Shown: in pieces, positions 1 to 64,000 of the stretch
Numbering within the stretch: the stretch's first letter is position 1
Layout of the letters: the number at the start of each line of letters is the position of its first letter
Source of the DNA: an uncultured Actinomycetes bacterium
GTDB lineage: Bacteria > Actinomycetota > Thermoleophilia > Gaiellales > JAICJC01
Reading direction: 5' to 3'
Assembly: GCA_963797565.1 (NCBI GenBank)
Contig: CAWCPM010000002.1
Coordinates: 321,560 to 385,559, forward strand
DNA length: 64,000 nt
Notes under the pieces: generated by a model
What the model was told of the DNA's origin: nothing
Seen by the model: the letters and a program-made list of their open reading frames with translations, nothing else
Database searches by the model: none
Translations under genes and position numbers: made by a program

Positions 1-2017
1 CGTCGCCTACCTGATGGCGGAACAGCGACCGGTCACAGCCCGCGACGTGAAGAACAACGTCGAGGGCTACGCGAACATGGGCGACGAGGCGTTCGCCCGC
101 CGCTACTACGCCGATCGCTCCGAGCTGCAGGGCCTGGGGGTGCCGATCACGTCCGGCCGCGACGAGTTCACCGGCGAGGAGCTGTACAACCTGCGCCAGG
201 AGCACTACTTCCTGCCGCCGATCGACCTCACCGACGCCGAGCTGGCGGCGCTGCAGACCAGCTTCTACCTGCTCGAGGGCCAGTTCGCCTACGCCGAGCC
301 GCTGCGCCTGGCGCTGCAGAACCTGGCGCTGGGCCGCGCGAACACGGCCGATCCCGGCCCCAAGACGGCCACCATCGACCTGCTCGGCAGCGTCTACACG
401 CCCGAGATCTCGCAGCGCCTGGCCAAGCTGGAGCAGGCCATCAGCAAGCAGCGCACGATCCGCTTCACCTACTGGACGGCGCGCAGCAACGCCACCGCCG
501 AGCGCACCATCAACCCCTACGGCCTGTTCGAGCTGCACGGCGTCTGGTACGTGGTCGGCGACGACTGCAGCCAGGAGGGCCCGGAGGCCCGAAAGACGTT
601 CCGCATCTCGCGCATGCGCGGCGAGATCAAGTTCGCAACCCGGCGCGAGCGGGACTTCCGGATCCCCGCCGACTTCAACGTCACGGCATACCGCGATCGC
701 AAGCCGTGGCAGCTGGAGCGCGAGCCGGCCGGCGTCGCACGCCTGGCGGTCTCGGCCGACGACACCTGGCTGGTGAACCGGCTGTACGGCGGTCACGGCG
801 ACCTCGAGGAGCACGAGGACGGCAGCGCCACGCTCACCACCGAGTACTCCAACCTCGAGGCGCTGTCGCAGGCGGTGCTGCTGATGGAGGGCCGCATGCA
901 GCCGCTCGAGCCGGACGAGCTGGTGGCGATGGTGCAGTCCGACCTCGAGCGCGTGGTGGCGCTGCACACCGGCGACCCCAGCCAGCCGGCCAAGCCGTCG
1001 CGCGGCCGCGCCGCCGTCGACGATGCACCCGGCGTGCTCTCCCGCACGCAGGGCCCGGTGGCGCCGGAGCGGTTCGCCCTCCTGCAGGCGCTGCTCGCGT
1101 TCCTGCTCGAGCGCTGCGGCGATGAAGCCTCCGCGACCGTGTCATCGGCCGACATGCGCGACCGCTTCCACCTGTCGCAGCAGGAGCTCCAGGAGCACCT
1201 CGACCTGCTCAACCTGGTCAACTTCGGCGGCGGCTGTTACGCCGTCTACTGCTCCACCCAGAACGGCTCGATTCTGGTCGACAAGGAGCTCTACGGCGAC
1301 ACCTTCCGCCGCCCTGCGCGCCTGTCACCGCTGGAGGCGAAGGCGCTTCTGCGGGCGCTGGACGTGGTCGCGCCGGTGCTGGCAGCCGAGGCCCACAGCT
1401 CGCTGCAGACCGTGCGCGACAAGATCGCCGGCGCGTTCGGGCAGTACACCCTCTCCGACACGCCGGAGCCCCAGGGCGGCGACGAGGAGTCGGCCGTAAC
1501 CACCCTCAACGAGGGCGTCCGCCAGCAGCGCCTGGTGCGGATCGGCTACCACTCGCGCTCGAGCGACGAGTTCTCAACGCGCGTGATCGAGCCGTATCTG
1601 CTGCGGCGTGACCAGCGCGGCTGGTACGTCGAGGCCTTCGACCGCAGCAAGGATGGCCGGCGCACGTTCAAGGTCTCGTACGTGCGCGACGCCGAGCTCC
1701 TGGATGAGAGCTACGAGCCGCGCGAGGAGATGGCCGACCTGCACCCGGAGCTGGGTGGCGAGGTGGGCACCGCCCGCGTGCTGTTCGCGCCGGAACGTGC
1801 CCGCTACGAGCGCGAGGGCCGGCGCGACGTGACGATGTTGACCGACGGATCGGCCCTGGCCGCCGTCAGCTACGGCTCGCTGCGCTGGCTCGTGCCCGAG
1901 ATCCTGAAGCACCGCGGCTACGCGGAGGTGGTCGACCCACCGCACGTGCGCGAGAGCGTGCTGCAGGCAGCGCAGAAGCTCCAGCGGTTGCTCAGCACCG
2001 CTCCGACCCCGGGCTGA
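1..2017 (+). CDS. PafBC-like fused HTH-WYL transcriptional regulator (5' end outside window)
   Basis: ORF 14..2017. The frame stays open back to position 2 (..VAYL before the first Met), so the N-terminal HTH is probably cut by the window edge. Two successive PafB/PafC-like halves with WYL-type cores (..NPYGLFELHGVWYVVG.. and ..IEPYLLRRDQRGWYVEAFD..) sit in one chain. Confidence 0.6.
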   Translation, partial: VAYLMAEQRPVTARDVKNNVEGYANMGDEAFARRYYADRSELQGLGVPITSGRDEFTGEELYNLRQEHYFLPPIDLTDAELAALQTSFYLLEGQFAYAEPLRLALQNLALGRANTADPGPKTATIDLLGSVYTPEISQRLAKLEQAISKQRTIRFTYWTARSNATAERTINPYGLFELHGVWYVVGDDCSQEGPEARKTFRISRMRGEIKFATRRERDFRIPADFNVTAYRDRKPWQLEREPAGVARLAVSADDTWLVNRLYGGHGDLEEHEDGSATLTTEYSNLEALSQAVLLMEGRMQPLEPDELVAMVQSDLERVVALHTGDPSQPAKPSRGRAAVDDAPGVLSRTQGPVAPERFALLQALLAFLLERCGDEASATVSSADMRDRFHLSQQELQEHLDLLNLVNFGGGCYAVYCSTQNGSILVDKELYGDTFRRPARLSPLEAKALLRALDVVAPVLAAEAHSSLQTVRDKIAGAFGQYTLSDTPEPQGGDEESAVTTLNEGVRQQRLVRIGYHSRSSDEFSTRVIEPYLLRRDQRGWYVEAFDRSKDGRRTFKVSYVRDAELLDESYEPREEMADLHPELGGEVGTARVLFAPERARYEREGRRDVTMLTDGSALAAVSYGSLRWLVPEILKHRGYAEVVDPPHVRESVLQAAQKLQRLLSTAPTPG

Positions 2018-2981
2018 CCTCGAGGTTGTGCAGCGCCGCCCGCGCGTTGCGCTGCAGGTGGCGGCCGTCGTTGTCGGGGATGTAGAGCCGCCGGTACCGA
2101 TCCGCCAGGCGCTCGGGGGACTCCGCCAGCCACTCGGCCAGCGGCGGGAACACGTCGTCCACGGGATCGGCCGGCAGCGACTCGGCGCGGCGCTCGGCAC
2201 CCCGGTTCCAGGGGCACACGTCCTGGCAGATGTCGCAGCCGTAGACCCGGTCCTCGAACGCCTCGGCGAACGGCAGCTGCGGCAGCCGCGACTGGGACAG
2301 ATACGACAGGCAGCTGCGCGCATCCAGCACGCCGGCCTCGACGATGGCGTCGGTCGGGCAGGCATCGATGCAGGCGCGGCACTCCCCGCAGGCGTCCCAT
2401 GCCGGCTGCTCCGGCGCGGCGCTGGTCGGCTCCAGCTCGAGGTCGGTGATCAGCACGCCCAGCACCACCCACGAGCCGTGACGGCGGGTGATGGCAAGCG
2501 TGTTCTTGCCGTAGACGGCGATGCCGGCGCGCACGGCGGCCTCGCGGTCGACGTGCCCGTTGCTGTCGACGTGCACGACGAAGCGGCCGCCCGGCGTCTG
2601 CTCCTGCATCCACCGGCCCAGCTCTCGCAGGCGATCGCGCAGCAACGAGTACTCGTCGCGCCGGGCGTAGCGGGGCATGCGGCCGCGCGGGCGGTCGTCC
2701 GGCTTCGGCGGCTCCGGCCGGGCGTAGCTGTGCGCCGCCACCACCACCGAGCGCGCATTGCGAAGCGCCGACTCGGGGTGGCACGAGATGTCGGGCCGGC
2801 GCATGGTGAAACCCATGTCGGCGAAGTAGCCGCGTGCCGAGCGCTCCTCGATCGCCCGCTCGGTGCCGGTGTACGGCTCGGCCCGGCAGACGCCGCAGGC
2901 ATCGATGCCGGATGCCAGCGCTCGTTCGACCAGCGCTCGGGTAAGCTCGGCCGTGTTCACGGGGCTCAGGGTAGCCCGCAA
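1992..2981 (-). CDS. queG: tRNA epoxyqueuosine(34) reductase
   Basis: 329-aa ORF with two 4Fe-4S ferredoxin motifs (CGECRACIDACPTDAI, CDICQDVCPWN) in the QueG arrangement. Confidence 0.8.
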   Translation of the reverse strand: MRATLSPVNTAELTRALVERALASGIDACGVCRAEPYTGTERAIEERSARGYFADMGFTMRRPDISCHPESALRNARSVVVAAHSYARPEPPKPDDRPRGRMPRYARRDEYSLLRDRLRELGRWMQEQTPGGRFVVHVDSNGHVDREAAVRAGIAVYGKNTLAITRRHGSWVVLGVLITDLELEPTSAAPEQPAWDACGECRACIDACPTDAIVEAGVLDARSCLSYLSQSRLPQLPFAEAFEDRVYGCDICQDVCPWNRGAERRAESLPADPVDDVFPPLAEWLAESPERLADRYRRLYIPDNDGRHLQRNARAALHNLEVSPGSERC

Positions 2982-3000
2982 CCTCTACAAGGATCCTTCC

Positions 3001-3585
3001 ATGCAGTCACGTTCCGTCGCCGTTCCCCGCACCGATGTGCTCGTCAGCACGGTGGCGGTCGTCTCCGTGGCGCTGCTGACGGCGCTGGCGGCCCAGATCT
3101 CGATCACCCTGCCGGGCACTCCCGTGCCCCAGACGCTGCAGACGATGGCGGTGCTGGGAGGATCGGCCTACCTCGGCAGCCGCCGCGGCCTGGCCGCGAT
3201 GCTGCTGTACGTCGGGATGGGCCTGTTCCTGCCGTTCTACGCGGGTGGAGAGCAGGGCTGGAGCCAGGCCACCGGAGCCTCGGGCGGGTACCTCGTCGGC
3301 TTCATCGCGGCCGGATACGTGGTCGGCAGGATGCGAGAGAGGAACGGTTCCCGCTGGATGGCGACCGTGCCGGCGATGCTGCTGGGGAGCGTGGTGCTGT
3401 ACGTGCCCGGCCTGCTCTGGCTGAAGCACTCGGTGCCGTTCGACTGGGGATGGACGATCCACTACGGGCTGACGGTGTTCATCGTCGGTGACCTGCTGAA
3501 GATCGCCGCCGACGCCGCCATCCTCGAACCGCGCGCCCCGTGGGGCAAGCTGTTCGACCGCATCCGGTTCCCCGACCGCTCCTAG
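3001..3585 (+). CDS. bioY: biotin transporter S component BioY
   Basis: Internal ATG at 3001 of ORF 2863..3585. Hydrophobic about 190 aa with BioY-like ..ISITLPGTPVPQTLQTMAVLL..GGYLVGF.. motifs. Confidence 0.75.
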   Translation: MQSRSVAVPRTDVLVSTVAVVSVALLTALAAQISITLPGTPVPQTLQTMAVLGGSAYLGSRRGLAAMLLYVGMGLFLPFYAGGEQGWSQATGASGGYLVGFIAAGYVVGRMRERNGSRWMATVPAMLLGSVVLYVPGLLWLKHSVPFDWGWTIHYGLTVFIVGDLLKIAADAAILEPRAPWGKLFDRIRFPDRS

Positions 3586-4020
3586 TCAACTTCCGCTGGG
3601 CGCGATCGACTGCGCCAGCGGCACCATGCAGTCCCGGCAGATCCTGAGCGTCACCGGCGCTGTGCCGGACGCCGGCAGCGCCACCCAGCGCCCGGTCGTG
3701 CCGGTGACCAGGAAGTAGCGTCGTGGGCGCAGCCCCGACAGCGCGAACCGGCCGTCGGCGTCGGTGGTCGCGGTCGCAACCGGGAGCGGTGGATCGGCCA
3801 TCACCGGGCCCAGCGGGAAGGCCCTCGTGAAGGCCCGCACCTGGACGTGGGGCAGCGGCGCGGTCTGGTGAGGGCTGCCGGAACGGAACGTGACGACGCG
3901 GCCGGAGATGGTCGACGGCGGCCCCGGCTGCGTGCCCGATCCCGATCCGGCCGCCTGACCGCAGCCGGCCGTCGCGAGCGCCGCGATCACGAGCATCGGT
4001 GCGAGTGGTTGAAGTCGCAT
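3586..4020 (-). CDS. small lipoprotein, family not recognised
   Basis: Signal peptide plus lipobox (..ALATAGC), a Gly/Pro linker, then a beta-rich about 100 aa. Confidence 0.45.
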   Translation of the reverse strand: MRLQPLAPMLVIAALATAGCGQAAGSGSGTQPGPPSTISGRVVTFRSGSPHQTAPLPHVQVRAFTRAFPLGPVMADPPLPVATATTDADGRFALSGLRPRRYFLVTGTTGRWVALPASGTAPVTLRICRDCMVPLAQSIAPSGS

Positions 4021-4074
4021 GTGTCCTCTCAGACGCGCGCCGCGGTAATCCGGTTCCTGAGCAGCACCTCTCGA

Positions 4075-5070
4075 TCATCCCACGTGGATCAGAACGACCG
4101 CGAAGGCGATGTACGACGCGATCACCAGCACCGCCTCGGGGCGGCGCATCCCACGCCGGCGCAGCAGCATCGCCACCACCGCCATCGTCATCGCCAGCGC
4201 CCATACCGCCGAGAGGCGGCCCGCGGCCGAGCCGGCCACGCCTCCCAGCAGCGCGGCCGGCAGCAGCAGGCCGGCAACGATGTTCATGCTGTTCGAGTTG
4301 AACGCCTCGCTGACCACGGCCGAGCTGCGGTGGTGCCGCGCCAGGCGGATCGCGGCCACGGCGTTGGGGATGCTGGTCAGGCCGGCCAGCACCAGCGTTC
4401 CCATCACGGCCCCCGATATCGAGAAGTGATGGCCGATCTCGACAGCCGCGTGCACCATGCCCACGCTGGCGCCGATCACCAGGGCGACGGCCGGCACCAC
4501 CACCAGCAGGTCGCCCCGCGTCGCCGGCCGTTCGTGATGGTCAGAACGGGCCGCGCGCTGCTCCTCTGCGACGGCACGCGCGATCCGGCGTCGCAGCCCG
4601 GTCACGCGCTCGCCGTGGGTGATGTCGGCCGGCCGCTGGGCGGCCAGCCACACGTAGGGCACCAGCACGCAGGCGCACAGGACGAGCGCCGGGATGGGAT
4701 CGATCCAGCCGGCCGCGACCGGCACCGCGACGGCCGCCACCGCGATGGCGGTTGCTCCCTCCAGCACCGCCGCTCGGCGGCCGAGGTGGACGCGCCCGGC
4801 GACCAGCGCGCCAAGGCCCAGCAGCGCGGCCAGATTGACCACGTTTGAGCCCAGCACCACGCCCACGCCGATGTCATCGTGCTTGCTCAGCACGGCCGCC
4901 GCGGCGGTTGAGATCTCCGGCGCGTCCGCGCCCAGCGCGGTCAGCATGCCGATCACGGCGTCGGTCAGTCCCAGCCGCACCCCGATCCGGTCGAGCGCGC
5001 GCGCGAGCACGAAGCTGGAGCCGAGGCTGGCGGCCAGACAGACGAGAAAGAGGGAGGCGGCGAGTGGCAT
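4075..5070 (-). CDS. Na+/Ca2+ exchanger (CaCA/YrbG) family membrane protein
   Basis: Polytopic ORF with duplicated alpha-repeat-like motifs (GADAPEISTA.., GSNVVNLAALLG; second copy ..LTSIPNAV..). Confidence 0.7.
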   Translation of the reverse strand: MPLAASLFLVCLAASLGSSFVLARALDRIGVRLGLTDAVIGMLTALGADAPEISTAAAAVLSKHDDIGVGVVLGSNVVNLAALLGLGALVAGRVHLGRRAAVLEGATAIAVAAVAVPVAAGWIDPIPALVLCACVLVPYVWLAAQRPADITHGERVTGLRRRIARAVAEEQRAARSDHHERPATRGDLLVVVPAVALVIGASVGMVHAAVEIGHHFSISGAVMGTLVLAGLTSIPNAVAAIRLARHHRSSAVVSEAFNSNSMNIVAGLLLPAALLGGVAGSAAGRLSAVWALAMTMAVVAMLLRRRGMRRPEAVLVIASYIAFAVVLIHVG

Positions 5071-5173
5071 GGCGAGATGTCGCCGACCCGTCTTCCCGGC
5101 ACACCGCCGACCACACTACACGGGACGTGGACCACCCGTGAGACCGCCTACCCGTAGACTCGGGTTCACCGTG

Positions 5174-5854
5174 ATGGAGCCGCTCGAAAGACTGCTCGAG
5201 GAGGCGCACGACGGCAGGATCCAGGTTCCCGCGTTTCAGCGTGAGCTGATCCTGAAGGACGAGTGGATGAAGAGCCTGCTCGCCAGCGTCTCGCTCGCCT
5301 ATCCGATCGGAGCGGTGACGCTCCTGGAGGCAGGTAGCCGCGAGATGCGGTTCGAGACCATCCCTATCGCAGACCCTCCGTCGTCATCCCGCGAGCCTGA
5401 GCGGCTGCTGATCGACGGTCGGCGGCGCATCACCGGCCTCTACCAGGCACTTGCGTCCGGTCGTCCCGTGCAGATCCGAGACGGCGCCAACGAGCCCGCG
5501 CAACGCGGGTACTACATCGACATCGCCGCTGCGCTCGATCCCGCTGTAGATCGCGACGAGGCGATCATCTCAGTACCCGACCCCAGTGGCGCCGAGTCAG
5601 AGTGGGAGCAATCCCTGTTCCCGCTGCGCCTGGTATTCGGTGCGAAGGCGGAGCGAGGGCGTTGGCTGAAGAGACTCGCCAGCCACTCCGCTGAGCGAAG
5701 CGGCCGGTTCGAGACGGAGGTCCTGGCGGCGTTCGACGGGTACCAGGTGCCGACCATCGTCCTGGACAAGGAGACGACCAGATGGTCGGTGAGGGTGCAC
5801 GGAGGCGCCGAGGGGCGAAGTCTCTCTGACTGGTTTCGCGACGCTGCGATCTAG
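5174..5854 (+). CDS. stand-alone DUF262 (ParB-like nuclease superfamily) protein
   Basis: In-frame ATG at 5174 of ORF 4694..5854. Motifs IQVPAFQRELILKDEW..SV.LAYPIG and DGRRRITGLYQAL resemble the DUF262 FQR / DGQQR signatures. No DUF1524/HNH half is present. Confidence 0.5.
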   Translation: MEPLERLLEEAHDGRIQVPAFQRELILKDEWMKSLLASVSLAYPIGAVTLLEAGSREMRFETIPIADPPSSSREPERLLIDGRRRITGLYQALASGRPVQIRDGANEPAQRGYYIDIAAALDPAVDRDEAIISVPDPSGAESEWEQSLFPLRLVFGAKAERGRWLKRLASHSAERSGRFETEVLAAFDGYQVPTIVLDKETTRWSVRVHGGAEGRSLSDWFRDAAI

Positions 5855-6153
5855 AAGCCGAGCACGAACTTCGCGTCGTCCGACATCATCTCGGGCGACC
5901 ACGGCGGCGTCCAGGTCAGGTCGGTGACGACCTCGCCCACGCCCTCCATCGAAGAGACCACGTCGCGCATCTGCTCCTGGATCATCGCCCCGGCCGGGCA
6001 GCCCATCGACGTCAGCGAATAGGTGACGGTGACCTTGTTCTCGTCCTCCACCCGCACGTCGTAGACCAGGCCGAGGTCGACCACGTCCATCCCCAGCTCC
6101 GGGTCCTCGACCACCCGCAGCGCGTCGAACACCTGCTCCTCGGTGATGCTCAT
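5851..6153 (-). CDS. DUF59 / SufT-like Fe-S assembly protein
   Basis: MSITEEQVFDALRVVEDPELGMDVVDLGLVY..TSMGCPAG.. is typical DUF59. The ATG at 6153 overlaps the upstream stop (6150-6152). Confidence 0.75.
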   Translation of the reverse strand: MSITEEQVFDALRVVEDPELGMDVVDLGLVYDVRVEDENKVTVTYSLTSMGCPAGAMIQEQMRDVVSSMEGVGEVVTDLTWTPPWSPEMMSDDAKFVLGF

Positions 6154-6977
6154 GCCTGCATCGTAGCGTTCGCGTCCCACAGCGCGGCGAACGCCGACTC
6201 GTGCCCCGTCGCCGCCGTCTCGCCCAGCAGCGCCTTCGTCGCGGACACCGCCTCGCGTCCCGCCCGTGCCACCTTCCCGGCCATGCTCTCGGCCCGCCCC
6301 TGCAGCTTCTCGCGCGGCAGCACCGCGTCCACCAGCCCGGTCGTCCGCGCCTCGTCCGCCGACAGCAGGTCACACGTCGCAAACAGCCGTAGCGCCACCC
6401 CCGCACCCAGCAGCCGCGACAGCCGCTGCGCCCCACCCCACGGAGGGCAGTAGCCGAGCTCGTTGTGGATGAAGCGCAGCTTCGCGCCCTGTGCCGCGAT
6501 CCGCCAGTCGCACGCCAGCGCCAGGTCGATCCCGCCGCCCACCGCGTGCCCGTTCATCAGCGCCACGGTCGGAACGCCCGCCGCCGCGATCCGGTCACAC
6601 GCGCGGCTGCCGCGCTCCGTGACCTCCTTGCCGGGAAGCTCGCGCACCCGCTCGAGATCCGCCCCCGAGCAGAAGATGCGGCTGCCGGAGCCGGTGATCG
6701 CGATCATCCGCACCGACTCGTCGGCCGCCAGCCGCTCCACCTCGTCGGCCAGCTGCTCCAGCGTCTCCAGCGCCAGCGCGTTCTCGCCGCCCTGGCCGCG
6801 CAGCATCAGCACCGCCAGCCCGTCCCGCACCGCCGCCGTCTCGACCACCGTCGGCCCCGGCGGAGGCAGATCGCCGACCGCCTCCAACAGCTCCGCCTTC
6901 GACAACAGCCTGTAGCCGTCGATCCCGCGCTCGCGTGCCAGCTCGTGCAGCTCGAACAGCTGTGGCTCGGCCGTCAC
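6150..6977 (-). CDS. enoyl-CoA hydratase/isomerase (crotonase) family protein with Rho_N-like N-terminus
   Basis: Crotonase-fold motifs (..ITGSGSRIFCSGADL.., ..ALMNGHAVGGGIDLALACD..). N-terminal ..LHELARERGIDGYRLLSKAELLEAV.. resembles a Rho N-terminal/SAP-like helix pair. Confidence 0.7.
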   Translation of the reverse strand: MTAEPQLFELHELARERGIDGYRLLSKAELLEAVGDLPPPGPTVVETAAVRDGLAVLMLRGQGGENALALETLEQLADEVERLAADESVRMIAITGSGSRIFCSGADLERVRELPGKEVTERGSRACDRIAAAGVPTVALMNGHAVGGGIDLALACDWRIAAQGAKLRFIHNELGYCPPWGGAQRLSRLLGAGVALRLFATCDLLSADEARTTGLVDAVLPREKLQGRAESMAGKVARAGREAVSATKALLGETAATGHESAFAALWDANATMQA

Positions 6978-7987
6978 AGGCGAATCTCCTCATGTCGGGT
7001 CTTCGAGAACAGATGGATCGAATCGATGAAGCGGACGCGGTTGCAGCGCGAGCACAGCACGATCGACTGCGTGCGGGCGCCCTCCGCGAAGTAGCGCACG
7101 CCGCGCAGCAGGTCGCCGTTCGAGATGCCGGTGCCGACCACCATCTGGTGGCCCCTGACCAGGTCGTCGATGCCGAAGATCTGGTTGATGTCGTCGATGC
7201 CGTACTCGCCGGCCTGCCGGATCTCGGTGCGGCTCATCGGCCACAGCTGGCCCTGGATCTCGCCGCCCAGGCAGTGCAGCGCCGCCGCCGAGATGATGCC
7301 CTCGAACGAGCCGCCGATGCCCACCGCCAGGTGGTCGTTGGTGCCGCGGATGGCGGCATCGATCGTGGCCGTGATGTCGCCGTCGGCGATCACCTTGATG
7401 CGCGCGCCGGCCTCGCGGATCTCGGCGATCAGGTCGTCGTGCCGGGGCCGGTCGAGCACCACCGCGGTGATGTCCCCCACCTGGCGACCGAACGCCTCGG
7501 CGATCGCCTGCAGGTTCTCCGTCACGCCCTGGCGCAGGTCGATCCGGCCCTTCGCGACCGGGCCGACGGCCATCTTCTTCATGTACATCCGCGGCACCCG
7601 CGTGATGCCGCCCGGCTCGCAGGCGGCCAGGATCGAGAGCGCGCCCACCCCGCCTCGCCCGACCACCGCAGCACCTTCGACCGGGTCGCAGGCCAGCTCC
7701 AGCTCCATGCCGCCGCCGCCCATGGTCGCGCCCGGCGCCAGCGGGTGGCCCTGCTCGCTGCGGCCGATCACGACCGTGCCGCTGACGGGCAGCGCGTCGA
7801 TCGCACGCACCATCGCCTCGCAGGCGGCCGTGTCCGCGCCGCGCGGGTCACCCCGACCCAGATAGCGGCCCGCCGCCAGGGCGCTGCGCTCGCTGACCGA
7901 CGCCAGGTCGGTGCAGGGGCAGCGCTCGTCCGACAGCTTCGGCTCCGGCCGCGGCTGCTGCTTGGGGCTACGAGCCTTGGTGGCCAT
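6974..7987 (-). CDS. glpX: class II fructose-1,6-bisphosphatase
   Basis: 337-aa ORF with GlpX-like sequence over its whole length (..ACEAMVRAID.., ..VLDRPRHDDLIAEIREAGARIK..DGD..). Confidence 0.85.
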   Translation of the reverse strand: MATKARSPKQQPRPEPKLSDERCPCTDLASVSERSALAAGRYLGRGDPRGADTAACEAMVRAIDALPVSGTVVIGRSEQGHPLAPGATMGGGGMELELACDPVEGAAVVGRGGVGALSILAACEPGGITRVPRMYMKKMAVGPVAKGRIDLRQGVTENLQAIAEAFGRQVGDITAVVLDRPRHDDLIAEIREAGARIKVIADGDITATIDAAIRGTNDHLAVGIGGSFEGIISAAALHCLGGEIQGQLWPMSRTEIRQAGEYGIDDINQIFGIDDLVRGHQMVVGTGISNGDLLRGVRYFAEGARTQSIVLCSRCNRVRFIDSIHLFSKTRHEEIRL

Positions 7988-8017
7988 GGCCGGCGGTGAC
8001 TCGGTTGCTCATCAGGG

Positions 8018-8962
8018 TCAGGGTACAGCGCCGGGGGCGGCGGTGGCGCGTTCCAGGATCAGGTCGAGCACCGATCGCAGCGCCTCCTCGCCGTCGGTGC
8101 CGTCCACGATCGGCACGTCCATGCGCTCCGCCCGGCCCACCAGGTAGTCCTGGATGCGGCGGATCTCCCCGAAGCTGCGCAGGTAGCGATCCAGCGCGCG
8201 GACGCCGCCGGTGCTGAAGTCGCGGGCCACGAAGTGCGCCTGGTGCGCCTCCTCGTCCTGGATGGTCAGCAGCACCTGCACGACGGTCGCCGCGCGGTGC
8301 TCCGGCACCTCGACCAGCCCCGGCACCAGATGCACGCCCTCGAGCACCGTCGAAAGCCCCTCCAGCACCGCCCGCTCGACCACCGCCGCCGCACCGACCG
8401 CCACCTGCTCGGCCTGCTGGATGAAGCCGTAGAGCGCGCGATCGTCCTGCTCGGGATCGGGCATCGGCATCTTCAGGCCGGCGCCCGCCTCGAACGAGCT
8501 GTAGTGCAGCGCCGGCATCAGGCCGGGCGCGAAGAAGGCGCGCATCACCTGACGCACGACATCCGTGGAGGTGATCCGGCTGATGCCCAGCCGGTAGGCC
8601 AGCTCCGTCGCCAGCGAGCTCTTGCCGGTGCCGGTGGCACCGCCCAGCATCAGCACCAGCGGCCGCTCCCGCCGCAGCACCTTCTGCCAGGCTCGGTAGC
8701 GCTCGACCGCCGCCGGGCCGTCGGCCCGGCGCAGCACGTCCTCGACGATCGAGTGCAGCTCGCTGAGCGCGATCTCCTCGCTGCCCACCTCCTGCACGGC
8801 ACGCTCGATGTCGAGCGCCAGCTCGTAGGCGTGCTCGGCCTCCACGCCGGACAGGAACAGGTTGGTGGCCATGCGGCCCTTCGAGAACGGCAGCGGGTGG
8901 CCGGTGCCGCGAATGCGGGGCTCGCGCTGGTCAGGCACGCAGCGCCACCGCCTCGCTTGCAA
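8018..8962 (-). CDS. 2-phosphoglycerate kinase-like P-loop kinase
   Basis: N-terminal ATP-cone-like segment (PFSKGRMATNLFLSGVEAEHAYELALDIE..) followed by a Walker A (LGGATGTGKSSLATELA). Matches my memory of the archaeal 2PGK family (COG2074). The start codon is uncertain. Confidence 0.6.
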   Translation of the reverse strand: MQARRWRCVPDQREPRIRGTGHPLPFSKGRMATNLFLSGVEAEHAYELALDIERAVQEVGSEEIALSELHSIVEDVLRRADGPAAVERYRAWQKVLRRERPLVLMLGGATGTGKSSLATELAYRLGISRITSTDVVRQVMRAFFAPGLMPALHYSSFEAGAGLKMPMPDPEQDDRALYGFIQQAEQVAVGAAAVVERAVLEGLSTVLEGVHLVPGLVEVPEHRAATVVQVLLTIQDEEAHQAHFVARDFSTGGVRALDRYLRSFGEIRRIQDYLVGRAERMDVPIVDGTDGEEALRSVLDLILERATAAPGAVP

Positions 8963-10234
8963 GCTCGAGCAGTGCGGCGTCCAGGTCGGGCTCGCCCGCG
9001 GCCGGCTCCGGCACGTTGTCGCAGAAGACGACGCGCACTCCGTGTTCGGCCGCGTACTCGCAGACCACGTCGATCGCAGCCGCCTTCACCTCTACCAGGA
9101 ACGTGCCGGCCGCCGCGACGTCGTCCCGCTCCAGCGCCTCACGCAGCGCCCGCCGGTCGGACAGGGCCGGCACCACCGCAACCACGTCGGCCTCGAGCCG
9201 CTCGGCCAGGCCGCCCGCCCGCTCCGGCGGGGCGGTCGTGAAGAACGCCACCGGCCCGTCGCCCAGCGGCTCCGCGGGCGTCGGTCGCAGCGTCACCGCC
9301 ACCGTCGGCCGCCCCGGCGCAACAGCCTCGATCGCCTCGCGGGTCTCGTCGCAGCCGTGCTCGGCCATCGTGATCACGACCAGGTCGCTGCGGAGCACCC
9401 CGCACCGGGCCCAACCCCGCCGTCAGCGCCGCGGCCGGGCGGTGGGCCGACGTGACCAGCACCGTGCGATCGGCACGGAGCGGCGGCACGGCCGCTCCGG
9501 AGCCCTCCAGCAGGATCAGATCAGGGTCGAGCGACCCGGCCAGCCGGGCCGCCTCGGCCACGTTCGAGAGGTACGTGCCTCCCGACAGGCCGCCGCCGCA
9601 ACGGCGCGCGCCGACGGTGGCGACGCCCGTCAGCACCGCGTCCTCAAGGAAGTCGGAGGCCGCGTGCATCCCGGCTCGCGAGCGCTCCAGCAGCTGCTCG
9701 ACGCCGACCGGTCCATCCGACGGCACCACCAGCTCCGGCTCGGCCGGACCGCCGCGGCCCATCGCCACCACCACCACGTCGCGGCCGGCCGCATGCAGCA
9801 GGCGCGCCGCATGCGCCGAGACCGCCGTCTTCCCGACCCGCTTGCCGGTGCCGACGATCGCCAGCGCCGGGTGCTCGAGCGGCTCCGCGCAGGGCGGGCG
9901 CAGCTCGAAGTCAGCGCCCTCGTAGGCCAGCCCGGCGGCAAGCGCGTTCGCGGCCAGCCACAGCCGCCGCTTCTCGCTCAGCACCGGCTCGTCGGACAGG
10001 TCGAGCACGCGGTCCGCAGCCGTGGCGAGCGGCCGCCTCCAGCATCGAGGAAGCGGCGTCGCCGGACAGCTTCTCCAGCGGCACGCCGTAGTCGGGATCG
10101 CCGGCCAGCTTCTCGGTACCGCCCAGCAGCAGCGCCGCGACGACGTCGGCCGTCGCGGAGGCCTGCTCGAGCGCGGCCCGCACCACCTGCGGGTAGTGCT
10201 CGCCGTCGACCAGCGCGAGCACCCGTGGACGCAT
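8931..10234 (-). pseudogene. cyclic 2,3-diphosphoglycerate synthetase-like gene, split over three reading frames
   Basis: N-terminal part MRPRVLALVDGEHYPQVV.. (frame of ORF 9911..10816, from 10234). Middle part ..IVGTGKRVGKTAV.. (ORF 9139..10008). C-terminal part ..LRSDLVVITMAEH.. (ORF 8931..9398). Junctions lie near 10021 and at the C4 run 9398-9401. Confidence 0.6.
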
Positions 10235-11070
10235 CAGCGGCTCCCACGCTGGGGCGGGTGCTTCTCGTAGGCCAGCGTGCGGGTCGAGAAGCGGATGATC
10301 GTCTCGCGGTCGTGGTAGGGGTAGCGGCGGTAGATGTCGACCAGGTCGTCGCCGATCTCGACCACGTTGTAACAGGGCCGCGTGTAGCCGCGCACGCGCA
10401 GCGACGAGACGGTGCCGGCGTTGACAACGAACAGGTCCTCCAGCCGCCAGGCATACGGCACGTGCTTGTGACCCGAGAGCACCAGGTTGACCTTGGCGCG
10501 CTGCAGCACCTCCAGCGTGTCCCCCGCGTCGTGCACCACGTTGCGCTCGCGGCCGGTGCCGGGGATCGGCAGCAGGTGGTGGTGCAGCACGAACACCCGG
10601 AAGTCGGCTTCGGGCAGGAACTGCTCCTCGATCCAGTCGTACCGGCTGCGCCCCACCACGCCGTGGTCGAGGTCGGGCTCCGACGAGTCGATCGCCACGA
10701 ACGTGATGCCGTGCTTGCGCAGCACCGTCGAGCGCGGCCCCACCATCTCCTCGAAGTGCACGTAGCCGACGTTGCGGGAGTCGTGGTTGCCGGGGATCGT
10801 GATCACGTCCGGGCAATCCAGCTTGTCGAGGTAGCTGCGGGCTTGCGTGTACTCCTGCTTGTAGCCGAACGTGGTCAGATCGCCGGAGCAGACGACGACG
10901 TCGGGCCGCATGTCGTTGATCTCGACGATGGCGCGCTCCAGCAGGTTGGCCACGAAGTACGGCGACCCGCAGTGCAGGTCGGAGAGATGCGCGATCACGA
11001 ACGGGCGTTCCGCTGCCATAGGGTGGCGATCATAGACTGCGCTGTCCGCCCTGCGAAGTACAGTTTCCAA
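10234..11070 (-). CDS. metallophosphoesterase (calcineurin-like)
   Basis: ..FVIAHLSDLHCG.., ..CSGDLT.., ..PGNHD.., ..VLHHHL.., ..SGHKHV.. motifs. The stop overlaps the next gene's start (TGATG). Confidence 0.75.
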   Translation of the reverse strand: METVLRRADSAVYDRHPMAAERPFVIAHLSDLHCGSPYFVANLLERAIVEINDMRPDVVVCSGDLTTFGYKQEYTQARSYLDKLDCPDVITIPGNHDSRNVGYVHFEEMVGPRSTVLRKHGITFVAIDSSEPDLDHGVVGRSRYDWIEEQFLPEADFRVFVLHHHLLPIPGTGRERNVVHDAGDTLEVLQRAKVNLVLSGHKHVPYAWRLEDLFVVNAGTVSSLRVRGYTRPCYNVVEIGDDLVDIYRRYPYHDRETIIRFSTRTLAYEKHPPQRGSR

Positions 11071-11075
11071 GCGGA

Positions 11076-11441
11076 ATGCAGGAACAACCTCGGTTCCACG
11101 CCTTCACGGGCGACTCTCCGCCGGCCTTCGCCAACGAGGCCGAGCTCGAGTGTGCGCAGATCCTCGATTTCCACGGCATCCCCTGGGAATACGAGCCGCA
11201 CACCTTCACGCTCGACGTCGACGCGGACGGCAACACGCTCGAGGCGTTCACTCCCGACTTCTATCTGCCCGAGCAGGGGCTCTATCTCGAGATCACCACC
11301 ATGAAGCAATCGCTCGTGACCAAGAAGAACCGCAAGCTGCGCAGGCTGCGCGAGCTGCGACCGGACGTGCGGGTCAAGCTGTTCTACCGGCGCGACGTCG
11401 AGGCCCTTGCCGAGAAATATGAGCTCGGCGAGGCTTCGTGA
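11076..11441 (+). CDS. hypothetical protein, possible PD-(D/E)xK nuclease fold
   Basis: 121-aa ORF. ..TPDFYLPEQGLYLEITTMK.. resembles a PD..E.K core. Translationally coupled to hpt. Confidence 0.45.
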   Translation: MQEQPRFHAFTGDSPPAFANEAELECAQILDFHGIPWEYEPHTFTLDVDADGNTLEAFTPDFYLPEQGLYLEITTMKQSLVTKKNRKLRRLRELRPDVRVKLFYRRDVEALAEKYELGEAS

Positions 11442-11986
11442 GCGTGGCCGCGGAGCGGCTGCTGCCATCGCCCGGTGAGATCGTCTTCGGATCGGATCTG
11501 ATCGCCGGGCGGCTGGACGAGCTGGCACGCCAGATCAGCGGCGACTATCGCGGCCGCGACCTGGTGCTGGTGACCGTGCTGAAGGGCTCCGCGATCTTCC
11601 TGGCCGACCTGTCGCGGCGGCTGACGATCCCCCACCGTCTGGACTTCATCGCGATCTCGGCCTACCGCGGCGCGTCTGCGGGGTCGAGCGGGCGGATCCG
11701 GCTGCTGAAGGACATCGACCGCCCGGTGCGCGACTGGCACGTGCTGATCGTCGAGGACATCGTCGACACCGGCCTCACGCTCAACTATCTGTTCACGACG
11801 CTGCGATTCCGCGGCGCCGCATCCGTCGAGGTGTGCACGCTGCTCGACCGCCCCTACCGGCGGCTGGTCGAGATCGAGCCGCGCTACGTCGGATTCACTG
11901 CCCCCGATGCGTTCGTTGTGGGATACGGGTTCGATCACCGCCAGCGCTTCCGGAACCTGCCGGACATCCACCTGCTCGCGCGCTGA
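11438..11986 (+). CDS. hpt: hypoxanthine phosphoribosyltransferase
   Basis: ..LVLVTVLKGSAIFLADL.. and the PRPP motif ..VLIVEDIVDTGLTL... GTG start. Confidence 0.85.
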   Translation: MSVAAERLLPSPGEIVFGSDLIAGRLDELARQISGDYRGRDLVLVTVLKGSAIFLADLSRRLTIPHRLDFIAISAYRGASAGSSGRIRLLKDIDRPVRDWHVLIVEDIVDTGLTLNYLFTTLRFRGAASVEVCTLLDRPYRRLVEIEPRYVGFTAPDAFVVGYGFDHRQRFRNLPDIHLLAR

Positions 11987-12869
11987 GCTCGTCGCGCACG
12001 ATCGACGCAACCCGCTCGCGGTCCTGGCGCAGCCCGTACGGTCCCGCCCGGTAGGCGTCCCGGTGCAGGTCGACCAGCGCCGGCAGCTCCCGCTCCAGCC
12101 ACTCGAAGTAGTGCTCGCGCACGCCCGGGCGCAGGTGCAGGAGGATCGGGCTGACGTGATCGGCGCCGGCGTCCAGGCAGGTCCGGGTCAGCCGCCGGAT
12201 CTGCTCCTCACCGTCGCTGATCCCGGGCAGGATCGGCGCCATCAGCACGGACGGCCGCAGCCCCGCCGCGGCCAGCCGCGAGATCGCCTCCAGCCGACTG
12301 CTGGGCGACGCTGCACCCGGCTCGCTGATCCGCGCCACCGCATCCTCGTCGGTGCCGATCGACATCGCCACGCTCACACGCGTGCGCCCCGCGGCCTCGC
12401 TCAGCAGGTCGATGTCGCGCACGATCAGCGACGACTTGGTCAGGATCGAGAACGGGTTGCGCCGCCGTGACAGCACCTCCACCAGCCCCCGCGTCAGCCG
12501 GTAGTGGCCCTCGGCCGGCTGGTAGGGGTCGGTGTTCGTGCCCATCGCGATCGAGTCGCCGCCCCAGGCGGGATCCTCCAGCTCGCGGTCGAGCTTCTCG
12601 ACCGCGTTCACCTTGACCACGATCCGCCGCTCGAAGTCCTCGCCCGAGTTCAGGCCCAGGTACTCGTGCGTGGGCCGAGCGAAGCAGTACGTGCAGGCGT
12701 GCCGGCAGCCGCGGTAGACGTTGATGGTGTGGCGGAACGGCATCCGGGACGAGGCCGGCAGCGTGTTGATGATCCGCCGCGCGTTGACCGCCATGTACTC
12801 CACGCTGGGCAGCTCTCGCTGCTCGGGGCCGAACAGCGCCAGCTGCGGTTCATCAGGTAGCCACCGCAT
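11895..12869 (-). CDS. radical SAM protein (Rv2578c-like / SPL-related family)
   Basis: CxxxCxxC cluster motif in ..YRGCRHACTYCFARPTHEY... A perfect LexA box lies 14 nt upstream of the start. Confidence 0.8.
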   Translation of the reverse strand: MRWLPDEPQLALFGPEQRELPSVEYMAVNARRIINTLPASSRMPFRHTINVYRGCRHACTYCFARPTHEYLGLNSGEDFERRIVVKVNAVEKLDRELEDPAWGGDSIAMGTNTDPYQPAEGHYRLTRGLVEVLSRRRNPFSILTKSSLIVRDIDLLSEAAGRTRVSVAMSIGTDEDAVARISEPGAASPSSRLEAISRLAAAGLRPSVLMAPILPGISDGEEQIRRLTRTCLDAGADHVSPILLHLRPGVREHYFEWLERELPALVDLHRDAYRAGPYGLRQDRERVASIVRDELSARAGGCPAGSGSAGGDRTRIPQRTHRGQ

Positions 12870-12882
12870 GCGGGCACTATAG

Positions 12883-12896
12883 CGAACATATGTTCG
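12883..12896. promoter_or_regulatory. LexA (SOS) box, perfect palindrome CGAACATATGTTCG
   Basis: Matches the Gram-positive/actinobacterial GAAC-N4-GTTC consensus exactly. Lies just upstream of the radical SAM gene start (12869). Confidence 0.7.
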
Positions 12897-12923
12897 CCTC
12901 GCACGAGGCGGACGAACGCGGGT

Positions 12924-13730
12924 CTACTGCTCGCGCTCAGGCTCGGCGGCAGGCTGCTCGGCGGGCGCCGCCGCGGGCTGCTCGGCGGGCTGCCCCTCGC
13001 TCAGCTCCCCCGCCGATGCGGCCGGGGCGGCCAGCTCCGTGCGGATCTTGTTCAGCTCGGCATCGACCTGGGCATCCGCCGAGAGCGCCGCGATCTGGCG
13101 ATCGAGCGACGATGTGCCGGACGCGCCCACCTCGTCCAGGGCGCCGGTCGAGACCAGCTCCTCGACGGCGGACGCGCGCGCCCGCATCTGCTCCACCTGA
13201 TCCTGCGCCCGCGCCGTGGCGGCGCCGATGTCCGACAGCTCCGACGAGAGGCCCGCCGTCGCCTCGCCGATCCGCACCTGTGCCTCGGCGGCCGAGTACT
13301 GCGCCTTGATCACTTCCTTCTGGGTGCGGAAGGCCTCGACCTTCTGCGAGAGCTCCTGTTGCTGGGCGACCATCTGGCGCTGCTGCTCCTCGAGCCCGGC
13401 GATCTGCTGGTCGAGCCCCTGCAGCTGCTCCTGCACCAGCACCTTGCGCTCCAGCGCCGTGCGGGCGAGGTCGTCGCGCCCGGCCGAAATCGCCTGGCGG
13501 GCCTGGCCGTCGAGCTTGACGACGCTCTGCTCGAGCCCCTGGGTCTGGTGCTGCAGCCGCTTCTTCGCGGTGACCACGTCGGCCAGCCCGCGCTTGGTCT
13601 TCTGCAGCATCTCCAGCTGCTTCTGATAGCTGTAGTCGAGCGTCTCGCCCGGGTTCTCGACCCGGTCCAGCGTGCGACTGGCCTTGGCCTTGAAGATCAT
13701 CGTGAACCGCTGCCACAACCCCACGGTCAT
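12924..13730 (-). CDS. pspA: PspA/IM30 family protein
   Basis: N-terminal ..IFKAKASRTLDRVENPGETLDYSYQKQLEMLQ.. and a long coiled-coil region typical of PspA/Vipp1. Confidence 0.8.
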   Translation of the reverse strand: MTVGLWQRFTMIFKAKASRTLDRVENPGETLDYSYQKQLEMLQKTKRGLADVVTAKKRLQHQTQGLEQSVVKLDGQARQAISAGRDDLARTALERKVLVQEQLQGLDQQIAGLEEQQRQMVAQQQELSQKVEAFRTQKEVIKAQYSAAEAQVRIGEATAGLSSELSDIGAATARAQDQVEQMRARASAVEELVSTGALDEVGASGTSSLDRQIAALSADAQVDAELNKIRTELAAPAASAGELSEGQPAEQPAAAPAEQPAAEPEREQ

Positions 13731-14050
13731 TCCTCCGGAGACGACGTATCGGGCTCGGAATCTAGCGTATCAAGCCCTCGCAGGGCGGCCGCGGCCTCCG
13801 AGCGCAGTCTCCGCCGCTCGCTCTGGTAGTCCTCGTCGCTGACCTTGCCGGTGCGGTGATCCTGCTCCAGGTCGCGCAGGCCGGCGTATGCGGCGTCGCG
13901 ACGCTCCATCAACTCCAGCCGGTTGCGGTCGCGTGCTGACAGCGCCTGCTCGGGCGCTCCCCGCTCCGGCGACAGGAACGGCCACGCCACCGCCACCACC
14001 ACGGTGGCGACGATGACCGCCACGACGGCGGCCTCGACGGCGGTGCTCAC
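13727..14050 (-). CDS. small membrane-anchored protein downstream of ccmF
   Basis: One N-terminal TM helix then a charged helical tail. Start and stop are coupled to both neighbours. No CXXC motif, so not a recognisable CcmH. Confidence 0.45.
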   Translation of the reverse strand: MSTAVEAAVVAVIVATVVVAVAWPFLSPERGAPEQALSARDRNRLELMERRDAAYAGLRDLEQDHRTGKVSDEDYQSERRRLRSEAAAALRGLDTLDSEPDTSSPEE

Positions 14051-16093
14051 GCCTCTTTGGCCAGCGCGGTCGAGTAGCGTCGCGCGAGCTGGCGTGCCTC
14101 GCGCGGATCGGGCCAGATCGTGATGGCGGCGCCCAGCACGAACACCAGGCCGGCCAGCCAGATCAGGCTCACCATCGGGTTCACCAGCGCCTTGATGACG
14201 ACCTCGTTCTTGCTCGGGTCGGCGCCCTGCAGGATCGTGTAGACGTCGACGCCGCGCAGGTCGTGGCGGATGTCGACCTCGTTTGACTGCGTCTTCACCG
14301 TGTGGTCGGTGAAGTCACGCACGGCCGGATACAGCGTCCCCTGCGTGCTGCCGCCACGGCTCACCACCAGCCGCGCGGCCGTGTCCACGTAGTTGGGGCC
14401 GGTGGTTGACCGCATGCCGGTGTAGGTGAGCGTGTAGCCGCCCACCTGCATCGACTGTCCGGGCTTCAGCGCCGCCTGGCTGACGCTGCCGTAGGCGCCG
14501 GAGGCGGCGATGCCGACCACCAACAACACCACGGCCAGGTGCACGACGTAGCCGCCGTAGCGCCGGCGGTTGCGGCTGACCAGGTCGACCAGCGCCCGCG
14601 GCCAGGAACCGCCGGCGATCGCCCTGCGCGCCGAGGCCCCGCGCGCGAACTCCAGGCCGATCGTGACCGTCACGAAGATGCACAGCGAGAACGCCGTCAG
14701 CCCGGGCCAGCTCGACCCCAGGCCCAGCAGCGCAAGCAGCGCGCCGCCGGCGGCGGCCGAGATCACCGGCCAGCGGAACGTGCGCCAGAGGCTGCCCGGC
14801 GTCGCCCGCCGCCACGCGATCAGCGGACCGATTCCGGTCAGCGCCAGCAGCGGCAGGCCGAACGCGACCAGGAAGAAGTTGTAGTACGGCACCGACACCG
14901 TGCTGCGTACGCCTCGCACCGCCTCGGACAGGAGCGGGAACACCACGCCCCACAGGATCACGAACGCGAACGCCAGCAGCAGCAGGTTGTTGAACAGGAA
15001 CGTCGCCTCGCGCGACACCACCGACTCCAGCTTGTGGTCGCTGCGCAGCAGCGGCAGCCGCCACACCAAAAGCGTCGTCGCGAACGCCAGCACGATCGAC
15101 AGGAACACCAGCAGCGCCGGCCCCACCGGTGACTGCACGAACGAGTGGATCGAGTCGACCACGCCGCTCCGGGTCAGGAACGTGCCGAAGATCGACAGCG
15201 CGAACGTGGCGGTGACCAGCACCACGTTCCAGACCTTCAGCATGCCCCGCTTCTCCTGCACCATCACCGAGTGCAGGTAGGCGGTGCCGGCCAGCCATGG
15301 CATCAGCGCCGCGTTCTCGACGGGATCCCAGCCCCAGTAGCCGCCCCAGCCGATCTCGACGTAGGCCCAGTGCGCCCCCAGCAGCATGCCAACGCCCAGC
15401 GACGCCCATGCGAACAGCGTCCAGCGGCGCACGGACGCCAGCCAGCGGGCGTCGGTGCGGCGCGTGATCAGCGCCGCCATGGCGAACGCGAACGGCACGG
15501 CGAACGAGACGTAGCCGAGGTAGAGGGCCGGGGGGTGCGCGGCCATGTAGGGGTTCTGCAGCGACGGGTCGAGACCGAACCCGTCGTGCGGCACGACCCC
15601 GGCCGTGCGCTCGAACGGCGAGGAGATGATCGTCGCCATCGTTGCGAAGAACACCATGCAGCCGCCCAGCACCGCCGTCACCCACGGCATCAGCTCACGG
15701 TTCTTGTGCCTGTTCTGCAGCGTCACCAGCGAGGAAGCGCCGGTCAGCACCGTCAGCCACAGCAATAGCGAACCGGGCTGGCTGGCCCACAGCGAGGTCA
15801 GCAGGTAGGGCGTCGGCAGCGTGCGGCTGGTGTGCTGCAGGACGACCGCGATCGAGAAGTCGTGGCGCACCAGCGCCACCTCGAGCAGCACCACCGCCGA
15901 CACCGTGCACACGAACGCCGCCATCACGGCGTTGCCGGCGCTGCGCATCAATCGCCGGTCGCGGCGCAACCCGGCCACCACGGACGCCACGAGTGGCGTA
16001 GGTGACCAGCGCCAGCACGAGCAGCAGCAGCGCGCTGCCGACGGTGGCCAAGGTCAGGCCCCCGAGCCGCCGCCCGAGTACTTGCTCGGGCAC
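14047..16093 (-). CDS. ccmF: cytochrome c heme lyase CcmF (apparent frameshift near 15982)
   Basis: ORF 14047..15990 carries the WGGYWGWDPVENAALMPWL tryptophan-rich motif. The expected first TM (..LGGLTLATVGSALLLLVLALVTYATRGV) is in the frame of ORF 15695..16093 and joins ..VVAGLRRDRRLM.. one base out of frame. Confidence 0.8.
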
Positions 16094-16467
16094 TTCGTGA
16101 TCAGCGAGTCGGGGTTGGCCTCGAACTGGCCGTTCACCATGTGCCCGGTGACGATGATCCGCCGGCCCTGCTGGAAGGCGTCGGGCACCGACCCGCCCGA
16201 GTAGCGCACCGGCACGGTCTGCGTCGACCCCTCGTCCTTCACGACCATCGTGAAGGGTGCCTGGGCGGTGGCGCAGTCGACCCGCTCGCAGCTGATCGCG
16301 GTGCCTGTGAGCTGCACCGTGTGCTTGGCGGCGCCGTCCTTGTCGGCGCGCAGCTGGCTGACCGTGACGACCAGCTGCCCGGAGCCTCGGGCGACCTGGT
16401 AGACCAGGAACACCGCCAGCAGAGCTGCGACGGCGAGCGCGATCACCAGGCGCGGAGCGGCAGTCAT
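16054..16467 (-). CDS. ccmE: heme chaperone CcmE, Cys variant (CxxxY)
   Basis: TM anchor plus OB-fold-like body. C-terminal ..SLITKCPSKY.. sits where canonical CcmE has HxxxY. Confidence 0.8.
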   Translation of the reverse strand: MTAAPRLVIALAVAALLAVFLVYQVARGSGQLVVTVSQLRADKDGAAKHTVQLTGTAISCERVDCATAQAPFTMVVKDEGSTQTVPVRYSGGSVPDAFQQGRRIIVTGHMVNGQFEANPDSLITKCPSKYSGGGSGA

Positions 16468-16513
16468 CGCCGTCAGCGTATCAAGGGCGTTCGCCGTTCA
16501 GCCGCAGGCCGGC

Positions 16514-16738
16514 TCACGCCGCGGTGTCGGGCACTGCGTAGCCAAGATCGAGGCACAGCTGCCCGCGCTGCGTCTCGCGCAGGGCGTCGGTGTAGCCCTG
16601 GCCGTAGGCGGCGCGCAGGAACCACCCCAGCAGCTCCATGTCGAGGTGCTCGGGGCGCAGCTCGAACAGCTCAGCCCACAGCTCGGCCAGCCGGACGTCG
16701 ATCGCCATCGCCAACGTGTCTTTGCGCTCGTTTGCCAT
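16514..16738 (-). CDS. hypothetical 74-aa protein
   Basis: In-frame ATG at 16738 in the tail of ORF 16514..17650 (MANERKDTLAMAIDVRLAELW..). The rest of that long ORF is Arg/Pro-rich shadow sequence. Confidence 0.35.
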   Translation of the reverse strand: MANERKDTLAMAIDVRLAELWAELFELRPEHLDMELLGWFLRAAYGQGYTDALRETQRGQLCLDLGYAVPDTAA

Positions 16739-16825
16739 CAAATCACAGCGTAGGTGGGCCATCGGACGGAGTGCCACCCGAATTGGGGCTGCAACCGCGG
16801 CATCCCGCCCCGATAGACTCGCACC

Positions 16826-17461
16826 ATGCCCAATCTCGCCACCTGGCTGGCATTCGTCGCCACGGCGCTGGTGCTGCTCCTGATCCCGGGGCCGGCCGTG
16901 CTCTACATCGTCTCGCAGAGCGTGGAGCACGGACGCCGGGCGGGCCTGATGGCGACGCTCGGCGTGCACTGCGGCACGCTGGTGCACATCACCGCGGCCG
17001 CACTGGGGCTGTCGGCGATCCTGGTGTCCTCCTCGCTCGCGTTCGGGGCGGTGCGCCTGATCGGTGCCGCCTACCTGATCTACCTGGGCGTACGCACCCT
17101 TGCCGACCGAACCGCCCGCACCCAGGCGCCCGCGCCCCGCGAGACGCGGCTCGGCCTGATCTTCCGCCAGGGCATCCTGGTGAACGTCACCAACCCGAAG
17201 ACGGCGCTGTTCTTCTTCGCCTTCCTGCCGCAGTTCGTGAACCGAAACGGCGCGCCGATCCCCGAGCAGATCGTGGTGCTGGGGCTGACCTTCGCCGTGC
17301 TCGGCCTGATCACCGACGGCACCTGGGCGGTCGTGGCGGGCAGCGCGGCCGGCTGGGTGAAGGGGCGTTCGTCGGTGCGCAGCCTGCAGCGCTGGGTGAC
17401 CGGGTGCATCTTCATCGGCCTGGGCGTGGCGACCGCCCTGGTCGGGTCCGAGAAGCGCTAG
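16826..17461 (+). CDS. LysE/RhtB family amino-acid exporter
   Basis: ..LLLIPGPAVLYIVSQS.. N-terminal signature and six hydrophobic segments. Confidence 0.8.
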   Translation: MPNLATWLAFVATALVLLLIPGPAVLYIVSQSVEHGRRAGLMATLGVHCGTLVHITAAALGLSAILVSSSLAFGAVRLIGAAYLIYLGVRTLADRTARTQAPAPRETRLGLIFRQGILVNVTNPKTALFFFAFLPQFVNRNGAPIPEQIVVLGLTFAVLGLITDGTWAVVAGSAAGWVKGRSSVRSLQRWVTGCIFIGLGVATALVGSEKR

Positions 17462-18597
17462 CCGGCGGACGTATCCAGCTCGAGGCCCTCGAAGCGGGCC
17501 AGGGCGGCCGCGTCCTCGAGCAGCAGCCTGGCGTCGTCCGCGGACGGCCGCTCCCACAGCTGTTGCTCGACGACCAGGCGGCGACCGCCGGCGCGCGATG
17601 ACCACACGCCGATCGCGATGCCGGACACCGTCACCACCGACTTGATCCACCCGTCGCGCCGCACCTCACGGGAGTGGATTCCGGGCACGGCGAACTCGCG
17701 GTCCTTCCAGCCGAGCGTGTAGGCGTCGAACGCGCCCAGCAGCCGCGGCGACGGCTCCGCCGTGCGCCGTGCACCGCGGATCAGCATCGCCATCGACCCG
17801 ATCTCGCGCAGCTCGCCGCCGATGGCGGCGAACCCGGCTCGCGCGTCGCGCAGCGGCAGGCCCGCCCACAACGCCAGGTCGGCCGGGGTGGCGGGGCCAT
17901 GGCCGCGCAGGTAACGCCGCGCCAGCTCAGCCAGCGCCTCGTCTCGGTCGGCTCCACGCAGCTCCCCGGCCGGGCTGTTGCCCAGCCAGTCACGGGTGAG
18001 CACGAACGTCTGGCGGCCGCGCACCACCGGGCCGCGCACCGTTGCCCCCGCCTGAGAGGACTGGAACAGCAGGTGCACGAGCGCCTGGCCGCCTGGATCG
18101 AGGTCGCGGCCGGCCAGCATCCGGCCGATCGCGGCTCGTTCCATCGGGCCGTCGGCGAGCGCACGCTCGATCAGGCGCACCGCCCGGTCGGCGCGGCCGG
18201 GCGGGAATCCCTCCTGCAGCAGGCGCCGCGCGTTCGCCTGGCGCTGTGGCGGGCCGGTCAGGCCCAGCAGCCAGGGATAGTCCTCGGGCTCGACCATGTG
18301 CAGCGTGCCGCGGCAGAGCCATCCGATCACGACCTCGCGCCGGCCGATGGCGTCGTTCACGCCGGCTGCCGTGATGCCGGCGCTGCGAGCGCGCACGGCC
18401 AGCCGCACGGCGCGCAGATCCTGCGCCTGCAGGGCCAGCACCTGGCGCGGCACCGCGGCCACGCTGCGGGCGGGAGGGCCGGCCAGGAGCTGGGCGGTCG
18501 CCCGCATGCGCCGGATGCGGGCGGTGTCGGTGGCTGCAGACATGTGCTCGACAATATCCGGATGAAGGGTCGCGCCGGCCCGACTACCCTGAAGCAA
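17458..18597 (-). CDS. winged-helix DNA glycosylase-like protein (YcaQ/AlkZ, DUF1006 family)
   Basis: ..WLCRGTLHMVEPEDYPWLL.. and the overall layout resemble the YcaQ/AlkZ family. The true start may be the internal Met at 18543. Confidence 0.6.
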   Translation of the reverse strand: MLQGSRAGATLHPDIVEHMSAATDTARIRRMRATAQLLAGPPARSVAAVPRQVLALQAQDLRAVRLAVRARSAGITAAGVNDAIGRREVVIGWLCRGTLHMVEPEDYPWLLGLTGPPQRQANARRLLQEGFPPGRADRAVRLIERALADGPMERAAIGRMLAGRDLDPGGQALVHLLFQSSQAGATVRGPVVRGRQTFVLTRDWLGNSPAGELRGADRDEALAELARRYLRGHGPATPADLALWAGLPLRDARAGFAAIGGELREIGSMAMLIRGARRTAEPSPRLLGAFDAYTLGWKDREFAVPGIHSREVRRDGWIKSVVTVSGIAIGVWSSRAGGRRLVVEQQLWERPSADDARLLLEDAAALARFEGLELDTSAG

Positions 18598-18618
18598 TCA
18601 CCGACCAGGGAGGCAGCC

Positions 18619-18987
18619 ATGCCCATCACCATCGAGCGGGTCGACTTCGTGCCCATCGCGAGCCAGGACCGCGAGCGCTCGAAGGCCTTCTACACCGAGA
18701 TGCTGGGGCTGCCGCTGGAGCGCGAAACGCCGACCGGCTTCGAGGTGAGGGCCGGCCAGGTGACGCTGGGCGTGTGGGAGCCTGAGCGGATGGGGCTGTC
18801 GTTCGAGCCGAACCACAACGGCATCTCGCTACGCGTTCCGGACGTCGCCGAGGCGCGGGCGGCCCTCGAGCGGGACGGCATCGAGTTCAGCGGCGAGACG
18901 ATCGATTCCGGCGTCTGCCACATGGCCTTCCTGCATGACCCGGACGGCAACACGATCATGCTGCACCGCCGCTACGCACCGGTGTGA
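18619..18987 (+). CDS. VOC (glyoxalase/bleomycin-resistance) family protein
   Basis: ATG at 18619 preceded by GGGAGG. ..SKAFYTEMLGL.. and ..FLHDPDGNTIML.. motifs. Confidence 0.8.
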   Translation: MPITIERVDFVPIASQDRERSKAFYTEMLGLPLERETPTGFEVRAGQVTLGVWEPERMGLSFEPNHNGISLRVPDVAEARAALERDGIEFSGETIDSGVCHMAFLHDPDGNTIMLHRRYAPV

Positions 18988-19023
18988 TGCCATCGGGGGC
19001 TGGCGAACGTTGATTACCCGCGC

Positions 19024-19857
19024 TTAAACAGCTCTCGACTGCAACCGCGGGCCGAGTTCCACGGCGGTGAACACGACGAAGAAGATCGCGGTTGTCGTGA
19101 GCACCACGGCGCCGCCGGATGCCACGTTCCACCAGAACGAGATGTAGAGGCCGATGACACCGGCCGCCACGCCCAGCGCGGCCGACAGCAGCTGCATGGT
19201 GGCCAGCCGCTGGGTGAGGAGCCGGGCGGTGGCCGCGGGCGTGACCAGCATCGCCAGCACCAGGATGTTGCCGATCGCCTGCAGCGACACCACGATCGCA
19301 AGCGTGATCAGCCCCAGCAGCACCAGGTCGAGCAGGAACACCGGATAGCGCATGGCCAGTGCCATGTCGCGGTCAAAGCCGATCAGCGACAGCTCCTTGT
19401 TCAGCAGCACGGTGGTGACCACCGCGACGGCCGTCGTGCCCGCAGCCAGGTACAGGTCGCTCTGCGACACGGCCAGGATCTGACCGAACAGGAGGTCGGC
19501 CACGTCGCGCTGGTACGCCGCCAGGGTCGAGACCAGCACCACCCCCAGCGCGAACATCGCGGCGAACAGGATGCCGATGGCCGTGTCCTCGCTGACCCGC
19601 CGGCCGCGGCTGACGGTGGCGATGCCGAGCGCCGTGATCAGCCCCACCACCAGCGCCCCCAGCAGGATGCTGCGGCCAAGCGCCACCGCCACCACGATGC
19701 CCGGGAACACCGCATGCGTGAGTGCGTCGCCGATGAACGCCAGCCCGCGCAGCACCACATAGCTGCCGAGCACGCCCGAGGCGATGCCGGTCAGCACGAT
19801 CGCCATCAACGCGCGGCGCATGAACTCGAACTGGAGCGGGTCGGTCAGGTAGTGCAT
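19024..19857 (-). CDS. znuB: metal (Zn/Mn) ABC transporter permease
   Basis: ABC-3 family polytopic protein. In an operon with the ATPase and the Fur-family regulator. Confidence 0.8.
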   Translation of the reverse strand: MHYLTDPLQFEFMRRALMAIVLTGIASGVLGSYVVLRGLAFIGDALTHAVFPGIVVAVALGRSILLGALVVGLITALGIATVSRGRRVSEDTAIGILFAAMFALGVVLVSTLAAYQRDVADLLFGQILAVSQSDLYLAAGTTAVAVVTTVLLNKELSLIGFDRDMALAMRYPVFLLDLVLLGLITLAIVVSLQAIGNILVLAMLVTPAATARLLTQRLATMQLLSAALGVAAGVIGLYISFWWNVASGGAVVLTTTAIFFVVFTAVELGPRLQSRAV

Positions 19858-19858
19858 A

Positions 19859-20626
19859 TCAGTGGCTGTGGTGGCCCTCCGGCGCCAGGATGTGCACTCC
19901 CCCCACCACCAGCATGGCGCCCCCGTAGGCCTCCGCCAGACGGTCGGCGCTGAGCGCCTGCGCCGGCGGCCCGAACGAGATCACGCGGGTCGAGAGCAGG
20001 CACAGCAGGTCGCAGTGGGCGGCCGACCAGCCCAGGTCGTGCGTCGAGACCACGACCGTCCGGCCCTGCTCGCGCAGGCGCCGCAGCGTCTCCAGGAACG
20101 AAGCCTCGGTGGCGGCATCCGCGCCCGACAACGGCTCGTCCAGCAGCAGCAGCGACGCGTCCTGCATCAGCGTTCGGGCCAGCAGCACCCGCTGGCGCTG
20201 GCCTCCGGAGAGCTGGCCGATCTGACGGCCGGCCATGTCCTCGAGCCCGACCGCGCCCAGCGCCTCGCGGGCTGACCGCCGCTCCGCTGCGCCGGGGCGC
20301 CGCAGCCAACCGGTGCGCCGGTAGCCGCCCTGCAGGGCGACGTCGAGCGCGGTCAGCGGAAAGTCCCAGGCGGCCGGGCCCAGCTGTGGCATGTAGCCGA
20401 CCGGCACCGGCACGTCGACGCTGCCGCTGCGCGGCGACAGCATGCCCAGCAGCGTCCGCAGCAGCGTCGTCTTGCCGGCTCCGTTCGGGCCGATCAGGCC
20501 GATGATGCTGCCGCGCGGCAGCTCCAGCGAGACGTCGTCCAGGGCGACGTGCTGGCCGTAGGCGACGGTGACCTCGTCCAGCAGCGCGGCGGCTGTGGCC
20601 GGCGCTGCGCTAGGCGGGCTGCTCAT
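19859..20626 (-). CDS. znuC: metal ABC transporter ATP-binding protein
   Basis: Internal ATG at 20626. Walker A GPNGAGKTTLL, signature LSGGQRQR, Walker B LLLLDEP. Confidence 0.85.
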   Translation of the reverse strand: MSSPPSAAPATAAALLDEVTVAYGQHVALDDVSLELPRGSIIGLIGPNGAGKTTLLRTLLGMLSPRSGSVDVPVPVGYMPQLGPAAWDFPLTALDVALQGGYRRTGWLRRPGAAERRSAREALGAVGLEDMAGRQIGQLSGGQRQRVLLARTLMQDASLLLLDEPLSGADAATEASFLETLRRLREQGRTVVVSTHDLGWSAAHCDLLCLLSTRVISFGPPAQALSADRLAEAYGGAMLVVGGVHILAPEGHHSH

Positions 20627-21017
20627 CGGCCCCGGCACAGGCCTGGCACCGCGCGGGCAGCGAGGCCAGCGCCGCATCGAGCAGGTCGAAGCCGGCGGTG
20701 CGGGCCGACTCGCGGGCCGGCTCGAGCGCGCAGCCCTCGAGCAGCGCGGTGGCGCCGCAGTCGACGCAGACAACGTGATGATGGTGCCCCTGCGCGGCGC
20801 ACAGCACGTAGACGGCCTCACCGCCGCGCGTGCCCGCTTCCTCGGCCCAGCCCTCCTCGCGCCAGCGTTCCATGGTGCGATAGGCGGTTGTCAGCCCCAG
20901 CCTGGGGGCGGCGTCGCGGGCAGCAGTGTGCAGCTCGCGCACGCTGAAGGCGCGGTTCATCGCGCGGCCGGCCTCGAGCAGGACCATGCGGTTCTTGCGG
21001 TTTCGTCCCGGTTCCAC
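20610..21017 (-). CDS. zur: Fur-family metalloregulator (Zur-like)
   Basis: Tail of ORF 20610..21506: a winged-helix part (..FSVRELHTAARDAAPRLGLTTAYRTM..) then HHHHVVCVDCG .. CQAC metal sites. The GTG start at 21017 is my choice. Confidence 0.65.
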   Translation of the reverse strand: MEPGRNRKNRMVLLEAGRAMNRAFSVRELHTAARDAAPRLGLTTAYRTMERWREEGWAEEAGTRGGEAVYVLCAAQGHHHHVVCVDCGATALLEGCALEPARESARTAGFDLLDAALASLPARCQACAGADEQPA

Positions 21018-21064
21018 GAGCCCGGACTCTACCGGTAACGGTGTCCGTTCGCAACAAACGAAAG

Positions 21065-21079
21065 TGAAACCGATTGTCA
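21065..21079. promoter_or_regulatory. candidate Zur box TGAAACCGATTGTCA
   Basis: AT-rich imperfect palindrome resembling the actinobacterial Zur operator (TGAAAATGATTTTCA type), in the divergent zur/znuA intergenic region. Confidence 0.5.
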
Positions 21080-21099
21080 TTATGCTAGGCTGACCGGCC

Positions 21100-22026
21100 G
21101 TGTGCCGGATCCGTCTGTCCCCGCTGCTCGCCCTCTGCCTGCTGTCGCTGGGCTGTACGACCACCCACATCGCGAGCTCGACCCCGGGGCAGATCACCGT
21201 GGTCGCGACCACCACCCAGATGCAGGATCTGGTGCGGCATGTGGGCGGCCAGAACGTGCATCTGGTGGGCATCCTCAAGCCAAACGTCGACCCGCATGAC
21301 TTCGAGCCCAGCCCCAGCACCGCGATCGCCCTGACCGGCGCCAAGCTGGTCGTCGAATCGGGCGTCGGGGTGGACAGCTGGGTCGACGGGCTGGTGGCGA
21401 ACGCCGTCCCCGGGACGCCGGTGTGGGTCGCGTCGCACGGGCTGCCGCTGCGGACGGGCGACTCGTCGGAGCCGGACGGCGACCCCCACTGGTGGCACGA
21501 CCCCACCCTGTTCGAGCGGGCGGCAACCGCGCTGGGCGAGCGGCTGGCGTCGATCGACCCGTCACACGCCGATGCCTACCGAGCGAACGCCCGCCGCTAC
21601 GTGACCGAGATCCGGGCGATGGACGCCGCCAACAAGCGCCTGATCGCGACCGTCCCGCGGGGCGAGCGCAAGCTGGTCACCAACCACGACGCCTTCGGCT
21701 ACTTCGCCGCGCACTACGGGATCACGGTGGTCGGCTCGGTGCTGCCGTCGCTCTCGACCGTGGCCCAGCCCAGCGCCGAGGACGTGGCCAACCTGATCGG
21801 CAAGATCCGGGCGGAGCACGTGCGCGCCATCTTCACCGAGTCGTCGCTGAACCCGGCGCTCGAGCAGCAGATCGCCTCGGAGGCCGGGGTCAAGGTCTAC
21901 GCGAACCTGTACGGCGACACGCTGGGGCCGCCGGGGTCGCCCGGCGCCACGTACATCGGGATGGAGCGCTGGAACATGCGGGCGATGGTGGCCGGGTTCC
22001 TGGGCACTCCCCCGCCCCGGCCCTGA
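21100..22026 (+). CDS. znuA: metal ABC transporter substrate-binding lipoprotein (TroA/ZnuA family)
   Basis: Lipobox ..LLSLGCTT, ..DPHDFEPSP.., ..DPHWWHDP.. motifs. Confidence 0.8.
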   Translation: MCRIRLSPLLALCLLSLGCTTTHIASSTPGQITVVATTTQMQDLVRHVGGQNVHLVGILKPNVDPHDFEPSPSTAIALTGAKLVVESGVGVDSWVDGLVANAVPGTPVWVASHGLPLRTGDSSEPDGDPHWWHDPTLFERAATALGERLASIDPSHADAYRANARRYVTEIRAMDAANKRLIATVPRGERKLVTNHDAFGYFAAHYGITVVGSVLPSLSTVAQPSAEDVANLIGKIRAEHVRAIFTESSLNPALEQQIASEAGVKVYANLYGDTLGPPGSPGATYIGMERWNMRAMVAGFLGTPPPRP

Positions 22027-22030
22027 CCCG

Positions 22031-22387
22031 CTAGGGCGCCGTCGCCACCGTCGCGAGGTGGGTCGCGATCACGACCGCGTCCGCCATGCTGACCAGCAGC
22101 CGCGCGTACTCCTCGCCGGCGACCTCCACGACAACCCCCGGGCCGTGGCCGTGCACCACGGCGAAGTCCTTGCCAAAGCCGCCCCGCCACGTGCCCACCG
22201 CCAGCGTGCCGGGGACGCCCGTGCCGGGCGCCCGCATGCCGCGCAGCTCCTGCCACAGGTCGTCCACGGAGCGGGCACCCGTGACCGACGACAGCGGCAC
22301 CCGCACGTCGCCGTGCAGGCCCTCCATCTTCTCGACCGAGGACAGGTGCAGCACCAGCTCGGCATCCTCGATCTGCAGCTCCGCCAT
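22031..22387 (-). CDS. hypothetical protein (possibly bacterial PH-like)
   Basis: 118-aa ORF with normal composition. No motif recognised. Confidence 0.4.
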   Translation of the reverse strand: MAELQIEDAELVLHLSSVEKMEGLHGDVRVPLSSVTGARSVDDLWQELRGMRAPGTGVPGTLAVGTWRGGFGKDFAVVHGHGPGVVVEVAGEEYARLLVSMADAVVIATHLATVATAP

Positions 22388-22435
22388 GCGCCGAGGGTAG
22401 CACCGGTCCGCTGGCTATCCTGTCGCTCCCCGCCC

Positions 22436-23542
22436 GTGACCAGCCACCTCCAGACTCCCGCCGGAAAGCCGCGCGCCCGCTCGCTGGGCGTGCCGTTCAC
22501 CGGCACCCCCGGCGAGTGGAACGCGATCACCGACGTGCCAGGGGTCGAGGTCGGCTACCGCACGCTGATCCAGGGCGAGAGCGTCCGCACCGGGGTCACC
22601 GCGATCCACCCGCGCGGGCGCGCCCGCAGCGCCGATCCCTGCGCGGCCGGCGTGTTCTCGCTGAACGGCAACGGCGAGATGACCGGAGTGTCGTGGGTCG
22701 AGGAGTCCGGCACCGTTGCATGGCCGATCACCATCACGAACACGCACGCGGTCGGGATCGCGCACGAGGCCACCATCCACTGGGCGGTGCGCCGGCACCC
22801 GGAGCTGGCGGAGCTGTGGCTGCTGCCGGTGGCGGCGGAGACGTACGACGGCTACCTGAACGACATCAACGGCGGGCACGTGACGCGGCAGGTCGTGATC
22901 GATGCGATCGAGGCGGCGGCGTCGGGACCGATCGACGAGGGCTCGGTCGGCGGCGGCACCGGCATGAACTGCTACGCCTTCAAGGGCGGCTCGGGCACCG
23001 CCTCGCGCGTTGTCGACCTGGGCGACAGCGGCTACACGGTGGGTGCCTTCCTGCAGTGCAACTTCGGAAAGAGAGCGGCGCTGACGATCGCCGGGGTGCC
23101 GCTGGGCGCCGAGCTGGCCGAGGACAACCCGATCGAGGAGACGTACCGCACCCAGCCCGGCGCCGGGTCGGTGATCGCGGTCATCGCGACCGATGCGCCG
23201 CTGCTGCCCGGCCAGTGCAAGGCGCTGGCGCGGCGGGTGCCGCTGGGGCTGGCCCGCACCGGCACCAGCGGATCGCACTTCTCGGGCGACCTGTTCCTGG
23301 CCTTCTCGACCGCCAACCCGGGCGCGTTCGAGACCGGCTTCCCGGACAGCGATCCCGCGCCGTCGTCGCTGCGGTTCCTGCAGTGGAAGTGGATGGACGA
23401 GCTCTACCAGGCTGTCGTGGAGTCGGTCGAGGAGGCGACCGTGAACGCGCTGGTCGCCAACGAGGACATGGTCGGACGGGACGGGCACCGGTCGCCAGCG
23501 CTGCCGCTCGACCGCGTGGCCGCGCTGTTCGCAGACCAATAG
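22436..23542 (+). CDS. P1/DmpA (S58) family aminopeptidase
   Basis: GTG at 22436 in ORF 22058..23542. ..ITDVPGVEVGY..TGVTAI.. and ..GGGTGMNCYAFKGGSGTAS.. are typical of DmpA/BapA. Confidence 0.7.
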   Translation: MTSHLQTPAGKPRARSLGVPFTGTPGEWNAITDVPGVEVGYRTLIQGESVRTGVTAIHPRGRARSADPCAAGVFSLNGNGEMTGVSWVEESGTVAWPITITNTHAVGIAHEATIHWAVRRHPELAELWLLPVAAETYDGYLNDINGGHVTRQVVIDAIEAAASGPIDEGSVGGGTGMNCYAFKGGSGTASRVVDLGDSGYTVGAFLQCNFGKRAALTIAGVPLGAELAEDNPIEETYRTQPGAGSVIAVIATDAPLLPGQCKALARRVPLGLARTGTSGSHFSGDLFLAFSTANPGAFETGFPDSDPAPSSLRFLQWKWMDELYQAVVESVEEATVNALVANEDMVGRDGHRSPALPLDRVAALFADQ

Positions 23543-23592
23543 CCGCGACAGCGGAGCGGCGCGAGCGCAATCCGCGCCCTAAGATCCCTGCC

Positions 23593-24008
23593 GTGAACGA
23601 GGCCATCATCGAGGGGCTGCGCACGGTGCCGATCTTCGCGGCGCTCGACGACGACGCGATCGCTCGCGCCGCCGCCATCGCCGGGATCGACGACCACGCC
23701 AAGGGTTCGGTGCTGATCGAGCGCGGCCTGCCCGGCGCCGGCCTGTTCGTGATCCTCGACGGCACCGTGGCGATCGAGCTTCACAACCGCACCGTCGAGC
23801 TGGGTCCGGGCGAGTTCGTGGGCGAGCTGAGCCTGCTCAGCGAGCACACCCCATCCGCAGCGCACGCGTACGCGCCGCCACCGACGTGCGCGCCATCGCC
23901 ATCGCCCGTCACGAGTTCGTCGGGCTGCTGCACGAGCACCCGCAGATCGCCGTCGCCATGCTGCCCTCGCTGGCCCAGCGGCTGCAGGATCTGATCGAGC
24001 ACGCGTAG
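23593..24008 (+). pseudogene. cyclic-nucleotide-binding (CAP effector) domain protein, frameshifted
   Basis: VNEAIIEGLRTVPIFAALDDD..GEFVGELSLLSEHTP then continues in the +1 frame as ..IRSARVRAATDVRAIAIARHEFVGLLHEHPQIAVAMLPSLAQRLQDLIEHA*. The junction is at the C4 run 23849-23852. Confidence 0.6.
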
Positions 24009-24022
24009 GGCGAGCGCCGGCG

Positions 24023-25342
24023 ATGGAGACGGCCGAGCGAGCGGCACGAACCATGCAGCGGCTGTCCCAGCTGGCTGAGATCGGCCGCGAGGGCCGCGAG
24101 GGAGCGCACCGGCCCGGGCTGAGCGCAGCCGAGCAGGAAGCCTGCGAGCTGGTCGCGACCTGGCTGCGGCAGGAGGGCCTGGACGTCAGCTGGGACGCGT
24201 GCGGCAACCTGTACGGACGCCTGGCCGGCAGCGATCCGGCCGCGGGCGAGATCTGGGCCGGCTCGCACCTCGACACCGTCCCCAACGGCGGTCGCTTCGA
24301 CGGGGCTCTGGGTGTCCTGGCCGCGCTGGAGGCGGTCGCGCAGCTGCGCGAGGTGCCGCGGATGGCAACGCTCTGTGTGGCCGTGTTCCGGGACGAGGAG
24401 GGCTGGCGTTTCGGCGAGGGCTGCTTCGGCAGCCGCTGCCTGTGCGGCACCGTGACCGAGGCCGACCTGGAGGCGACCGACGCCGACGGCGTGTCGATTC
24501 GCGAGGCCCTGGCGGCGCTTGGCTACGGGGAGCCGCTCGGCGGTGGCACGCTGCCGGCCGCGTTCGTCGAGGTGCACATCGAGCAGGGCCCGGTGCTGGA
24601 GCGACGGGGGCTGGCGCACGCGGTCGTCACCTCGATCGCGGGCATGTCCGGCTTCACCGCGACGATCACCGGTAGCCCCGGGCACGCGGGCACCACGCCC
24701 ATGGAGGGCCGCCGCGACGCGCTGCTGGCCGCCGCCGAGCTGGCGCTCGCGCTCCGTGAGCGCGCAGCCCCGATCGACGGAGCGGTCGTGACCGTCGGCA
24801 GACTGACCATCGCCGATGCGGCCGCCAACGTGATCCCCGGGCGGGTCACGATCTCGATCGACGCTCGCTGCGCCACCGGCGAAGGCCTCGCGCAGCTGAT
24901 CGACGCCGTGGGCGAGGCGTGCTCGCAGGTCGCGGCGGTCAGCGGCTGTGCTGTCGCGCTCGACCCGGTCTGGCGCAGCCCGCCGGTGCCGATGTCGGCG
25001 CGTGTCGGCGACGCCATCCGGCAGGCGGCCGCGGCCGCCGGGCTGGAGCTGGCCGACCTGGCATCGGGCGGCGGTCACGATGCCGGGATCCTGGCCGAGG
25101 CCGGTGTCGACAGCGGCATGCTGTTCGTCCGCAGCCGCAACGGCGGGGTCAGCCACCGGCCTGAGGAGCTGACCGACGAGGCCGACGTCGCCACCGCCAT
25201 CCAGCTGCTCGCCGGCACCCTGGCGACCCTGGCGGCGCGGGGTAGCGAGCCCGCGCCGCTTCAATGGCAAACGCCTCCATGGAGTCAGCACACGCCCGCC
25301 CCGGAGCCGATGACAATTGATAAGCAGTTTCCCTATGGTTGA
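24023..25342 (+). CDS. M20-family amidohydrolase (allantoate / N-carbamoyl-L-amino-acid amidohydrolase type)
   Basis: ..WDACGNLYGRLAG..GSHLDTVPNGGRFDGALGV.. and the ..GHDAG.. C-terminal motif. Confidence 0.75.
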   Translation: METAERAARTMQRLSQLAEIGREGREGAHRPGLSAAEQEACELVATWLRQEGLDVSWDACGNLYGRLAGSDPAAGEIWAGSHLDTVPNGGRFDGALGVLAALEAVAQLREVPRMATLCVAVFRDEEGWRFGEGCFGSRCLCGTVTEADLEATDADGVSIREALAALGYGEPLGGGTLPAAFVEVHIEQGPVLERRGLAHAVVTSIAGMSGFTATITGSPGHAGTTPMEGRRDALLAAAELALALRERAAPIDGAVVTVGRLTIADAAANVIPGRVTISIDARCATGEGLAQLIDAVGEACSQVAAVSGCAVALDPVWRSPPVPMSARVGDAIRQAAAAAGLELADLASGGGHDAGILAEAGVDSGMLFVRSRNGGVSHRPEELTDEADVATAIQLLAGTLATLAARGSEPAPLQWQTPPWSQHTPAPEPMTIDKQFPYG

Positions 25343-25355
25343 CGCTGACGCCTAG

Positions 25356-25940
25356 GCCCAGGGTAGGCGAGCCCAGCTTGGCGGTCTCTCCCGCCGGAAC
25401 GGTTCGACCGTCGCGTACGCCTGCCGACAGGTCGGAGGTCTCCTCTGCCACGCTCGCGCCGTAGGCGCGCCGCGAGCTCCGACACCGGGTAGCGCACTCC
25501 CGGGCTCGAGCGCGATCCGAGCATCAGGATCACGCACGGCATCATCGCCGGCGCCTACGAAGGCGTGCTCAGTCCAGGGAGGGGAGTGGAAGAAGTCCCA
25601 GGGTCGCAGGCGTCGCTACTCGTCCTCGACGAGAAGCTCACACTCCCCGGAGAAGGATGAGGAACGCCTCCTGGTTTTCCTCGGCGTGGTAAAGGCCGGT
25701 CTCGCCGGGCTCCAGAACGGTGACATTGATTCCGAGCTGGGCGAACTCGACCGGCGGGTCGCCGTACTCGTTGTCGAAGGCGCACCTCGCACCCCTCCGT
25801 GCCGAGTTCCACCACTCGGCGTCGCCCACGTTGACGACGAACCATCCCTCGGTGACGGGCGAGAGCCCCGATCCGAAGTCCTCGAGCTGCGCTTCGGGCA
25901 CAAACGGGATTTTCGCACACCAGGCGACGACAGGTCTCTG
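25356..25940 (-). pseudogene. decayed cupin gene (paralog of 57993..58553)
   Basis: Pieces align to the intact paralog across three frames. ..VTEGWFVVNVGDAE..EENQEAFLILL (ORF 25638..25997), then GECELLVEDE*RRLRPWDFFHSPPWTEHAFVGAGDD (in-frame TAG), then ..MPCVILMLG.., then ..ASVAEETSD... Confidence 0.6.
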
Positions 25941-26039
25941 AGGTGAGCCAGGTTGCCTAACCGGATCAGGTGTCGCGCGTAGCCTGGTGCAGGGCACCCT
26001 GGCGACCCTGGACGGCGCTTGCTAGGCTCGGTCCCGGCC

Positions 26040-27470
26040 ATGCCACGACACAAGACACTCCCCATCGTGAGCGGCAAGCGCACCGTGATCGCCGGCGGCA
26101 CGCTGGCCACCGACTACGGCGTGTTCGCGGCGGACGTCGTGATCGAGGACGGCCGCGTCGCCGCGATCGCCGAGCAGGCCGACCGCAGCGGCGCCGACGA
26201 GCTGATCGACGCCTCCGGCCTGGTGGTGCTGCCCGGCGCCATCGACATGCACGCCCACTTCGAGGATCCCGGGCACACCGAGCGCGAGGACTTCACCACC
26301 GGCACCATGTCGGCCGCGGCCGGTGGAATGACCACGGTGATCGAGCACCCCCTCACCTATCCGCCCGTGACCACCGCCCAGCTCTACCGCGAGAAGCGGG
26401 AGATGGCGAAGCAGAAGGTGGTCACCGACTTCGGCCTGTGGGGTGCGCTGACCGCGCCCTCGATCCCCGAGATCAAGGATCAGTGGGCCGAGGGGGCGGC
26501 CGGGTTCAAGGCCTTCATGCCGATCTCCGATCCCTCCTACCCCCACGTCACCGACGCCGAGTTCCTGGACGGCATGCGCGAGGTGCAGGCCGTCGGCGGC
26601 CTGGTGCTCGTCCACGCCGAGAGCGACTCCCTGCTGCAGGCCGGCCTGGCGCGGATGCAGCAGCAGGGCCGCACCGACCCGATGGCGCACCACGAGGCAC
26701 GACCGCCGTTCGTCGAGGAGGAGGCCGTCCACCGGGCGCTGTACCTGGCCGCGCACGCCGACGTGCGGATCCAGATCGTGCACGTCTCCAGCCCGGTCAG
26801 CGCCCAGCTCGTCCGCGACGAGAAGCGGCGCGGGCGGCCGGTGACGATGGAGATCTGCCCCCACCACCTGCTGCTCGACCTCGACGACCTCGTCCGCCTC
26901 GGCCCCTACGGCATGTGCGCGCCGGCGCTGCGTGACCGCGCCCTCGTGGAGCGGCTGTGGTCGTTCGTGCTGGACGGAACCGCCGACTGCCTGATCTCCG
27001 ACCACTCCGCCTACACCCTGGAGGAGAAGGAGCCGGGCTGGGACAACATCTTCGACGCGCCACTCGGCTGCCAGGTGATCCAGGAGACGGTGCCGCTGGT
27101 GCTGGACGAGGCCTACCACCGTCGCGGCATGACGCTGGATGCGTTCGCGCGCTTCTCGTCCACCAACCCGGCCCGCATCGCCGGGCTGTATCCCCGCAAG
27201 GGCACGCTCGTGCCCGGCTCGGACGCCGACCTGGCGCTCTACGACCTCGAGACCGAGTGGACGGTGGACGCCCGCTCGCAGCAGTTCTCGAAGAACCCCT
27301 GGTCGCCGTTCGACGGACGGCGCGTGCGGGCGCGCGTGGTACGCACGGTGGTGCGCGGCGAGACGGTGTACGCCGACGGCGAGATCCTGGCCGAGCCGGG
27401 GTCTGGACGCTTCCTGTCCTGCCAGGAGGATCACTCCCTGGGCGGACAGCGGACGGCGACGGCGGGCTGA
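26040..27470 (+). CDS. cyclic amidohydrolase (hydantoinase / allantoinase / dihydropyrimidinase family)
   Basis: ..VLPGAIDMHAHF.., ..GFKAFM.., ..VHAE.., ..VHVSS.. metal-ligand pattern of the amidohydrolase superfamily. Confidence 0.75.
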   Translation: MPRHKTLPIVSGKRTVIAGGTLATDYGVFAADVVIEDGRVAAIAEQADRSGADELIDASGLVVLPGAIDMHAHFEDPGHTEREDFTTGTMSAAAGGMTTVIEHPLTYPPVTTAQLYREKREMAKQKVVTDFGLWGALTAPSIPEIKDQWAEGAAGFKAFMPISDPSYPHVTDAEFLDGMREVQAVGGLVLVHAESDSLLQAGLARMQQQGRTDPMAHHEARPPFVEEEAVHRALYLAAHADVRIQIVHVSSPVSAQLVRDEKRRGRPVTMEICPHHLLLDLDDLVRLGPYGMCAPALRDRALVERLWSFVLDGTADCLISDHSAYTLEEKEPGWDNIFDAPLGCQVIQETVPLVLDEAYHRRGMTLDAFARFSSTNPARIAGLYPRKGTLVPGSDADLALYDLETEWTVDARSQQFSKNPWSPFDGRRVRARVVRTVVRGETVYADGEILAEPGSGRFLSCQEDHSLGGQRTATAG

Positions 27471-27472
27471 CC

Positions 27473-28189
27473 GTGTTCCGGCTGGCGCTGATCAACCCCA
27501 ACACCGACGAGCACCACACCGAGGCGATGGCCGGTGTTGCGCGCGCGGCGCTGCCGGACGGGTGTGATGTGACGGGGGTCAACCCGAACCGCGGCCCCAC
27601 GTCGATCGAGAGCGCGGCCGACTCGGTGGTGGCCGCGGCCGAGGTGGCGGCGCTGGTGCAGTCGCTGCCCGAGTACGACGCCTATCTGATCGCCTGCTTC
27701 GGCGATCCCGGCCTCGACGCCGCCCGCGAGCTGGCCGCCGCACCCGTGGTCGGCATCGGCGAGGCCGCCTACATCGCGGCATCGCTCGTGGCCAAGCGGT
27801 TTGGCGTGATCACCACCCTGCCGCGCAGCATTCCCGCGCTCGAGGAGGGCATCGACGCGCTCGGCCTGCGGACCCGCTGCGCCGGGATCGTGCCGCTGAA
27901 CATCCCCGTCGCCGAGCAGGGCAGCGGCCACCCGGACACGACCGCGGCGATCGTCGCGCTGGGCAAGCGCCTGGCCGCCGACCACGGCGCCGACGCCCTG
28001 ATCCTGGCCTGCGGGGGCATGGCCGACGTGGCGCGAGCGGTCGAGCACGAGGTGGGCGTGCCGGTGTGCGACGGCGTGTCGTTCGGAGCCGGCCTCGCCC
28101 ACTCGCTCTGGCGGAGCGGCCTTCGCACCAGCAAGGCCGCCGCGTACGCGGCGCCGGAGCCGATCCCATACGTCGGCATGCAGGGCTGA
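27473..28189 (+). CDS. Asp/Glu/hydantoin racemase family protein
   Basis: GTG at 27473 in ORF 26957..28189. ..LINPNT.., ..IACFGDPGL.., ..ILACGGM.. motifs. Confidence 0.7.
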   Translation: MFRLALINPNTDEHHTEAMAGVARAALPDGCDVTGVNPNRGPTSIESAADSVVAAAEVAALVQSLPEYDAYLIACFGDPGLDAARELAAAPVVGIGEAAYIAASLVAKRFGVITTLPRSIPALEEGIDALGLRTRCAGIVPLNIPVAEQGSGHPDTTAAIVALGKRLAADHGADALILACGGMADVARAVEHEVGVPVCDGVSFGAGLAHSLWRSGLRTSKAAAYAAPEPIPYVGMQG

Positions 28190-28192
28190 CAC

Positions 28193-29224
28193 ATGCGGGC
28201 CGCGACCTTCCGCGAGTACGGCGGCCCCGAGGTGATGCGCTGGGAGCACTTGGACGATCCGGCCTGCGGGCGCGACGAGGTGATCGTGCGCGCGCACGCC
28301 TGCGGCCTCAACCACAGCGACCTCGACTCGCGGGCGGGCAGCTCACGCTGGCCGTTCACGATGCCCTGGGTGCTGGGCGCCGAGTTCGCGGGCACCGTGG
28401 TCGCGGTGGGGGCCGACGTCGAGGGCATCGCCGACGGCGACCCGGTCACGGCCTACCAGCAGTTCGCATGCGGCACCTGCGCCGCGTGCGGGCGCTGGCG
28501 GCCCGACCTGTGCGAGCGGTTCGTGGTGTTCGGCACCGATCGCTGGGGCGGCTATGCGGAGCTGGTTGCGGTGCCGGCCCGTGCGGTGATCCCGCTGCGC
28601 TCGCCGGACGACTTCGTGACGGCAGCCGCCGCCCAGTGCGTGGTCTCGACCGCGTGGTCGATGGTGGTGTCGGTCGCGGCCGTGCGGGCGGGCGAGACGG
28701 TGCTGGTGCCCTCAGCGTCGGGCGGCGTGGCGAGCGCGGCCGTGCAGGCGGCGCGTCTGTCCGGTGCGCGCGTGATCGCCTCGGTGGGAGCGCCCGACAA
28801 GGCCGACGCCGTGCGCAAGCTGGGCGCGGACCTGGTCTTCTGCTACCGCGACACGCCGGTGGCCGAAGCGGTGGCCGATGCCACCGACGGCCGTGGCGTG
28901 GATGCGGTGATCGACACGACCGGCGGCCCTCGATTCGGGGAGCACCTCGCGGCGATGGCGCCGGACGGGCGGCTGGTCACCTGCGGCGCGCACGCCGGCG
29001 AGGTGGTGCCGCTCGACATCGTCGAGCTGTTCCGCCACGGCCACCGCATCCTCGGCTTCCGCGTGGCCACGCCGGACGAGATCCGAACGTCGCTTGCGAT
29101 GGCGCTCGACGGTGCGATCACGGTGCCGGTCGACCGCACGTTCCCGACGGCGGAGGCAGCGGCCGCGCACGCCTATATGGACGAGCGAAGGCACGTCGGC
29201 AAGATCGTGCTGGTGTCGGAATGA
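28193..29224 (+). CDS. zinc-type alcohol dehydrogenase / quinone oxidoreductase (MDR family)
   Basis: ..HACGLNHSD.., ..CGTCAACG.., ..SASGGVASAAVQ.. motifs. Confidence 0.8.
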   Translation: MRAATFREYGGPEVMRWEHLDDPACGRDEVIVRAHACGLNHSDLDSRAGSSRWPFTMPWVLGAEFAGTVVAVGADVEGIADGDPVTAYQQFACGTCAACGRWRPDLCERFVVFGTDRWGGYAELVAVPARAVIPLRSPDDFVTAAAAQCVVSTAWSMVVSVAAVRAGETVLVPSASGGVASAAVQAARLSGARVIASVGAPDKADAVRKLGADLVFCYRDTPVAEAVADATDGRGVDAVIDTTGGPRFGEHLAAMAPDGRLVTCGAHAGEVVPLDIVELFRHGHRILGFRVATPDEIRTSLAMALDGAITVPVDRTFPTAEAAAAHAYMDERRHVGKIVLVSE

Positions 29225-29775
29225 GGACGGTCTGTTACCTGGCGCACTGCCTGCTGAACGCCAATGCCAAGGTGGACGAGGGCGCGCGCTGCGCGGGCGT
29301 GTCGGCGCCCGTGCTGGGGCTGCTCCGCGAGCACGGCGCCACGATCCGGCAGATGCCCTGCCCGGAGCTGGCCTTCGCCGGCACCCGGCGATTCTGGGCG
29401 GTGCGCGAGCAATACGACACGCCGGCCTTCCGGGCGCATTGCCGGACGCTGGCCGAGCCGGTGGCGGAGCAGATCCGGGCCGACCTCGGCTCCGGCGCGA
29501 GGGTGGTGATCATCGGGATCGACGGCAGCCCCAGCATGGGCGTCGAGCTGACGGCCAGCGCCGGTGACTGGGGCGGCCGGCCGGACAAGCCGCGCGACGA
29601 GGACTACCCGGTCACGCCGGGACCGGGCCTGTTCACCGAGACGCTGCTGGGACTGCTGGGAGACGGCGTGGCGCGGGCGCGCGTGGTCGGGATCGGACAG
29701 GACCTGTTCGACTACGACGAGCCGGCGGAGCTGGCCAAGCTGGCGGCGGCCGTGGAGGACCCCGGTGCGGGGTGA
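29221..29775 (+). CDS. hypothetical protein, DUF523-like
   Basis: ATG at 29221 overlaps the upstream stop. ..YLAHCLLNANAKV..CPELAF.. resembles DUF523-type proteins. Weak call. Confidence 0.4.
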   Translation: MRTVCYLAHCLLNANAKVDEGARCAGVSAPVLGLLREHGATIRQMPCPELAFAGTRRFWAVREQYDTPAFRAHCRTLAEPVAEQIRADLGSGARVVIIGIDGSPSMGVELTASAGDWGGRPDKPRDEDYPVTPGPGLFTETLLGLLGDGVARARVVGIGQDLFDYDEPAELAKLAAAVEDPGAG

Positions 29776-30079
29776 CCTTCGTTCGCGGCGGGTGGCGGTG
29801 GTGGCCGACTCGGTGCTGAACCCGCCCGCGGGCGCGACCGATCACCTGACGCCGCTGACAGACGCCGGCTGGGGCCTCGTGGTGCTGCCGCCGGCGGGGC
29901 TGCCGGCCGCCACCGAGCGGGCGATGATCGCCGCCATCGCCGACCAGGTGGTGACGTTCCTGGACGATGACTACGAGGTCGCCCTGGGATGGCCGGGCGA
30001 TGAGCGCTCGGAACGGCTGATCGAGGCGCTGTCCGCTGTCGGGCGGCGCATCGAACGGCGGATCGACCTGCTGGACTAA
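29765..30079 (+). CDS. hypothetical protein
   Basis: GTG at 29765 in the tail of ORF 29564..30079. Ordinary composition, no motif recognised. Confidence 0.35.
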   Translation: MRGDLRSRRVAVVADSVLNPPAGATDHLTPLTDAGWGLVVLPPAGLPAATERAMIAAIADQVVTFLDDDYEVALGWPGDERSERLIEALSAVGRRIERRIDLLD

Positions 30080-30083
30080 CGGC

Positions 30084-30266
30084 TCAAGCGGTGGCCTCGT
30101 TCGAGCGTGCGATCCGCAGCTCGAGCGGGGTTGATTGGCGCGTGCGTCCGGCCTCCATGTTGCGTCGCTTCTCGGCCATCCGCAGCAGCTCCTCGTGCTC
30201 GTGCGGGATGTACCCCCAGTCGGTCGAGGAGGCCACCGTCACGCTGTTGCGCTTCTCGTCCTTCAT
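30084..30266 (-). CDS. hypothetical 60-aa protein
   Basis: ORF with lower GC and Lys/Glu-rich composition, preceded by GGAGGA. Lies beside an AT-rich intergenic region. Confidence 0.4.
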   Translation of the reverse strand: MKDEKRNSVTVASSTDWGYIPHEHEELLRMAEKRRNMEAGRTRQSTPLELRIARSNEATA

Positions 30267-30412
30267 CCCAATCCTCCGTGCTTGTGGCTCGCGTCCGAAA
30301 CACTACCTAGTTGAGAAAGCAAGTGTAAGGGCAATTGTCGATTTCCAGGTCTTTTCCTGTTTGACACCCCTTCGCCACCCCACCTCTCCGGTGCCTCCGC
30401 GACCATACCGGC

Positions 30413-31147
30413 ATGAGCAGCTCGCGCGGCACGAGGGTGGTCGGGGGCGGTCTCCTGTGCGAGCTGCACGCGCATTCGCGCTGGAGCGACGGCGATCTCG
30501 AGCTGGTGGACGTCGTCGACCTCTACGGCCGTGCCGGGTTCGACGTGCTGTGCATCACGGACCACGTCGTGCGAGACGGAGGGATGGTCACATCCGCCGT
30601 CCACGCCGAGTACCTGGCCGAGATCCGCCACCAGGCCGAACGTGCCCGGCGCCGTCATGGTCTGCTGGTGCTGCCGGGACTGGAGCTGACCTGGGACGAC
30701 GCCGACTCGGAGCAGGCCGCACACGCCCTGGCGGTCGGCCTGGACAGGTTCGTCGGCCTCGAGAACGGGCTCGATGCGGCGGTCGAGACGGCGCGCGACC
30801 ACGGTGCGGCGATCATCGCCGCGCACCCGCACGGTGCCCGGCGCGACAGCATTCCCAGCCGCACCACCCAGCGCTGGTGGCGCGACCCCGCCCTCCGCTC
30901 GCTGGCGCACCGGTTCGAGCTGATCAACCGCACGCAGGTGTTCGACTGGGTGGCCGAGGCCGGCCTGCCGGCGGTCGCGAACGGCGACTTCCACCAGCCC
31001 GGGCACCTGGCCACCTGGAAGACGGTGCTGCCGGTGGAACCTGACGCGGACGCGGTGGTGGCATACCTGCGGTCCCAGGCGCCGGCCATGATCACGCGGC
31101 CGGCGGTGCTGCAAGCGCTGGCGCAGCCCGCCGGCGTCGCAGCCTGA
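30413..31147 (+). CDS. PHP-domain phosphoesterase
   Basis: ..CELHAHSRWSDG.., ..LCITDH.., ..IIAAHP.. His/Asp motifs. Confidence 0.7.
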   Translation: MSSSRGTRVVGGGLLCELHAHSRWSDGDLELVDVVDLYGRAGFDVLCITDHVVRDGGMVTSAVHAEYLAEIRHQAERARRRHGLLVLPGLELTWDDADSEQAAHALAVGLDRFVGLENGLDAAVETARDHGAAIIAAHPHGARRDSIPSRTTQRWWRDPALRSLAHRFELINRTQVFDWVAEAGLPAVANGDFHQPGHLATWKTVLPVEPDADAVVAYLRSQAPAMITRPAVLQALAQPAGVAA

Positions 31148-31289
31148 CCGGCCTCGAGGTGCTTCGCCTGGCTCGATCGCTCGTAGTGCTTCTGCCGGTC
31201 CGCAACCAACGCCTCGAGGTACCTCACCGAGCTCGATGGCTCGTCGCGCGCTGACCGCCACTCACACGCCTGCCATCTAGTCTCCATCG

Positions 31290-33134
31290 GTGAGCCCGCA
31301 CACACACAAGCTCCGCGATGACATCCGAAACATCGCGATCATCGCCCACGTTGACCATGGCAAGACCACCCTCGTGGACGCGCTGCTGCAGCAGTCAGGC
31401 ACGTTCGCGGCGCACGCCGAGGTGGTCGACCGGATCATGGACGCCGGGCTCGAGCGCGAGCGCGGCATCACGATCCTGGCCAAGAACGCGGCCTGCCGCT
31501 ACCACGGCACCAAGATCAACATCATCGACACTCCCGGGCATGCCGACTTCGGCGGCGAGGTCGAGCGCGGCCTGACGATGGTTGACGGGGTGCTGCTGCT
31601 GGTCGACGCCAGCGAGGGGCCGCTGCCGCAGACCCGGTTCGTGCTGCGCAAGGCGCTGGCCGCGCGGCTGCCGGTGATCCTGGTCGTGAACAAGGTCGAC
31701 CGGCCCGATGCCCGCGCCGCCGAGGTGGTGAACGAGATCTACCAGCTGTTCTTCGATCTCGACGCCGACGAGTCGCAGATCGATTTCCCGATCGTCTACA
31801 CGATCGCCCGCGACGGCCTGGCCTCACTCACGGAAGACGATCAGGGTACCGACATGCATCCGCTGTTCGAGTTGATCCTCGACCGGGTGCCGCCGCCGCG
31901 CTACCACGAGGGCTCCCCGTTCCAGGCCCGCGTTGCCAACCTCGACTCCTCCCCCTACCTGGGCCGGCTCGCGCTCTGCCGCGTGCACGAGGGCGAGCTC
32001 AACAAGGGCGAGATGGTGGCGTGGTGCAAGGCCGACGGCACGATCACGCGCACCAAGATCACCGAGATGTTCGTTGCTGAGGGGCTCGATCGGGTGGCGG
32101 CCGATCACGTCGGGCCGGGCGAGGTGATGGCCGTCGCCGGCCTCCAGGAGATCATGATCGGCGAGACGATCGCCGACGCCGAGGACCCCCATCCGCTGCC
32201 GGTGATCAAGGTGGACGAGCCGTCGCTGGCGATGACGCTTGGCACCAACTCCTCGCCGTTCGCAGGCCGCAGCGGCTCGAAGCTGACGGCGCGCATGATC
32301 AAGGACCGGCTCGACCGCGAGCTGGTCGGGAACGTCAGCCTGCGGGTGTTCGACACCGACCGGCCGGACACGTGGGAGGTGCAGGGTCGCGGCGAGCTGC
32401 AGCTGGCGGTGCTGATCGAGCTGATGCGGCGCGAGGGCTTCGAACTCACGATCGGCAAGCCGCAGGTGGTCACGCGCGAGGTGAACGGCAAGGTCTGCGA
32501 GCCGGTGGAGCGGGTCACGATCGACGTGCCGGAGGAGTACTCGGGCACGGTGATCCAGGCGCTGGCGGTGCGTAAGGGGCGGATGGAGCAGATGACCAAC
32601 CACGGGTCGGGATGGGTGCGGCTGGACTATGTGATCCCGGCCCGCGGCCTGCTCGGGTTCCGTACCGAGTTTCTGACCGAGACGCGCGGCACCGGCATCC
32701 TGCACCACGTGTTCGATCGCTACGAGCCCTGGCACGGCGAGATCAGCGGCCGCCAGAACGGCTCGCTGATCGCTGACCGCGTCGGGCCGGCGTCGAGCTA
32801 CGCGATGACCAACCTGCAGGAGCGCGGAGTGCTGTTCGTGTCCCCCAGTGAGGACTGCTACGAGGGCATGCTGGTCGGCGAGAACGCCCGCGCGGACGAC
32901 CTCGACGTGAACATCGCCAAGGCCAAGCAGATGACCAACGTCCGTTCCAACGCCGATGTGCTGGTGCGCCTGGCGCCGCCACGCCTGCTCAGCCTCGACC
33001 AGGCGCTCGAGTACATCGAGGAGGACGAGTGCGTCGAGGTCACGCCCGACGTGATCCGCCTGCGCAAGGTCGAGCTGTCGGCGTCGAGGCGTCAGAGCCA
33101 GCGGTCGAAGAGCAAGCGCGACGCGCGTGAGTGA
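31290..33134 (+). CDS. typA: translational GTPase TypA/BipA
   Basis: ..IRNIAIIAHVDHGKTTLVD.., ..DTPGHADFGGEVER.., ..NKVDR... Full-length similarity to BipA. GTG start. Confidence 0.9.
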   Translation: MSPHTHKLRDDIRNIAIIAHVDHGKTTLVDALLQQSGTFAAHAEVVDRIMDAGLERERGITILAKNAACRYHGTKINIIDTPGHADFGGEVERGLTMVDGVLLLVDASEGPLPQTRFVLRKALAARLPVILVVNKVDRPDARAAEVVNEIYQLFFDLDADESQIDFPIVYTIARDGLASLTEDDQGTDMHPLFELILDRVPPPRYHEGSPFQARVANLDSSPYLGRLALCRVHEGELNKGEMVAWCKADGTITRTKITEMFVAEGLDRVAADHVGPGEVMAVAGLQEIMIGETIADAEDPHPLPVIKVDEPSLAMTLGTNSSPFAGRSGSKLTARMIKDRLDRELVGNVSLRVFDTDRPDTWEVQGRGELQLAVLIELMRREGFELTIGKPQVVTREVNGKVCEPVERVTIDVPEEYSGTVIQALAVRKGRMEQMTNHGSGWVRLDYVIPARGLLGFRTEFLTETRGTGILHHVFDRYEPWHGEISGRQNGSLIADRVGPASSYAMTNLQERGVLFVSPSEDCYEGMLVGENARADDLDVNIAKAKQMTNVRSNADVLVRLAPPRLLSLDQALEYIEEDECVEVTPDVIRLRKVELSASRRQSQRSKSKRDARE

Positions 33135-33186
33135 CCATGCGAACCGATAACGCTCAACCGTCGTACAACAATTACCGACGGAATAG

Positions 33187-33215
33187 TTGCGTTTGCCCGA
33201 AACGTTCTGTATGTT
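33187..33215 (+). promoter_or_regulatory. candidate sigma-70-type promoter TTGCGT-17-TATGTT
   Basis: The -35/-10-like hexamers have 17-nt spacing and sit in the AT-rich stretch after typA, 10 nt before a small ORF (ATG 33226). Confidence 0.35.
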
Positions 33216-33225
33216 GGGAGTCGCA

Positions 33226-33333
33226 ATGACGAAATTGTCTGACATCGAAATGTTCGCCGCCCGATCGACCTCCGTCGATCCGGTGACACATGGCCGGCTG
33301 GATAGCCAGCCCGGCACGGAGGCCCTCGCCTAG
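33226..33333 (+). CDS. possible 35-aa small ORF (MTKLSDIEMFAARSTSVDPVTHGRLDSQPGTEALA)
   Basis: Below the ORF-track cutoff. GGGAG lies 5 nt upstream of the ATG. Followed by hairpin repeat R1. No homology judgement is possible. Confidence 0.25.
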   Translation: MTKLSDIEMFAARSTSVDPVTHGRLDSQPGTEALA

Positions 33334-33371
33334 GACCTGGATTCGAGCAACAGCTCACCACAGGACCACGC

Positions 33372-33397
33372 GAGGGCGACTCACACGAGTCGCCCTC
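33372..33397 (+). repeat. hairpin repeat R1 (gagggcgact-cacacg-agtcgccctc)
   Basis: 10-bp perfect stem. Shares the core GAGGGCGA..TCGCCCTCA(R)TCGTT with R2. Confidence 0.6.
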
Positions 33398-33643
33398 AGT
33401 CGTTAACAACACATCACGCGCGATCCGAACGAAGGACACGAACACCACCATGACCGCGACAACCTTGAACACCGCCATGCTGACCGGCGCCTGGGCGAAA
33501 CACCTCGCCCCTGCGACGCCGCCGCATGCCTGTGATCGGGGTGTCGAAGCCTCTGATACCAGCGTGCAGCCCCGCGCGGACACCCTCATCTCAAGGAGCG
33601 TGCAGACCTAGAAACGGGTCAACGACACGCAATCCGGCGAGAT

Positions 33644-33669
33644 GAGGGCGATCCCAAGGGGTCGCCCTC
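33644..33669 (+). repeat. hairpin repeat R2 (gagggcga-tcccaagggg-tcgccctc)
   Basis: 8-bp outer stem with the same arms as R1. Followed by aatcgttta (R1 is followed by agtcgttaa). Confidence 0.6.
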
Positions 33670-33742
33670 AATCGTTTAAGCCCTCCCAGGTCGGGAGCAT
33701 CAGCAGAGAGGCTCGAATCCTCTCAAGGGCAATCCGGGAAAA

Positions 33743-33856
33743 CCCTGGCGCTGCTGGGGAGGACTCGCACAGTGCCGCAAGGCGTGCGGGGGCCGGCCCT
33801 CCACGAGGAGGAGTCCGGTTGGGAACTCGGGGACCTGACGAGAGAAAACGCCAGGG
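33743..33856 (+). ncRNA. candidate structured RNA of unknown class
   Basis: Nested helices seen by eye: ccctggcg(33743-50)/cgccaggg(33849-56); ggactc(33761-66)/gagtcc(33811-16), which encloses gcc-GCAA-ggc (a GNRA tetraloop hairpin) and cctcc-acga-ggagg. Confidence 0.3.
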
Positions 33857-33916
33857 GACCGATACCGACGGCTGAGAGGGAACTGGAGCTGATGTGCACG
33901 TGGTGAAGTTATTCGC

Positions 33917-33989
33917 GGCGCCGTGACCGAGTGGCTCAGGTAGCAGGTTGCAACCCTGCTCTAGGACGGTTCGATTCCGTCCGGCGCCT
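33917..33989 (+). tRNA. tRNA-Cys(GCA)
   Basis: Acceptor ggcgccg/cggcgcc, anticodon stem gcagg/cctgc with loop ttGCAac, T arm gacgg-ttcgatt-ccgtc. No encoded CCA. Confidence 0.85.
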
Positions 33990-34031
33990 CTCCGGATCCG
34001 CGGGATAGTTGATAGGTAACACCGATACCGT

Positions 34032-34104
34032 GGGGTGGTAGCTGAGACGGTCCAAGCGCCCGGTTGAAGCCCGGGAGACGAGGATTCGAGCGCCTCTCAC
34101 CCCA
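34032..34104 (+). tRNA. tRNA-Phe(GAA), atypical T stem
   Basis: Acceptor ggggtgg/tcacccc, anticodon stem cccgg/ccggg with loop ttGAAgc. T arm gagga-ttcgagc-gcctc has an A-G mismatch at the normally G53-C61 pair. Confidence 0.65.
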
Positions 34105-34119
34105 CCTTTTGACACCTTT

Positions 34120-34191
34120 GGGGGTGTGGCTCAGTGGCAGAGCATCCGCTTGTCGAGCGGTAGGTCGCGAGTTCGATTCTCGCCATCCCCG
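34120..34191 (+). tRNA. tRNA-Asp(GTC)
   Basis: Acceptor gggggtg/catcccc, D stem gctc/gagc, loop ttGTCga, T arm gcgag-ttcgatt-ctcgc. Confidence 0.8.
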
Positions 34192-34216
34192 TGCAGTAAC
34201 GGACGTTTCACCACAC

Positions 34217-34299
34217 ACCGGCATGGCGGAATGGGTAGACGCGCTGGTCTCAGAAACCAGTGGAGATTCTCCGTGGGGGTTCGACTCCCTCTGCCGGTA
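34217..34299 (+). tRNA. tRNA-Leu(CAG), type II
   Basis: Acceptor accggca/tgccggt (A1-U72), D region gcggaatgggtagacgc, anticodon stem ctggt/accag with loop ctCAGaa, long variable arm ggagattctcc, T arm ggggg-ttcgact-ccctc. Confidence 0.85.
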
Positions 34300-34312
34300 C
34301 TCGCTGAGCTTC

Positions 34313-34388
34313 GGGGGATGGGACTGCTGGGAGTGGTCACTCGGTTTGCACCCGGGACTACAGGCGGGTTCGATGCCCGCATCCTCCA
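34313..34388 (+). tRNA. tRNA-Ala(TGC), atypical variable region
   Basis: Acceptor gggggat/atcctcc, anticodon stem ctcgg/ccggg with loop ttTGCac, T arm gcggg-ttcgatg-cccgc. The 7-nt variable region and a one-nt 8-9 connector are unusual. Confidence 0.65.
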
Positions 34389-34408
34389 CTCGCACGTGCA
34401 CGACACTT

Positions 34409-34482
34409 GCCCTCGTAGCTCAATGGACCAGAGTGCCAGGCTTCGAACCTGGTGGTTGGAGGTTCGAATCCTCCCGAGGGCT
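34409..34482 (+). tRNA. tRNA-Arg(TCG)
   Basis: Acceptor gccctcg/cgagggc, D arm tagctcaatggaccagagt, anticodon stem ccagg/cctgg with loop ctTCGaa, T arm ggagg-ttcgaat-cctcc. Confidence 0.88.
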
Positions 34483-34489
34483 TCGCGAT

Positions 34490-34573
34490 GGGGATGCACT
34501 GGGAATGCGGCGATCCCAAGTGGCTGTAAACCACCCGCCTCCGGCTCTGGCAGTTCGACTCTGTCCGTCCCCA
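34490..34573 (+). tRNA. tRNA-Tyr(GTA), type II
   Basis: Acceptor ggggatg/cgtcccc, loop ctGTAaa, variable arm gcc-tcc-ggc, T arm ggcag-ttcgact-ctgtc. Confidence 0.8.
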
Positions 34574-34583
34574 CTCATCAAAT

Positions 34584-34656
34584 GCCTCTGTAGTTCACTG
34601 GACAGAACGCGAGCGTGCGAAGCTCGAGGCCGGAGGTTCGATTCCTCCCAGAGGCG
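34584..34656 (+). tRNA. tRNA-Arg(GCG)
   Basis: Acceptor gcctctg/cagaggc, anticodon stem cgagc/gctcg with loop gtGCGaa, T arm ggagg-ttcgatt-cctcc. G34 rather than the usual bacterial A34. Confidence 0.8.
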
Positions 34657-34666
34657 TGCACCCCAC

Positions 34667-34738
34667 GGCGAGTGGGGTCTGGCGATCCGGCAGCTCTCAT
34701 ACGGCTGCGCCAAGCCGGTTCGATTCCGGCGCTCGCTA
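34667..34738 (+). tRNA. tRNA-Met(CAT)-like, atypical D arm
   Basis: Acceptor ggcgagt/gctcgct (G1-U72 and U7-G66 wobbles), anticodon stem cagct/ggctg with loop ctCATac, T arm gccgg-ttcgatt-ccggc. The D arm folds as 5 bp plus a 4-nt loop. Initiator, elongator or Ile2 identity cannot be decided. Confidence 0.55.
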
Positions 34739-34743
34739 TCCAT

Positions 34744-34818
34744 GGTGGCCGTAGCTCAAAACGGTAGAGCCCCTGGTTGTGGACCAGGCGGTTGCCGGTT
34801 CGAACCCGGCCGGTCACC
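34744..34818 (+). tRNA. tRNA-His(GTG) with encoded G-1
   Basis: G-1 at 34744 opposite C73. Acceptor gtggccg/cggtcac, D stem gctc/gagc, loop ttGTGga, T arm gccgg-ttcgaac-ccggc. Confidence 0.88.
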
Positions 34819-34831
34819 CCTCCTGACACCC

Positions 34832-34903
34832 AGGGGCGTGATGTAAAGGCCAGCATGCGAGGCTCCAACCCTCGTCGTCCGGGTTCGACCCCTGGCGCCC
34901 CTG
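34832..34903 (+). tRNA. tRNA-Trp(CCA)
   Basis: Acceptor aggggcg/cgcccct (A1-U72), anticodon stem cgagg/cctcg with loop ctCCAac, T arm ccggg-ttcgacc-cctgg. The only member followed by CCA (34904-34906). Confidence 0.8.
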
Positions 34904-34923
34904 CCAAGCGCTGCACCACCCCA

Positions 34924-35017
34924 GTCGCGGGCCGACGCACGTCGGTTCTCGTGGACCCACTCACAATGGGGCCGGGTTCGATCCCCGGCATTCCGGCATG
35001 CACCTCATGACCGCGAC
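34924..35017 (+). ncRNA. tRNA-derived RNA 1 (Y-RNA-like paralog; not a functional tRNA fold)
   Basis: Has a 5' acceptor-like strand gggccga, D arm cacg-tcggttct-cgtg, a hairpin with loop ctcacaa and T arm ccggg-ttcgatc-cccgg. It has no variable region and no 3' acceptor strand. The ends gtcgcgg/ccgcgac pair 7/7, and the flanks are shared with element 2. Confidence 0.5.
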
Positions 35018-35036
35018 GCTGACGACGCAAACGCCC

Positions 35037-35170
35037 GACGCGGGCCGACGCGCACTGGTTACCACTGTGAATGGTCCAGGTAGCAGGTTCGACTCCTGCC
35101 CGGCCGGAGCGATCCGGCCAGTAGCTCAACGGTAGAGCGGGAACTCCAGTCCGCACCACATGACCGCGTC
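35037..35170 (+). ncRNA. YrlA-type Y RNA candidate (circularly permuted tRNA-like RNA)
   Basis: Order along the strand: ggtcc, 5-nt aggta, T arm gcagg-ttcgact-cctgc (35083-99), ccggccg, loop gagcgatc, cggccag (a closed acceptor-like helix), ta, D arm gctc-aacggta-gagc (35124-38), g, ggaac. The terminal stem gacgcgg/ccgcgtc pairs 7/7. It ends 36 nt before the rsr ATG. Confidence 0.7.
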
Positions 35171-35206
35171 ATTCCATCCACTCGATCTCCCGAAAGGAGG
35201 CCACCC

Positions 35207-36871
35207 ATGTCGTATCTGACCCGACTCCACAACCTCGCGACCACACAGCGCGAGCGCCTGCGCACCGACCAGGTGCCGAACTCCGAGGGCGGCTACGTCT
35301 GGGAGGTCGACATCTGGACGCGGCTGCGCCGGTTCCTGATCCTCGGCTCCGAGGCCGGCTCGTTCTACGCGTCGGAGCGGAAGCTGACGATCGCAAACAC
35401 ACGAGCGCTCGATGCCTGCATCGAACAGGACGGCGCCCGCACCGTCGAGCTGATCGCCGAGATCAGCGAGGCCGGCCGGGCACCGAAGAACGACCCGGCC
35501 GTGTACGCGCTGGCACGATGCGCGTCGGCGGCCGACGTCGTCACACGCCGGGCGGCGCTGGCAGCCCTGCCGCGAGTGTGCCGAACCGGCACCCACCTGT
35601 TCCAGTTCGCGACCATCGTGAACGAGCAGCGCGGATGGGGCCGGGCGCTGCGGCGCGCGGTGGGAGCGTGGTACGCAGCACGGGACGCGGACGCGATCGC
35701 CTACCAGGCGGTCAAGTACCGCCAGCGGGAGGGGTTCACCCACCGCGACGTGCTGCGGCTCGCGCACCCGGCGCGGCTGGTCTCGGCCGGCAACCCGACG
35801 CTGGACATCTCGACCGAGCAGGCTCGCCTGTTCGAGTGGATCGTCCGGGGCGGGGACACCGACGGGCTGCCGCGCATCGTCGAGGGCTACACCCGCGCAC
35901 AGCGGGCCGGATCGGCCGATGAGGCCGCCCGGCTGGTGCGTGAGTACCAGCTGCCGCGGGAGGCGCTGCCGTCGGAGCACCTGACCAGCTCCGCGGTTTG
36001 GGAGGCGCTGCTCGAGACGATGCCGATGACGGCGATGATCCGGAACCTGGCGACGATGACGCGCGTGGGCCTGCTCACGCCGGGATCGCCGTCGGTGCGG
36101 CTGATCACCGAGCGGCTGTCGGATGGCGCGCGGATCCGCAAGGCCCGCGTCCACCCGATCGCGCTGCTGGTGGCGGCGCGCACCTACGCCTCCGGGCGGG
36201 GTGTCCGCGGCCACGCCTCCTGGACGCCGGTAACCGCCATCGTCGACGCGCTCGACGAGGCCTTCTACCTCGCGTTCGGGAACGTCCAGCCGACCGGCAA
36301 GCGGCTGCTGCTCGCGCTCGACGTGTCGGGGTCGATGACCTTCGGCTCGATTGCGGGCATGCCGGGGCTCACGCCCCGGGACGCATCGGCAGCGATGGCG
36401 CTGGTCACGCTGGCCGTCGAGCGACACGTCGAGGTGGTCGGCTTCCACGCCGGCCGCGGCGGCTGGGTCGCTCGTCGTCGGGGACGGTTCCAGGGGCGCG
36501 CCGACGCCCTCACGCCGCTCCCGCTGTCGGCTCGGCAGCGCCTGGACGACGCGGTCCGCCGCGTGTCCGACCTGCCGTTCGGCGGCACCGACTGTGCCCT
36601 GCCGATGCGCTACGCGCTGGAGCAGGGACGGGCGGTCGACACGTTCGTGATCTACACCGACTCGGAGACCTGGGCTGGGGACATGCACCCGGCCGAGGCG
36701 CTGCGCCGCTACCGCCAGAGCACCGGCATCGCGGCACGGCTGGTCGTGGTCGGAATGGTCGCGAACCGCTTCACCATCGCCGACCCGAACGACGCCGGCA
36801 TGCTCGACGTCGTCGGGTTCGACACCTCGACACCGCAGGTGATCGGCGGGTTCGCCCGTGGCGAGCTGTAA
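35207..36871 (+). CDS. rsr: Ro60-related protein Rsr (TROVE + vWA domains)
   Basis: ..QVPNSEGGYVWEVDIWTRLRRFLILGSEAGSFYASERKLT..ISEAGRAPKNDPAVYALA.. closely follows the Rsr/Ro60 N-terminus as I remember it. The C-terminal vWA domain has a MIDAS motif, LLLALDVSGSM. SD GGAGG is upstream. Confidence 0.85.
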   Translation: MSYLTRLHNLATTQRERLRTDQVPNSEGGYVWEVDIWTRLRRFLILGSEAGSFYASERKLTIANTRALDACIEQDGARTVELIAEISEAGRAPKNDPAVYALARCASAADVVTRRAALAALPRVCRTGTHLFQFATIVNEQRGWGRALRRAVGAWYAARDADAIAYQAVKYRQREGFTHRDVLRLAHPARLVSAGNPTLDISTEQARLFEWIVRGGDTDGLPRIVEGYTRAQRAGSADEAARLVREYQLPREALPSEHLTSSAVWEALLETMPMTAMIRNLATMTRVGLLTPGSPSVRLITERLSDGARIRKARVHPIALLVAARTYASGRGVRGHASWTPVTAIVDALDEAFYLAFGNVQPTGKRLLLALDVSGSMTFGSIAGMPGLTPRDASAAMALVTLAVERHVEVVGFHAGRGGWVARRRGRFQGRADALTPLPLSARQRLDDAVRRVSDLPFGGTDCALPMRYALEQGRAVDTFVIYTDSETWAGDMHPAEALRRYRQSTGIAARLVVVGMVANRFTIADPNDAGMLDVVGFDTSTPQVIGGFARGEL

Positions 36872-36876
36872 CACGG

Positions 36877-36911
36877 CCCGGGCAGGGAGCGTTCGTGACT
36901 CCCTGCCCGGG
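36877..36911 (+). terminator. 13-bp perfect hairpin after rsr (cccgggcagggag-N9-ctccctgcccggg)
   Basis: Starts 6 nt after the rsr stop. No U-tract follows, so it could be a terminator, an attenuator or a processing/stability element. Confidence 0.5.
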
Positions 36912-36933
36912 GGCGGTCGAACGGCACGCACCT

Positions 36934-37006
36934 GGACGCATAGCTCAGCAGGTAGAGCGCTCGCCCGACATGCGAGAGGTGCCAGGTTCGACCCCTGGTG
37001 CGTCCA
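36934..37006 (+). tRNA. tRNA-Val(GAC) with C33
   Basis: Acceptor ggacgca/tgcgtcc, D arm tagctcagcaggtagagc, anticodon stem ctcgc/gcgag with loop ccGACat (C rather than U at position 33), T arm ccagg-ttcgacc-cctgg. Confidence 0.7.
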
Positions 37007-37008
37007 TT

Positions 37009-37082
37009 GCCCGCGTAGCTCAGAGGATGAGAGCGCTCCGCTCCTACCGGAGAAGCCGCACGTTCGAGTCGTGCCGCGGGCG
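37009..37082 (+). tRNA. tRNA-Arg(CCT)
   Basis: Acceptor gcccgcg/cgcgggc, anticodon stem ctccg/cggag with loop ctCCTac, T arm gcacg-ttcgagt-cgtgc. Only 2 nt after tRNA-Val. Confidence 0.88.
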
Positions 37083-37085
37083 CCT

Positions 37086-37158
37086 GGGGTCATAGCTCAA
37101 CTGGCAGAGCGCCCGGCTCTTAACCGGGAGGTTGGGGGATCGTTGCCCTCTGACCCCA
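37086..37158 (+). tRNA. tRNA-Lys(CTT), non-canonical T loop
   Basis: Acceptor ggggtca/tgacccc, D arm tagctcaactggcagagc, anticodon stem cccgg/ccggg with loop ctCTTaa. T arm ggggg-atcgttg-ccctc, where A and U replace the usual T54 and A58. Confidence 0.7.
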
Positions 37159-37178
37159 TCTGCGGGTCTGCACATCGT

Positions 37179-37262
37179 GGAAGCGATCCGGCTGGATCAG
37201 GAGCCTGTCTCGAAAACAGGTAGGAGGGTCACCTCTTGGGCGTTCGAGTCGCCCCGCTTCCG
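37179..37262 (+). tRNA. tRNA-Ser(CGA), type II
   Basis: Acceptor ggaagcg/cgcttcc, anticodon stem cctgt/acagg with loop ctCGAaa, long variable arm aggagggtcacctctt, T arm gggcg-ttcgagt-cgccc. Confidence 0.85.
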
Positions 37263-37321
37263 CTCGCCTTCGCGGTCTTCGACGGCATCCGGCCGACGCG
37301 GTGGCCCGGTAGAGTCGCGCG

Positions 37322-37909
37322 ATGGCAGACTTTGAGTGCGCAGTCGTTGCCGAGTCTGAGCGAGATCGGGCGACTCGCGTCCTGGTGTCGGCGTTCGAGG
37401 ATGACCCTGTTGAGCGCTGGCTCTATCCGGATGACGCCGTCTATCGAGACCATTTTCCGGCGTTCATCGCGGCGTTCGGCGGTGACGCGTTCCACGATCA
37501 GACCGTCTGGCGGCTGGGGGATTTCGACGCGGTGGCGTTCTGGTTTGCGCCGGGGCGCGAGCCAGATGGCGCCGCGGTGGTACGAGTACTGGTGGAGACG
37601 ACTGCCGAACATCTGCACGCTGATTCGTTCGCGACGTTGGAGCAGATGGCCGAGGGGCATCCCGCAGGCCAGCACTGGTACCTGCCGTGGTTTGGAGTGC
37701 AGCGCACCCTCCAGGGACGGGGACTCGGCACGCATCTCATGCGCCACTGCCTGGAGATCGTGGACGCGAGTGGCTTCCCGGCGTACCTGGAGACGCCGAA
37801 CCCGCGAACCGTGCCGTTCTACGAGCGCGCCGGATTCACGGTCACCGGGACTGCTCAGGCGGGAGCCTGCCCTCCGATCACCATGATGCAGCGGGCCCCG
37901 CGCAGATAG
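37322..37909 (+). CDS. GNAT family N-acetyltransferase
   Basis: Acetyl-CoA motif ..VQRTLQGRGLGTHLM.. and C-terminal ..YLETPNPRTVPFYERAGF... Confidence 0.8.
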   Translation: MADFECAVVAESERDRATRVLVSAFEDDPVERWLYPDDAVYRDHFPAFIAAFGGDAFHDQTVWRLGDFDAVAFWFAPGREPDGAAVVRVLVETTAEHLHADSFATLEQMAEGHPAGQHWYLPWFGVQRTLQGRGLGTHLMRHCLEIVDASGFPAYLETPNPRTVPFYERAGFTVTGTAQAGACPPITMMQRAPRR

Positions 37910-37954
37910 CGCGACTGCACGCGCGAGGCGCCCTTGACGACGGTGCCGGGAACG

Positions 37955-38042
37955 GGATGGGTGGCAGAGTGGGAATGCAGCGCCCTGCTACGGCGTAGGC
38001 CGGCCGCGAGCCGGTCCGCGGGTTCGATCCCCGCCCCATCCG
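37955..38042 (+). tRNA. tRNA-Ser(GCT), type II
   Basis: Acceptor ggatggg/cccatcc, anticodon stem gcgcc/ggcgt with loop ctGCTac, long variable arm ggccggccgcgagccggtc, T arm gcggg-ttcgatc-cccgc. Confidence 0.85.
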
Positions 38043-38056
38043 TCGACGCATGACTT

Positions 38057-38128
38057 TCCGGAGTGGCCGAGTGGACAGGCGCACGGTTGTTACCCGTGAC
38101 CACGTGGGTTCGATCCCTACCTCCGGAG
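38057..38128 (+). tRNA. tRNA-Asn(GTT)
   Basis: Acceptor tccggag/ctccgga (U1-A72), anticodon stem cacgg/ccgtg with loop ttGTTac, T arm gtggg-ttcgatc-cctac. Confidence 0.8.
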
Positions 38129-38139
38129 CTGGCTCAAAA

Positions 38140-38215
38140 GGGGGGCAGGTGTCCGTGGTCTTCGGCACGCTCGTCTGATACGCGAGAGGGCTTGGTTCGA
38201 CTCCAGGGTCCCCCA
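38140..38215 (+). tRNA. tRNA-Ile(GAT)
   Basis: Acceptor ggggggc/gtccccc, large 12-nt D loop, anticodon stem ctcgt/gcgag with loop ctGATac, T arm cttgg-ttcgact-ccagg. Confidence 0.78.
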
Positions 38216-38220
38216 CTCGA

Positions 38221-38291
38221 TGCGAGGTCGTCTAACGGCAGGACGCCTGGCTCTGACCCAGGTAATCGGGGTTCGAAACCCTGCCTCGCAG
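38221..38291 (+). tRNA. tRNA-Gln(CTG)
   Basis: Acceptor tgcgagg/cctcgca (U1-A72, as in bacterial tRNA-Gln), anticodon stem cctgg/ccagg with loop ctCTGac, T arm cgggg-ttcgaaa-ccctg. Confidence 0.82.
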
Positions 38292-38298
38292 CCATCAC

Positions 38299-38370
38299 GG
38301 CACCATCGGCTAACGGATAGGCCGCCGGGTTCTCAGTCCGGAGATCGGAGTTCGAATCTCCGTGGTGCTA
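38299..38370 (+). tRNA. tRNA-Glu(CTC)
   Basis: Acceptor ggcacca/tggtgct (G1-U72), anticodon stem ccggg/tccgg with loop ttCTCag, T arm cggag-ttcgaat-ctccg. Confidence 0.8.
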
Positions 38371-38377
38371 TCACCCT

Positions 38378-38450
38378 CGGGATGTGGCGCAGTTGGCAGC
38401 GCGCGCGGTTCGGGACCGCGAGGCCGCACGTTCGAATCGTGCCATCCCGA
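38378..38450 (+). tRNA. tRNA-Pro(CGG)
   Basis: Acceptor cgggatg/catcccg (C1-G72, typical of bacterial tRNA-Pro), D stem gcgc/gcgc, anticodon stem cgcgg/ccgcg with loop ttCGGga, T arm gcacg-ttcgaat-cgtgc. Confidence 0.88.
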
Positions 38451-38477
38451 CTCTAAAGAGTCGAAATCCCTAGACCC

Positions 38478-38549
38478 GCCTCCGATGTGTTTCTGGCAGC
38501 ACGCTCGGTTTGTACCCGAGAAGATACGGTTCGACTCCGTACGGAGGCT
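38478..38549 (+). tRNA. tRNA-Thr(TGT)
   Basis: Acceptor gcctccg/cggaggc, anticodon stem ctcgg/ccgag with loop ttTGTac, T arm tacgg-ttcgact-ccgta. Confidence 0.85.
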
Positions 38550-38551
38550 CT

Positions 38552-38884
38552 GGTGTCATCCGGAGGGCATCCCATCGCGGGCCGCGGCAGCGCGGCTCGA
38601 GGAAGGTCCGGACTCGCATGCGCGGGCGACCGCGCATCAAACCGCCCCGGGCGAATACCCCGGGCGACGCGCAGGTGGCGCTGCGCGGACGTGCCTGGCA
38701 ACAGCGACGATGACCGCCCCGGCCGCTCTGGCCGCGGATGCCGCGGGTGAAACGGGCTACAGGCAGCGGGCGAGCAACCCCAAGCGTCCGGTCTCACGAA
38801 GACCGGCAGGTCGGGGGCATAGATGGATGATGGGACGCGCCTCGGCGCCGACAGAATCCGGCCTATCGCCCCCCGGCTGACACC
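38552..38884 (+). ncRNA. rnpB: RNase P RNA, bacterial type A
   Basis: P1 ggtgtcatccggaggg / ccccccggctgacacc. Conserved blocks: cGAGGAAgGTCCGGaCtC (P4 5' strand), atCAAACCGCC, GGGTGAAACGGG, GGCAACAG, GAGCAACCCCAA, TAGATGGATGA, ACAGAATCCGGCCTATCG. About 333 nt. Confidence 0.85.
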
Positions 38885-38894
38885 GCATCACCGA

Positions 38895-38966
38895 GCGACC
38901 GTGGTCAAACGGCAACGACTCCTGGCCTCCAACCAGGCGATACGGGTTCGATCCCCGTCGGTCGCT
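38895..38966 (+). tRNA. tRNA-Gly(TCC) with C33
   Basis: Acceptor gcgaccg/cggtcgc, anticodon stem cctgg/ccagg with loop ccTCCaa (C at position 33), T arm acggg-ttcgatc-cccgt. Confidence 0.7.
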
Positions 38967-39030
38967 CCTCGTTCTCGATCGGTACCGGCGCGACCGCCGT
39001 CGCGATAGGCTGGTTCGGGGTGATCGTGCG

Positions 39031-40266
39031 ATGGAGGACCTTCCCAGCGGAACCGTCACACTCCTCTTCACCGACGTCGAAGGGTCGACGTTGCTCGTCC
39101 AGGCGCTGGGTGCCGCCTACCAGTACGCGCTGGACGGGCACCGCCAGATCCTGAGGGACGCGGTCGCGTCGCACGCGGGCCGCGAGGTGGATTGCCGCGC
39201 CGACGAGTTCCTGGCCTGCTTCCCACGCGCATCCGACGGCCTGGCGGCGGCGATCGCCGCGCAGCTGGCGCTGACGTCGGAGGATTCCCAGCTGCGGGTG
39301 CGGATGGGACTTCACACCGGTGAGCCGGAGCTGATCGGCAACGCGTACATCGGGATCGATGTCAACCGGGCATCGCGAATCTGCGCGGCCGGCCACGGCG
39401 GGCAGATCCTGGTGTCCCAGACCACCCGCGATCTGGCGTCGACAGCCGTCCAGTTCCGCGATCTCGGCACCTACCTGCTCGCCGGCGTCGAGCAGGCCGA
39501 GCGGATCTTCGAGGTGCGCGCCCCCGGTCTGCGCACCTCGTCGCTGCCGCTCCGGGCCGAGCACGACACGGGTACCCCGGTCCGCCGCCGGCGTGGCCTG
39601 CGGCCGCGGCGCGCGCCGGCCTCGTCGCAGCTCGCCGAGACCGCCTGGCGGGCACGGAAGCTGGTCGAGCCGGGGCCGCTCCGTGACGCGCTCACGGGGC
39701 TTGCGGCGGCGCTGTTCGACGCCGACCGCGCCGTCCACCGAGCCGAAGCGCTGCTGGGGAAGATCGACCGCCACCGCATCGCCCGCAGGTTGGCCGAGCA
39801 GCGCGAGCTGTCGCTCGTGTCTCCCCCGGTGGCCGAGCTTGCCGCCGGGACAGACGCGAAGCTGGCCTGCCTCGACCGTCTCGGCGATGACGCCCAGGTC
39901 GTATCCGACCTGGGCGCCGAGGCTGCCGCGCTGCTCGATCGGTCATTCAGCGCCCACGCGGTCGAGCAGATCTGTGAACGGCTGAACCTGGCGATAGGCA
40001 CCCTGGACGGGCAGATCACGGTCACCGCCCGCGCGCACGACGCGCTCAGCTACCGGTTGGCGCGCACCCGCTGGCGCGGCGTGTACCGGCTGGACGCGCT
40101 CTACGTCGTCCCCTACCACGACGAGCTGGGGATCGAGCGCCAGCCCGAGTTCACGGACGCCGGTGAGGCCCGCCGCTTCCGCGAAGGCGTCAAGCTGGCC
40201 CGCCAGGCCAGGAATCGAGGACTCGGCTTCGACCTTCCATGGGATGGATCATCGGGTGGGTCCTGA
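39031..40266 (+). CDS. class III adenylate/guanylate cyclase-domain protein with uncharacterised C-terminal half
   Basis: N-terminal ..GTVTLLFTDVEGSTLLVQ..DEFLACF..RVRMGLHTGEP..GIDVNRASRICAAGHGGQILVS.. is a CYTH-unrelated class III cyclase fold. Residues from about 190 to 411 are helical and Arg/Ala-rich with no motif recognised. Confidence 0.65.
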   Translation: MEDLPSGTVTLLFTDVEGSTLLVQALGAAYQYALDGHRQILRDAVASHAGREVDCRADEFLACFPRASDGLAAAIAAQLALTSEDSQLRVRMGLHTGEPELIGNAYIGIDVNRASRICAAGHGGQILVSQTTRDLASTAVQFRDLGTYLLAGVEQAERIFEVRAPGLRTSSLPLRAEHDTGTPVRRRRGLRPRRAPASSQLAETAWRARKLVEPGPLRDALTGLAAALFDADRAVHRAEALLGKIDRHRIARRLAEQRELSLVSPPVAELAAGTDAKLACLDRLGDDAQVVSDLGAEAAALLDRSFSAHAVEQICERLNLAIGTLDGQITVTARAHDALSYRLARTRWRGVYRLDALYVVPYHDELGIERQPEFTDAGEARRFREGVKLARQARNRGLGFDLPWDGSSGGS

Positions 40267-40295
40267 CTCAAACGGGTCGCCGGCCGCCCGTGCTC

Positions 40296-40369
40296 GCGCG
40301 AGTAGCTCAGCCAGGTAGAGCACCTGCGCCACATGCAGGGTGCCGGCGGTTCGAACCCGTCCTCGCGCA
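40296..40369 (+). tRNA. tRNA-Val(CAC) with C33
   Basis: Acceptor gcgcgag/ctcgcgc, D arm tagctcagccaggtagagc, anticodon stem cctgc/gcagg with loop gcCACat (C at position 33), T arm ggcgg-ttcgaac-ccgtc. Abuts the protease gene stop. Confidence 0.7.
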
Positions 40370-43300
40370 TTACGACAGGGAGACGGTTGCGCTGCCCGTG
40401 TAGTCGTTGTACGGGTCGAGCACGATCGTGTAGGTGCCGGCCACCGGCGCCGTCAGCCCGAACGAGGTCGAGCCCAGCACCCACGACGGCGACAGCAGCG
40501 CCGTGCCGTCCGGACGCAGCACCGAGACGCGCATGATCGGGACGCTGACCGCGCTCAGGTTCAGCATCAGCGACTGCCCGGCCGTGGCAGTGAACGTGAC
40601 CGCCCCACCCTGGCCGGGAGCATTCATCGCAGCCGTGAACCCAGGCCCGCCCTGCGTGATCGACCCGGCCGCATCCGGCGGCACGTCGTAGACGGTCACC
40701 GACAACGGTCCTGTTGAGGCGTCGAACGGATCCACGGCGATGGTGTAGGTGCCGGACACCGGCAGCGTGGTCACGTCGATGAAGGTGTTACCCGGCGCCA
40801 TGGTCGCGAGCAGGATCGTGGCGTCCGGCTTGCTGACGGTGAACCGCACCGACATCGCCGTCGTGAGGCGGAAGCTGACCCGCTCGCCGGCCACGCCGTT
40901 GAAGCTGACGAGCCCGTTCTGGCCGGGCACCGTGATCGGGATCGAGGCCGCGGCGCCGCCGGGCGTGGTCGTCGCAGACGCGTCGGCCGGGACGCTGAAG
41001 GCGGTCAGCGTCATCGTCACCGCCGAGCCGCCCGACGGGTCGATCACGATCGTGTAGGTGCCGGTGGCCGGCAGCGTGTGGGTGTCGAGGAAACCGCCCG
41101 ACGAGGAGACGTAGAAGGTCGCGAAGATGGAGCCGTCCGGCGCGCGCACATCGAGCCGCGTCTGCGGCAGCGCGCTGCCGGTGACCGTCATGCTCATCCG
41201 CGTGCCGGCCACCCCGGCGAACGTGATGCCGGCGTTCTGTCCGGCGCCCAGCGAGATCGTGAGCGGCGCTCCGCCCACGGTGATGCTGCCGGTGAGATCG
41301 ACCGGCACACCCAGCACCTGGACGGTGGCGCTGCCCACCGCCGCCCCCTGCGGATCGATGCGGATCGTGTAGGTGCCGCTGGCCGGAAGCGCGATCGCGT
41401 CGATGAAGCCGCCCGAGCCGTAGGCGATGGTGGAGCCCGCAGGTGACACCAGCGTCACCGACGTGGCGGCCATGCCGGAGGTGCTGTAGCTGACGCTGAC
41501 CGACTGGCCGGCCGCGCCCGGGAACGTGACCGAGGCGTTCTGGCCGGGCACCGTGGTGGTGAGCGTGACCGGTGCTGCTGCCACCGAGGTGGTCGCCGTC
41601 GGATCGGGCGGCACGTCGTACAGCGTGTAGCTGACGCTGCCGGTGCCGACGTCCTGGGGGTCGGCCACCACCGTGTAGGTGCCGGTCTGCTTGAGCGTGG
41701 CCGCGTCCACGAACGAGGTGCCGGCGCCGGTGTAGCCCGGCCCCGCGAGCACCGTGCCGTCCGGGTTCAGGATCGACGTCTTCAGCAGGTAGAAGGTGGA
41801 GCTGACACCGAGGCTGACGCGCCGGCCGGCCACGCCGCTGAACGTGAACAGCGCGTTCTGGCCCGCCGCCGTTGTGGTGGCCGACGCGGGAGCGCCGCCC
41901 GGCGTGATGGTGGTCGTGACGTCGGGCGGCACGTCGTAGAGCGTCAGCGTGACCGGCCCGGTGCGCTCGTCCTGTGGGTCGGCCAGGATCGTGTACGTGC
42001 CGTCGGAGGGCAGCTGCACGGTGTCGATGAAACCGTTGCCGGCGCTCGTGTAGAGCGGCCCCGCCAGCTGCGTCCCGCCCGGCCCGATGATGATCGTCTT
42101 CAGGAAGCTGATGCTGCTGGACGTGGCCAGCGCCACCCGCCGCCCGGCCGCGCCCGTGAAGCTGGCGACCGCGTTCTGGCCGGGCACGGTGGTGGTCAGC
42201 GTCACCGGAGGCCCGCCGGGGCTGATCGCCGCCGTCGCATCCGGCGGCACGTTGAAGAGCTGGATCGCCATGCTGCCGCCGCCCGCCTGCAGCGGGTGCA
42301 CGCGCACCACGTAGCTGCCGGACTGCTGCAGCGTGAACGAGTCGATGAACGCGCTGCCGGTGGACAGCGTCTTCGAGGCGGCCGTGGACCCGTCCGGGTT
42401 GCTGATGGTGACGGTGCTGCTGGTGATCGTCGACGCCGACAGCAGGGCGCTCACGCGCGTGCCGGCGGTGCCGTCGAAGGCGAGCAGCTGGTCCTCGCCG
42501 GCACCCGAGGTGACGGTGACCGGCGCTCCGCCGATCACGATCGGGCTCGGCGATACGCCGGTGACGCTGCCGCTGTCGGTGCCGCCGCTGCTGGTGGCCG
42601 TGGCGGTAACGGTGGTGCTGCCCGGGGCGGGCGTGAACTGGCCGGTGTAGCTGCCGTCGCCCTGGGCCGTCAGCGCGACCGGCTGGCCGTTGGCGGCCGC
42701 GGTGACGGTCACGCCCGCGAGGTCGCCGCAGACGCCGGCCAGCAGGCGCACGGTCACCGGGTGGCCGGCGGCGGCCACGAAGCCCTGGCCGGGAGCGTCG
42801 ATCACCAGCTGCGGCTTGTTGCTGCAGGTGAGCGCGTTTCCGGCGTCGAGACGGCCCTGGCTGGCGCTGGTGCCGGCGAGTGCCGCGGGGCGGTCGACCG
42901 TGCGCAGCAGCAGCGCCTTGATGGTGTCGGCGGTGGCGGCCGGATGCGCGGCCAGCACCAGCGCGGCCGCACCGGCCACGTGAGGCGAGGCCATCGAGGT
43001 GCCGCTCTCGGACTTGTAGGCCTTGCCCGGCCAGGTCGAGTAGATGCTGACGCCGGGCGCCGCCAGATCGACGCTGCTCTGCCCGTAGTTCGAGAAGTAG
43101 GCGAGATGGTCGGTCGAGTCGCTGGCACCCACCGAGATGATGTTGGGCAGATCGAAGTCGGCCGGGTAGGTGGGCGTCGTATCGCTGTTCGTGCCGTCGT
43201 TGCCTGCAGCGGCAACGAACAGGTCGCCGTGCGCGTTCGCGTCGGCGATGGCGTCATACAGGGCCTGCGAGTACTCGGTGTCGCCCCAGGAGTTGTTCGT

Positions 43301-44209
43301 GATGCGCACGCCCATGGCGGTCGCATACCGCAGCGCGGCGACCGCGCCGGCCACGTCGCCGGTGCCGTCGGCGCCGATGAACTTGAGCGGCATCAGCTGC
43401 ACGTTCCAGTTGACCCCGGTGACGCCGGTGCCGTTGTTGCCGACCGCACCGATGGTGCCGGACACGTGGGTGCCGTGCCCGTTGTCGTCGGTCGGGTTGT
43501 TGTCGTTGTTGATGAAGTCCCAGCCGCGCCAGTCATCGACGTAGCCGTTGTGGTCGTTGTCGATGCCGTCGTTGCGGCAGCCGGGGCAGTTCTCGCCGGG
43601 GTTGATCCACATGTTCGCGGCCAGGTCGGGATGGGCGGCATCGATGCCGGTGTCGATCACGCCCACGACCACCGACTTCTTGCCCGTGGTGACGCCCCAG
43701 GCCCGCTCCGCTCCGATGTCGGCGCCCGGCGTGCCGGCTGCGAAGTCGACGGTCTGGCCGGTGTTGTTGAGGCCCCACTCCTTCTTGAACTGGGGATCGT
43801 TCGGCACCGGGTTGGCGAATAGGTGGATCGTGCGGTCGGGCTCGACGTAGCTGACGTCGGCGTTGCCCTCGAGCAGCGAGATGGCGCGCGCGGACGCGCG
43901 CGGCGCGACCGTTGCCAGCTGCACGCGGGCGCTGCCCAGAGCGGTGCCGGTGCCGGCTCCGGCCGCAGCCAGCGCCTGCTTGCGGTCGCCGGCCGAAACG
44001 CCGTGCCGGAAGCCCACGATCAGCTTGCCCGGTATCACCACGGACGCCTGCGGCGCCGGTGCGCACGGGGGCATGGCGCACACCGGCCGTCGCCCGTCCG
44101 CCTGCGCCGGACACGACAACCGAGAGCACGACCACCAAAGCGGCAACGCGAAGACCCCGAGCCATGCTCCCACGCTACATGTGCAACATGGGCGTGGCAA
44201 TCCTCGCAT
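40370..44209 (-). CDS. secreted S8 (subtilisin) family serine peptidase with about seven tandem C-terminal beta-domains
   Basis: Catalytic motifs VGVIDTGID, HGTHVSG and GTSMASPHVAG, followed by repeated modules of about 100 aa. Confidence 0.85.
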   Translation of the reverse strand: MRGLPRPCCTCSVGAWLGVFALPLWWSCSRLSCPAQADGRRPVCAMPPCAPAPQASVVIPGKLIVGFRHGVSAGDRKQALAAAGAGTGTALGSARVQLATVAPRASARAISLLEGNADVSYVEPDRTIHLFANPVPNDPQFKKEWGLNNTGQTVDFAAGTPGADIGAERAWGVTTGKKSVVVGVIDTGIDAAHPDLAANMWINPGENCPGCRNDGIDNDHNGYVDDWRGWDFINNDNNPTDDNGHGTHVSGTIGAVGNNGTGVTGVNWNVQLMPLKFIGADGTGDVAGAVAALRYATAMGVRITNNSWGDTEYSQALYDAIADANAHGDLFVAAAGNDGTNSDTTPTYPADFDLPNIISVGASDSTDHLAYFSNYGQSSVDLAAPGVSIYSTWPGKAYKSESGTSMASPHVAGAAALVLAAHPAATADTIKALLLRTVDRPAALAGTSASQGRLDAGNALTCSNKPQLVIDAPGQGFVAAAGHPVTVRLLAGVCGDLAGVTVTAAANGQPVALTAQGDGSYTGQFTPAPGSTTVTATATSSGGTDSGSVTGVSPSPIVIGGAPVTVTSGAGEDQLLAFDGTAGTRVSALLSASTITSSTVTISNPDGSTAASKTLSTGSAFIDSFTLQQSGSYVVRVHPLQAGGGSMAIQLFNVPPDATAAISPGGPPVTLTTTVPGQNAVASFTGAAGRRVALATSSSISFLKTIIIGPGGTQLAGPLYTSAGNGFIDTVQLPSDGTYTILADPQDERTGPVTLTLYDVPPDVTTTITPGGAPASATTTAAGQNALFTFSGVAGRRVSLGVSSTFYLLKTSILNPDGTVLAGPGYTGAGTSFVDAATLKQTGTYTVVADPQDVGTGSVSYTLYDVPPDPTATTSVAAAPVTLTTTVPGQNASVTFPGAAGQSVSVSYSTSGMAATSVTLVSPAGSTIAYGSGGFIDAIALPASGTYTIRIDPQGAAVGSATVQVLGVPVDLTGSITVGGAPLTISLGAGQNAGITFAGVAGTRMSMTVTGSALPQTRLDVRAPDGSIFATFYVSSSGGFLDTHTLPATGTYTIVIDPSGGSAVTMTLTAFSVPADASATTTPGGAAASIPITVPGQNGLVSFNGVAGERVSFRLTTAMSVRFTVSKPDATILLATMAPGNTFIDVTTLPVSGTYTIAVDPFDASTGPLSVTVYDVPPDAAGSITQGGPGFTAAMNAPGQGGAVTFTATAGQSLMLNLSAVSVPIMRVSVLRPDGTALLSPSWVLGSTSFGLTAPVAGTYTIVLDPYNDYTGSATVSLS
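40373..42560 (-). repeat. tandem coding repeats (about 7 x about 300 bp) inside the S8 peptidase gene
   Basis: The protein-level period is ..[YF][DNS]VP[PAV]D..[ST]I..GG.P......PGQN....F.G.AG.R.S...........PDG.........FID...L...GTYT...DP.....G...... Confidence 0.7.
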
Positions 44210-44312
44210 GGGGGATCATTCGGGGCACTCGGATCGGTTGACGTTGGGTGAATGCGGGTACTCCGATCTGGTGATGGTGAACGGCCTCGAACATCGGCAC
44301 ACTGGCGCCTCA

Positions 44313-44882
44313 ATGAGGCTCCAAACTCAACGCTCCGCCGGCGATCCGGCAACCGTCGCCGCGGCCGTACGCGACGCTGCGCTGGTGCTGGTCGCCGTGC
44401 AGCAGGTCGACCAGCGGGCGGCGCTCGACCGCGAGCGGCCCGCTCCGACGCCGTCGGAGGTGGCGGAACTGCGCGACGCCGCGCGAGCGGCCGGCGCGCG
44501 CCTGGCCGGCCTCACCGACGGCGGGTCAGCCGTGCTGCTCGAGTATCTGCATGCAAGCCGGGCTCACCTCGCCGGCCGGGCAGGGGCACAGGATGCCATC
44601 CAGGTCGCCACCCACGAGCTGTGGCGCTGCTTCGACCGGCCGATCGCGGCCCTGGTCGGGTTCTGCGCGAACGCGGACGTCGACCTCACGCGCTCGCTGG
44701 ACGCGCCGGGTCGGATCACGCTCTGCTCTACCGACGACTTCATCGTCTGCTGCTGCCGCCTGGCCGAGCAGGGCGCGTACGCCACCTGGCCGTCGGTGGC
44801 GATGGCGCTGCGTCACACCATGCAGCTGATGATCAGCACGCACGCGGCCATGGACGCGGCGTACCCCGACGCGGCCGTCTGA
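44313..44882 (+). CDS. hypothetical 189-aa protein upstream of rtcB
   Basis: ATG at 44313 in ORF 43863..44882. Ala/Leu-rich and helical, with a Cys cluster ..FIVCCCRL... No family recognised. Confidence 0.4.
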   Translation: MRLQTQRSAGDPATVAAAVRDAALVLVAVQQVDQRAALDRERPAPTPSEVAELRDAARAAGARLAGLTDGGSAVLLEYLHASRAHLAGRAGAQDAIQVATHELWRCFDRPIAALVGFCANADVDLTRSLDAPGRITLCSTDDFIVCCCRLAEQGAYATWPSVAMALRHTMQLMISTHAAMDAAYPDAAV

Positions 44883-44930
44883 CCGCGAGATCATCCACAA
44901 TCGGATATCAACGCCCCGGAAGGAGGCGAC

Positions 44931-46283
44931 ATGACCGACCGGCCGGCAACCACGATGGTGGTCGAGGATCGGCCCTACCGCGAGCTCGACGACGGGCTGA
45001 TCGGTGTCTACGGCTACACCTACGACGAGCAGGCGATCACCCAGATCCGCACCGTGTCGCGGCACGGCTGGGTGGCCGGCGCGTCGCTGATGGCCGACAA
45101 CCACGTCGGCTACTCGATGCCGATCGGCGGAGTCGCCGCGTACCGCGAGATGGTCTCGCCCTCGGGCGTCGGCTACGACATCGGCTGCGGCGTGATGGCG
45201 GTGCGCACGGCGCTATCGATCGACGAGGTGCGGGGCGACCTGGGACGGCTGGCCGACGAGATCGCGCGCGGCCTCAGCTTCGGGGTCGGCCGCAAGAATG
45301 CCACCCGCGTCGAGCACCGGCTGTTCGACTCGGAGACATGGGCCGCGGTCCCGGAGCTGACCGAGCAGGTCGCCGGGCGCAAGGGCTCGTGGTCGCTGCG
45401 GGAGCGCGCGGAGGCGCAGCTGGGCACGGTCGGATCCGGCAACCACTACGTCGACCTGCTGGTCGAGCCGGCCGACGGCGCGGTCTGGATCGCCGCACAC
45501 TTCGGCAGCCGCGGCTTCGGCCACGGTGTGGCGACGGGCTTCCTGAACGTCGCAGCGGGCCGCGAGTTCCACGCCGGGCAGATCAGCGGCGAGTCGATGC
45601 ACGCCGTGCCGTCGCTGCTGCCGCTATCGGAGGCGGCGGCGGTCGAGCTCGGCTACGCCGACCCGGCCTGGGCGGCGGAGCAGGGCCGCCGGTATCAGCA
45701 GGCGATGGTGCTGGCCGGCGAGTACGCCTATGCCGGGCGGGAGTACGTGATCTCGGAGGTGCTGGGCATGTTGGGAGCTCCGGAGGTGGTCGAGACGGTG
45801 CACAACCACCACAACTACGCGTGGGATGAGGAGCACGCCGGCGAGCAGCTGCACGTGGTTCGCAAGGGCGCGACGCCCGCGTTCCCGGGCCAGACCGGGT
45901 TCATCGGCGGCTCGATGGGTGACTGGGCGGTCGTGGTCGAGGGCGTCGAGTCGGACCTGGCGGCACGGACCTTCCGCTCGACGGTGCACGGGGCGGGACG
46001 GGTTATGAGCCGCTCCAAGGCTAAGGGCAACCGCAAGGGCACCTTCAAGGGCCTGATCAGCCGGCAGATGATGGCCGAGCGGCTGCATGAGTTCCGAGCC
46101 GAAACCGGCTCGCCGCTCGAGGTGCGAGGCGGCGACGTGGACGAGTCGCCGTTCGTGTACCGGAAGCTGGACGAGGTCGTGCGGGCGCACGAGCAGACCG
46201 ACACCATCAAGGTCACCCATCGGCTGCTGCCGATCGTGGTCGTGATGGCGGGCGCCGACGTGCACGATCCGTTCAAGGACTAG
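44931..46283 (+). CDS. rtcB: RNA 3'-phosphate/5'-OH ligase RtcB
   Basis: ..ADNHVGYSMPIGGV.., ..GYDIGCG.., ..GSGNHY.., ..HNHHNY.., ..GSMG.. metal and guanylylation-site motifs. SD GGAAGGAGG is upstream. Confidence 0.9.
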   Translation: MTDRPATTMVVEDRPYRELDDGLIGVYGYTYDEQAITQIRTVSRHGWVAGASLMADNHVGYSMPIGGVAAYREMVSPSGVGYDIGCGVMAVRTALSIDEVRGDLGRLADEIARGLSFGVGRKNATRVEHRLFDSETWAAVPELTEQVAGRKGSWSLRERAEAQLGTVGSGNHYVDLLVEPADGAVWIAAHFGSRGFGHGVATGFLNVAAGREFHAGQISGESMHAVPSLLPLSEAAAVELGYADPAWAAEQGRRYQQAMVLAGEYAYAGREYVISEVLGMLGAPEVVETVHNHHNYAWDEEHAGEQLHVVRKGATPAFPGQTGFIGGSMGDWAVVVEGVESDLAARTFRSTVHGAGRVMSRSKAKGNRKGTFKGLISRQMMAERLHEFRAETGSPLEVRGGDVDESPFVYRKLDEVVRAHEQTDTIKVTHRLLPIVVVMAGADVHDPFKD

Positions 46284-46447
46284 GGAGCCCTCCCCACTCC
46301 GCGCCGTCGCCCTACCTCAATCCGTGGGGCAATCTCAGTAACCGGCCAGCGCTCCGGCACCCGTCGGAGGGCCTGACCGGACACGCAGTCGGTCGATCCA
46401 TATGACGTCCCGCGCCGTGCGGGACGAGGGGTCTAACTCGTAGTCAT

Positions 46448-48091
46448 ATGGGGGTCATCATGGCGAATCGCCATGTGCTGGCCACGCGCATGCTTGCGCT
46501 GGTCCTGCTCATCGTGGTGACGGTCGGCGGCGTGTCCGCAAACGCCGCCGGTCAAACCAATTCAACTACCGGATACGTGTCGTACGGCGGGACGCGCTCG
46601 CAGTCCCGGACGTTCACCGCTCCGGCCGGCGCGCACGTGTCCTTGAAGCTCACCTGGAGGAACACCGCGGCCGACCTGCACCTCACCGTGCGTCGGCCGG
46701 ACGGCACCGTGGTCACCGCGGCCCGCCGCACGATCCGCCCGCAGACGGCCAGCTTCGCCGTCCCCGAGGCGCAGACCTACACCGCGGTGGTGAGGGCCAT
46801 GAGCGGTCATTCGCACTACACCCTCGACGTAACCGTGGTGCGAAACCACGCACCGACGGCGGTCGCCGACACGGCCTCGACCACCCAGGGCGCTGCGGTG
46901 ACCGTGAGCCCGCTGGCCAACGACACCGACCCGGACGGCGACGCGCTATCGCTGACCAACGTCGGCACTGCGGCCAACGGCACGGTGGCGATGGGCTCGG
47001 CAGGAGCGGTCACCTACACGCCGGCCGCCGGATTCACGGGGTCCGACTGGTTCTCCTACACCGTCTGTGACAACCGCACGCCCAGCGCCTGTGCGAGCTC
47101 GACCGTCACGGTCACCGTCACGCCCATCGTCACGCCTCCGCCGAACGCCCTGCGCTGGGCACCGCCCGTGCTGACGAACCCGGTCACGATCACGCTTCCG
47201 GCGACCGGCGACCAGACGCTGAACCTGGACAACTCGCGCGACTATCTGATCCGCTACCCGGCGGTCAGGCGGGTCGGCGAGCTGCACCTGATCGGCGGGC
47301 GAAACATCGTGATCATCGGCGGGGCCTCCACCATCGCACCGCACGCCGGTACCGGCGTGCGCAACATCCAGATCTCCGACAAGCCGGGAGTGATGGACGG
47401 GCGAGTGATCCACATCGAGGGGCTCGACATCGACGGCTCGGGCGGCGGCGAGGCCGACGGCATCGGCATCGGCGCGCCCAGCGCGATCGTCCAGATCGAG
47501 AACGTCCGGATCACCGGCCTGATCGGGCACCTCAGCTCGACCCACGCCGATGTGATCCAGACCTGGGGTGGCGTCAAGGAGCTGCGCGTCTACGACCTGA
47601 CCGGCGCCAGCCATTACAACAACCTCTACCTGCGGCGTGAGAACAGCCCGCTTGGTCCGGCCATCGGCCCCGTCACGCTCGATCACGTCAACATGTTCGG
47701 CTACGTCAACCCGGCCGGCTGGGACATCCCGTCCACGCTGCGGGCGCTCGCGATCGGCACCCAGCCCGCCGACACAGACTGCGACGGGAAGGGCCACTGC
47801 GGGCCGTCGAACCCCGACAGCACCACCAACTGCCAGCTGTCATCGCCGATGACGCTGAACCAGTTCTACGGCGCGCCGCCCGCCGGCTCGCTGCAGCGGT
47901 TCATGTGGCCGACGGACTACGGCGTGGCGGCCGGATGCCCGTCCGCACTGTCGGCCGACGGCCAGAGCGCCTACTGGCCGGCGCTCACCAGTCTCATCAC
48001 CGGGGTGATGCAGCTGGGACCGCCGCCGGGCGGCGACTTCGTGCCGGCCGGCTCGGTCGGCGTCGGGTACGTGTCGCCCGGGTACCAGTAG
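46448..48091 (+). CDS. secreted protein with PPC-like, cadherin-like (DTDPDGD) and beta-helix-like regions
   Basis: Signal peptide. ..APTAVADTASTTQGAAVTVSPLANDTDPDGDALSLT..VTYTPAAGFTGSDWFSYTV.. is a cadherin-like/VCBS-type module. Confidence 0.55.
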   Translation: MGVIMANRHVLATRMLALVLLIVVTVGGVSANAAGQTNSTTGYVSYGGTRSQSRTFTAPAGAHVSLKLTWRNTAADLHLTVRRPDGTVVTAARRTIRPQTASFAVPEAQTYTAVVRAMSGHSHYTLDVTVVRNHAPTAVADTASTTQGAAVTVSPLANDTDPDGDALSLTNVGTAANGTVAMGSAGAVTYTPAAGFTGSDWFSYTVCDNRTPSACASSTVTVTVTPIVTPPPNALRWAPPVLTNPVTITLPATGDQTLNLDNSRDYLIRYPAVRRVGELHLIGGRNIVIIGGASTIAPHAGTGVRNIQISDKPGVMDGRVIHIEGLDIDGSGGGEADGIGIGAPSAIVQIENVRITGLIGHLSSTHADVIQTWGGVKELRVYDLTGASHYNNLYLRRENSPLGPAIGPVTLDHVNMFGYVNPAGWDIPSTLRALAIGTQPADTDCDGKGHCGPSNPDSTTNCQLSSPMTLNQFYGAPPAGSLQRFMWPTDYGVAAGCPSALSADGQSAYWPALTSLITGVMQLGPPPGGDFVPAGSVGVGYVSPGYQ

Positions 48092-48149
48092 TCCTCAGAA
48101 AAGGAGCGGTCGCCCTTCACGGGGCGGCCGCTCGTTTCGTTCGTTCCGG

Positions 48150-48437
48150 CTACGAGCTGGGCGGCGGCGCCGTCTCGGTCACGGTCACGGTGTTGGTGAC
48201 CGTGCTGGGCGGCGACGTCTGGGTCTGGGTGATCGTCTGAGTGCCGCCGGTGATCACCGTCGTCTGCGCTCCGCCGTTGCTGTCGCCCGCGACCAGCACG
48301 CCGACCAGGACGCCGATCACCAGGGCGGCCACCATCCCGGCCACCGCCAGCGCGATCCGCGGCGACGTCCATCCGTCGTTCGACGGTGCCGGTGGCTGAG
48401 GAGGCCCGGGCTGCGGCGGTGGCGGCTGGTAGGTCAT
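48150..48437 (-). CDS. Pro-rich small membrane protein
   Basis: N-terminal PPPPQPGPP tract, one TM helix, and a Thr-rich tail. Confidence 0.4.
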   Translation of the reverse strand: MTYQPPPPQPGPPQPPAPSNDGWTSPRIALAVAGMVAALVIGVLVGVLVAGDSNGGAQTTVITGGTQTITQTQTSPPSTVTNTVTVTETAPPPSS

Positions 48438-48495
48438 GCCGGCCCGATGGTACCCAAACGGCCACCCGACCTCCGGTTTGGAGCAGCCCGGGTGT

Positions 48496-49797
48496 TCAGG
48501 CCCGGGAACGGCGAGCGGCGCGGGCCAGCTCGACGTAGCGGGCCAGGGCCTGATCGGCCTCGCCGGCGTCGCGGTCGCGCAGCGCGGCGCGCACGGCCCT
48601 GCCGGCCGTGTCGACGTGCACGGTGGCCAGGTTCAGCCGCCGCTGCACCGGCCCCTGCACGCGCCGCAGGCTCTGCACCTTCTCCAGCGGCACCCAGCAG
48701 GTGGTGCGCCGCAGGCGCCCGCTGGTGGTGACCACGCAGGTATCCGTGCCGCCCCAGGCCAGCATGCGGTAGCGGAGCGGGCTCTTGAACCGGACGCGAC
48801 GGGGCGGCGGCGACTGGCGCTGCGGGCGATCGGGCACGATCCGGTCGAGCACCTGCTCGACCAGCGGCCGGCGACCGACCGGCAGCACGACGCGGAGCTG
48901 GCGCCGCTGCGCGGTGCCGTCCCCGTCCGACGGCTGGCGTCCGCCCGCCAGGTCGACCTGGAGCCGGCACCACCCGAACGGCCGCCACAGCAGCGGCTCC
49001 ACCATCCGCACGGCCTGCACACGGCCGGGCCGGATCGTCTCGGATGTGAGCGAGACGAGCCCGCCGCTCAGACGCAGCCCGTCGGGCGCATCGGCGACGG
49101 TCAGCCGGTATTCCAGGTTGAACCGGCGCCAGGTGACGGTGACGACGCCGAGCAGCCAGACCAGGCCGCCGCCGCTGATCACGGCAGAGGCGACCGCAGG
49201 GGCCAGCAGCGCTGTCACGACCAGCGCCGCCAGCACCGCCTCGGCGTAGAAGCCGACGTCGCTGATCAGGATCGACGCGACCAGCCGGGCGGTGGGAACC
49301 GTCGTCAGCACGTGCTCCGCGGCCGGCACCACGGCCGGCGCCGCCTGGTCGGGCGGCGCTCCGTGGGCGAGCGCCAGCAGCTGGGCGCGGAGCGCCTCGA
49401 CCTCGCCGGCCGCGACGTACGAGAGCCGGGCGGCGCCGCCGGACGAGCCTCCCATCCGCAGCCGCAGCTCGGCGGCGCCCAGCAGGCGCCCCAGCCCCGG
49501 ACGCAGGACGTCGATCGCCTGCACCTGCGACAGCGGGAACCGCAGCGAGCGGCGCCGCAGCACCCCGGTCTCGATCCGCAGATCGTCACCGTCGATCATC
49601 CAGCGGGTGACGAACCATGAGACGAACCCGAGGATGGTGATGAGGGCGATCACGCCCAGCGGGACGAGGTCGCCGGCCGAGATGCCGCCGCGCAGCAGCG
49701 CCGGCAGCAGCAGGATCGCGATGCCGATCGTGCCGCGGCCGCCGCGTACGATCGGGGACAGCGGGTACAGCCGCCGCCACGCGCCCGGCTCGCTCAT
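48496..49797 (-). CDS. membrane protein with repeated bacterial PH (YdbT-like) domains
   Basis: Alternating TM pairs and PH-like modules. Coupled to the YdbS-like gene upstream. Confidence 0.65.
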   Translation of the reverse strand: MSEPGAWRRLYPLSPIVRGGRGTIGIAILLLPALLRGGISAGDLVPLGVIALITILGFVSWFVTRWMIDGDDLRIETGVLRRRSLRFPLSQVQAIDVLRPGLGRLLGAAELRLRMGGSSGGAARLSYVAAGEVEALRAQLLALAHGAPPDQAAPAVVPAAEHVLTTVPTARLVASILISDVGFYAEAVLAALVVTALLAPAVASAVISGGGLVWLLGVVTVTWRRFNLEYRLTVADAPDGLRLSGGLVSLTSETIRPGRVQAVRMVEPLLWRPFGWCRLQVDLAGGRQPSDGDGTAQRRQLRVVLPVGRRPLVEQVLDRIVPDRPQRQSPPPRRVRFKSPLRYRMLAWGGTDTCVVTTSGRLRRTTCWVPLEKVQSLRRVQGPVQRRLNLATVHVDTAGRAVRAALRDRDAGEADQALARYVELARAARRSRA

Positions 49798-50291
49798 ATC
49801 CCGGCCGCCTGCGCCTCCCCCAGCTCGGCCAGCCGGTCGCGCAGGCGGGCCGCCTCCTCGCGCTCCAGCCCGGGTATGCGCGCATCGCTGGCGGCCGCGG
49901 CCGTGTGCATCTTGACGGTGGCGAGCCGGAACGACCGCTCCAGCGGGCCGGCAGTGACGTCGACGAACTGCATGCGGCCGTAGGGCACCACCGAGAGCCT
50001 CGAGAACAGCACGCCGCGCCGAACCAGCAGGTCGTCCTCGCGCTCGGCGTACCCCCAGGACGAGAAGCGGCGCCGCACGACCCGCTCCGCGACCAGCCCC
50101 GCGATCACCACCAGCAGGGCGGCGCCGGCACCGAGCCAGGCCGAGAAGTTGAGCCAGCCGAGGACGGCGGCGGCGACCGCAGCTGCCACCGTCAGGCCCG
50201 CCACCTCCAGCCGGCGCAGCACGAGCAGTCGCGCCGACGGCGTCCGCCAGTGCAAGTCCGTGCGCACGCTCAGTTCGGGCCCAGAGACCAT
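49794..50291 (-). CDS. YdbS-like bacterial PH-domain membrane protein
   Basis: Two TM helices followed by ..RRGVLFSRLSVVPYGRMQFVDV.. (bPH_2 type). Confidence 0.65.
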   Translation of the reverse strand: MVSGPELSVRTDLHWRTPSARLLVLRRLEVAGLTVAAAVAAAVLGWLNFSAWLGAGAALLVVIAGLVAERVVRRRFSSWGYAEREDDLLVRRGVLFSRLSVVPYGRMQFVDVTAGPLERSFRLATVKMHTAAAASDARIPGLEREEAARLRDRLAELGEAQAAGI

Positions 50292-50348
50292 TTCGCGGAG
50301 TCTATGCCCGGACCCGTGCGTGCCCAGTCACCGGAACGGTGAGGGCCG

Positions 50349-50687
50349 CTACGCCTCGACGGCCGTCGACTTGCGTCCGGCCAGGACCAGTACCAGCACG
50401 GCAGCCACGATCACCGCGGTCAGGAACTGGCCAAACCAGCCGACGTCGAGCACGTCGTTCGCGATGATGCCGCCGAGCAGCGAGCCGACGATGCCGATCA
50501 GGATGGTGCTGAGCACCCCCAGGCTGCGGTTGCCCGATACGACCGCCCGGCCGAGGCTGCCGATCACCAGGCCGACAATGGCGTACCAGATCAGCGACCA
50601 GGCCACCGACAGCGCGAATCCGAGCAGGCCGAACCCGAACGCCATCATCAGCACGACCAGGACCAGCAGGATCAGAACCACGGACAT
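50349..50687 (-). CDS. GlsB/YeaQ/YmgE family stress membrane protein
   Basis: Small Gly-rich 3-4 TM protein with ..IVGLVIGSLGR.. and ..IVGSLLGGII.. repeats. Confidence 0.7.
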   Translation of the reverse strand: MSVVLILLVLVVLMMAFGFGLLGFALSVAWSLIWYAIVGLVIGSLGRAVVSGNRSLGVLSTILIGIVGSLLGGIIANDVLDVGWFGQFLTAVIVAAVLVLVLAGRKSTAVEA

Positions 50688-50794
50688 GTCTGAAGTCTAG
50701 ATCAGGGTTCACCGATCCGCGCCTCGCTTCGCGAGCAGCAATCTACTCTGTTATCGAGTAGAAACCTTCTCGACTTGCGAGTAGACTGCGACGC

Positions 50795-51931
50795 ATGAAC
50801 CCGTTCCCCTACCAGCGGCCGATCCTCCCCGAGCAGGTTATCGACCGCGACCTCGAGGTGCAGAAGCTGCTGTCCTGGTGCGACTCGGCCATGCTCGTGC
50901 GGCTGGACGCGCCCCGGCGCTACGGCAAGACCAGCCTCGTTCGCAAGGTGTTCCACGAGGCCGGCAAGCACGGCACCGTCGGCGTCCTCTGCGACCTCAA
51001 GGGCGTGCTCACCCTGTCCGACGTGATCACCAGGCTGGGCCGCTCCTACGCGCAGCTGCGCGGCCCGCTCGAGAAGATGCTGCGCCCGGTGCTGACGTCG
51101 ATCGAGCTTGAGTTCAACGTCAGCTTCATGGGCGCGGGCGCCGGCGCGAAGCTGGGCGCGAGACCGGGCAACGAGGAGGCGGCGCTGTTCGCGCTGCTCG
51201 ACCTGCCGCAGCGATTCGCCGGTAAGGGGTGGCAGGCGGTGATCGTCTGCTTCGACGAGTTTCAGGACGTGCTGGCCGTGCCCGCGGCGGACGACAAGCT
51301 GCGCGCGGCGATCCAGCACCACTCGGACGGCTGTGCCTACATCTTTGCCGGTTCGGAGCCGCGGCTGATGAACGCGCTCTTCTCCGACAAGCGGCGCGCG
51401 TTCTGGAACCAGGCCGAGCCGCTGGAGCTGGGCCCGCTGGCCCCCGCCGACGTGGCCGGGTACGTGACCGGGCAGTTCGCGGCTGACGACAGGGACGTCG
51501 GCCCGGTTCTGCGGCTCGTGCTGTCGACGGCGCAGGGCCACCCGCAGCGGACGATGTTCCTCTGCTCGAAGCTGTGGGAGCGGTCGCAGCCGGGCGAGCC
51601 GGTGACGATCGAGGCCTGGCAGGCGGCGCTGGATGCCGCAAAGCTCCAGGAGGAGCACGCACTCGACGCCGAGTGGCGAAACCTGACCGGCTCGGCCCAG
51701 CGGGTGCTGCGTGCGGTCACGCTGAACGGCGGCCGACCCTTCCAGAAGCACGCGGCCGAGGCCGTCGGCGTCCCGATCGGGAGCGTCGACCGGGTCAGCG
51801 ACGCGCTGGTCGGGTCGTACATCCTGCGGCAGACCGGCAAGGGAGAGTTCGCGTTCGTCGACCCGATGCTCGAGCTGTACGTCCGCGACCTGGCCGGGTC
51901 ATCGCTGCCTGAGTCCGACGCGGACGGCTGA
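50795..51931 (+). CDS. AAA/archaeal-type ATPase (PF01637-like) protein
   Basis: ..FPYQRPILPEQVIDRDLEVQKL.. then Walker A APRRYGKTSL and Walker B VIVCFDEFQ. Confidence 0.6.
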   Translation: MNPFPYQRPILPEQVIDRDLEVQKLLSWCDSAMLVRLDAPRRYGKTSLVRKVFHEAGKHGTVGVLCDLKGVLTLSDVITRLGRSYAQLRGPLEKMLRPVLTSIELEFNVSFMGAGAGAKLGARPGNEEAALFALLDLPQRFAGKGWQAVIVCFDEFQDVLAVPAADDKLRAAIQHHSDGCAYIFAGSEPRLMNALFSDKRRAFWNQAEPLELGPLAPADVAGYVTGQFAADDRDVGPVLRLVLSTAQGHPQRTMFLCSKLWERSQPGEPVTIEAWQAALDAAKLQEEHALDAEWRNLTGSAQRVLRAVTLNGGRPFQKHAAEAVGVPIGSVDRVSDALVGSYILRQTGKGEFAFVDPMLELYVRDLAGSSLPESDADG

Positions 51932-52094
51932 TGGTTGATTCCACGGGATGCGTGGATGCTGGGCGCAGGATGGGGCGGGCTGGACGACGGGAGCGTCCGC
52001 AGGGCAGGCTGGGCATGTCCTGGCCAAGGACGATCGTGGCGTCCAGCGTGTCCCAGACAAGTCCAGCGCCGCGTAGCTCGTGGAATCAATCATC
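51930..52094. repeat. 165-bp element bounded by 16-nt inverted repeats (15/16 match)
   Basis: gatgGttgattccacg (51930-45) versus the reverse complement of cgtggaatcaatcatc (52079-94). Lies in a lower-GC intergenic region. Confidence 0.5.
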
Positions 52095-52181
52095 TAGCAT
52101 CCGCGCCTGGAGCTCCTGAAACATGTGCGCCCCTCTTCACCCGCGGAACATCGATAGCGCAGGCCGGCCGGAGTCGCCGGC

Positions 52182-53405
52182 GTGACGTGGGCGGGACGCT
52201 GGTCCGTGGCGGCGGTGCTTGCCCTGCTCGCGGCCACGCCGGCCGCAGCGCTGGGGACGGCGGCCACGCAAGGCCCGGCGGTGGATGCCGCGAAGTCTGC
52301 CGGGATCGCCCAGATCACGCAGTCGATCGGCTCCACGATCGGCGACTTCAACCGCGACGGCCGCGCCGACGTGCTGTTGAACCGGGCCTACAAGGCGCCC
52401 GCGGGTGAGTACCTGAACACCGGCGGCCATTTCAGGGCGGTCAATCTCAAGACCTTCGTGCGGGACGACCGCCACGGCTGCGCGGTCGCCGATGTGAACC
52501 ACGACGGGCGACGGGACATCTACTGCACCGTCGGCGCCTCGCACGGCGTCAAGATCAAGTCGAACGAGCTCTGGATGCAGCAGCGCGACGGCGACTTCGT
52601 CAACGAGGCCGCGAAGTACCACGTCGTCGATCCGTACGGGCGCAGCCGGGGGGCCGTCTTCTTCGACGCCAACAAGGACGGCTGGCCCGACCTGTTCGTC
52701 AGCAACTACTACCCGCGCCCGGACGGGTTGCCCACGCCGAACCGCTTGTACCTGAACGACCACGGCAAGGGCTTCGTCTCGGCGCGCGGCTACGGCCTCA
52801 ATCGGACGGTCGGCGGCCTGGCGCTGGCGCCCGGCTGCCAGCAGGGCGGCGACTACAACAACGACGGGTTCCCTGACCTGCTGGTGTGTGGCAAGGCCGG
52901 CATCCATCTGTACCGCAACAACGGCGGCCACTCGTTCACCGACGTCACGGCCGCGGTCGGGCTGTCGGGCGTCTGGTACGGCGCGCGCATGGTCGACGTC
53001 AACCGAGACGGCCGGCTCGACCTCGTCATGGTCAACCGGCGGCGGCTGCAGGTGCGGATCCAGCAGCCCGACGGAAGCTTCGGGGTGGTGTCGATCGCGA
53101 GGCGACTGGTGGGCGGCCGGGCGGTCGCGACCGGCGACGTGAACGGCGACGGATACCCCGACATCTACGTGGTGCAGGGCGCGACCGGTGCGCACGAGGT
53201 CGCGAACCCGCCGGACATCATGTACCTGAACGACGGCGGAACGGCCCTCACGCAGGTGCCGATCCCGGAGACGTCACGCGGCAACGGGGCGTCCGTGTCA
53301 GCGCTCGACTACAACGACGACGGGACCGTTGACTTCCTGGTCACCAACGGCGCGCGCGGGCTGGCGGGACCGGTGCAGCTGATCTCGTTCCCGCCGCCGG
53401 CGTAG
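52182..53405 (+). CDS. secreted FG-GAP/VCBS repeat (CRTAC1/ASPIC-like) protein
   Basis: Signal peptide. Repeated ..D[FV]N[RHN]DG..D.. calcium-binding FG-GAP motifs. Confidence 0.7.
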   Translation: MTWAGRWSVAAVLALLAATPAAALGTAATQGPAVDAAKSAGIAQITQSIGSTIGDFNRDGRADVLLNRAYKAPAGEYLNTGGHFRAVNLKTFVRDDRHGCAVADVNHDGRRDIYCTVGASHGVKIKSNELWMQQRDGDFVNEAAKYHVVDPYGRSRGAVFFDANKDGWPDLFVSNYYPRPDGLPTPNRLYLNDHGKGFVSARGYGLNRTVGGLALAPGCQQGGDYNNDGFPDLLVCGKAGIHLYRNNGGHSFTDVTAAVGLSGVWYGARMVDVNRDGRLDLVMVNRRRLQVRIQQPDGSFGVVSIARRLVGGRAVATGDVNGDGYPDIYVVQGATGAHEVANPPDIMYLNDGGTALTQVPIPETSRGNGASVSALDYNDDGTVDFLVTNGARGLAGPVQLISFPPPA

Positions 53406-53437
53406 GCTCGCCGGTAGCGGGGCCGGGGCGGCGCCGC

Positions 53438-53626
53438 CTACAGGCCGTCGTGCCGGCGTCCGGCGACGGCTTCCACCGTCTGGCGCGACAGCCCGGTGAT
53501 GCGGCAGACCTCGTCATCCGGCCACCCCGCGCGGCGAGCCTCGTCGATCGCGATCTCGAAGGCGCGGCGTGTGGTGACGAAGTTCAGAGAGGTGGCGATC
53601 AGCTGGGTGGCGAGGTGCTCCGGCAC
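53438..53626 (-). CDS. small HTH protein, LexA-box associated
   Basis: 62-aa ORF with ..DEVCRITGLSRQTVEAV.. HTH-like helices. A perfect LexA box lies 20 nt upstream. Confidence 0.45.
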   Translation of the reverse strand: MPEHLATQLIATSLNFVTTRRAFEIAIDEARRAGWPDDEVCRITGLSRQTVEAVAGRRHDGL

Positions 53627-53645
53627 GAGCGGGATACTGGCACAC

Positions 53646-53659
53646 CGAACATATGTTCG
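53646..53659. promoter_or_regulatory. LexA (SOS) box, CGAACATATGTTCG
   Basis: The 14-mer is identical to the box at 12883-12896. It sits between the small HTH gene start and the methyltransferase stop. Confidence 0.65.
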
Positions 53660-54413
53660 TCAAGTCTCCTTGTGCCAGACCGAGATGTGCTTGCGGCTCT
53701 CGCTCGTGAACGGCTCGCGGTTCCAGCCGCTCCAGCGCTCGCGCAGCGTCATCCCGGCCAGCCTCGCCATCAGGTCGAGCTCGGCCGGCCAGACGTAGCG
53801 AAACGGCACCGACAAGCCGCGGAACCGGTCGCCGTCCATCCAGTAGTGGTGCGAGATCAGGCCCTGGGTGGCGATGTCGTACTCGTCGAAGCCGAGCCTC
53901 GAGGGAGTGACCGTGAACGGGTCGCGCCGTCTCGCCGGGAGGCAGCCGCTGGAGCTGAGGGACGCCGACCTCGACCACGAAACATCCGCCGGGCCGGAGG
54001 TGCGCGGCGGCGTTCTGGAAGCAGGTCACCTGATCGTCCTGCGTGGTCAGGTTGTTGATCGTGTTGTAGACCAGGTAGGCCAGCGTGAACTCGCCCGGCA
54101 CCCTGGTGGTGGCGAAGTCGCCCAGCGCGACCTCGATCCGATCGGCGCCGGGCTTGGCCCTGAGCTGCTCCACCATCTCGCTCGAGAGGTCGATGCCGCA
54201 CACCGTGACGCCGCGCCGGGAGAGCGGCAGCGCGACCCGGCCGGTGCCGATGCCGAGCTCCAGCGCAGCGCCGTCTCCGGCCAGCCCGGCCAGGAAGTCG
54301 ACGGTCGGCTCGATCACCGCGGGGTCGAACATCTCGGAGCTGCTGTCGTCGTAGCGCTCGGCCACACCCTCACCGAAGTAGTTGTGGCGCTTCTGGCTGC
54401 TCATGCTCGGCAC
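53660..54413 (-). pseudogene. class I SAM-dependent methyltransferase, frameshifted near 53920
   Basis: N-terminal part with the ..ALELGIGTGRVALPL.. motif I is in ORF 53514..54413. The C-terminal part ..DPFTVTPSRLGFDEYDIATQGLISHHYWMDGDRF..SVWHKET* reads in another frame and ends at 53660. Confidence 0.6.
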
Positions 54414-54462
54414 AGTACCCCGGCGTGTCGCGGCGCAGCTGCGAACGGTTGCAGCTGCGGCG

Positions 54463-55611
54463 CTATTTCCCGTTTACGCCTGAGCCTTGCAACGACCGGT
54501 CGTCGGGGATCACCACCCGAAACACCGAGCCACCGCCCGGCCCGCTGAGAGCATGGATCTCGCCCCCGAGTGCGTGGGTGATGCGCTGCGCGAGCGTCAG
54601 TCCGAGGCCGGAGCCTCTCGTCGAGCGCGAACCGTCGCCCCTCCAAAACGGCTCGAATACGCGGTCGCGCTGCCCTCCCGTGAGCCCCATCCCGGAGTCC
54701 TGCACGCTCAGCTCGAGCGCGCCGTTGACGGTGGTCGCGGTGACGGTCACGGAGCCACCGGTCGGCGTGTAGCGGACGGCATTGTCCACCAGCGAGTCGA
54801 GCACCCTTGCGAGCTTTGCCGAGCAGCGGGCGTCCGCGGCCGACGTCAGATCGGTGTGCACGCCGATCGACTTGGCTCGTGCATCGTGGTCGCACAGCTC
54901 CACCGCGTGGCGCACGGCGTCGGCCACGGCGATCGACCGCGCGTCGGTACGGAACGCGGCGGCATCCACCTGCGAAAGGTCGAAGAGATCCTCCACCATC
55001 GCCACCAGCGTCTGGATCGAGCGCAGCATCTGCGCCGAGTATTCGCGCACGATCCCCGGGTCGTCGACCACGCCGTCGTCGATCGCCTCCACCATCGCCC
55101 GCAGGTTGGCGAGTGGCGTGCGCAGGTCGTGAGAGATCGAGGTCATCAGGTCGCGCCGGGCGGCCTCGGTGCGGCGCTCCGTCTCGATCAGGTCGGAGAT
55201 CCGCTGCGCCGCCAGGTCGAGCGCGGCTCCCACCTGCCGCAGCTCGGGGCTGGCCCGCAGATCGCCCACTCGGGCGTCCAGCTGGTTCTCGCCCAGCCGC
55301 CGTGCCACGCTGGTCAGCCGGGTCAGCGCGCGCGTGGTGGTGTGACCCACGATCAGCGCGGCTACGACGCCGGCCGACAGGGAGTAGCCGGCCACCAGCA
55401 CCACTTCGATGCGGTCGCTGGGGCTGATCAGCATGAAGTGGTTCAACGCCACCAGATCGATCACCGTCACCAGCGATGCCACCACAGCGATCGCGATCAT
55501 GGTGGCGGCCAGACCGGCGCGGGCCACAAGCCGGCTTGCCACCAGCGCGGTGAGGCAGGTGGCGACCGTGATCGGGCCGATCAGGGCCAGGATGCGGATC
55601 GTCTCGCTCAC
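54463..55611 (-). CDS. sensor histidine kinase
   Basis: Two TM helices, an H box ..SISHDLRTPL.., an N box ..DNAVRYTP.., and a G box ..DSGMGL..GSGLGL... Confidence 0.8.
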   Translation of the reverse strand: MSETIRILALIGPITVATCLTALVASRLVARAGLAATMIAIAVVASLVTVIDLVALNHFMLISPSDRIEVVLVAGYSLSAGVVAALIVGHTTTRALTRLTSVARRLGENQLDARVGDLRASPELRQVGAALDLAAQRISDLIETERRTEAARRDLMTSISHDLRTPLANLRAMVEAIDDGVVDDPGIVREYSAQMLRSIQTLVAMVEDLFDLSQVDAAAFRTDARSIAVADAVRHAVELCDHDARAKSIGVHTDLTSAADARCSAKLARVLDSLVDNAVRYTPTGGSVTVTATTVNGALELSVQDSGMGLTGGQRDRVFEPFWRGDGSRSTRGSGLGLTLAQRITHALGGEIHALSGPGGGSVFRVVIPDDRSLQGSGVNGK

Positions 55612-56282
55612 GGATCGAACCGGTAGCCGACGCCGTGCACGGTGACCAGGTGGCGCGGGTTGGATGGATCGACCTCGATCTTCGACCGCAGCCGCCGCAC
55701 ATGGACGGTCACCGTATCGGTGGGGCCGATCCAGTCGTAGCCCCAGACATCCTCAAGCAGGTCGGCTCGGCTCAGGGTGCGGCCTGGGTGGCATGCCAGC
55801 ACGTGCAGCAGCGCGAACTCCTTGCGCGTGGTGTGGACGACCTGCCCCGACAGCAGCACCTCGCGCCGCTCACCGTCCACCACCAGGTCGCCATGGCAGA
55901 TGCGGCGCCCGCTCTGGCGGCTGTCCGAGCGGCGCAGCACCGCTCGCACCCGCTCGACCACCTCGCGCGGCGAGTAGGGCTTGACGATGTAGTCGTCTGC
56001 GCCCAGTTGCAGGCCGTTGATGCGCTCCGCCTCGGATGCTCGGGCCGACAGGATGATGACCGGCAGGTCGCTCTCCAGCCGCACCAGCTTCAGCACGTCC
56101 AGCCCGCTCAGGCGCGGCAGCATCAGGTCGAGCACCACCGCCTGGGGCGGGTCGCTGCGGATTGCGCTGAGCGCCTCCTCGCCGTCGGCGGCCTCAGACA
56201 CCGTGTACCCCTCGCGGGTCAGGTAGCGGCTGAGAACGTCGCGCACGACCGGCTCGTCGTCCACCACCAAGATGCTTCCCAT
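55608..56282 (-). CDS. OmpR/PhoB-family response regulator
   Basis: Internal ATG at 56282 (MGSILVVDDEP..). Receiver domain D..D..K residues and a winged-helix C-terminus ..LVTVHGVGYRF... Confidence 0.85.
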   Translation of the reverse strand: MGSILVVDDEPVVRDVLSRYLTREGYTVSEAADGEEALSAIRSDPPQAVVLDLMLPRLSGLDVLKLVRLESDLPVIILSARASEAERINGLQLGADDYIVKPYSPREVVERVRAVLRRSDSRQSGRRICHGDLVVDGERREVLLSGQVVHTTRKEFALLHVLACHPGRTLSRADLLEDVWGYDWIGPTDTVTVHVRRLRSKIEVDPSNPRHLVTVHGVGYRFDP

Positions 56283-56431
56283 CCCGAGAGCGTACATGTG
56301 GCGCGCCTCCGAGCCATCGTGAGTTTCGCGTCTCGTAATGGCTCGGACACAGGTCGGTAAGACGCGTTGGCCTAGCTTAGACACGTTTGCCGGTCTCTCG
56401 GCAAGCGGAGTCCACGATCTGAGGGGGAAGC

Positions 56432-57580
56432 ATGAAGCTGAGAACACGAGCCCTGAGTGTCTGCCTGCTGGCGGCACTCGCGGGAGCAGCCGCAATCGGC
56501 TCCGGCACCGCAGCCGCGGCGACCAGCCCGGTGGTGGGACACGTCTACGTGAACGACGACACGGCCGGCACCAACACCATCGCCGGGTTCAACCGCCACG
56601 CCGACGGGACGCTGACGCCCATGACAGGCTCCCCGTTCCCGGCCGGCGGAGCAGGCGCGGGCAGCGGCCTGGCGAGCCAGGGCGCGCTGCAGGTTGCGGC
56701 GGGTGGCCGCCTGCTGCTCGCGGTCGACCCCGGCAGCAACCAGATCTCGGTGCTTCGGATCGGGGCAGGCGGAGCGCTCACTCCGCGCGGCGTCGTGTCG
56801 TCGCGCGGCATTCAGCCGGTCAGCATCGCTGTTCACGGAAACCTCGTCTACGTCGCCAACGCCGGCAACGGCGGCAGCAACTACACCGGCTTCCGGCTCG
56901 GGCAGTTCGGCCACCTGCGGCACCTGCGGGGATCGACCGTGGGCCTGCCCGACGGCTCGCAGCCTGGGGACGTGCTGTTCAACTCGACCGGCACCAACCT
57001 GGCCGGCACGCGGGTCGGCACCTCGCTGATCGACAGCTTCAGGGTCACGTCGACCGGCCGGCTGGCAGCGGCACCCGGTTCGCCGTACGCCGCCCAGGGC
57101 CCCGGCCCGTTCGGCAGCGAGTTTCGGCCGACCAATCCACGCCAGCTGTTCGTCTCCAACGCGCACGGCGGTGCCAACGTCGGCACCGTGTCGGCCTTCC
57201 GTGTGGCCGGCAACGGCGTCCTGTCGTCGATCGGATCCTCGCCCTTCCCCGACCTCCAGACGGCTCCCTGCTGGGTGGAGATCAGCCACGACGGCAGCTA
57301 CCTGTTCGCCGTCAACACCGCGGTGCCCAGCATCTCGCGGTACCGGATCGCGGCGGGCGGCTCGCTGACGCTGCTTGGCAGCACGGTGTTCAACCTGCCC
57401 ACCGGCCTGGGGCCGCTGGACGCACGGCTCGCGCCTGACGGCAAGACGCTGTGGGTGGTCGACTCCGGCGCCGCCAAGGTCAGCGGGTTCCGGGTGAACG
57501 GTGGCAACCTGACCGAACTCGGCAGCTCGCCGACGGCCCTGCCCGCCGGCGCGACCGCCTTCGGCATCGTCGTCACCTAG
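56432..57580 (+). CDS. secreted lactonase-type 7-bladed beta-propeller protein
   Basis: Signal peptide. Repeated ..G.L......P.G..P..I......L.V.N.. blades, as in the 6-phosphogluconolactonase/YVTN family. Confidence 0.65.
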   Translation: MKLRTRALSVCLLAALAGAAAIGSGTAAAATSPVVGHVYVNDDTAGTNTIAGFNRHADGTLTPMTGSPFPAGGAGAGSGLASQGALQVAAGGRLLLAVDPGSNQISVLRIGAGGALTPRGVVSSRGIQPVSIAVHGNLVYVANAGNGGSNYTGFRLGQFGHLRHLRGSTVGLPDGSQPGDVLFNSTGTNLAGTRVGTSLIDSFRVTSTGRLAAAPGSPYAAQGPGPFGSEFRPTNPRQLFVSNAHGGANVGTVSAFRVAGNGVLSSIGSSPFPDLQTAPCWVEISHDGSYLFAVNTAVPSISRYRIAAGGSLTLLGSTVFNLPTGLGPLDARLAPDGKTLWVVDSGAAKVSGFRVNGGNLTELGSSPTALPAGATAFGIVVT

Positions 57581-57603
57581 CACGCAAACCAAGGAAGGGA
57601 CAC

Positions 57604-57634
57604 GGGGAGCGGGCGTCACAGACGCCCGCTCCCC
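57604..57634. terminator. 14-bp perfect hairpin (ggggagcgggcgtc-aca-gacgcccgctcccc)
   Basis: Starts 24 nt after the lactonase stop, between convergent genes. No clear U-tract. Confidence 0.55.
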
Positions 57635-57992
57635 ACGCCTCGAGTGGTCGTGCGTTTGTGAGCAGGCAAGCATCCTCCCAGCAAGTAGGCTCCGCGGTGG
57701 ACGCAAGCGCTGTCCTCCAAGACCCCTTTGGGCAGCCCGTCCGACAACTAGGGGCCGCCGACTGCCACGGGCGCAACCGGCGGCCCTTCCAACGCGCGAA
57801 CGAACCGCGCACACACTCCTAACATCCGGGGCGTACGATCGCGATCGGAGTGTCGGCCTGTTCGCCGTGCCGATGGGACAGCTGACCCCTAATCGAGGGC
57901 CCGTCGGTGGCGTCGGAGCCGTCCACCGACGGGCCAACTCGGTTGTCGATGGATCTGGCTCAACCCGACGCGAGCGCGCAGCTATCAGGCAG

Positions 57993-58553
57993 TCACCCCG
58001 TGGGCGGCCACGGTAGTCGACTCGGCTGGCTGTCCGGTATGTCGGCGTAGGCGCCCTTCGGAGAGTCGGTCGCCACCACAACGCTGGCGTCGTAGCGGGC
58101 GGCGATGGCGTCGACCGGGAAGCCCTCGCCCTCGCACCACTCCTGCGTGCGGCCGCCCACCATCACGATCGTGCACGGCCCGTCGCCTGCGCCGACAAAC
58201 ACGTGGCCTGTCAGCGGCGGGCTGTGAAAGAAGTCGCCCGACCGAAGCAGTCGTTCCTGGCCCTCGACGATGAGGATGCACTCACCGAACAGCACCAGGA
58301 ACGCTTCCTGGTCGTTCTCGCGGTGGTAGCGCGCGTTGAACTGTCCCGGCTCGAGCACGCGCAGGTTGAACCCGAACTCCGGAAACCGGGCATCCTCCGG
58401 CTCCGGCGAACACGTGATGCCCATCCGCTCGTTGCGCCGTGCCGCCAACTCCGCCACGTTGACGACAAACCACCCCTCGCCGACCGGTCGAAGCCCTTCG
58501 TCCGACCGCTCGACCGTCGCCTCCCCCACCCGCGGTTGATCGGCACCAGCCAT
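57993..58553 (-). CDS. cupin domain protein
   Basis: ..GWFVVNV.., ..YHRENDQEAFLVLFGECILIVEGQERLLRSGDFFHSPP..HVF.. cupin motifs. It is the intact paralog of the pseudogene at 25356..25940. Confidence 0.7.
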   Translation of the reverse strand: MAGADQPRVGEATVERSDEGLRPVGEGWFVVNVAELAARRNERMGITCSPEPEDARFPEFGFNLRVLEPGQFNARYHRENDQEAFLVLFGECILIVEGQERLLRSGDFFHSPPLTGHVFVGAGDGPCTIVMVGGRTQEWCEGEGFPVDAIAARYDASVVVATDSPKGAYADIPDSQPSRLPWPPTG

Positions 58554-58589
58554 CGTCCCCTCCCGACGTGTGATCGGAGGCTAGCCGGA

Positions 58590-59786
58590 TCAACCCCGGC
58601 TACGCGGCGGAATGCGCGCCGCGTAGCCGGGGGAGTGGGCCGAGCTAAGGAGTAACCGGGTGGGTGCCCCAGCCCGACGCTTCCTCAAAGTCAAAGGGTC
58701 GGGCGTGTCGGTGACCTGGGTCAGGTCGCTGCCGTCTGCGTTGGCGATCCACAGGTCCTCCTGCCCCATGCCGTTCGTGAAGTGCGTCCGCGAGAACAGC
58801 AGCTTCGTGCTGTCGGGTGACCACACCGGCTCGAAGGAGATGTCCTTGTTGGTGGGGTCGGTCACTCGCGTCAGCCCGCTGCCGTCGGGATGCACGACGT
58901 ACACCTGGGTCGAGCCCTTGCTGAACACCTGAAGCTCGTTGTTGAACGCGATCAGGCGACCATCGGGCGACCACTTGGGATGCTTCGCGCCCAGGCCATC
59001 TGGCGTCAGCTGGTGAAGGCCGCTGCCATCGACGTTGACCACGAATGCCGCGCTCTGCGATCCCGATCCGGTCGAGGACTTGAAGAAGGCGGCGAACACC
59101 ACCCGCGTACCATCCGGAGACCAGTCCGCGTTGCAGCAGGAGACGCGAAGGCTGGGCGGATTCAACTGCATCCGCCCACTGCCGTCCGCGTTCACGACGA
59201 ACAGGTCGCCGTTGTCGCAGGCCGCCCCGCCACAACCCGCGGGGAAGAGGCGGTCAAAGAGGATCCGGGAGCCGTCGGGGGAATAGCCCCACGGGTAGTC
59301 GTCGCCACCTGGATTCTTGGTGACGCGGACGAGGCCGCCTCCGTCCGACGAACGCATGGTGTAGATGCCGTTTCGTCCCGGCTTCGCGTCGTCTAGACCC
59401 TCGGCCGTGAGGCGGCGCATGTTGGGGGACCAGTTGCCGCATCCCAGCCACAGATCGGGGTCAGGGTTGTCCAGCAGCTTGAAGCCCGACCCGTCCGGGT
59501 TGACCGTGGCTGGCCGGGCGAGTCCCTCTGGGTTGGATGTAGTCTCTTGGACCTTGGTCCCGTCGGGTGACCAGCTGCCACACTCGCCGCCCGCGGACAG
59601 GGGTGCGAGTTGGACCACGTGTGACCCGTCGGGGTTGGCCGTGAAGAGGTGGTCGTCGTCGATCGCCGGGTCATATCGGCTGAACAGGATCTGACCGTTC
59701 GGGCCGGTGCCTGTGGCCTGGGCGGCCGGCGCACCAAGCGCCGCCAGCCCGACGCCGAGAATCGCCAGCTTGAAGAGCGTGTGCAT
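58590..59786 (-). CDS. secreted TolB-like WD40/beta-propeller protein
   Basis: Internal ATG at 59786 gives the signal peptide MHTLFKLAILGVGLAALGAPAAQA. Repeated ..WSPDG..I.F.. blades. Confidence 0.7.
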   Translation of the reverse strand: MHTLFKLAILGVGLAALGAPAAQATGTGPNGQILFSRYDPAIDDDHLFTANPDGSHVVQLAPLSAGGECGSWSPDGTKVQETTSNPEGLARPATVNPDGSGFKLLDNPDPDLWLGCGNWSPNMRRLTAEGLDDAKPGRNGIYTMRSSDGGGLVRVTKNPGGDDYPWGYSPDGSRILFDRLFPAGCGGAACDNGDLFVVNADGSGRMQLNPPSLRVSCCNADWSPDGTRVVFAAFFKSSTGSGSQSAAFVVNVDGSGLHQLTPDGLGAKHPKWSPDGRLIAFNNELQVFSKGSTQVYVVHPDGSGLTRVTDPTNKDISFEPVWSPDSTKLLFSRTHFTNGMGQEDLWIANADGSDLTQVTDTPDPLTLRKRRAGAPTRLLLSSAHSPGYAARIPPRSRG

Positions 59787-59862
59787 GCCTGGTTCCTTTC
59801 GATGGTTTGGTGGAGATGAACACCCGGCGCTCGTGCCGGGGTGTCGGTTGGTTGACCCGCGG

Positions 59863-60490
59863 CTAGGCACCGAGGGCGGTGCACAGCTTCTGGGTGACGG
59901 TCGGGTCGCCGTTGATCAGGTCGAGGACCTCGTGTGGGCCCGCCTGGAACTCGGTGAACCCGTCCGCGGCCCGTTGCACGACTCGGCCGACGTTCAGGAG
60001 CAGCGCTCCGGCTCCGGGCAGGGTGACGGTGAACTGGCCGGTGGTGGTCTCGGTGGCGGAGCTTCCGTCACCGGGGACGGCGAGGACGTCGGAGATGACG
60101 TCGTGGGCGGTGACCGGGAAGGGACGCGCCTGTGACTCGAGTTGACGAACCCCGCCGACGTGTAGCGCTCTTCGATGAAGCGGTTGGTCAGGTTGCCGTC
60201 CAGGTTGTAGGTCCGGCTGGCGACCTGGTCGATCGTGTCGCCGTAGTAGATGTCGAACGCGCTCGCGCCGCTGCCACAGACGAGTCCCGGTATCAAAGAC
60301 CGGCTCCACAAGAACGCGCGACCCCTGACAGAGGGTTCCGCTGCCGATCGCCTTGCATGATCTCGAATGCGGGCGGCGGCGGGGTCAGCGTCTGCGTGAC
60401 CGGCTGTCCGGCCAGCGCCGACCCCGGTAGCAGTGCCGCTGCCGTTGCCAGCACCGCAAACAGCCCGATGGTGGTGAGGATCTTGCGCAT
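59863..60490 (-). pseudogene. secreted protein gene apparently split over three frames
   Basis: Signal peptide ORF 60293..60490 (MRKILTTIGLFAVLATAAALLPGSALA..). It continues plausibly as ..LVCGSGASAFDIYYGDTIDQVASRTYNLDGN.. (ORF 59994..60311) and ..ARPFPVTAHDVISDVLAVPGDG.. (ORF 59863..60309). Confidence 0.4.
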
Positions 60491-60491
60491 G

Positions 60492-60800
60492 TCACTCTCC
60501 TTCGTTCATGTAGACAGAGGGTGTTGTCACGGCCGCGATCGAGATCGATTCGACGATCCGGTCGAACGGCAGTTGGATCCGCTCTCCGACGTCTCGAATC
60601 AGATCCGCTGACGGGCTTGCGACCAGGAACAGCGCCAGCCCGTCCGGCGGCACCAGGATGCAGCCGAGCGGCCACACCCGATCGGCGGTGCTGACCCCCT
60701 CCTGCGATCGCGCGATTCCGGCCAGCGCCGCCTTGGCCTGGCGCTGGGAGATCGCGGGCCAGTAGCACTCGACGACGTAGGTTGGTGTCGGCGGCTCCAT
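60492..60800 (-). CDS. hypothetical 102-aa protein
   Basis: ORF with ordinary composition. No motif recognised. Confidence 0.35.
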   Translation of the reverse strand: MEPPTPTYVVECYWPAISQRQAKAALAGIARSQEGVSTADRVWPLGCILVPPDGLALFLVASPSADLIRDVGERIQLPFDRIVESISIAAVTTPSVYMNEGE

Positions 60801-60929
60801 CGCCAGGAGGCTCCACCACCCGGCTCGAGAAACGCCCGCAAGACACCCGCAGAACGCTCGAACGACCGCGGTGGGGCTATGAGAGAATCAGCCGCGACAG
60901 GCGCCGTTTGGCGCCAGAAGGGGGCTTCC

Positions 60930-63900
60930 GTGGAGTTCCTCGTCCTGGGTCCGCTCGAGGTCAGAGACGGCGACAGGATCCTCCCGCTCGGCGGTGCCAA
61001 GCAGCGGGCGGCGCTCGCCATCCTGCTGCTCCACCACGACCAGGTCGTCTCGCGCGACCGCTTGGTGGATGGGATCTGGGGAGACGCTCCGCCGGCAAGC
61101 GCCGCCCACACACTCGAGACCTACATCTCGCGCCTGCGAAAGGCGCTCCACCAGGACGGCCACGCGGAACGGCTGCTGACGCGCGCACCCGGGTATCTGT
61201 TGGTGGTAGATGACGGCGATCTCGACCTCCAGCGGTTGGAAGCTCATGTCGATCAAGGCCGGCGAGCGCTTGCGGCCGATGATCCGGAGGCGGCGTCGGA
61301 GGAGCTCGCGCGAGGGCTCGCCCTGTTCAGAGGCGCGCCGCTCGAGGATCTTGCCTACGCCCCCTTCGCACAGGCCGAGCTGGGACGGCTGGACGACCTG
61401 CGGGCCACGGCGCTCGAGCAGCGAATCGACGCAGACCTCGCCCTGGGCCGCCATGCCGATCTGATCGGCGAGCTGGAGTCGCTGGTCGCCGACTACCCGC
61501 TGCGAGAACACGCCTGGGGCCAGCTGATGCTCGCCGAGTACCGGTCGGGTCGCCAGGGCGAAGCACTGGCGACCTTCGACCATGCGCGCCACAAGCTGGC
61601 CGACGAACTGGGCATCGACCCCGGACAATCACTCCAGCAACTCCACCAGCAGATCCTCCGCCAGGATCCCGCCTTGCGACTGTCGCCAACCGCCGACGAG
61701 GCGAAGCGTGTCGCGCCGACGTCCCTCCAGAGCTCGACTTCCCCAGGCGGCCACGCGCTGGGCCACCGTCGCACGCGCCTGCTCCTCGCCGCGACGGGCG
61801 TCGTCGTAGTCGCCGCCATCACAGCCGGGCTGCTCTCCACACGCGGAGCCAGCCGAGCCGGCACGGTGGCATCGCTGACAACCCCGAACTCAGTCGCGGT
61901 GATCGATTCGCGCACCGGGCGGTTCGTTTCCGATGTACCCATCCATGACAGCGCAGATGCGCTGTCATACGGGTATGGGGCGATCTGGGCAGTGACGGAT
62001 GGAGGCGTGCGGCGGATCAATGTCAGCACCCACCAGGTCACCGATATCCCAGTCGCGCCGAACTACCTTGCCATCGGCGCGGGTGCAGCATGGGTGTCGG
62101 TCGGCGGAGAACCCGAGGTCGTGCGCATCGACCCGACGTACGGCACGCGGACAATCAAGCTGCGAACGAACGACTTCCCCGCCGATTGGGGCGGTACCGA
62201 CACGCCCGGCGGCCTGGTGGTCGCAGACGGCTCGCTGTGGGTCGCTCAGGGCGCCCGGTTCGTGCGCAGGATCAATCCGGCCACCGGCAAGGTCAAGGCC
62301 ACCATCACGGTGCCCGGCGCCGAGCACCTCGCCGCCGCCGATGGCGCTGTATACGTCGACGGGCTTCGGCAGGTACAGAGGATCAACCCCGCAAACAACA
62401 CCGTCGCCTGGAAGGCGACCGCCGTCCAATCCGAGATAACCAGCGTCGCTGCGGCCGGCGGCTTTGTGTGGCTGACCACCAGCGCCGACGATGGGGTGAT
62501 CAAGCTCAGCGCCGACACCGGGCAGACGGTCGGCACCAGTCTCCCCATCAACGGAGGCGCGGAGAAAGTCGTCGCCGGCGACGACGCGGTTTGGGTCAGC
62601 AACGAACGCGCCGGCACCGTCACCCGAATCGACACCTCCACCAACGCGAAGACGACGCTCGCGACCGGCCATGCACCGTTCGGCATGGCCGTCCACGGAG
62701 ACCAGCTGTGGGTCAGCCTTTGGCCGGACTCCAACGACGAGCTGCGCGCCGCCGGGATCACAGGCGCCACGCGAGTCGCCCACATGTCGCTGCCCCGCGA
62801 CTACGTCGAGGGCAGCGCCGACCCGGCCATGATCACGAGCCTGATCGGACAACAGCTCGAATACGCGACCGAAGCAAAGCTCTACAACTATCCCGACCAA
62901 AACGGCACCGCCGGCGCGACCGTGGTGCCGGAGGTGGCGGCCGCGATGCCCATCGTGTCAGCCGACGGCCGCACCGTGACCATCCGCGTCCGGTCGGGCT
63001 TCCGCTTCTCGCCGGGCCCGCTCGGCGGTGGCACGCCCGTCACAGCGGACACGTTCCGCTACACGATCGAGCGCAGCTTCTCCGGCGGTGGCGATACGGG
63101 CCTCGGCAGGAACGGGTACTTCCTGTTGCCACAGCTCGTAGGCGGCCACGCTTTCGCCTACGGGAAGTCCGATCGGCTGCCAGGAGTAAGCGTCCGGGGC
63201 GACACTCTCGTCCTCCACCTCACCCAGGCCGTGCCTGACCTGCCAGAGATCCTGGCCTCACCGATCTTCAGCGCCGTCCCACAAGGCACGCCTCACACCT
63301 GGATCTTCTACCCATCTGCTCCATCCGCCGGCCCCTACTACCTCACCCAACCACTCTCTCCGATCCAGTCTCAGCTGATCCTCAAGCGCAACCCCTACTA
63401 CCGCGGACCGCGCCCGCACAGCTTTGACGCGATCGTCGACGACCAGGACCTTCAGACCAGCGTTGCCGCCGACGAAGCGCTCCACGGCCGCGTCGACGTT
63501 GTGTTCGACCCCCTGGGCGAGGTGCTCTCCCCCACCGGCGACATCGCCCACAGCTACGCCTCGTTCCAGCCGGGTCAGCCCCGCTACGTGCGGATACCGT
63601 GGCGGGAGATGCGGTACTTCTCGCTGAACACCGACCGGGGTCCGCTGCGCGACCCATCGATCCGGCGCGCCGTCAACGAGGCGCTCGACCGGCCCGGACT
63701 CGCGGCGATCGACGGCAGCATCCCCACCGACCACTACCTGCCGCCCGGCATGCCCGGCGTCCAGTCCGAACACCACGTCTACCCCATCGCCGAACCCACC
63801 CTGGCCAAGGCACGAGCGCTGATGCACGGCCGCACGCCGCATCTCACGCTTTGGACATGCACCAGCGCGCAATGCCGGCAGCGCGCGACCATCCTCCGCA

Positions 63901-64000
63901 ACAACCTGGCGGCGATCGGGATCACCCTCCGCACACGGCCCATGACCGACCAGTACGCCGGCGGCAACGGCTACGACATCCGTGACGACTCATGGCCCCT
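60930..64000 (+). CDS. SARP/BTAD transcriptional regulator fused to TM helix, beta-propeller-like repeats and family-5 solute-binding domain (3' end outside window)
   Basis: Not in the ORF track because it has no stop in the window. I read it from GTG 60930 to the window end without an in-frame stop. VEFLVLGPLEV..TLETYISRLRKAL (winged helix), ..LALGRHADLIGELESLVADYPLREHAWGQLMLAEY.. (BTAD), a TM segment ..LLLAATGVVVVAAITAGLL, repeated ..G.VWV.. blades, then an SBP_bac_5-like ..RNPYYRGPRP.. region. Confidence 0.75.
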   Translation, partial: MEFLVLGPLEVRDGDRILPLGGAKQRAALAILLLHHDQVVSRDRLVDGIWGDAPPASAAHTLETYISRLRKALHQDGHAERLLTRAPGYLLVVDDGDLDLQRLEAHVDQGRRALAADDPEAASEELARGLALFRGAPLEDLAYAPFAQAELGRLDDLRATALEQRIDADLALGRHADLIGELESLVADYPLREHAWGQLMLAEYRSGRQGEALATFDHARHKLADELGIDPGQSLQQLHQQILRQDPALRLSPTADEAKRVAPTSLQSSTSPGGHALGHRRTRLLLAATGVVVVAAITAGLLSTRGASRAGTVASLTTPNSVAVIDSRTGRFVSDVPIHDSADALSYGYGAIWAVTDGGVRRINVSTHQVTDIPVAPNYLAIGAGAAWVSVGGEPEVVRIDPTYGTRTIKLRTNDFPADWGGTDTPGGLVVADGSLWVAQGARFVRRINPATGKVKATITVPGAEHLAAADGAVYVDGLRQVQRINPANNTVAWKATAVQSEITSVAAAGGFVWLTTSADDGVIKLSADTGQTVGTSLPINGGAEKVVAGDDAVWVSNERAGTVTRIDTSTNAKTTLATGHAPFGMAVHGDQLWVSLWPDSNDELRAAGITGATRVAHMSLPRDYVEGSADPAMITSLIGQQLEYATEAKLYNYPDQNGTAGATVVPEVAAAMPIVSADGRTVTIRVRSGFRFSPGPLGGGTPVTADTFRYTIERSFSGGGDTGLGRNGYFLLPQLVGGHAFAYGKSDRLPGVSVRGDTLVLHLTQAVPDLPEILASPIFSAVPQGTPHTWIFYPSAPSAGPYYLTQPLSPIQSQLILKRNPYYRGPRPHSFDAIVDDQDLQTSVAADEALHGRVDVVFDPLGEVLSPTGDIAHSYASFQPGQPRYVRIPWREMRYFSLNTDRGPLRDPSIRRAVNEALDRPGLAAIDGSIPTDHYLPPGMPGVQSEHHVYPIAEPTLAKARALMHGRTPHLTLWTCTSAQCRQRATILRNNLAAIGITLRTRPMTDQYAGGNGYDIRDDSWP

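Follow-up and report, generated by a model that had tools for sequence, protein, structure and literature searches.

Do the tRNA genes, RNase P-like RNA, Ro60 orthologue (Rsr), Y RNAs, GNAT acetyltransferase, cyclase-domain protein and RtcB that crowd one region of a Gaiellales (actinobacterial) chromosome form a single module? The initial annotation of the 64,000-nucleotide stretch analysed here, which we call the window, took them for a self-contained system that supplies, processes, surveys and repairs tRNA. Part of this proposal stands: the tRNA set, rsr and the Y RNAs are supported as a discrete, conserved and dispensable unit, not a chance neighbourhood. The membership of the GNAT protein, the cyclase and RtcB does not stand.

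A dispensable island between bipA and a cyclase gene

The unit occupies a 5.9-kb island between bipA and the cyclase gene (Table 1). L222, a Gaiellales MAG with flanks 91–95% identical to the window in nucleotide sequence, aligns with window 31267–33135 and 38994–40220; its gap measures only ~17–55 nt, and no tRNA was found at the corresponding site. Since bipA, the cyclase gene and the S8 protease gene directly adjoin in this close relative, the segment is a dispensable island, and its boundaries are established. The first reading had seen no integrase or transposase and had left mobility unproven. None turned up in the surveyed ORFs of the window either, and we found no target-site duplication or mobility gene for the island, yet the comparison with relatives shows the segment to be an indel. 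A consensus scan of 33100–40450, which omits actinobacterial promoter types, returned no sigma-70-like promoter and no intrinsic terminator.

Table 1. Features of the island and its neighbourhood (window coordinates).
Feature	Position	Strand	Basis or remark
Accessory island, whole	33136–38985	+	Indel relative to close relative L222
Conserved non-coding leader RNA, array head	33680–33900	+	Sequence conservation; no Rfam family
tRNA block 1: Cys, Phe, Asp, Leu(CAG), Ala(TGC), Arg(TCG), Tyr(GTA), Arg(GCG), Met, His, Trp	33917–34906	+	ARAGORN, except Tyr (~34490–34575)
Y RNA 1	34924–35017	+	Closing helix, T-arm-like hairpin, weak Deinococcus_Y_RNA match (Rfam)
Y RNA 2, YrlA-like, with tRNA-like domain	35037–35170	+	Partial Rfam YrlA match, closing module
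rsr (Ro60 orthologue, TROVE + vWA)	35207–36871	+	Pfam, NCBIfam
GC-rich hairpin directly 3' of rsr	36877–36912	+	Read from sequence
tRNA block 2: Val(GAC), Arg(CCT), Lys(CTT), Ser(CGA)-like cloverleaf	36933–37262	+	ARAGORN, except Ser(CGA) (~37176–37262)
GNAT acetyltransferase, passenger inside array, not a conserved component	37322–37909	+	Pfam
tRNA block 3: Ser(GCT), Asn, Ile(GAT), Gln(CTG), Glu(CTC), Pro(CGG), Thr(TGT)	37955–38550	+	ARAGORN
Divergent RNase P RNA homologue	38559–38881	+	Rfam RF00010
tRNA-Gly(TCC), final gene of island	38895–38968	+	ARAGORN
Class III cyclase-domain protein, resident chromosomal gene outside island	39031–40266	+	Beside bipA and S8 in L222
tRNA-Val(CAC), separate small indel (40221–40370) between cyclase and S8 genes	40296–40369	+	Absent at site in L220, L221, L222
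S8 protease gene, 3.8 kb, resident	40370–44209	−	Present in island-less L222
189-aa ORF (44313–44882) and rtcB (44931–46283)	44313–46283	+	Pfam RtcB

Supernumerary tRNA genes under structural selection

ARAGORN called 22 tRNA genes, all on the plus strand from 33917 to 40369; the rest of the 64 kb yielded none. The program overlooked two further cloverleafs: tRNA-Tyr(GTA), which differs in one nucleotide from a copy that it did call in L005, and the Ser(CGA)-like gene, the orthologue of which was called in L088. Together these genes represent all 20 amino acids, bearing out the full tRNA set on one strand that had been noticed at the outset. Val(CAC), which here stands apart, follows Val(GAC) in the L001 and L064 arrays.

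The array tRNAs are strongly unlike canonical tRNAs in sequence; those for Ala and Met are unrecognised by the Rfam tRNA model, and that for Ile scores 17.7 bits. Are they decaying? We compared the window with the diverged L001 array across 21 same-anticodon pairs comprising 471 stem pairs. Unchanged pairs numbered 273, while 118 carried compensatory changes on both sides, 39 a one-sided change that kept pairing, and 41 were broken. The 118 compensatory and 39 one-sided pair-preserving changes, set against 41 broken pairs, place the array tRNAs under structural selection and establish the structural integrity of the array. Measured on 21 window genes, the anticodons read the top codon for 17 of 20 amino acids, and 74% of all codons. 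They cannot read GGC (70% of Gly codons), ACC, GCC, CCC or CUC, so that the set is supernumerary and not sufficient; Gly(GCC) has been lost from the window copy.

A Ro60–Y RNA cassette within the array

The rsr gene is an intact ORF of 554 aa preceded by a strong ribosome-binding site (AAGGAGG). Its product contains TROVE (E = 7e-46) and vWA_Ro60 (E = 2e-60) domains in Pfam, and matches the NCBIfam Rsr model at 573 bits (E = 4e-172), short of the equivalog cut-off of 900. The hairpin that follows is possibly a processing or termination site. Y RNA 1 is closed by the helix 5' GUC-GCGGGCCGACGC / 3' CAUGACCGC-GAC. Y RNA 2 matches Rfam YrlA in part, over 35075–35143 (35.4 bits, E = 3e-5; threshold 69), and has the same closing module (GCGGGCCGACG ... 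CAUGACCGC in both units) with a covarying outer stem, GAC/GUC; among RNAs upstream of rsr, this stem covaries at no fewer than 10 loci. The assignment of both units as Y RNAs is supported, and rsr with two Y-like RNAs, as originally described, is upheld.

Y RNAs mimic tRNAs and are encoded beside rsr, and RNase P cleaves one of them (PMC4201824). The window resembles the bacterial Ro60 (Rsr)–Y RNA modules (Chen et al. 2014, PMC4201824), which include the Salmonella rsr-yrlBA-rtcBA operon, in its TROVE plus vWA Rsr, in two Y RNAs immediately upstream, in a Ro-binding helix related to the GNCGAA(N)G motif, and in the tRNA-like domain of one Y RNA. Unlike those modules, its cassette is embedded in a tRNA array and is apparently part of the array's transcription unit; unlike the Salmonella operon, it is without rtcB, and neither RtcR nor RtcA was seen.

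A divergent RNase P RNA homologue

The RNA first annotated as rnpB matches RF00010, bacterial RNase P class A, over its full length but very weakly (23.5 bits; curated threshold 100), whereas normal RNase P RNAs of equal size and with the same motif variant scored 190–250 bits in our calibration. P1–P5 and the conserved motifs CR-I (GAGGAAGGUCCGG) and CR-V (ACAGAAUCCGGCCUAUCG) are intact, and in the alignment both motifs are identical to those of canonical RNAs. The sequence is compatible with helices P1, P2, P3, P5 and P15, GAGCAA is present, P15 bears GGU, and the length of 323 nt falls in the natural range of the class. It differs from class A in its score below threshold, in a specificity domain of ~155 nt that is unalignable save for the remnants GCAACAG and GGUGAAAC, in having no P18, and in its location within a dispensable island. 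No homologue was found in ~2 Mb of related loci, and no such RNA in the other arrays examined. The rnpB call is only partly confirmed: judged by sequence, this is a real but divergent RNase P-like RNA with a canonical catalytic core. Because it sits inside a dispensable island, it is presumably a second copy.

A conserved core in related arrays

Which parts of the island recur elsewhere? In L001 and L064, an array with the same leader, similarly ordered tRNA genes, two Y RNAs and rsr is flanked by unrelated metabolic genes. The two clades have most anticodons in common and largely retain the tRNA order, so that the gene-order conservation raised as a check in the initial annotation is found for the leader, the tRNAs, the Y RNAs and rsr. 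The GNAT gene, cyclase, RtcB and RNase P-like RNA do not belong to this core. The leader is 76% identical overall between the window and L001/L064, with identical blocks of 60 nt and more, and is better conserved than the array tRNAs. Its indels between the clades do not come in multiples of 3, the fold predicted by RNAalifold has several stems but few covariations, no Rfam family matches, and our covariance model R1 of it finds matches only in five Gaiellales-type arrays. In L088 the same array also follows bipA, but an integrase element interrupts it, and Y1, Y2 and rsr have been lost, a loss that shows the cassette to be dispensable. The composition and conservation of the island are established.

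The association of rsr with tRNA arrays extends further. We surveyed 79 species-level rsr loci, picked as relatives of the window Rsr, many of them on MAG contigs with taxon labels that may be wrong. At 35 of the 79, at least five same-strand tRNA genes lie within 3 kb of rsr, and at 27 tRNAs flank it on both sides; Rsr inside a tRNA array occurs in several phyla. HNH endonuclease homologues occur in 30 of these loci and RtcB in 11–14. Genes for RtcB, RNA ligase, kinase/phosphatase and HNH are physically linked to rsr–tRNA arrays in Verrucomicrobiota and others, with a full RNA-repair set at L034; Gaiellales-type arrays have no HNH gene.

Alternative explanations

Could the array tRNAs act mainly as decoys, sponges or nuclease-resistant substitutes against tRNA-cleaving toxins or anticodon nucleases, with Rsr and Y RNA clearing the fragments, and not as a general stress back-up? 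Enzymes that heal and seal RNA ends, of the kind that counters anticodon nucleases, abound in related arrays, phage tRNAs evade tRNA-targeting defences (PMC11555353), a sponge role has been proposed for the Anabaena array (PMC8421152), and the sequences of the array tRNAs are far from canonical. However, searches with the island's proteins detected no toxin, anticodon nuclease or defence-system protein, and the island itself contains no ligase or kinase; we regard this explanation as unlikely.

The island might instead be the decaying, functionless relic of a tRNA cluster borne by a phage or mobile element, its aberrant tRNAs and RNase P RNA being pseudogenes. Ro homologues of 35–51% identity occur in 359 actinophage records, and the Ro gene of Streptomyces phage Paradiddles, the only tRNA-rich phage we examined, is flanked by tRNA genes and adjoins an HNH gene. 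The poor scores of several array tRNAs and of the RNase P-like RNA fit decay, as do the lineage losses of Gly(GCC) in the window, of rsr and Y RNAs in L088 and of the entire island in L222. The window resembles tRNA-rich, Ro-encoding actinophages (Mycobacterium cluster C, Streptomyces Samistivirus and others) in the Ro homologue and, for Paradiddles, in its place amid tRNA genes, but the examined window ORFs, including those on either side of the island, yielded no phage structural, replication or integrase genes, tRNA spacing is far tighter in the window, and DNA-level similarity is confined to single tRNAs. No close DNA relative was found in phage or plasmid collections. The preserved stem pairing, the largely retained tRNA order, a leader better conserved than the tRNAs, the intact rsr with its ribosome-binding site and the fit of the anticodons to host codon preference also argue against decay, and make a relic distinctly unlikely.

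An integrated module, in which tRNA acetylation by the GNAT protein, signalling by the cyclase and religation by RtcB would operate jointly with the tRNAs, the RNase P RNA and Rsr, is improbable on several counts. Every gene does lie within 13 kb, and Pfam confirms the GNAT protein, the Guanylate_cyc domain protein, the minus-strand S8 protease and RtcB as first reported. RtcB is linked to rsr–tRNA arrays elsewhere, the window protein being 45% identical to the RtcB directly downstream of rsr in L013, and a resident rtcB near the insertion site by chance would be unlikely a priori. But GNAT orthologues (73–86% identity) occur outside arrays in other Gaiellales, with no array in L082–L087; the gene is also array-internal in L088. 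It matches no toxin-type family, nor does any of the island's proteins match a GNAT-toxin family or defence-system model. In other Gaiellales, cyclase orthologues (84–87% nucleotide identity) are also found outside arrays, with no tRNAs in L218–L221, and the cyclase and S8 genes stand beside bipA in L222, where the island is missing. The rtcB gene is not on the island: 8 kb separate it from rsr, and the resident S8 gene, on the opposite strand, intervenes. Its partner, the 189-aa ORF correctly noted to precede it, has no Pfam or NCBIfam family and belongs to a conserved family narrow in lineage (88–96% identical); the two probably form a separate resident operon. The L001/L064 core, moreover, has neither the GNAT, cyclase and RtcB genes nor the RNase P-like RNA.

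That the island is the organism's housekeeping tRNA operon with a normal rnpB is barely credible, for although each of the 20 amino acids has a tRNA and the anticodons suit codon usage, GGC, ACC, GCC, CCC and CUC are undecodable, L222 lacks the entire segment between closely matching flanks, and the RNase P RNA is far under its family threshold.

A probable accessory tRNA array with a Ro60 cassette

We favour, at a probability of about 0.6, the reading of the island as an accessory L-array with a Ro60–Y RNA cassette in its conserved core. Long arrays have been described as "tRNA array units" (Tran et al. 2016, PMC4758250; Morgado & Vicente 2018, PMC5966550) and "L-arrays" (Santamaria-Gomez et al. 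2021, PMC8421152). As the last of these studies describes them, L-arrays are supernumerary sets gained by horizontal transfer, with linkage to rtcB and HNH genes and induction under translational stress (PMC8421152). The window shares with these systems at least 20 same-strand tRNA genes at more than 2 per kb, a non-periodic and supernumerary set, patchy occurrence among close relatives and embedded protein genes; their linkage to HNH endonuclease and rtcB is matched in loci related to the window. Unlike them, the window-type core adds rsr, two Y RNAs and a conserved structured leader, the window copy has a divergent RNase P RNA, and Gaiellales-type arrays are without HNH. The combination had been thought undescribed; cyanobacteria were already known to have long accessory tRNA arrays that are linked to rtcB and share its regulation (PMC8421152), but Ro, Rsr, TROVE and RNase P RNA go unmentioned in the tRNA-array papers that could be searched.

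The conserved core comprises the structured leader, ~24 tightly spaced same-strand tRNA genes, one or few per amino acid and tuned to preferred host codons, and the mid-array Ro60 cassette of two Y RNAs and rsr; the GNAT passenger and the divergent RNase P RNA paralogue are further gains of the window lineage. By analogy with L-arrays, Rsr/Y RNA and RNase P, we infer co-transcription, induction and the biochemical roles of the island as follows. Transcription from the leader may yield one or few polycistronic precursors. The host's RNase P, its RNase Z or 3' exonucleases and its CCA-adding enzyme would release tRNAs from them, possibly with help from the RNase P RNA of the island in complex with host RnpA. 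The same processing would free the flanked Y RNAs, and Rsr, made from its own ribosome-binding site, would then bind them. With an exonuclease such as PNPase, the Rsr–Y RNP may carry out quality control or decay of misfolded or damaged pre-tRNAs and tRNAs, and the supernumerary tRNAs would sustain translation when translational stress, tRNA-targeting toxins or phage deplete or damage the housekeeping pool.

Results

A dispensable tRNA island between bipA and a cyclase gene

The window has a G+C content of ~70%, and the public contigs most closely related to it come from Gaiellales MAGs (class Thermoleophilia, Actinomycetota). The Rsr protein of one related contig, L005, is 98% identical to that of the window, and the flanks of L222, a MAG without the island (GCA_035473255.1), and of L088, a sibling array without rsr, match the window at 91-96% DNA identity. 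L222 aligns over 31267-33135 (bipA, 95%) and then from 38994 (cyclase, 91%), with a short intergenic stretch and no tRNA gene between the two genes. Because L222 runs from bipA to the cyclase gene without tRNA genes, window 33136 to ~38985 is a dispensable island of 5.85 kb. The alignment picks up again at 40371 (S8 protease gene, 93%), omitting 150 nt that hold a tRNA-Val(CAC). This tRNA is also missing at the cyclase-S8 position from the related contigs L220 and L221; it is a satellite of the island, placed beyond the resident cyclase gene.

Is the island a prophage or an integrative element? Over ~24-58 kb, the ORFs examined have typical chromosomal functions (peptidases, dehydrogenases, BipA/TypA, a histidine kinase and the like), and Pfam scans of 20 ORFs spanning this region revealed no integrase, transposase, recombinase or phage structural gene. 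No direct repeats were found to flank the island, and its junctions show no duplication when compared with L222. The initial annotation, which had seen no integrase, transposase or direct repeats, was right on this point: with no integrase, recombinase or structural gene among the ORFs scanned and no attachment-site repeats found, the island does not qualify as either kind of element. No transfer mechanism is evident for Gaiellales-type arrays.

Features of the island and its surroundings, in window coordinates
Feature	Position	Strand	Remarks
Hairpin, two copies	33372-33404; 33643-33680		between bipA and the leader
Non-coding leader	33680-33900 (core 33727-33891)	+	head of the array; candidate new structured or regulatory RNA
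tRNA genes called by ARAGORN (22)	33917-40369	+	
Type II tRNA-Tyr(GTA)	~34490-34575	+	missed by ARAGORN; one base from the L005 orthologue, which ARAGORN calls
Y RNA 1	34924-35017	+	directly upstream of rsr; very weak match to the Rfam Deinococcus Y RNA
Y RNA 2	35037-35170	+	directly upstream of rsr; partial Rfam YrlA match in the tRNA-like part
Ser(CGA)-like cloverleaf	~37176-37262	+	atypical D-arm; missed by ARAGORN; near-identical orthologue called in L088
RNase P-like RNA	38559-38881	+	full-length, very weak match to RNase P class A (RF00010)
Tandem repeats in S8 gene	40396-42350	-	seven repeats of ~315 nt (~105 aa) in the C-terminal half of the protease
ORF189	44313-44882	+	189 aa, upstream of rtcB; no family assigned

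The tRNA genes are maintained yet supernumerary

All 22 tRNA genes called by ARAGORN lie on the forward strand, with none elsewhere in the window, and 19 exceed the Rfam threshold. These genes bear out the tRNA array of the initial annotation; two more cloverleafs, Tyr(GTA) and Ser(CGA)-like, are missed by ARAGORN. L-arrays, the long accessory tRNA gene arrays of the literature, have at least 20 tRNA genes at two or more per kb in a single orientation. The island stretch 33917-38968 (5.05 kb) holds 21 ARAGORN calls plus the two extra cloverleafs, more than 4 per kb and all in forward orientation. Among the 22 called genes, a 3' CCA is encoded only in those for Trp and Gln. Most of the array tRNAs end without CCA and have C-U-C or U-C after the discriminator base; this trailer recurs, and could be a signal for processing.

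We compared 21 same-anticodon pairs of tRNAs, with 471 consensus stem pairs, between the window and L001, a more distant array. Unchanged stem pairs number 273; 39 have a one-sided change and are still paired, 118 carry compensatory changes on both sides, and 41 are broken, in part through alignment or boundary artefacts. The array tRNA-Ala keeps G3:U70. Measured against the codon usage of 21 window genes, the array anticodons read the commonest codon for 17 of 20 amino acids and cover 74% of codons; GGC, ACC, GCC, CCC and CUC are unreadable by them. The stem-pair changes, the codon match and the unreadable codons together argue for a tRNA set that is host-adapted and structurally maintained, yet supernumerary. 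The array is also dispensable and patchy among close relatives, as L-arrays are, being absent from L222, rearranged in L088 and found in another chromosomal context in L001 and its fellow clade member L064. A linked HNH homing endonuclease, a frequent but not obligatory L-array feature, is lacking: no HNH homologue was found in the window, L001, L064, L088, L005 or L002. L-arrays are further characterised by silence during normal growth and induction under translational stress.

Two Y RNAs precede rsr

Pfam assigns TROVE (E 7e-46) and vWA_Ro60 (E 2e-60) domains to the window Rsr, that is, the TROVE ring and C-terminal vWA/MIDAS of an Rsr module; the NCBIfam Rsr model gives it 573 bits, under the equivalog cut-off of 900. 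The two Y-like RNAs proposed beside rsr hold up, in that they share a covarying closing module, 5' GCGGGCCGACG ... CAUGACCGC 3', whose outer pairs are swapped yet complementary (GUC/GAC in one unit, GAC/GUC in the other). Y RNA 2 scores 35.4 bits as YrlA, short of the Rfam gathering score of 69, and the match is confined to its tRNA-like domain. The same module lies directly upstream of rsr in ten related loci (L001, L002, L004, L005, L040, L060, L064, L066, L075 and L247), where its outer stems contain 3-6 covarying pairs. In L005 and L002 the module reads GCCGAAG, which fits the Ro-binding motif GNCGAA(N)G of Chen et al. 2014 (PMC4201824). We accept these elements as two Y RNAs next to rsr, with a conserved predicted Ro-binding helix.

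ARAGORN calls a "tRNA-Arg" just upstream of rsr in two of the related loci. That of L002 (9356-9433) overlaps a Y RNA (9359-9492) and resembles its tRNA-like domain, and that of L075 (9773-9847) directly adjoins a Y RNA; tRNA counts beside rsr can therefore include Y RNA domains. Weak matches to the Rfam nematode stem-bulge RNA (ceN72-3/ceN74-2) occur just downstream of rsr in two Polyangiaceae contigs (L010, 2854-2922; L025, 3504-3600), and the viral contig L242 has a YrlA-like match and a tmRNA-like fragment upstream of rsr (8300-8841).

Sibling arrays delimit a portable core

L088 matches the window at 96% identity from bipA across the leader to the 11th tRNA. Its tRNA-Trp is followed by tRNA-Gly(GCC) and then directly by tRNA-Val(GAC), without Y RNAs or rsr, and GNAT is retained inside the array. 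A tyrosine-integrase element (11071-12974) sits right after tRNA-Glu in the place of the distal tRNAs, so that array tRNAs serve as integration targets. In L005 the order is Trp, Gly(GCC), Y RNAs, rsr. Because the more distant L001/L064 clade also has rsr within its array, rsr is ancestral; L088 has lost rsr, and the window Gly(GCC).

The arrays of L001 and L064 (Rsr 75-76% identical to that of the window) span ~4.2 kb and comprise the leader, a similar tRNA order, two Y RNAs, rsr and then 2-3 more tRNAs. They are flanked by arginine deiminase, DUF1348 and cupin genes on one side and by Exo_endo_phos, Rieske and epoxide hydrolase genes on the other; bipA, GNAT, cyclase, RtcB, RNase P-like RNA and integrase were all absent from this locus. 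The conserved unit therefore consists of leader, tRNAs, Y RNAs and rsr.

The leader is more conserved than the array tRNAs: the two array clades share identical blocks of over 60 nt in it, and overall identity is 76%. Its 5' part resembles a mini tRNA-like element, the T-arm of which shows compensatory changes. No Rfam family matched the leader, its invariant core had no match in viral contigs, and a covariance model was run over 1.84 Mb and found no copies beyond five Gaiellales-type arrays. A consensus scan of 33100-40450 for sigma-70-like promoters and intrinsic terminators, which does not extend to actinobacterial promoter types, found nothing. A hairpin (GAGGGCGA...UCGCCCUCA, then UCGUU) occurs twice in the stretch from bipA to the leader, and its second copy is kept in L001 and L064. 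A terminator, an attenuator or a binding site are candidate roles for the pair.

rsr recurs inside tRNA arrays

How general is this arrangement? Among 79 rsr loci of species-representative genomes, retrieved as relatives of the window Rsr, 35 have at least five same-strand tRNAs within 3 kb and 27 have tRNAs on both sides; the corresponding counts for 29 rsr loci of IMG/VR viral contigs are three and one. The array-bearing loci are labelled Actinomycetes, Verrucomicrobiota, Polyangia (Myxococcota), Chloroflexia (Chloroflexota) and Bacteriovoracaceae (Bdellovibrionota), labels that may be wrong for MAGs. An HNH endonuclease family recurs in 30 rsr loci, and RtcB is found in 11-14. The initial annotation had proposed a survey of relatives for joint occurrence of rsr, rnpB and tRNA arrays. 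The rsr-array pairing recurs, in the 35 of 79 loci; the RNase P-like RNA was found in the window only among the loci scanned.

In a Verrucomicrobiota MAG (L034, 6500-21500), rsr inside a tRNA array is followed by a Metallophos phosphoesterase, HNH, two RtcB paralogues and an R2K ATP-grasp protein, and further by an Rnl-type RNA ligase, an HD plus AAA_33 kinase protein and a methyltransferase. By its predicted gene content, this set is a complete RNA end-healing and sealing island. The Leifsonia sp. Leaf264 locus (L069, 1-14400) has rsr amid 31 tRNA genes, with a tmRNA gene at one of its ends and, on the other strand, a SAM-IV riboswitch; its tRNAs score as canonical, and it may represent a different, housekeeping-like arrangement. 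In each of two IMG/VR contigs, L244 and L246, an rsr homologue is surrounded by 41 tRNA genes in a stretch of 21 kb; both contigs also have an HNH homologue. Ro is encoded in 359 actinophage records, and the Ro gene of Streptomyces phage Paradiddles has tRNA genes around it and an HNH gene next to it. Searches of phage and plasmid DNA with array block 1 returned single-tRNA similarity only.

A divergent RNase P-like RNA in the window

The gene first annotated as rnpB scores 23.5 bits on RF00010 against a gathering threshold of 100 (E ~1e-4 to 1e-5, depending on search size). P1, P2 and P3 are present. CR-I (GAGGAAGGUCCGG), P5 with GAGCAA, a P15-like helix with GGU, AUAGAUGGAUG and CR-V (ACAGAAUCCGGCCUAUCG) follow in the right order and spacing, and in a MAFFT alignment CR-I and CR-V are identical to those of canonical RNAs. 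By cmscan alignment, MAFFT alignment and a constrained fold, the RNA thus has the predicted catalytic-domain core (P1-P4, CR-I, CR-IV, CR-V and P15 with the CCA-binding GGU). Judged by sequence, homology to RNase P RNA is not in doubt, and to that extent the annotation stands; its plain rnpB label is harder to keep with a score so far under threshold and ~155 nt at the position of the S-domain (P7-P14) that do not align. GCAACAG and GGUGAAAC are the only recognisable remnants there, and P18 is missing.

The A-to-G variant of CR-I is common in nature, as seen in metagenome and viral contigs, a scan of which with GAGGAAGGTCCGGNCTC returned 129 loci. At least 85 of these look like ordinary RNase P RNAs with CR-V at the normal distance; none of the 129 lies near a tRNA array or is close to the window copy. 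Twelve of the ordinary RNAs, 311-348 nt long, score 191-248 bits on RF00010, which rules out shortness or G+C richness as the cause of the low score. No homologue was found in ~2 Mb of related loci, where a motif scan of all loci returned the window copy only; an E-value scan with Rfam of L001, L002, L242, L010 and L025 and a gathering-score scan of six array loci gave no RNase P match. L222 has no island, and RNase P is essential, so that another RNase P must exist in the lineage of L222; the window RNA is most likely a second copy. We consider it less likely than not that this copy is active with host RnpA.

Protein genes in and around the array

Pfam confirmed the protein genes initially annotated here: rsr, GNAT, a class III cyclase domain protein, a 1279-aa S8 protease on the reverse strand, and RtcB. 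The inclusion of GNAT and cyclase in one module with the array did not survive. GNAT orthologues with 73-86% identity occur in varied array-free contexts (L082-L087), cyclase orthologues with 84-87% nucleotide identity are likewise array-free (L218-L221), and, with orthologues mostly in such contexts, we reject both as array components. A single contig, JGI 3300043313, seems to share the layout GNAT, 1.1-kb gap, cyclase, S8. GNAT matched none of the NCBIfam toxin-type acetyltransferase families, and PADLOC defence models gave no match to GNAT, cyclase, Rsr, RtcB or ORF189. The repeats of the S8 protease are presumably Ig-like domains, and probably account for the breaks of related contigs within the S8 gene.

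The rtcB gene lies 8 kb from rsr, past the island tRNAs, the cyclase gene and the resident S8 gene on the opposite strand, and the ORFs scanned to both sides include neither RtcA nor RtcR. The island differs in this from the Salmonella-type rsr-yrlBA-rtcBA system, in which rtcB(A) is co-oriented and contiguous with rsr and RtcR acts as sigma-54 activator. ORF189 has 61 family members, nearly all 88-96% identical and without a Pfam domain, which suggests a core gene of the lineage rather than island cargo; with rtcB it probably forms a resident operon apart from the island. Its lineage is narrow, yet it is more conserved than the neighbouring genes; possibly it is an RtcB partner.

Discussion

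The island is an accessory L-array with a conserved Ro60-Y core, dispensable and relocated among relatives, whose tRNAs are maintained and codon-adapted. For the overall reading, mechanism included, we estimate a probability of about 60%. Transcription would be polycistronic and start from the leader, and the tRNA-processing machinery would release the tRNAs and the Y RNAs flanked by them. By analogy with the Rsr-Y-PNPase complex of Deinococcus, the Rsr-Y RNP may act on defective pre-tRNAs or tRNAs. The array could then serve as a reserve of tRNAs when translation is stressed or tRNAs come under attack, a physiological role shown for the L-array of Anabaena (PMC8421152).

A more far-reaching reading, which we consider unlikely, gives the island its own functional RNase P ribozyme and makes it a self-processing, portable package of tRNAs and Ro60. 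The specificity domain of this ribozyme would have been remodelled to suit the array's closely spaced and in part non-canonical pre-tRNAs as well as tRNA-like Y RNAs. If true, the RNA would to our knowledge be the first RNase P RNA of an accessory or mobile kind observed in bacteria. More broadly, bacterial Ro60-Y RNPs would have evolved within tRNA arrays: Y RNAs would descend from array tRNAs, and pre-tRNAs would be the native Ro substrates. As it stands, the window holds a candidate second, divergent RNase P RNA that, if active, would be informative on how much change the specificity domain tolerates.

What is new in an accessory L-array with a Ro60-Y core? tRNA array units or L-arrays are known as horizontally acquired, supernumerary, non-periodic and often HNH-linked, and those of cyanobacteria as associated with rtcB, sharing its regulation and responding to translational stress by induction (PMC4758250, PMC5966550, PMC6582537, PMC8421152). 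These four papers do not mention Ro, Rsr, TROVE, Y RNA or an RNase P RNA within an array. According to Chen et al. 2014, over 250 species and phages have Y RNAs beside rsr, and Y RNAs mimic tRNA; a term search of that paper found no mention of tRNA arrays or clusters (PMC4201824). Within the literature searched, the link between rsr and arrays thus appears unreported. The array itself is of a known kind; what is new here, within that literature, is its conserved cassette of Ro and Y RNAs, its leader and its RNase P paralogue.

The targets of bacterial Ro60 and Y RNAs, and the reason why Y RNAs mimic tRNA, are open problems in the field. In Actinomycetota, rsr and Y RNAs form a conserved core inside accessory tRNA arrays, and the layout recurs in contigs labelled as other phyla. 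This offers a link: the Ro RNP may be a quality control for array pre-tRNAs, and array tRNAs may be the source of Y RNAs. The concept of the L-array would widen accordingly, from a store of spare tRNAs to one that brings along its own genes for surveillance and repair.

Follow-up and report, generated by a model that had tools for sequence, protein, structure and literature searches.

A co-directional run of 24 tRNA genes, in which all 20 amino acids are represented, lies at 33917-40369 on the + strand of the window (the whole 64-kb stretch of DNA analysed here, from a soil actinobacterium of the order Gaiellales), and the reading that we prefer, with a probability of roughly 0.6, is that of an accessory tRNA operon on the chromosome, of the long-array type, that has been incorporated into an Rsr (Ro60)/Y-RNA operon. 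The array fits the type of the known long accessory tRNA arrays, to which it adds rsr, two Y RNAs, a promoter and leader, an RNase P-like RNA, and a GNAT. The long array of Anabaena is inducible by translational stress (PMC8421152).

ARAGORN at its default setting finds 22 tRNAs in this interval, all on the + strand, and none elsewhere in the window; the -ps90 option contributes tRNA-Tyr GTA and tRNA-Ser CGA, orthologues of which are detected at default in sister contigs, and brings the total to 24. This list is identical, in order and anticodons, to that of the earlier note, which had also described each amino acid as covered once or slightly more, and multiple isoacceptors are indeed found for Arg (three), Val (two), and Ser (two). 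Spacing within the tRNA blocks is tight, as claimed, with a measured range of 0-41 nt rather than 2-42 nt; no pair of members exceeds 73% identity, in agreement with the claimed absence of duplicates, and the bias of the anticodons is borne out by C34 or G34 in 20 of the 24. Every member has R37, and 21 have U33, the exceptions being Val GAC, Gly TCC, and Val CAC, which have C33. An encoded CCA, which had been claimed for tRNA-Trp only, also follows the discriminator of tRNA-Gln.

The first block comprises the tRNAs for Cys GCA (33917-33990; RF00005 score 50.6 bits; U73), Phe GAA (34032-34106; 51.4 bits), Asp GTC (34119-34192; 67.5 bits; G73), Leu CAG (34217-34300; 57.7 bits), Ala TGC (34313-34389; atypical D-arm; G3:U70 and A73 retained), Arg TCG (34409-34482; 70.7 bits), Tyr GTA (34490-34574; class II; orthologues detected at default in contigs L010, L006, and L069), Arg GCG (34583-34657; 64.2 bits), Met CAT (34667-34738; elongator-like, with G1-U72 and without GGG:CCC in the anticodon stem), His GTG (34745-34820; 60.4 bits; G-1 at 34744 able to pair with C73), and Trp CCA (34832-34906; 49.6 bits). 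Four tRNAs follow rsr, namely Val GAC (36933-37007; 61.8 bits), Arg CCT (37009-37084; 62.7 bits), Lys CTT (37085-37160; 60.9 bits), and Ser CGA (37177-37265; class II; detected at default in the same-species contigs L002 and L003). Seven more are those for Ser GCT (37955-38042; 54.5 bits), Asn GTT (38057-38129; 50.9 bits), Ile GAT (38140-38216; atypical D-arm), Gln CTG (38221-38294; 56.3 bits; U1:A72 with G73), Glu CTC (38299-38370; 54.8 bits), Pro CGG (38378-38451; 64.3 bits), and Thr TGT (38478-38550; 45 bits), and the last two are Gly TCC (38895-38968; 55.7 bits; U73) and the final member, Val CAC (40296-40369; 54.9 bits). The earlier note had considered that most members might fall below threshold; 19 of the 24 attain the RF00005 gathering score, and those that miss it are Ala, Met, Ile, Tyr, and Ser CGA. 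The "many structural oddities" of that note are thus real, though limited to these five and to the three members with C33.

Selection acts on the cloverleaves of the array. In comparison with contigs L006 and L007, at 58-84% identity, compensatory changes are found in 160 stem pairs and 42 pairs are broken, while the orthologous arrays retain the same anticodon set. Since the anticodon set and identity elements (such as the G3:U70 of Ala, the G-1:C73 of His, the U73 of Cys and Gly, and the U1:A72 with G73 of Gln) are retained and the stem changes are compensatory, the array genes are not pseudogenes.

The embedded elements described previously (two tRNA-like RNAs, rsr, GNAT, and cyclase) are real, as matches to Pfam and Y RNA models attest. 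The rsr gene (35207-36871, + strand), an orthologue of Ro60 whose product acts in RNA quality control, has the TROVE (PF05731) and vWA_Ro60 (PF25045) domains, and its product scores 573 bits against NCBIfam RNA-bind_Rsr, below the cut-off of 900. Two Y RNA-like elements precede it on the same strand. The first (34924-35017) matches the Deinococcus_Y_RNA model at 21.4 bits, below threshold, and its stem motifs CGCGGGCCGAC and AUGACCGCG are retained in L006 and L010; the second (35037-35170), of the YrlA type with a tRNA-like domain, scores 35.4 bits against RF02553 (gathering score 69), and YrlA-like matches occur at its position in L089 and L097. Directly 3' of the rsr stop codon, a perfect 13-bp GC-rich hairpin without a U-tract can be read from the + strand (36877-36911), for which the terminator scan made no call.

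Three further elements, all on the + strand, are lineage-specific insertions and so carry little information on the core function. The GNAT acetyltransferase (37322-37909; Pfam Acetyltransf_1) resembles puromycin N-acetyltransferase, its best solved-structure match (7k09; E 4.8e-19, residues 12-193). The element claimed as rnpB (38559-38881) is RNase P-like, with a full-length RF00010 alignment (E 1e-5) that retains the catalytic-domain helices and conserved regions, but it scores 23.5 bits where the gathering score is 100 and so is not a family member by the Rfam cut-off; P18 is missing, the specificity domain is unalignable, and the element is found elsewhere only in the same-species contigs L001 and L087. 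The third (39031-40266; Pfam Guanylate_cyc) encodes a protein with a class III nucleotidyl cyclase domain and a C-terminal part of 250 aa that is uncharacterised, its best solved-structure matches being the mycobacterial adenylyl cyclases Ma1120 (E 2.6e-18) and LipJ; it is a nucleotidyl cyclase and not an RNA-end cyclase. None of the embedded proteins matched known defence-system models. An RtcB RNA ligase gene (44931-46283, + strand; Pfam RtcB E 1.4e-70) lies 4.5 kb downstream of the array and outside the operon, with a large gene of opposite orientation in between, and is a possible functional partner of the array.

Upstream, a promoter and a structured leader are conserved together with the array. 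The promoter-like site (33187-33215, + strand; -35 TTGCGT, 17-nt spacer, -10 TATGTT) is weak by consensus, with 7/12 matches, and fell below the threshold of a consensus promoter scanner, which made no call there; nevertheless, the hexamers and spacing (TTGNNN-17-TATNNT) are constant in five diverged lineages (the window, L006, L069, L089, and L091). The leader, of about 700 nt, contains two hairpins on the + strand that are terminator- or attenuator-like. Hairpin 1 (33372-33397; GAGGGCGAC...GTCGCCCTC) is a conserved motif in which A-U pairs are replaced by G-C in a compensatory manner; its tails in L006 and L069 are U-rich. The 12-bp helix of hairpin 2 (33644-33669) is supported by an alignment of six sequences and is followed by a U-tract, for example CCCUUUUUCG, in L006, L069, and L091; in the window, both hairpins are without good U-tracts. 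Directly 3' of hairpin 2 is a tRNA-like element (33680-33730, + strand) with covarying helices, namely a 4-bp acceptor-like stem, a hairpin, and a T-arm (GGCUCGAAUCC), and then a multi-helix core of 155 nt (33733-33887, + strand), which is closed by UCCGG/CUGGA, is supported by covariation and by the covariance model R1, and contains a GNRA-loop hairpin and a 54-nt block identical across lineages. Compensatory changes are seen in 14 of the 67 predicted leader pairs.

In eight contigs (the window, L010, L087, L006, L069, L089, L091, and L092), R1 reaches 166-216 bits; it has no match in any other array, so the leader is found only beside the rsr arrays of this clade; weak matches of the model land on true tRNAs, and the leader has no Rfam match. 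Homologous leaders stand 5' of arrays in different genomic contexts (nhmmer E 1e-33; alignments). The leader was said to be AT-rich, which is true relative to the 70% GC background, but in absolute terms its GC content is 61.5%. Its conservation as part of the module had been overlooked.

Rsr recurs inside tRNA arrays elsewhere, another feature that the earlier note had overlooked. In a de-duplicated sample of 41 lineages, 17 (about 40%) have at least six co-directional tRNAs near Rsr; they belong to several phyla and include some actinophages. Recurring partner genes of these arrays are RtcB, metallophosphoesterase, Band-7, and HNH, and RtcB, which is often present, has homologues within or adjoining the Rsr tRNA arrays of other phyla.

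Phage tRNA arrays serve codon supply or the countering of tRNA-targeting defences, and one alternative, which we consider rather unlikely, is that the present array is the remnant of such a phage or mobile-element array, persisting with no function for the host. Among actinophages, 359 records contain a Ro-like gene, which in Gordonia phage Forza is immediately 5' of about 30 tRNAs and a tmRNA; arrays are present at 4 of 29 IMG/VR Rsr loci, related arrays repeatedly contain HNH endonucleases, the location and tRNA number of the module vary among related genomes, and the GC3 of the GNAT gene deviates (0.77 versus 0.88-0.93 for adjacent genes). On the other hand, the GC3 of rsr and the cyclase gene is host-like, no integrase, transposase, or phage gene is found among some 30 annotated neighbours, and the nearest viral Rsr is 51% identical compared to 74-98% for chromosomal-looking relatives. 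Moreover, purifying selection on the cloverleaves, identity elements, promoter, and leader across lineages (75% Rsr identity) fits poorly with a remnant devoid of function.

Another possibility is that the tRNA-like genes are non-translational and provide decoys for tRNA-targeting nucleases, serve the Rsr particle as ligands or substrates, or supply tRNA-dependent transferases as donors. Y RNAs, which are tRNA mimics (PMC4201824), share the operon, a GNAT-fold enzyme lies inside the array, and the members that fail RF00005 or have C33 are atypical. This possibility is nonetheless improbable: Rfam scores identify 19 of the 24 as ordinary tRNAs, a full amino-acid set is unnecessary for decoys, and the presence of about one tRNA per amino acid, with anticodons conserved between lineages and synthetase identity elements retained, points to decoding. 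Of the earlier interpretation as an accessory backup-translation or decoy set, the accessory part is supported indirectly, backup translation is plausible because the cloverleaves and identity elements are maintained, and a decoy role is without specific support.

The tRNA set is incomplete. No decoder is present for 20 sense codons (23% of local codon use), or for 17 (7%) if unmodified U34 reads whole boxes; the undecodable codons include GGC (6.5% of codons), GCC (5.7%), ACC (3.4%), and CTC (2.3%). There is no initiator-type tRNA in the array, its sole CAT tRNA being without initiator features. A strain with a 98% identical Rsr has one additional tRNA, Gly(GCC), that is missing here. In three related Gaiellales genomes (TypA 87-90% identical), typA has no tRNA gene nearer than 10 kb, and related modules occupy other genomic locations with 4 to 25 tRNAs. 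These observations indirectly support the claim that the array is accessory rather than the primary set. In addition, only four tRNAs in L089 and six in L091/L092 accompany this leader and rsr, and so the housekeeping copies of this clade must be outside the module. The proposal that the array belongs to the primary complement, as the only copies of its 24 isoacceptors with the missing decoders encoded elsewhere, would suit its housekeeping neighbourhood immediately 3' of typA and the fit of its anticodons to the preferred codons of most amino acids, but is improbable given these results, the low identity of array tRNAs between sister lineages, the five that miss the Rfam cut-off, and the higher score of the single non-array tRNA neighbouring the L006/L069 arrays (73 bits versus 30-65 bits for array members).

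For the accessory operon that we favour, a mode of action can be proposed from the arrangement of its parts. The unit would start at the sigma-70-type promoter and continue through the leader, with its two terminator-like hairpins, tRNA-like element, and core, into 11 tRNAs, the two Y RNAs, rsr, four tRNAs, the GNAT gene, seven tRNAs, the RNase P-like RNA, tRNA-Gly, the cyclase gene, and tRNA-Val. Between 33000 and 40600, no terminator-like site was called, compared to 2.3 expected from shuffles. However, the strong hairpin after rsr is a possible transcription end, which counts against a single unit; if it terminates, transcription of the later blocks may start at promoters of their own. With co-transcription, expression might be decided by read-through of the leader hairpins (attenuation), and the tRNA and tRNA-like structures could punctuate the transcript for RNase P and for enzymes that process 3' ends, so that processing would free the tRNAs, Y RNAs, RNase P-like RNA, and mRNAs.

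The product would be a near-minimal reserve pool, with at least one tRNA per amino acid and a bias to the most-used codons, co-produced with an Rsr-Y RNA surveillance particle. The pool could be used upon damage to, or depletion of, the housekeeping tRNAs by, for example, toxins, phage, antibiotics, or other translational stress, and the RtcB encoded nearby could mend cleaved tRNAs. As the most likely function, we infer a reserve tRNA pool that is gated by stress and coupled with RNA surveillance and repair. The operon thus seems to join two systems that had previously been studied apart.

At its default threshold, ARAGORN places 22 tRNA genes in the 64-kb window, all of them + strand genes in the interval 33917-40369 and none outside it. 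A relaxed threshold adds Tyr-GTA (34490-34574) and Ser-CGA (37177-37265), together with one implausible call on the opposite strand inside rsr. Since both of these genes are recovered at the default threshold in sister contigs, the list of 24 tRNAs drawn up in an earlier note from the sequence alone is right in number, order, and anticodons; nineteen of them reach the Rfam tRNA cut-off (Ala, Met, Ile, Tyr, and Ser-CGA fall short). The spacers within the tRNA blocks measure 0-41 nt. The same note was justified in seeing no sequence duplicates, the highest pairwise identity among the genes being 73%, and in seeing a bias towards C34 and G34 (20 anticodons begin with C or G and 4 with U), but its statement that CCA follows only tRNA-Trp is incorrect, for CCA is encoded at Gln too. 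With 24 tRNAs in 6.45 kb on a single strand, the array has the density and orientation of the L-arrays (at least 20 tRNAs) and, as in these arrays, the genes are non-periodic and do not stem from recent duplication. In six of the tRNAs (Cys, Leu, Ala, Tyr, Ile, and Pro), C-U-C directly follows the discriminator, and in most of the remaining ones the discriminator is followed by C or U and then by C (examples of 3' trailers are at 33989-33993, 34299-34303, 34388-34392, 34573-34577, 38215-38219, and 38450-38454). This common C-U-C-type trailer may be a 3' processing signal.

Judging from the way in which their sequences have changed, the array genes are under selection as tRNAs, yet they are fast-evolving and some are unusual. 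The two comparison contigs L006 and L069, whose Rsr (the bacterial Ro60 orthologue) is 75% identical to that of the window, have a nearly identical set of anticodons and share with the window the block order Cys-Phe-Leu-Ala-Arg-Tyr-Arg-Met-His-Trp, while the orthologous tRNAs are merely 58-84% identical. When the window tRNAs were compared with their partners in L006 and the more distant L007, 160 stem pairs had changed on both sides and were still paired, 24 showed a change on one side alone, and 42 no longer paired, many of these last because of misalignment with L007. The identity elements G3:U70 and A73 of Ala and G-1:C73 of His are present, as are U73 in Cys and Gly, U1:A72 and G73 in Gln, and C1:G72 and A73 in Pro, and position 37 is a purine in all 24 tRNAs. 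It is these compensatory changes, along with the retention of synthetase identity elements, that argue for selection, and they rule out an array of pseudogenes. Among the unusual features is a C33 in place of the near-universal U33 in Val-GAC (36933-37007), Gly-TCC (38895-38968), and Val-CAC (40296-40369); in L006, the orthologues of Val-GAC and Gly-TCC have U33 and that of Val-CAC has C33. One tRNA-Arg (34583-34657) has the anticodon GCG, as it does in the L006 and L069 arrays, where bacteria usually have ACG, which is the anticodon found in Polyangium arrays. The presence of C34 in Lys, Glu, and Gln, of GCG rather than ACG in Arg, and the lack of a lysidine-dependent Ile tRNA are the basis for the idea that the set could work without essential anticodon modifications; the choice of anticodons equally fits a GC-rich codon usage.

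The note had proposed that the array is accessory rather than the primary tRNA set, and this, on indirect evidence, is very likely. Under standard wobble rules applied generously to U34, the 24 anticodons leave 20 sense codons unread, corresponding to 23% of the codons in 32 genes of the window (headed by GGC with 6.5%, GCC with 5.7%, ACC with 3.4%, and CTC with 2.3%). If an unmodified U34 were to read the whole of the Gly, Ala, and Thr boxes, 17 codons (about 7%) would still be unreadable. The array is also without an initiator, since its sole CAT tRNA, lacking both the three anticodon-stem G-C pairs and the C1-A72 mismatch, is elongator-like. Compared with a primary set, which reads all sense codons and includes an initiator, the array falls short by 17-20 codons and by the initiator itself. 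Moreover, three Gaiellales genomes with 87-90% identity in TypA have no tRNA gene up to 10 kb from typA, and in L006 and L069 the module is located away from typA, which amounts to the patchy distribution and varied genomic context that are typical of L-arrays and indicate horizontal spread. The content of the module varies too: the leader and rsr are accompanied by just four tRNAs in L089 and by six in L091 and L092, and L010 (Gaiellales bacterium SMAG_U1443), with a 98% identical Rsr, contains an extra complete tRNA-Gly(GCC) (L010 5829-5902) as a clean insertion after Trp (window 34906/34907), which shows that single tRNA genes are gained or lost within the array. Finally, a lone tRNA that neighbours the array in L006 and L069 without belonging to it scores 73 bits versus 30-65 bits for the array members. 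It is the decoding gaps, the missing initiator, the synteny, the variable content, and the score of the neighbouring tRNA that, together, make an accessory status very likely; the first three make a main tRNA operon unlikely.

The region of 780 nt that separates typA from tRNA-Cys has homologues in front of the L006 and L069 arrays (nhmmer E 1e-33) and also in front of the arrays in L089, L091, and L092. Conservation covers a promoter and leader of around 700 nt (window 33187-33916; L006 7360-8014; L069 7359-8015), with further copies at about 700-1190 in L089 and about 3160-3810 in L091. The promoter-like sequence, TTGNNN-17-TATNNT (33187-33215), keeps its 17-nt spacing across lineages. In the leader, two GC-rich hairpins of one motif have compensatory changes in their stems and, in L006, L069, and L091, are followed by U-tracts in the manner of intrinsic terminators. 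Next come a tRNA-like element (33680-33730), consisting of an acceptor-like stem and a T-arm, and a multi-helix core of 155 nt (33733-33887) with a 54-nt stretch that is invariant among the window, L006, and L069. A consensus obtained with RNAalifold from six sequences has 67 predicted pairs, 14 of them with compensatory changes, among which are those in the stem of a GNRA-capped hairpin that is GCC/GGC, GCG/CGC, or GGA/UCC according to the lineage. Between the window and L010, the leader is more conserved than the typA DNA (98.4% versus 96.2% identity). The leader is, as far as this pattern of conservation goes, part of the array module. Matches to R1, a covariance model of the leader RNA, are restricted to a Gaiellales-like clade and are always upstream of an rsr-containing array; outside this clade, neither nhmmer nor R1 found the leader in the arrays of other phyla. 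The AT-richness attributed to the leader by the note exists only relative to the genome (61.5% versus 70% GC).

Other identities for the leader did not survive. No Rfam family matches it at E values up to 10, and no GOLLD or ROOL was found in 33000-41500 at E values up to 1, which eliminates GOLLD, ROOL, a T-box, and other Rfam families. A coding leader has two candidate ORFs, one at 33451-33612, of which the start codon is not conserved, and one of 77 aa at 33642-33875; in both, the indels are not multiples of three and the substitutions have no synonymous-site bias. Since the indels do not respect the reading frame and the candidate ORF is not conserved, the leader is considered non-coding. 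A hammerhead-like CUGACGA...GAAA motif was discarded because L006 does not conserve it.

Between Trp and Val-GAC lie two Y RNA-like elements (34924-35017 and 35037-35170) and rsr (35207-36871). The rsr product has the TROVE and vWA domains (Pfam PF05731 and PF25045) of a Ro60 orthologue and scores 573 bits with the NCBIfam Rsr model, under the equivalog cut-off of 900. By its TypA and Rsr proteins, the window belongs to the order Gaiellales (Actinomycetota). A protein identical to the Rsr is found in soil metagenome contigs only, and several relatives of the TypA protein, at 73-83% identity, are named Gaiellales in the sources. The Y RNA-like scores are also below the cut-offs (35.4 versus 69 bits for RF02553 and 21.4 versus 80 for Deinococcus_Y_RNA); the stem motifs are paired and conserved in L006 and L010, and YrlA-like matches occupy the equivalent position in L089 and L097. 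Directly 3' of the rsr stop codon is a perfect 13-bp GC-rich hairpin (36877-36911) without a U-tract, which could partially terminate transcription or else serve in processing or stabilisation at the junction of rsr and the second tRNA block. In Salmonella, the rsr-yrlBA-rtcBA operon is linked to tRNA damage. The window resembles this operon and the bacterial Ro60/Y RNA systems (PMC4201824) in that putative tRNA-like Y RNAs adjoin Rsr and a gene for the RNA ligase RtcB is near. It differs from the Salmonella-type operons (PMC4201824) in that no tRNA genes are described in the latter and in that the RtcB gene of the window is not co-oriented with the array in one unit; it lies 4.5 kb past the array, from which a large S8 peptidase gene on the opposite strand separates it. 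Neither an RtcR regulator nor RtcA was found among the annotated genes neighbouring the array. At 44241-46283, a co-directional 213-aa ORF with no family match precedes the RtcB gene, and both sit in a variable region between typA and a bPH_2 gene pair; in L197, an array-less relative, a bPH_2 gene pair is found shortly downstream of typA.

What the note termed rnpB is a 323-nt RNA (38559-38881) separated by 8 nt from tRNA-Thr upstream and by 13 nt from tRNA-Gly downstream. The RNase P-like match is real, in that the RNA aligns end to end with the type A bacterial RNase P RNA (RF00010), but its 23.5 bits are well short of the gathering score of 100. It has P1-P4, J18/2, and the 3' strand of P4, and it keeps the conserved regions of the catalytic domain (GAGGAAGGUCC, AUAGAUGGAUG, and ACAGAAUCCGGCC) with two conserved A changed to G; a P15-like helix with a GGU motif was read by eye from the sequence. 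Unlike RF00010, it lacks P18, and around 150 nt in the position of the specificity domain (P7-P14) cannot be aligned. A single-sequence fold is uninformative (z = -0.58). This RNA occurs only in contigs of the same species (the window, L001, and L087), where the three copies differ by eight transitions; it is absent from the sister arrays, as searched by nhmmer and by motif, and from three other arrays scanned with Rfam. It is a candidate RNA with a catalytic domain that looks intact and a specificity domain that seems to have been replaced.

Two protein genes are also embedded in the array. Between Ser-CGA and Ser-GCT, a GNAT protein of 195 aa (37322-37909) has as its best relative of solved structure the puromycin N-acetyltransferase 7k09 (E 4.8e-19, over nearly the full length), and its substrate may be aminoacyl-nucleoside antibiotics or aminoacyl-tRNA. 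Its GC3 of 0.77, compared with 0.88-0.93 in the genes beside it, suggests that it was inserted later. The other gene, between Gly and the last Val, encodes a protein with a class III nucleotidyl cyclase domain. Outside the array, the neighbours are ordinary chromosomal genes (a znu transporter, peptidases, and a dehydrogenase, with typA directly upstream), and no integrase, transposase, or phage genes are among those annotated.

Ro-like genes do occur next to tRNA arrays in phages. They are present in 359 actinophage records, and in the Gordonia phage Forza (MK814760) and the Streptomyces BE phages, such a gene directly precedes a co-directional array of about 30 tRNAs, as rsr adjoins tRNAs here. 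These actinophage arrays differ from that of the window in being on phage genomes and in having a tmRNA (present in Forza), and the identity of the phage Ro-like proteins does not exceed 51%. In the cluster C mycobacteriophage Nappy, just two annotated tRNAs lie within 7 kb of the Ro-like gene. Arrays were found at 4 of 29 Rsr loci in IMG/VR, none of them close to the Rsr of the window, and the R1 leader is absent from L188, the sole IMG/VR viral array locus searched. A recent prophage or island is rejected on the grounds that there are no mobile-element genes among the annotated neighbours and that viral Rsr proteins are distant (at most 51% identical) and mostly array-less. A known anti-phage defence system is likewise set aside, as PADLOC has no match for Rsr, GNAT, the cyclase, or RtcB; its sole match is a generic subtilase, the neighbouring S8 peptidase.

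The association between rsr and tRNA arrays is not peculiar to the window. Of 98 loci of 8 kb or more that were taken from GTDB genomes and JGI metagenomes, 55 have at least six co-directional tRNAs near rsr; after merging at 90% Rsr identity with 3 kb required on each side, so do 17 of 41 Rsr lineages (about 40%), in a sample biased toward relatives of the Rsr of the window. The lineages concerned belong to the Verrucomicrobiota, Polyangia, Bacteriovoracaceae, Chloroflexia, Leifsonia, and the Gaiellales-like group. Inside these arrays, genes for RtcB, a calcineurin-like phosphoesterase, Band-7/SPFH proteins, HNH endonucleases, and several unknown families recur. A related array in L007, a Verrucomicrobiota-binned contig of 70% GC whose Rsr is 67% identical, is immediately preceded, in the same orientation, by a LexA gene (6134-7161). 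The classic model loci (Deinococcus, Salmonella, and M. smegmatis) are not known to be array-embedded, and no description of Rsr inside tRNA arrays was found in the literature searched. In Chen et al. (2014; PMC4201824), Y-RNA candidates were dropped if they overlapped with tandem tRNA genes.

Among known systems, the L-arrays (PMC8421152), such as the 23-tRNA trn operon of Anabaena PCC 7120, resemble the array of the window in being non-periodic and co-oriented with at least 20 different tRNAs, patchily distributed, and often near an HNH endonuclease, and probably in being additional to a dispersed set. Unlike them, the array of the window has protein genes, rsr among them, as well as Y RNAs and an RNase P-like RNA between its tRNAs, and a conserved structured leader in front; neither Ro60 nor RNase P is mentioned in the L-array paper (PMC8421152). 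The tRNA array units of Mycobacterium (Morgado and Vicente 2018, PMC5966550; for M. avium linear plasmids, PMC12803027) share with that of the window an actinobacterial host, coverage of every one of the 20 isotypes, deviations in the D-arm and anticodon arm of tRNAs, coding sequences within the array, and the presence of a large structured RNA, in their case GOLLD. These units have spread among chromosomes, plasmids, and phages (PMC5966550, PMC12803027). The array of the window differs in belonging to another order, Gaiellales, in its chromosomal context without mobile-element genes, in the lack of GOLLD and tmRNA, and in having Rsr and Y RNAs at its centre and an RNase P-like RNA.

The array is real and looks functional, and it is, very likely, an accessory tRNA array of a kind known in general; its composition, with an Rsr/Y-RNA core, a structured leader, and an RNase P-like RNA, is undescribed in the literature searched. 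In the best-supported reading, a single stress-gated transcription unit would supply both a reserve set of tRNAs and an Rsr-Y RNA particle, the tRNA and tRNA-like structures acting as processing signals in the transcript. This reading is supported by the order of the genes, their short spacers, and the absence of predicted terminators, by the conservation of the promoter and leader along with the array, by the company of RNA-repair genes in related arrays, and by a precedent, the Anabaena array, which stays silent as long as translation is unimpaired and is induced by translational stress (PMC8421152); this silence until stress matches the idea of a gated leader. Within this reading, co-transcription, attenuation, and a role in stress are inferred.

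A more ambitious proposal, to which we give a probability of about 0.3, is that Rsr/Y-RNA operons with embedded tRNA arrays constitute a conserved, cross-phylum module for the response to RNA damage. In the Gaiellales version, the undescribed leader with its tRNA-like element would gate expression, tRNA structures would punctuate processing, and a dedicated, divergent RNase P RNA paralogue would be co-expressed to process the array. This would imply, if true, that bacterial Y RNAs arose from array tRNAs.

For long accessory tRNA arrays, the functions considered are a backup under translational stress and counter-defence; for bacterial Ro60 and Y RNAs, the cellular role is understood only in part. 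The present locus physically joins the two, as do about 40% of the sampled Rsr lineages. This suggests links that are open to test: the array tRNAs may be monitored or managed by Rsr-Y RNA, Y RNAs may be derived from such tRNAs, and RtcB-type repair and a supply of spare tRNAs may be deployed together. The locus also yields two new RNA candidates, the RNase P-like RNA and the covariation-supported leader RNA, the latter of which may control a tRNA operon.

Follow-up and report, generated by a model that had tools for sequence, protein, structure and literature searches.

A Ro60- and YrlA-linked long tRNA array in a Gaiellales bacterium is probably a functional spare tRNA set gained by horizontal transfer

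The stretch of 64,000 nucleotides analysed here (the window), which comes from a soil actinobacterium, carries an array of tRNA genes with a cluster of unusual positions, which raises the question of whether these genes are working accessory tRNAs, the remains of a transfer or molecules shaped to escape attack. The comparisons below indicate that its 24 tRNA genes probably form a functional spare set obtained by horizontal transfer, namely a long tRNA array (L-array) of the Ro60/YrlA-linked kind. ARAGORN reports 22 tRNAs, every one on the plus strand, between 33917 and 40369, and the Rfam tRNA model RF00005 gives full-length matches to 19 array tRNAs (45-71 bits), with five of the 24 genes (Ala, CAT, Ile, Tyr and Ser-CGA) falling below its threshold. 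The tRNA-Tyr and tRNA-Ser(CGA)-like genes were overlooked in the preliminary description; the latter, missed by both ARAGORN and RF00005, has an ortholog in locus L012. The array anticodons cover all 20 amino acids and match the top host codon for 16 of them. Array tRNAs score lower than housekeeping tRNAs with RF00005 (median 56 vs 65 bits, p=5e-4) and are only 55-84% identical to housekeeping tRNAs of the same isotype. A promoter scan of the array found no promoter.

Table 1 Features of the array and its surroundings (positions in the window; L185 is the soil metagenome contig described in the text)
Feature	Position	Strand	Evidence and remarks
First tRNA block, 11 genes: Cys-GCA, Phe-GAA, Asp-GTC, Leu-CAG, Ala-TGC, Arg-TCG, Tyr-GTA, Arg-GCG, CAT, His-GTG, Trp-CCA	33917..34906	+	ARAGORN, Rfam; Tyr by fold and orthologs
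tRNA-Tyr-GTA	34490..34575	+	Missed by ARAGORN; fold and orthologs
YrlA-like (Y RNA-like) element	35075..35143	+	RF02553 35.4 bits (E 5.6e-5) vs gathering threshold of 69
rsr, Ro60 ortholog, TROVE and vWA	35207..36871	+	Pfam PF05731, PF25045
tRNA-Val(GAC), C33 at 36966	36933..37007	+	RF00005 61.8 bits; identical in L185
tRNA-Arg(CCT)	37009..37084	+	ARAGORN, Rfam
tRNA-Lys(CTT), A54 at 37139, U58 at 37143	37085..37160	+	Identical in L185
tRNA-Ser(CGA)-like, long variable arm, 5-bp/4-nt D arm	37178..37265	+	MFE fold is a cloverleaf
GNAT acetyltransferase, inside the array, part of the insertion	37322..37909	+	Pfam PF00583
Third tRNA block, 7 genes: Ser-GCT, Asn-GTT, Ile-GAT, Gln-CTG, Glu-CTC, Pro-CGG, Thr-TGT	37955..38550	+	
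Divergent element resembling RNase P RNA, within the array	38559..38881	+	RF00010 full length, 23.5 bits vs gathering threshold of 100
tRNA-Gly(TCC), C33 at 38927	38895..38968	+	Identical in L185
tRNA-Val(CAC), G32 and C33 (40329)	40296..40369	+	Separate small insertion between a native cyclase gene and an S8 peptidase gene
RtcB RNA ligase	44931..46283	+	Pfam PF01139, 239 bits

Three array tRNAs had been described as carrying C at position 33, and this is the case for tRNA-Val(GAC) (loop ccGACat, 36965-36971), tRNA-Gly(TCC) (ccTCCaa, 38926-38932) and tRNA-Val(CAC) (gcCACat, 40328-40334); for the last of these, the sequence and C33 had been read correctly, and the given position (40326-40332) was two nucleotides off. 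Alternative folds do not restore U33, since perfect 5-bp stems flank each C33 loop and independent MFE folds keep the same register. Bases other than U occupy position 33 in 3/24 array genes (all C33) vs 1/74 housekeeping tRNAs (binomial probability at that baseline ~0.004). In tRNA-Val(GAC), C33 is a trait of the lineage's own translation system and not an oddity of the array: the housekeeping tRNA-Val(GAC) (loop tcGACaa) has it in 55/55 loci fetched, from ~50 genomes sampled throughout the order and class. Thus, C33 is compatible with ordinary translation in this lineage and does not by itself mark a tRNA as foreign. The array loop of G018-type orthologs reads gtGACat. In tRNA-Gly(TCC) and tRNA-Val(CAC), C33 is an array-specific departure. 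Both the array orthologs and the housekeeping copy of the former read ctTCCaa, and the latter differs from its counterpart in L185, a contig from a soil metagenome with 97.8% identity to the window over 32997-40879, solely at position 33 (C vs T). The same C33 was found in the L012 and L075 orthologs, and the position is polymorphic between near-identical arrays.

Do the other reported deviations also occur in housekeeping tRNAs? They do in part. The A1-U72 pairs of tRNA-Leu and tRNA-Trp and the U1-A72 pair of tRNA-Asn are present as described, as are the identity elements G-1 (34744) with C73 in tRNA-His, C1-G72 in tRNA-Pro and U1-A72 in tRNA-Gln; the pairs of Trp, Asn and Gln are common to the housekeeping copies and are ordinary bacterial identity features. 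The array does contain Arg-GCG, with G34, and the housekeeping arginine tRNA is likewise GCG in the relatives G004, G008, G018, G023 and G034, with no ACG tRNA seen among the relatives' housekeeping tRNAs examined. The G1·U72 pair reported for the CAT tRNA recurs in the housekeeping CAT tRNA; this pair and G34 in Arg(GCG) are traits of the lineage's own translation system. Since C33 in Val-GAC, Arg-GCG, G1·U72 in CAT and the Trp and Asn 1:72 pairs are shared with housekeeping tRNAs, they are not array oddities.

Besides C33 in Gly-TCC and Val-CAC, the true array-specific departures are A54/U58 in tRNA-Lys, A8/U14 in tRNA-Thr, A53·G61 in tRNA-Phe, the D arms and C38. As described earlier, the T loop of tRNA-Lys reads atcgttg (37139-37145); A53 (34084) stands opposite G61 (34092) in tRNA-Phe; tRNA-Ala has a 7-nt variable region (actacag); and the CAT tRNA, with a GGGTC/GATCC D stem and a TGGC loop, is free of initiator marks (neither C1xA72 nor the triple-GC marks). 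In addition, the G016 and G018 orthologs of tRNA-Lys have the canonical ttcga, tRNA-Ala has an odd D arm and retains G3·U70, and the CAT tRNA bears A73 and a one-base 8/9 linker. Three features had gone unremarked: the A8/U14 swap of tRNA-Thr(TGT) (38485/38491), the 3-nt 8/9 linker of tRNA-Ile(GAT), and C38, which occurs in 11/24 array loops vs 5/43 housekeeping tRNAs (p=0.003). Mini or extended D arms characterize CAT, Tyr, Ser-CGA, Ile and Ala, and the anticodon loop differs between array and same-anticodon housekeeping tRNA in 18 of the 22 pairs. Most array-specific departures are private to the window's sub-lineage; the orthologs in G016 and G018 do not have them.

The distribution of the array bears on its origin. 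Ro60 and the array are present in 4/41 relatives. In the same-genus, array-less genomes G004 and G011, the cyclase gene directly follows typA and the Val-CAC gene is missing; thus, 33136-39017, the Val-CAC gene and 44886-48105 are insertions, the third of which contains rtcB and is missing from array-less relatives in the empty-site comparison. The array of G018 sits at a different locus. Since most relatives lack the array and G016 has a frameshifted rsr, the array is dispensable. No phage genes were found in the window, and native chromosomal genes flank the array.

Could the array instead be a relic in decay after its transfer, with the odd positions as its first pseudogene lesions? Between the window and L185, tRNA sequences differ at 10 of 1805 nt (0.55%) and spacers at 46 of 533 nt (8.6%; Fisher p=2e-21), i.e. 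the tRNA genes, including those below the Rfam threshold, evolve ~16x slower than their own spacers. Phe, CAT and Tyr are identical in both, as are the three tRNAs so marked in Table 1; the first block has just 3 differences and the Ser-CGA-like gene has 1, and all 4 differences in tRNA-Ile(GAT) preserve base pairing. Against the relative G007, the corresponding values are 1.7% for tRNAs and 17% for spacers. In comparisons with the G018 and G016 arrays, 182 stem pairs are altered on both sides with pairing kept, a count built on per-sequence ARAGORN folds and therefore biased towards pairing, and the CAT tRNA shows covariation in its mini D stem (GGGTC/GATCC vs GAGCC/GGCTC). The array tRNAs are thus under strong purifying selection and are not decaying; they fold as cloverleaves and retain their aminoacylation identity marks. 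A relic is disfavoured and very improbable on this evidence, to which the undiminished coverage of 20/20 amino acids and the covariation of the tertiary swaps can be added, although the five sub-threshold genes, the mismatch of tRNA-Phe (without any change from L185) at the universal 53:61 pair, the loss of the array from most relatives, the broken rsr of G016 and the pseudogenes among Anabaena array genes (3/26; PMC8421152) would all suit it. Slow change, compensatory stem changes, identity elements and insertion status together support the initial reading of the genes as diverged but possibly functional accessory tRNAs, and we infer that they are made and charged.

The genes and RNAs interspersed with the tRNAs bear on what the array does. 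The YrlA-like element lies just upstream of rsr within a tRNA-like stretch (34904-35206) whose 303 bases include a single difference from L185, and the rsr product scores 573 bits with NCBIfam Rsr, under the equivalog cut-off. Of the 323 bases of the RNase P RNA-like element, 4 are changed in L185, compared with 8.6% for spacers. The GNAT gene is missing at the corresponding site in G004 and G011, and its product matched no specific NCBIfam family and no tRNA-acting family. With rsr, a tRNA mimic and a GNAT gene inside the array, and Ro60 homologs in or beside tRNA arrays of many phyla and of actinophages, the RNAs might be mainly non-ribosomal, as Ro60/Y-RNA clients, GNAT substrates or aminoacyl-transfer donors, and the L-array authors left room for non-canonical roles (PMC8421152); we regard this as highly unlikely, since a 20-amino-acid set fitted to the host's preferred codons and carrying synthetase identity elements exceeds what ligands need, and since the GNAT lacks a match to a tRNA-acting family. 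Judging from the neighbours and the Anabaena precedent, the spare set most likely serves instead as a back-up or stress-time tRNA pool, which would act beside Rsr/Y RNA and RtcB in the event of damage to the housekeeping tRNAs or of impaired translation.

Are the array-specific departures themselves adaptive? They are typical of Ro60-linked arrays in many phyla: tRNA arrays occur at 72/159 Ro60-homolog loci, and U33 is missing in 84 of 753 non-redundant array tRNAs (11%) vs 1/74 housekeeping tRNAs (p=0.004), an enrichment of ~8x. A54 accompanies U58 in 54 cases, and U54 is never found with a base other than A58. Non-U33 is kept in given isoacceptors across loci (e.g. Leu-GAG, tcGAGag; Thr-GGT, tcGGTaa), and in one Verrucomicrobial genome with an array, 31/31 housekeeping tRNAs are canonical. 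Positions 8, 54 and 58 are universal modification sites (s4U8, m5U54, m1A58), and the tertiary swaps would preserve the L-shape and alter the nucleotides read by universal enzymes. It is plausible, if rather unlikely, that C33 and C38, together with the swaps at 8/14 and 54/58, make the tRNAs poor substrates or decoys for anticodon-loop nucleases or universal modifiers, so that the array would outlast an attack disabling the housekeeping tRNAs. The divergence and C38 enrichment of the loops and the proximity of Rsr, YrlA-like RNA and RtcB favour such marks, as do the proposal that phage tRNAs evade VapC, PrrC and colicins via loop changes (PMC10264068), the existence of at least one toxin cleaving between positions 32 and 33 (PMC11724271) and the 'sponge' role suggested for Anabaena array tRNAs (PMC8421152). 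However, C33 is present in a class-wide housekeeping tRNA and flips in Val-CAC between near-identical arrays, most departures are not common to orthologous arrays, a PIN-domain search of the genome gave a single match, and Streptomyces phage Gilson, which also encodes a Ro-like protein, has canonical tRNAs among those inspected.

Among known systems, the L-array of Anabaena PCC 7120 (PMC8421152; PMC4758250) shares with the probable spare set of the window at least 20 co-oriented, dense, supernumerary tRNA genes, a patchy distribution, horizontal acquisition, isodecoder redundancy without new anticodons and RNA-processing/repair genes (rtcB) nearby. In Anabaena, 23/26 tRNAs are charged in vivo and are co-regulated with rtcB (PMC8421152). 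The array of the window differs in having rsr and a GNAT gene among its tRNA genes, along with YrlA-like and RNase P RNA-like elements, and no HNH homing-endonuclease gene was seen. The literature searched gave no description of an enrichment of C33, C38 or swapped tertiary pairs. Large actinophages (Streptomyces phage Gilson, MK061412; C1 mycobacteriophages, e.g. Nappy) likewise have a Ro60 homolog (36-51% identity) located inside or close to a large tRNA array, which in Gilson includes Arg-GCG, and the proposed nuclease-insensitive phage tRNA loops (PMC10264068) parallel the loop divergence in the window; the Gilson tRNAs inspected differ in being canonical at 33, 54 and 58, and the array of the window differs in its native chromosomal setting. 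The Salmonella rsr-yrlBA-rtcBA locus (PMC4201824, PMC7790460) also has a Ro60 ortholog directly preceded by a tRNA-like Y RNA, with RtcB close by, but in the window the YrlA match is sub-threshold (35 vs 69 bits), RtcB lies 8 kb off, past two native genes, the locus is interleaved with an entire set of tRNA genes, and neither RtcR nor RtcA was identified. The Ro60-linked arrays of Verrucomicrobiota (loci L026-L088) share the Ro60-plus-array layout and recurrent C33, A54/U58 and A8/U14, and they have a re-wired elbow, with G55 and without G18G19. Since the tRNAs of the window, in contrast, retain U55 and G18G19 and show the swaps in single members only, the array represents a mild member of the Ro60-linked class.

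The array consists of 24 tRNA genes and covers every one of the 20 amino acids. All genes lie on the + strand at a density of 24 in 6453 bp (3.7 per kb), with spacers of 1-41 nt inside blocks, and 22 of the 24 anticodons are represented among the housekeeping tRNAs of the source genome (G000), i.e., the genes are isodecoders and do not bring new anticodons. A scan for promoters and terminators returned no sites, including no terminator-like ones. Co-orientation, close packing, isodecoders, sporadic distribution and horizontal acquisition, all of which were found here, are hallmarks of the L-array, the long tRNA array of the Anabaena type, for which at least 20 tRNA genes and at least two per kb are required (Tran et al. 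2015). G000 is a MAG, as are all genomes used (3.17 Mb, 92% complete, about 70% G+C; the window is G000:C2:321560-385559). The coordinates of the array and of the genes interleaved with it are collected in the table.

Features of the tRNA array and its surroundings, in window coordinates
Feature	Position	Strand	Remarks
tRNA genes called by ARAGORN (22)	33917-40369	+	
tRNA-Tyr(GTA)	34490-34575	+	Missed by ARAGORN and RF00005; G007 ortholog called by ARAGORN
tRNA-Ser(CGA)	37178-37265	+	Missed by ARAGORN and RF00005; folds by MFE into a cloverleaf, long variable arm
tRNA-like stretch	34904-35206	+	Upstream of rsr
YrlA-like RNA	35075-35143	+	Weak RF02553 match (35.4 bits, threshold 69); ends 63 nt upstream of rsr
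rsr (Ro60 ortholog)	35207-36871	+	TROVE and vWA domains (PF05731, 1e-46; PF25045, 2e-60)
GNAT gene	37322-37909	+	Inside the array
RNase P RNA-like element	38559-38881	+	RF00010 match full length but weak (23.5 bits)
Cyclase gene	39031-40266		Native
RtcB gene	44931-46283	+	Near the array
Insertion 1	33136-39017		Leader, 23 tRNA genes, YrlA-like RNA, rsr, GNAT, RNase P-like RNA; empty site in G004/G011
Insertion 2	40249-40370		Val-CAC gene alone; empty site in G004/G011
Insertion 3	44886-48105		RtcB and a Big_9/cadherin-domain protein; empty site in G004/G011

The rsr product has the two domains that identify a Ro60 ortholog, and the candidate YrlA-like RNA lies within the 4 kb of rsr in which the YrlA-type RNA of an Rsr/Ro60-Y RNA module would be expected; its match to the family model is weak, and a comparably weak one was obtained in the array-bearing relative G016. 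The tRNA-like stretch upstream of rsr shows the highest conservation within the island (a single difference over 303 nt from the soil metagenome contig described below), and at the corresponding place the array-bearing relative G007 has an additional 68-nt tRNA-Gly(GCC) directly after Trp (at 34910). The GNAT gene gave no specific match to a known tRNA-acting family in the family search. The RNase P RNA-like element scores far below the rnpB genes of relatives (230-286 bits with RF00010), and the orthologous arrays L010, L012 and L075 gave no match to it at E<=0.01. No second RNase P RNA copy was found in the 92%-complete assembly.

In elongator tRNAs, U33, U8:A14, U54:A58 and G53:C61 are treated as near-invariant. 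These positions are canonical in the array except in six genes. Three carry C33, namely, Val-GAC (loop ccGACat, C33 at 36966), Gly-TCC (ccTCCaa, 38927) and Val-CAC (gcCACat, 40329); Lys has a swapped T loop (ATCGTTG, with A54 at 37139 and U58 at 37143), Thr-TGT has A8/U14 (38485/38491), and Phe has A53 (34084) opposite G61 (34092). The preliminary description, made from the sequence alone, had listed all of these apart from Thr, together with a 7-nt variable region in Ala, a 5-bp D stem with a 4-nt loop, G1·U72 and no initiator marks in the tRNA with the CAT anticodon, and the identity elements kept in His (encoded G-1 opposite C73), Pro (C1-G72) and Gln (U1-A72). Every item on that list is present in the sequence; only its coordinates for the Val-CAC loop were two bases too low. 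We can add the retained G3·U70 of Ala, a one-base 8/9 linker and A73 in the CAT tRNA, a 3-nt linker in Ile, and G32 in Arg-GCG and Val-CAC. Alternative folds restoring U33 or a canonical T loop were sought and none exist, since the stems are perfect 5-bp helices and ARAGORN, Infernal and MFE folding give one register. C38 is also enriched, occurring in 11 of the 24 array loops vs 5 of 43 housekeeping loops of G000 (p=0.003), and is a trait of the array family because it is common to the G018-type arrays.

Another important question is whether genes with such departures are functional or could be decaying copies. The soil metagenome contig Ga0207693_10009593 (L185), which carries a near-identical array, covers window positions 32997-40879 at 97.8% identity and allows the components of the island to be compared. 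The 24 tRNA genes differ at 10 of 1805 nt (0.55%), whereas the spacers between them differ at 46 of 533 nt (8.6%; Fisher p=2e-21); the values for the protein-coding genes are 1.7% for rsr (29/1665 nt), 2.2% for GNAT (13/588) and 2.5% for the native cyclase (31/1236). The RNase P-like element is also constrained, as it differs by 1.2% against 8.6% for the spacers. Val-GAC, Gly-TCC, Lys, Phe, the CAT tRNA and Tyr show no differences at all. In the Ile gene, four of four changes keep pairing, and one is a double change from G-C to A-U (38144 with 38210). The same pattern was seen in the first block of the G007 array (tRNAs 1.7%, spacers 17%). In comparisons with the more distant arrays of G018 (L012) and G016 (L010), 182 stem pairs were altered on both sides with pairing kept, a count that was made on each sequence's own ARAGORN fold and is therefore biased towards pairing. 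Covariation between arrays extends to the mini D stem of the CAT tRNA (GGGTC/GATCC vs GAGCC/GGCTC). Judged by these substitution patterns, the array tRNAs are selected RNAs, not pseudogenes. This holds for genes that standard models overlook: RF00005 gave full-length matches of 45-71 bits to 19 of the 24 genes, all above its gathering threshold of 29 bits, while Ala, CAT, Ile, Tyr and Ser-CGA fall below it, yet all five are conserved. For annotation, this means that standard tRNA models miss five real genes in this array.

Among orthologous arrays the departures are only partly conserved. At position 33, Val-CAC carries C in the window, L012 and L075 and U in L185 and L010; this position is its sole change from L185. 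C33 in Val-GAC and Gly-TCC is confined to the lineage of the window and L185, the orthologs reading gtGACat and ctTCCaa. The changes in Lys and Phe are limited to the window's sub-lineage, that of Phe being also present in G007 and L185; the remainder of the G007 array was not found in its fragmented assembly. The odd architectures of Tyr, CAT and Ser-CGA and C38 are common to the arrays.

Are these features specific to the array, or are they shared with ordinary tRNAs of the lineage? The preliminary description had itself allowed that the same deviations in housekeeping tRNAs would make them a lineage trait, and a comparison with the 43 stand-alone tRNAs of G000 and those of relatives divides its list. 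A1-U72 in Trp and U1-A72 in Asn and Gln, which are usual bacterial identity features known for E. coli, are present in the housekeeping copies too. The array CAT tRNA shares G1·U72, and all of its first four acceptor pairs, with the housekeeping CAT tRNA on contig C6. The housekeeping tRNA-Val(GAC) of G000, located outside the window (G000:C14:70711-70783), also has C33 in its loop tcGACaa. Of the 41 genomes first searched, 23 carry this gene unchanged (100% identity), and the same loop was found in 55 of 55 loci fetched (L092-L121 and L265-L289), which represent about 50 genomes of the order and class, with gene identities as low as 89%. C33 in Val-GAC is, by this sampling, a lineage trait, evidently fixed in an essential elongator tRNA across the class.

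Arg-GCG is likewise a lineage trait in the genomes compared. In five relatives (G004, G008, G018, G023 and G034; loci L137 and L140-L143), CGY codons are served by a housekeeping Arg tRNA with the GCG anticodon (ctGCGga), and no Arg-ACG was seen in these near-complete genomes among the matches, which had CCG, GCG, TCG, TCT and CCT anticodons. This suggests that the lineage decodes without inosine-34 and, together with class-wide C33 in Val-GAC, bears on the evolution of decoding and tRNA editing in Thermoleophilia. In G000, the only Arg-GCG and Phe-GAA genes of the assembly are the array copies. The stand-alone Arg-GCG gene occupies different loci in G004 and G008; it was not found in the 92%-complete G000 MAG, where both syntenic sites hold no tRNA. 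Either a gap in the assembly or a genuine replacement of lost housekeeping genes by array copies could explain this.

Thus, about half of the features listed as odd are the norm in bacteria or in the lineage. The array-specific remainder comprises C33 in Gly-TCC and Val-CAC, A1-U72 in Leu, C38, the odd D arms and the changes in Lys, Thr and Phe; these truly deviate from positions regarded as 'universal' in tRNAs, and they are under selection.

The departures are not restricted to this island. At least five clustered tRNA genes were present in 72 of 159 neighborhoods of Ro60 homologs from genomes and metagenomes of many phyla. With registers set by ARAGORN, 84 of 753 non-redundant array tRNAs (11.2%) had a base other than U33, 82 of them C, vs 1 of 74 housekeeping tRNAs (p=0.004), the latter being a small baseline from G000 and the array-bearing Verrucomicrobial genome G041, whose 31 inspected tRNAs, a selected sample from among its best-scoring matches, are all canonical. 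A54 was accompanied by U58 in 54 array tRNAs and A8 by U14 in 14, while U54 never occurred with anything except A58; selection on the fold is indicated, because the tertiary pairs covary. In the Verrucomicrobiota-type loci (L026, L033-L060 and L083-L088), about half of the array tRNAs have G55 instead of U55, a change almost always coupled to loss of the D-loop G18G19 (233 with U55 and GG, 230 with G55 and no GG, 15 mixed). tRNA-Ile(TAT) is common in these arrays. One Ro60-linked array (L201, Ga0126376_10026794) has C33 in 8 of its 17 tRNAs, including a Val-GAC with the window's ccGACat loop. A literature search found no description joining 'tRNA array' with 'Ro60', nor one of A54 with U58 in the T-loop. 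The window array is an L-array tied to Ro60. Natural tRNAs can break near-invariant positions and yet be under purifying selection, with breaks recurring across phyla in Ro60-tied arrays; they offer a set of natural 'alternative' tRNAs for probing these positions in ribosome function, modification and toxin recognition.

Ro60 and the array occur together in only 4 of 41 relatives, and the G018 array is at another locus. In G004 and G011, which belong to the same genus and lack the array, at most about 45 nt separate typA from the cyclase, after which come the S8 peptidase gene and then the equivalent of window position 48106 onward; therefore, the window carries three insertions (see the table). 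The cyclase could have been taken for an island gene, which is ruled out by its presence at the empty site of both genomes; it and the S8 peptidase gene between the insertions are native. A prophage origin is excluded, as the flanks are native and neither phage nor integrase nor HNH genes were found in them. Nor did the array arise by a recent duplication of housekeeping tRNA genes, since same-isotype identity is only 55-84%. The median RF00005 score is 56 bits for the array tRNAs vs 65 for housekeeping tRNAs (p=5e-4). For 16 of 20 amino acids, the array anticodons fit the codon that this high-G+C genome uses most, and the Ala, Gly and Thr boxes are served by U34 species.

The window contains a full, acquired set of tRNA genes in one orientation, under purifying selection and physically linked to Rsr, the YrlA-like RNA and RtcB, and its tRNAs retain identity elements. 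The poorly understood bacterial Ro60/Y RNA system is now linked to entire spare tRNA sets. The array tRNAs are probably charged and used, and they may act as a back-up pool upon damage to housekeeping tRNAs or translation. The Anabaena L-array provides a precedent: 23 of its 26 array tRNAs are charged, and translational stress induces the operon, which is co-regulated with rtcB (PMC8421152).

The preliminary description had proposed diverged but possibly functional accessory tRNAs, or evasion of nucleases or modifiers. Its accessory tRNAs agree with a selected, acquired set that keeps identity elements, while part of the oddities it relied on are lineage or ordinary traits. The idea that C33, C38 and the swaps were selected for altered recognition by nucleases or modification enzymes has its appeal, since the swaps fall precisely on the established modification sites s4U8, m5U54 and m1A58, and phage tRNAs have been proposed to escape anticodon nucleases by loop changes (PMC10264068). 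As a general explanation, however, it is weakened by a housekeeping C33 that is class-wide, by a Val-CAC position 33 that is polymorphic and by the finding of no expansion of PIN toxins in G000. A broader and rather unlikely version would make the Ro60-linked arrays a parallel adaptor set, in which altered nucleotides (C33, C38, the swapped 8/14 and 54/58 pairs and, in other phyla, G55 with A18) would mark the spares so that they escape or soak up tRNA-targeting nucleases and modifiers; such arrays, Rsr/Y RNA, RtcB and a private RNase P-like RNA would together make up a mobile module for surviving RNA damage.

Among known systems, the phage tRNAs proposed to be insensitive to anticodon nucleases (van den Berg et al. 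2023, PMC10264068) have loops that differ from the host isoacceptors; the window array is similar, as its anticodon loops differ from the housekeeping counterparts in 18 of 22 pairs and are enriched in C38 and C33. Those tRNAs are phage-encoded, whereas the window array is flanked by native chromosomal genes. Large actinophages carry a Ro-like gene within or near a tRNA array, as in the window, but the inspected tRNAs of phage Gilson are canonical.
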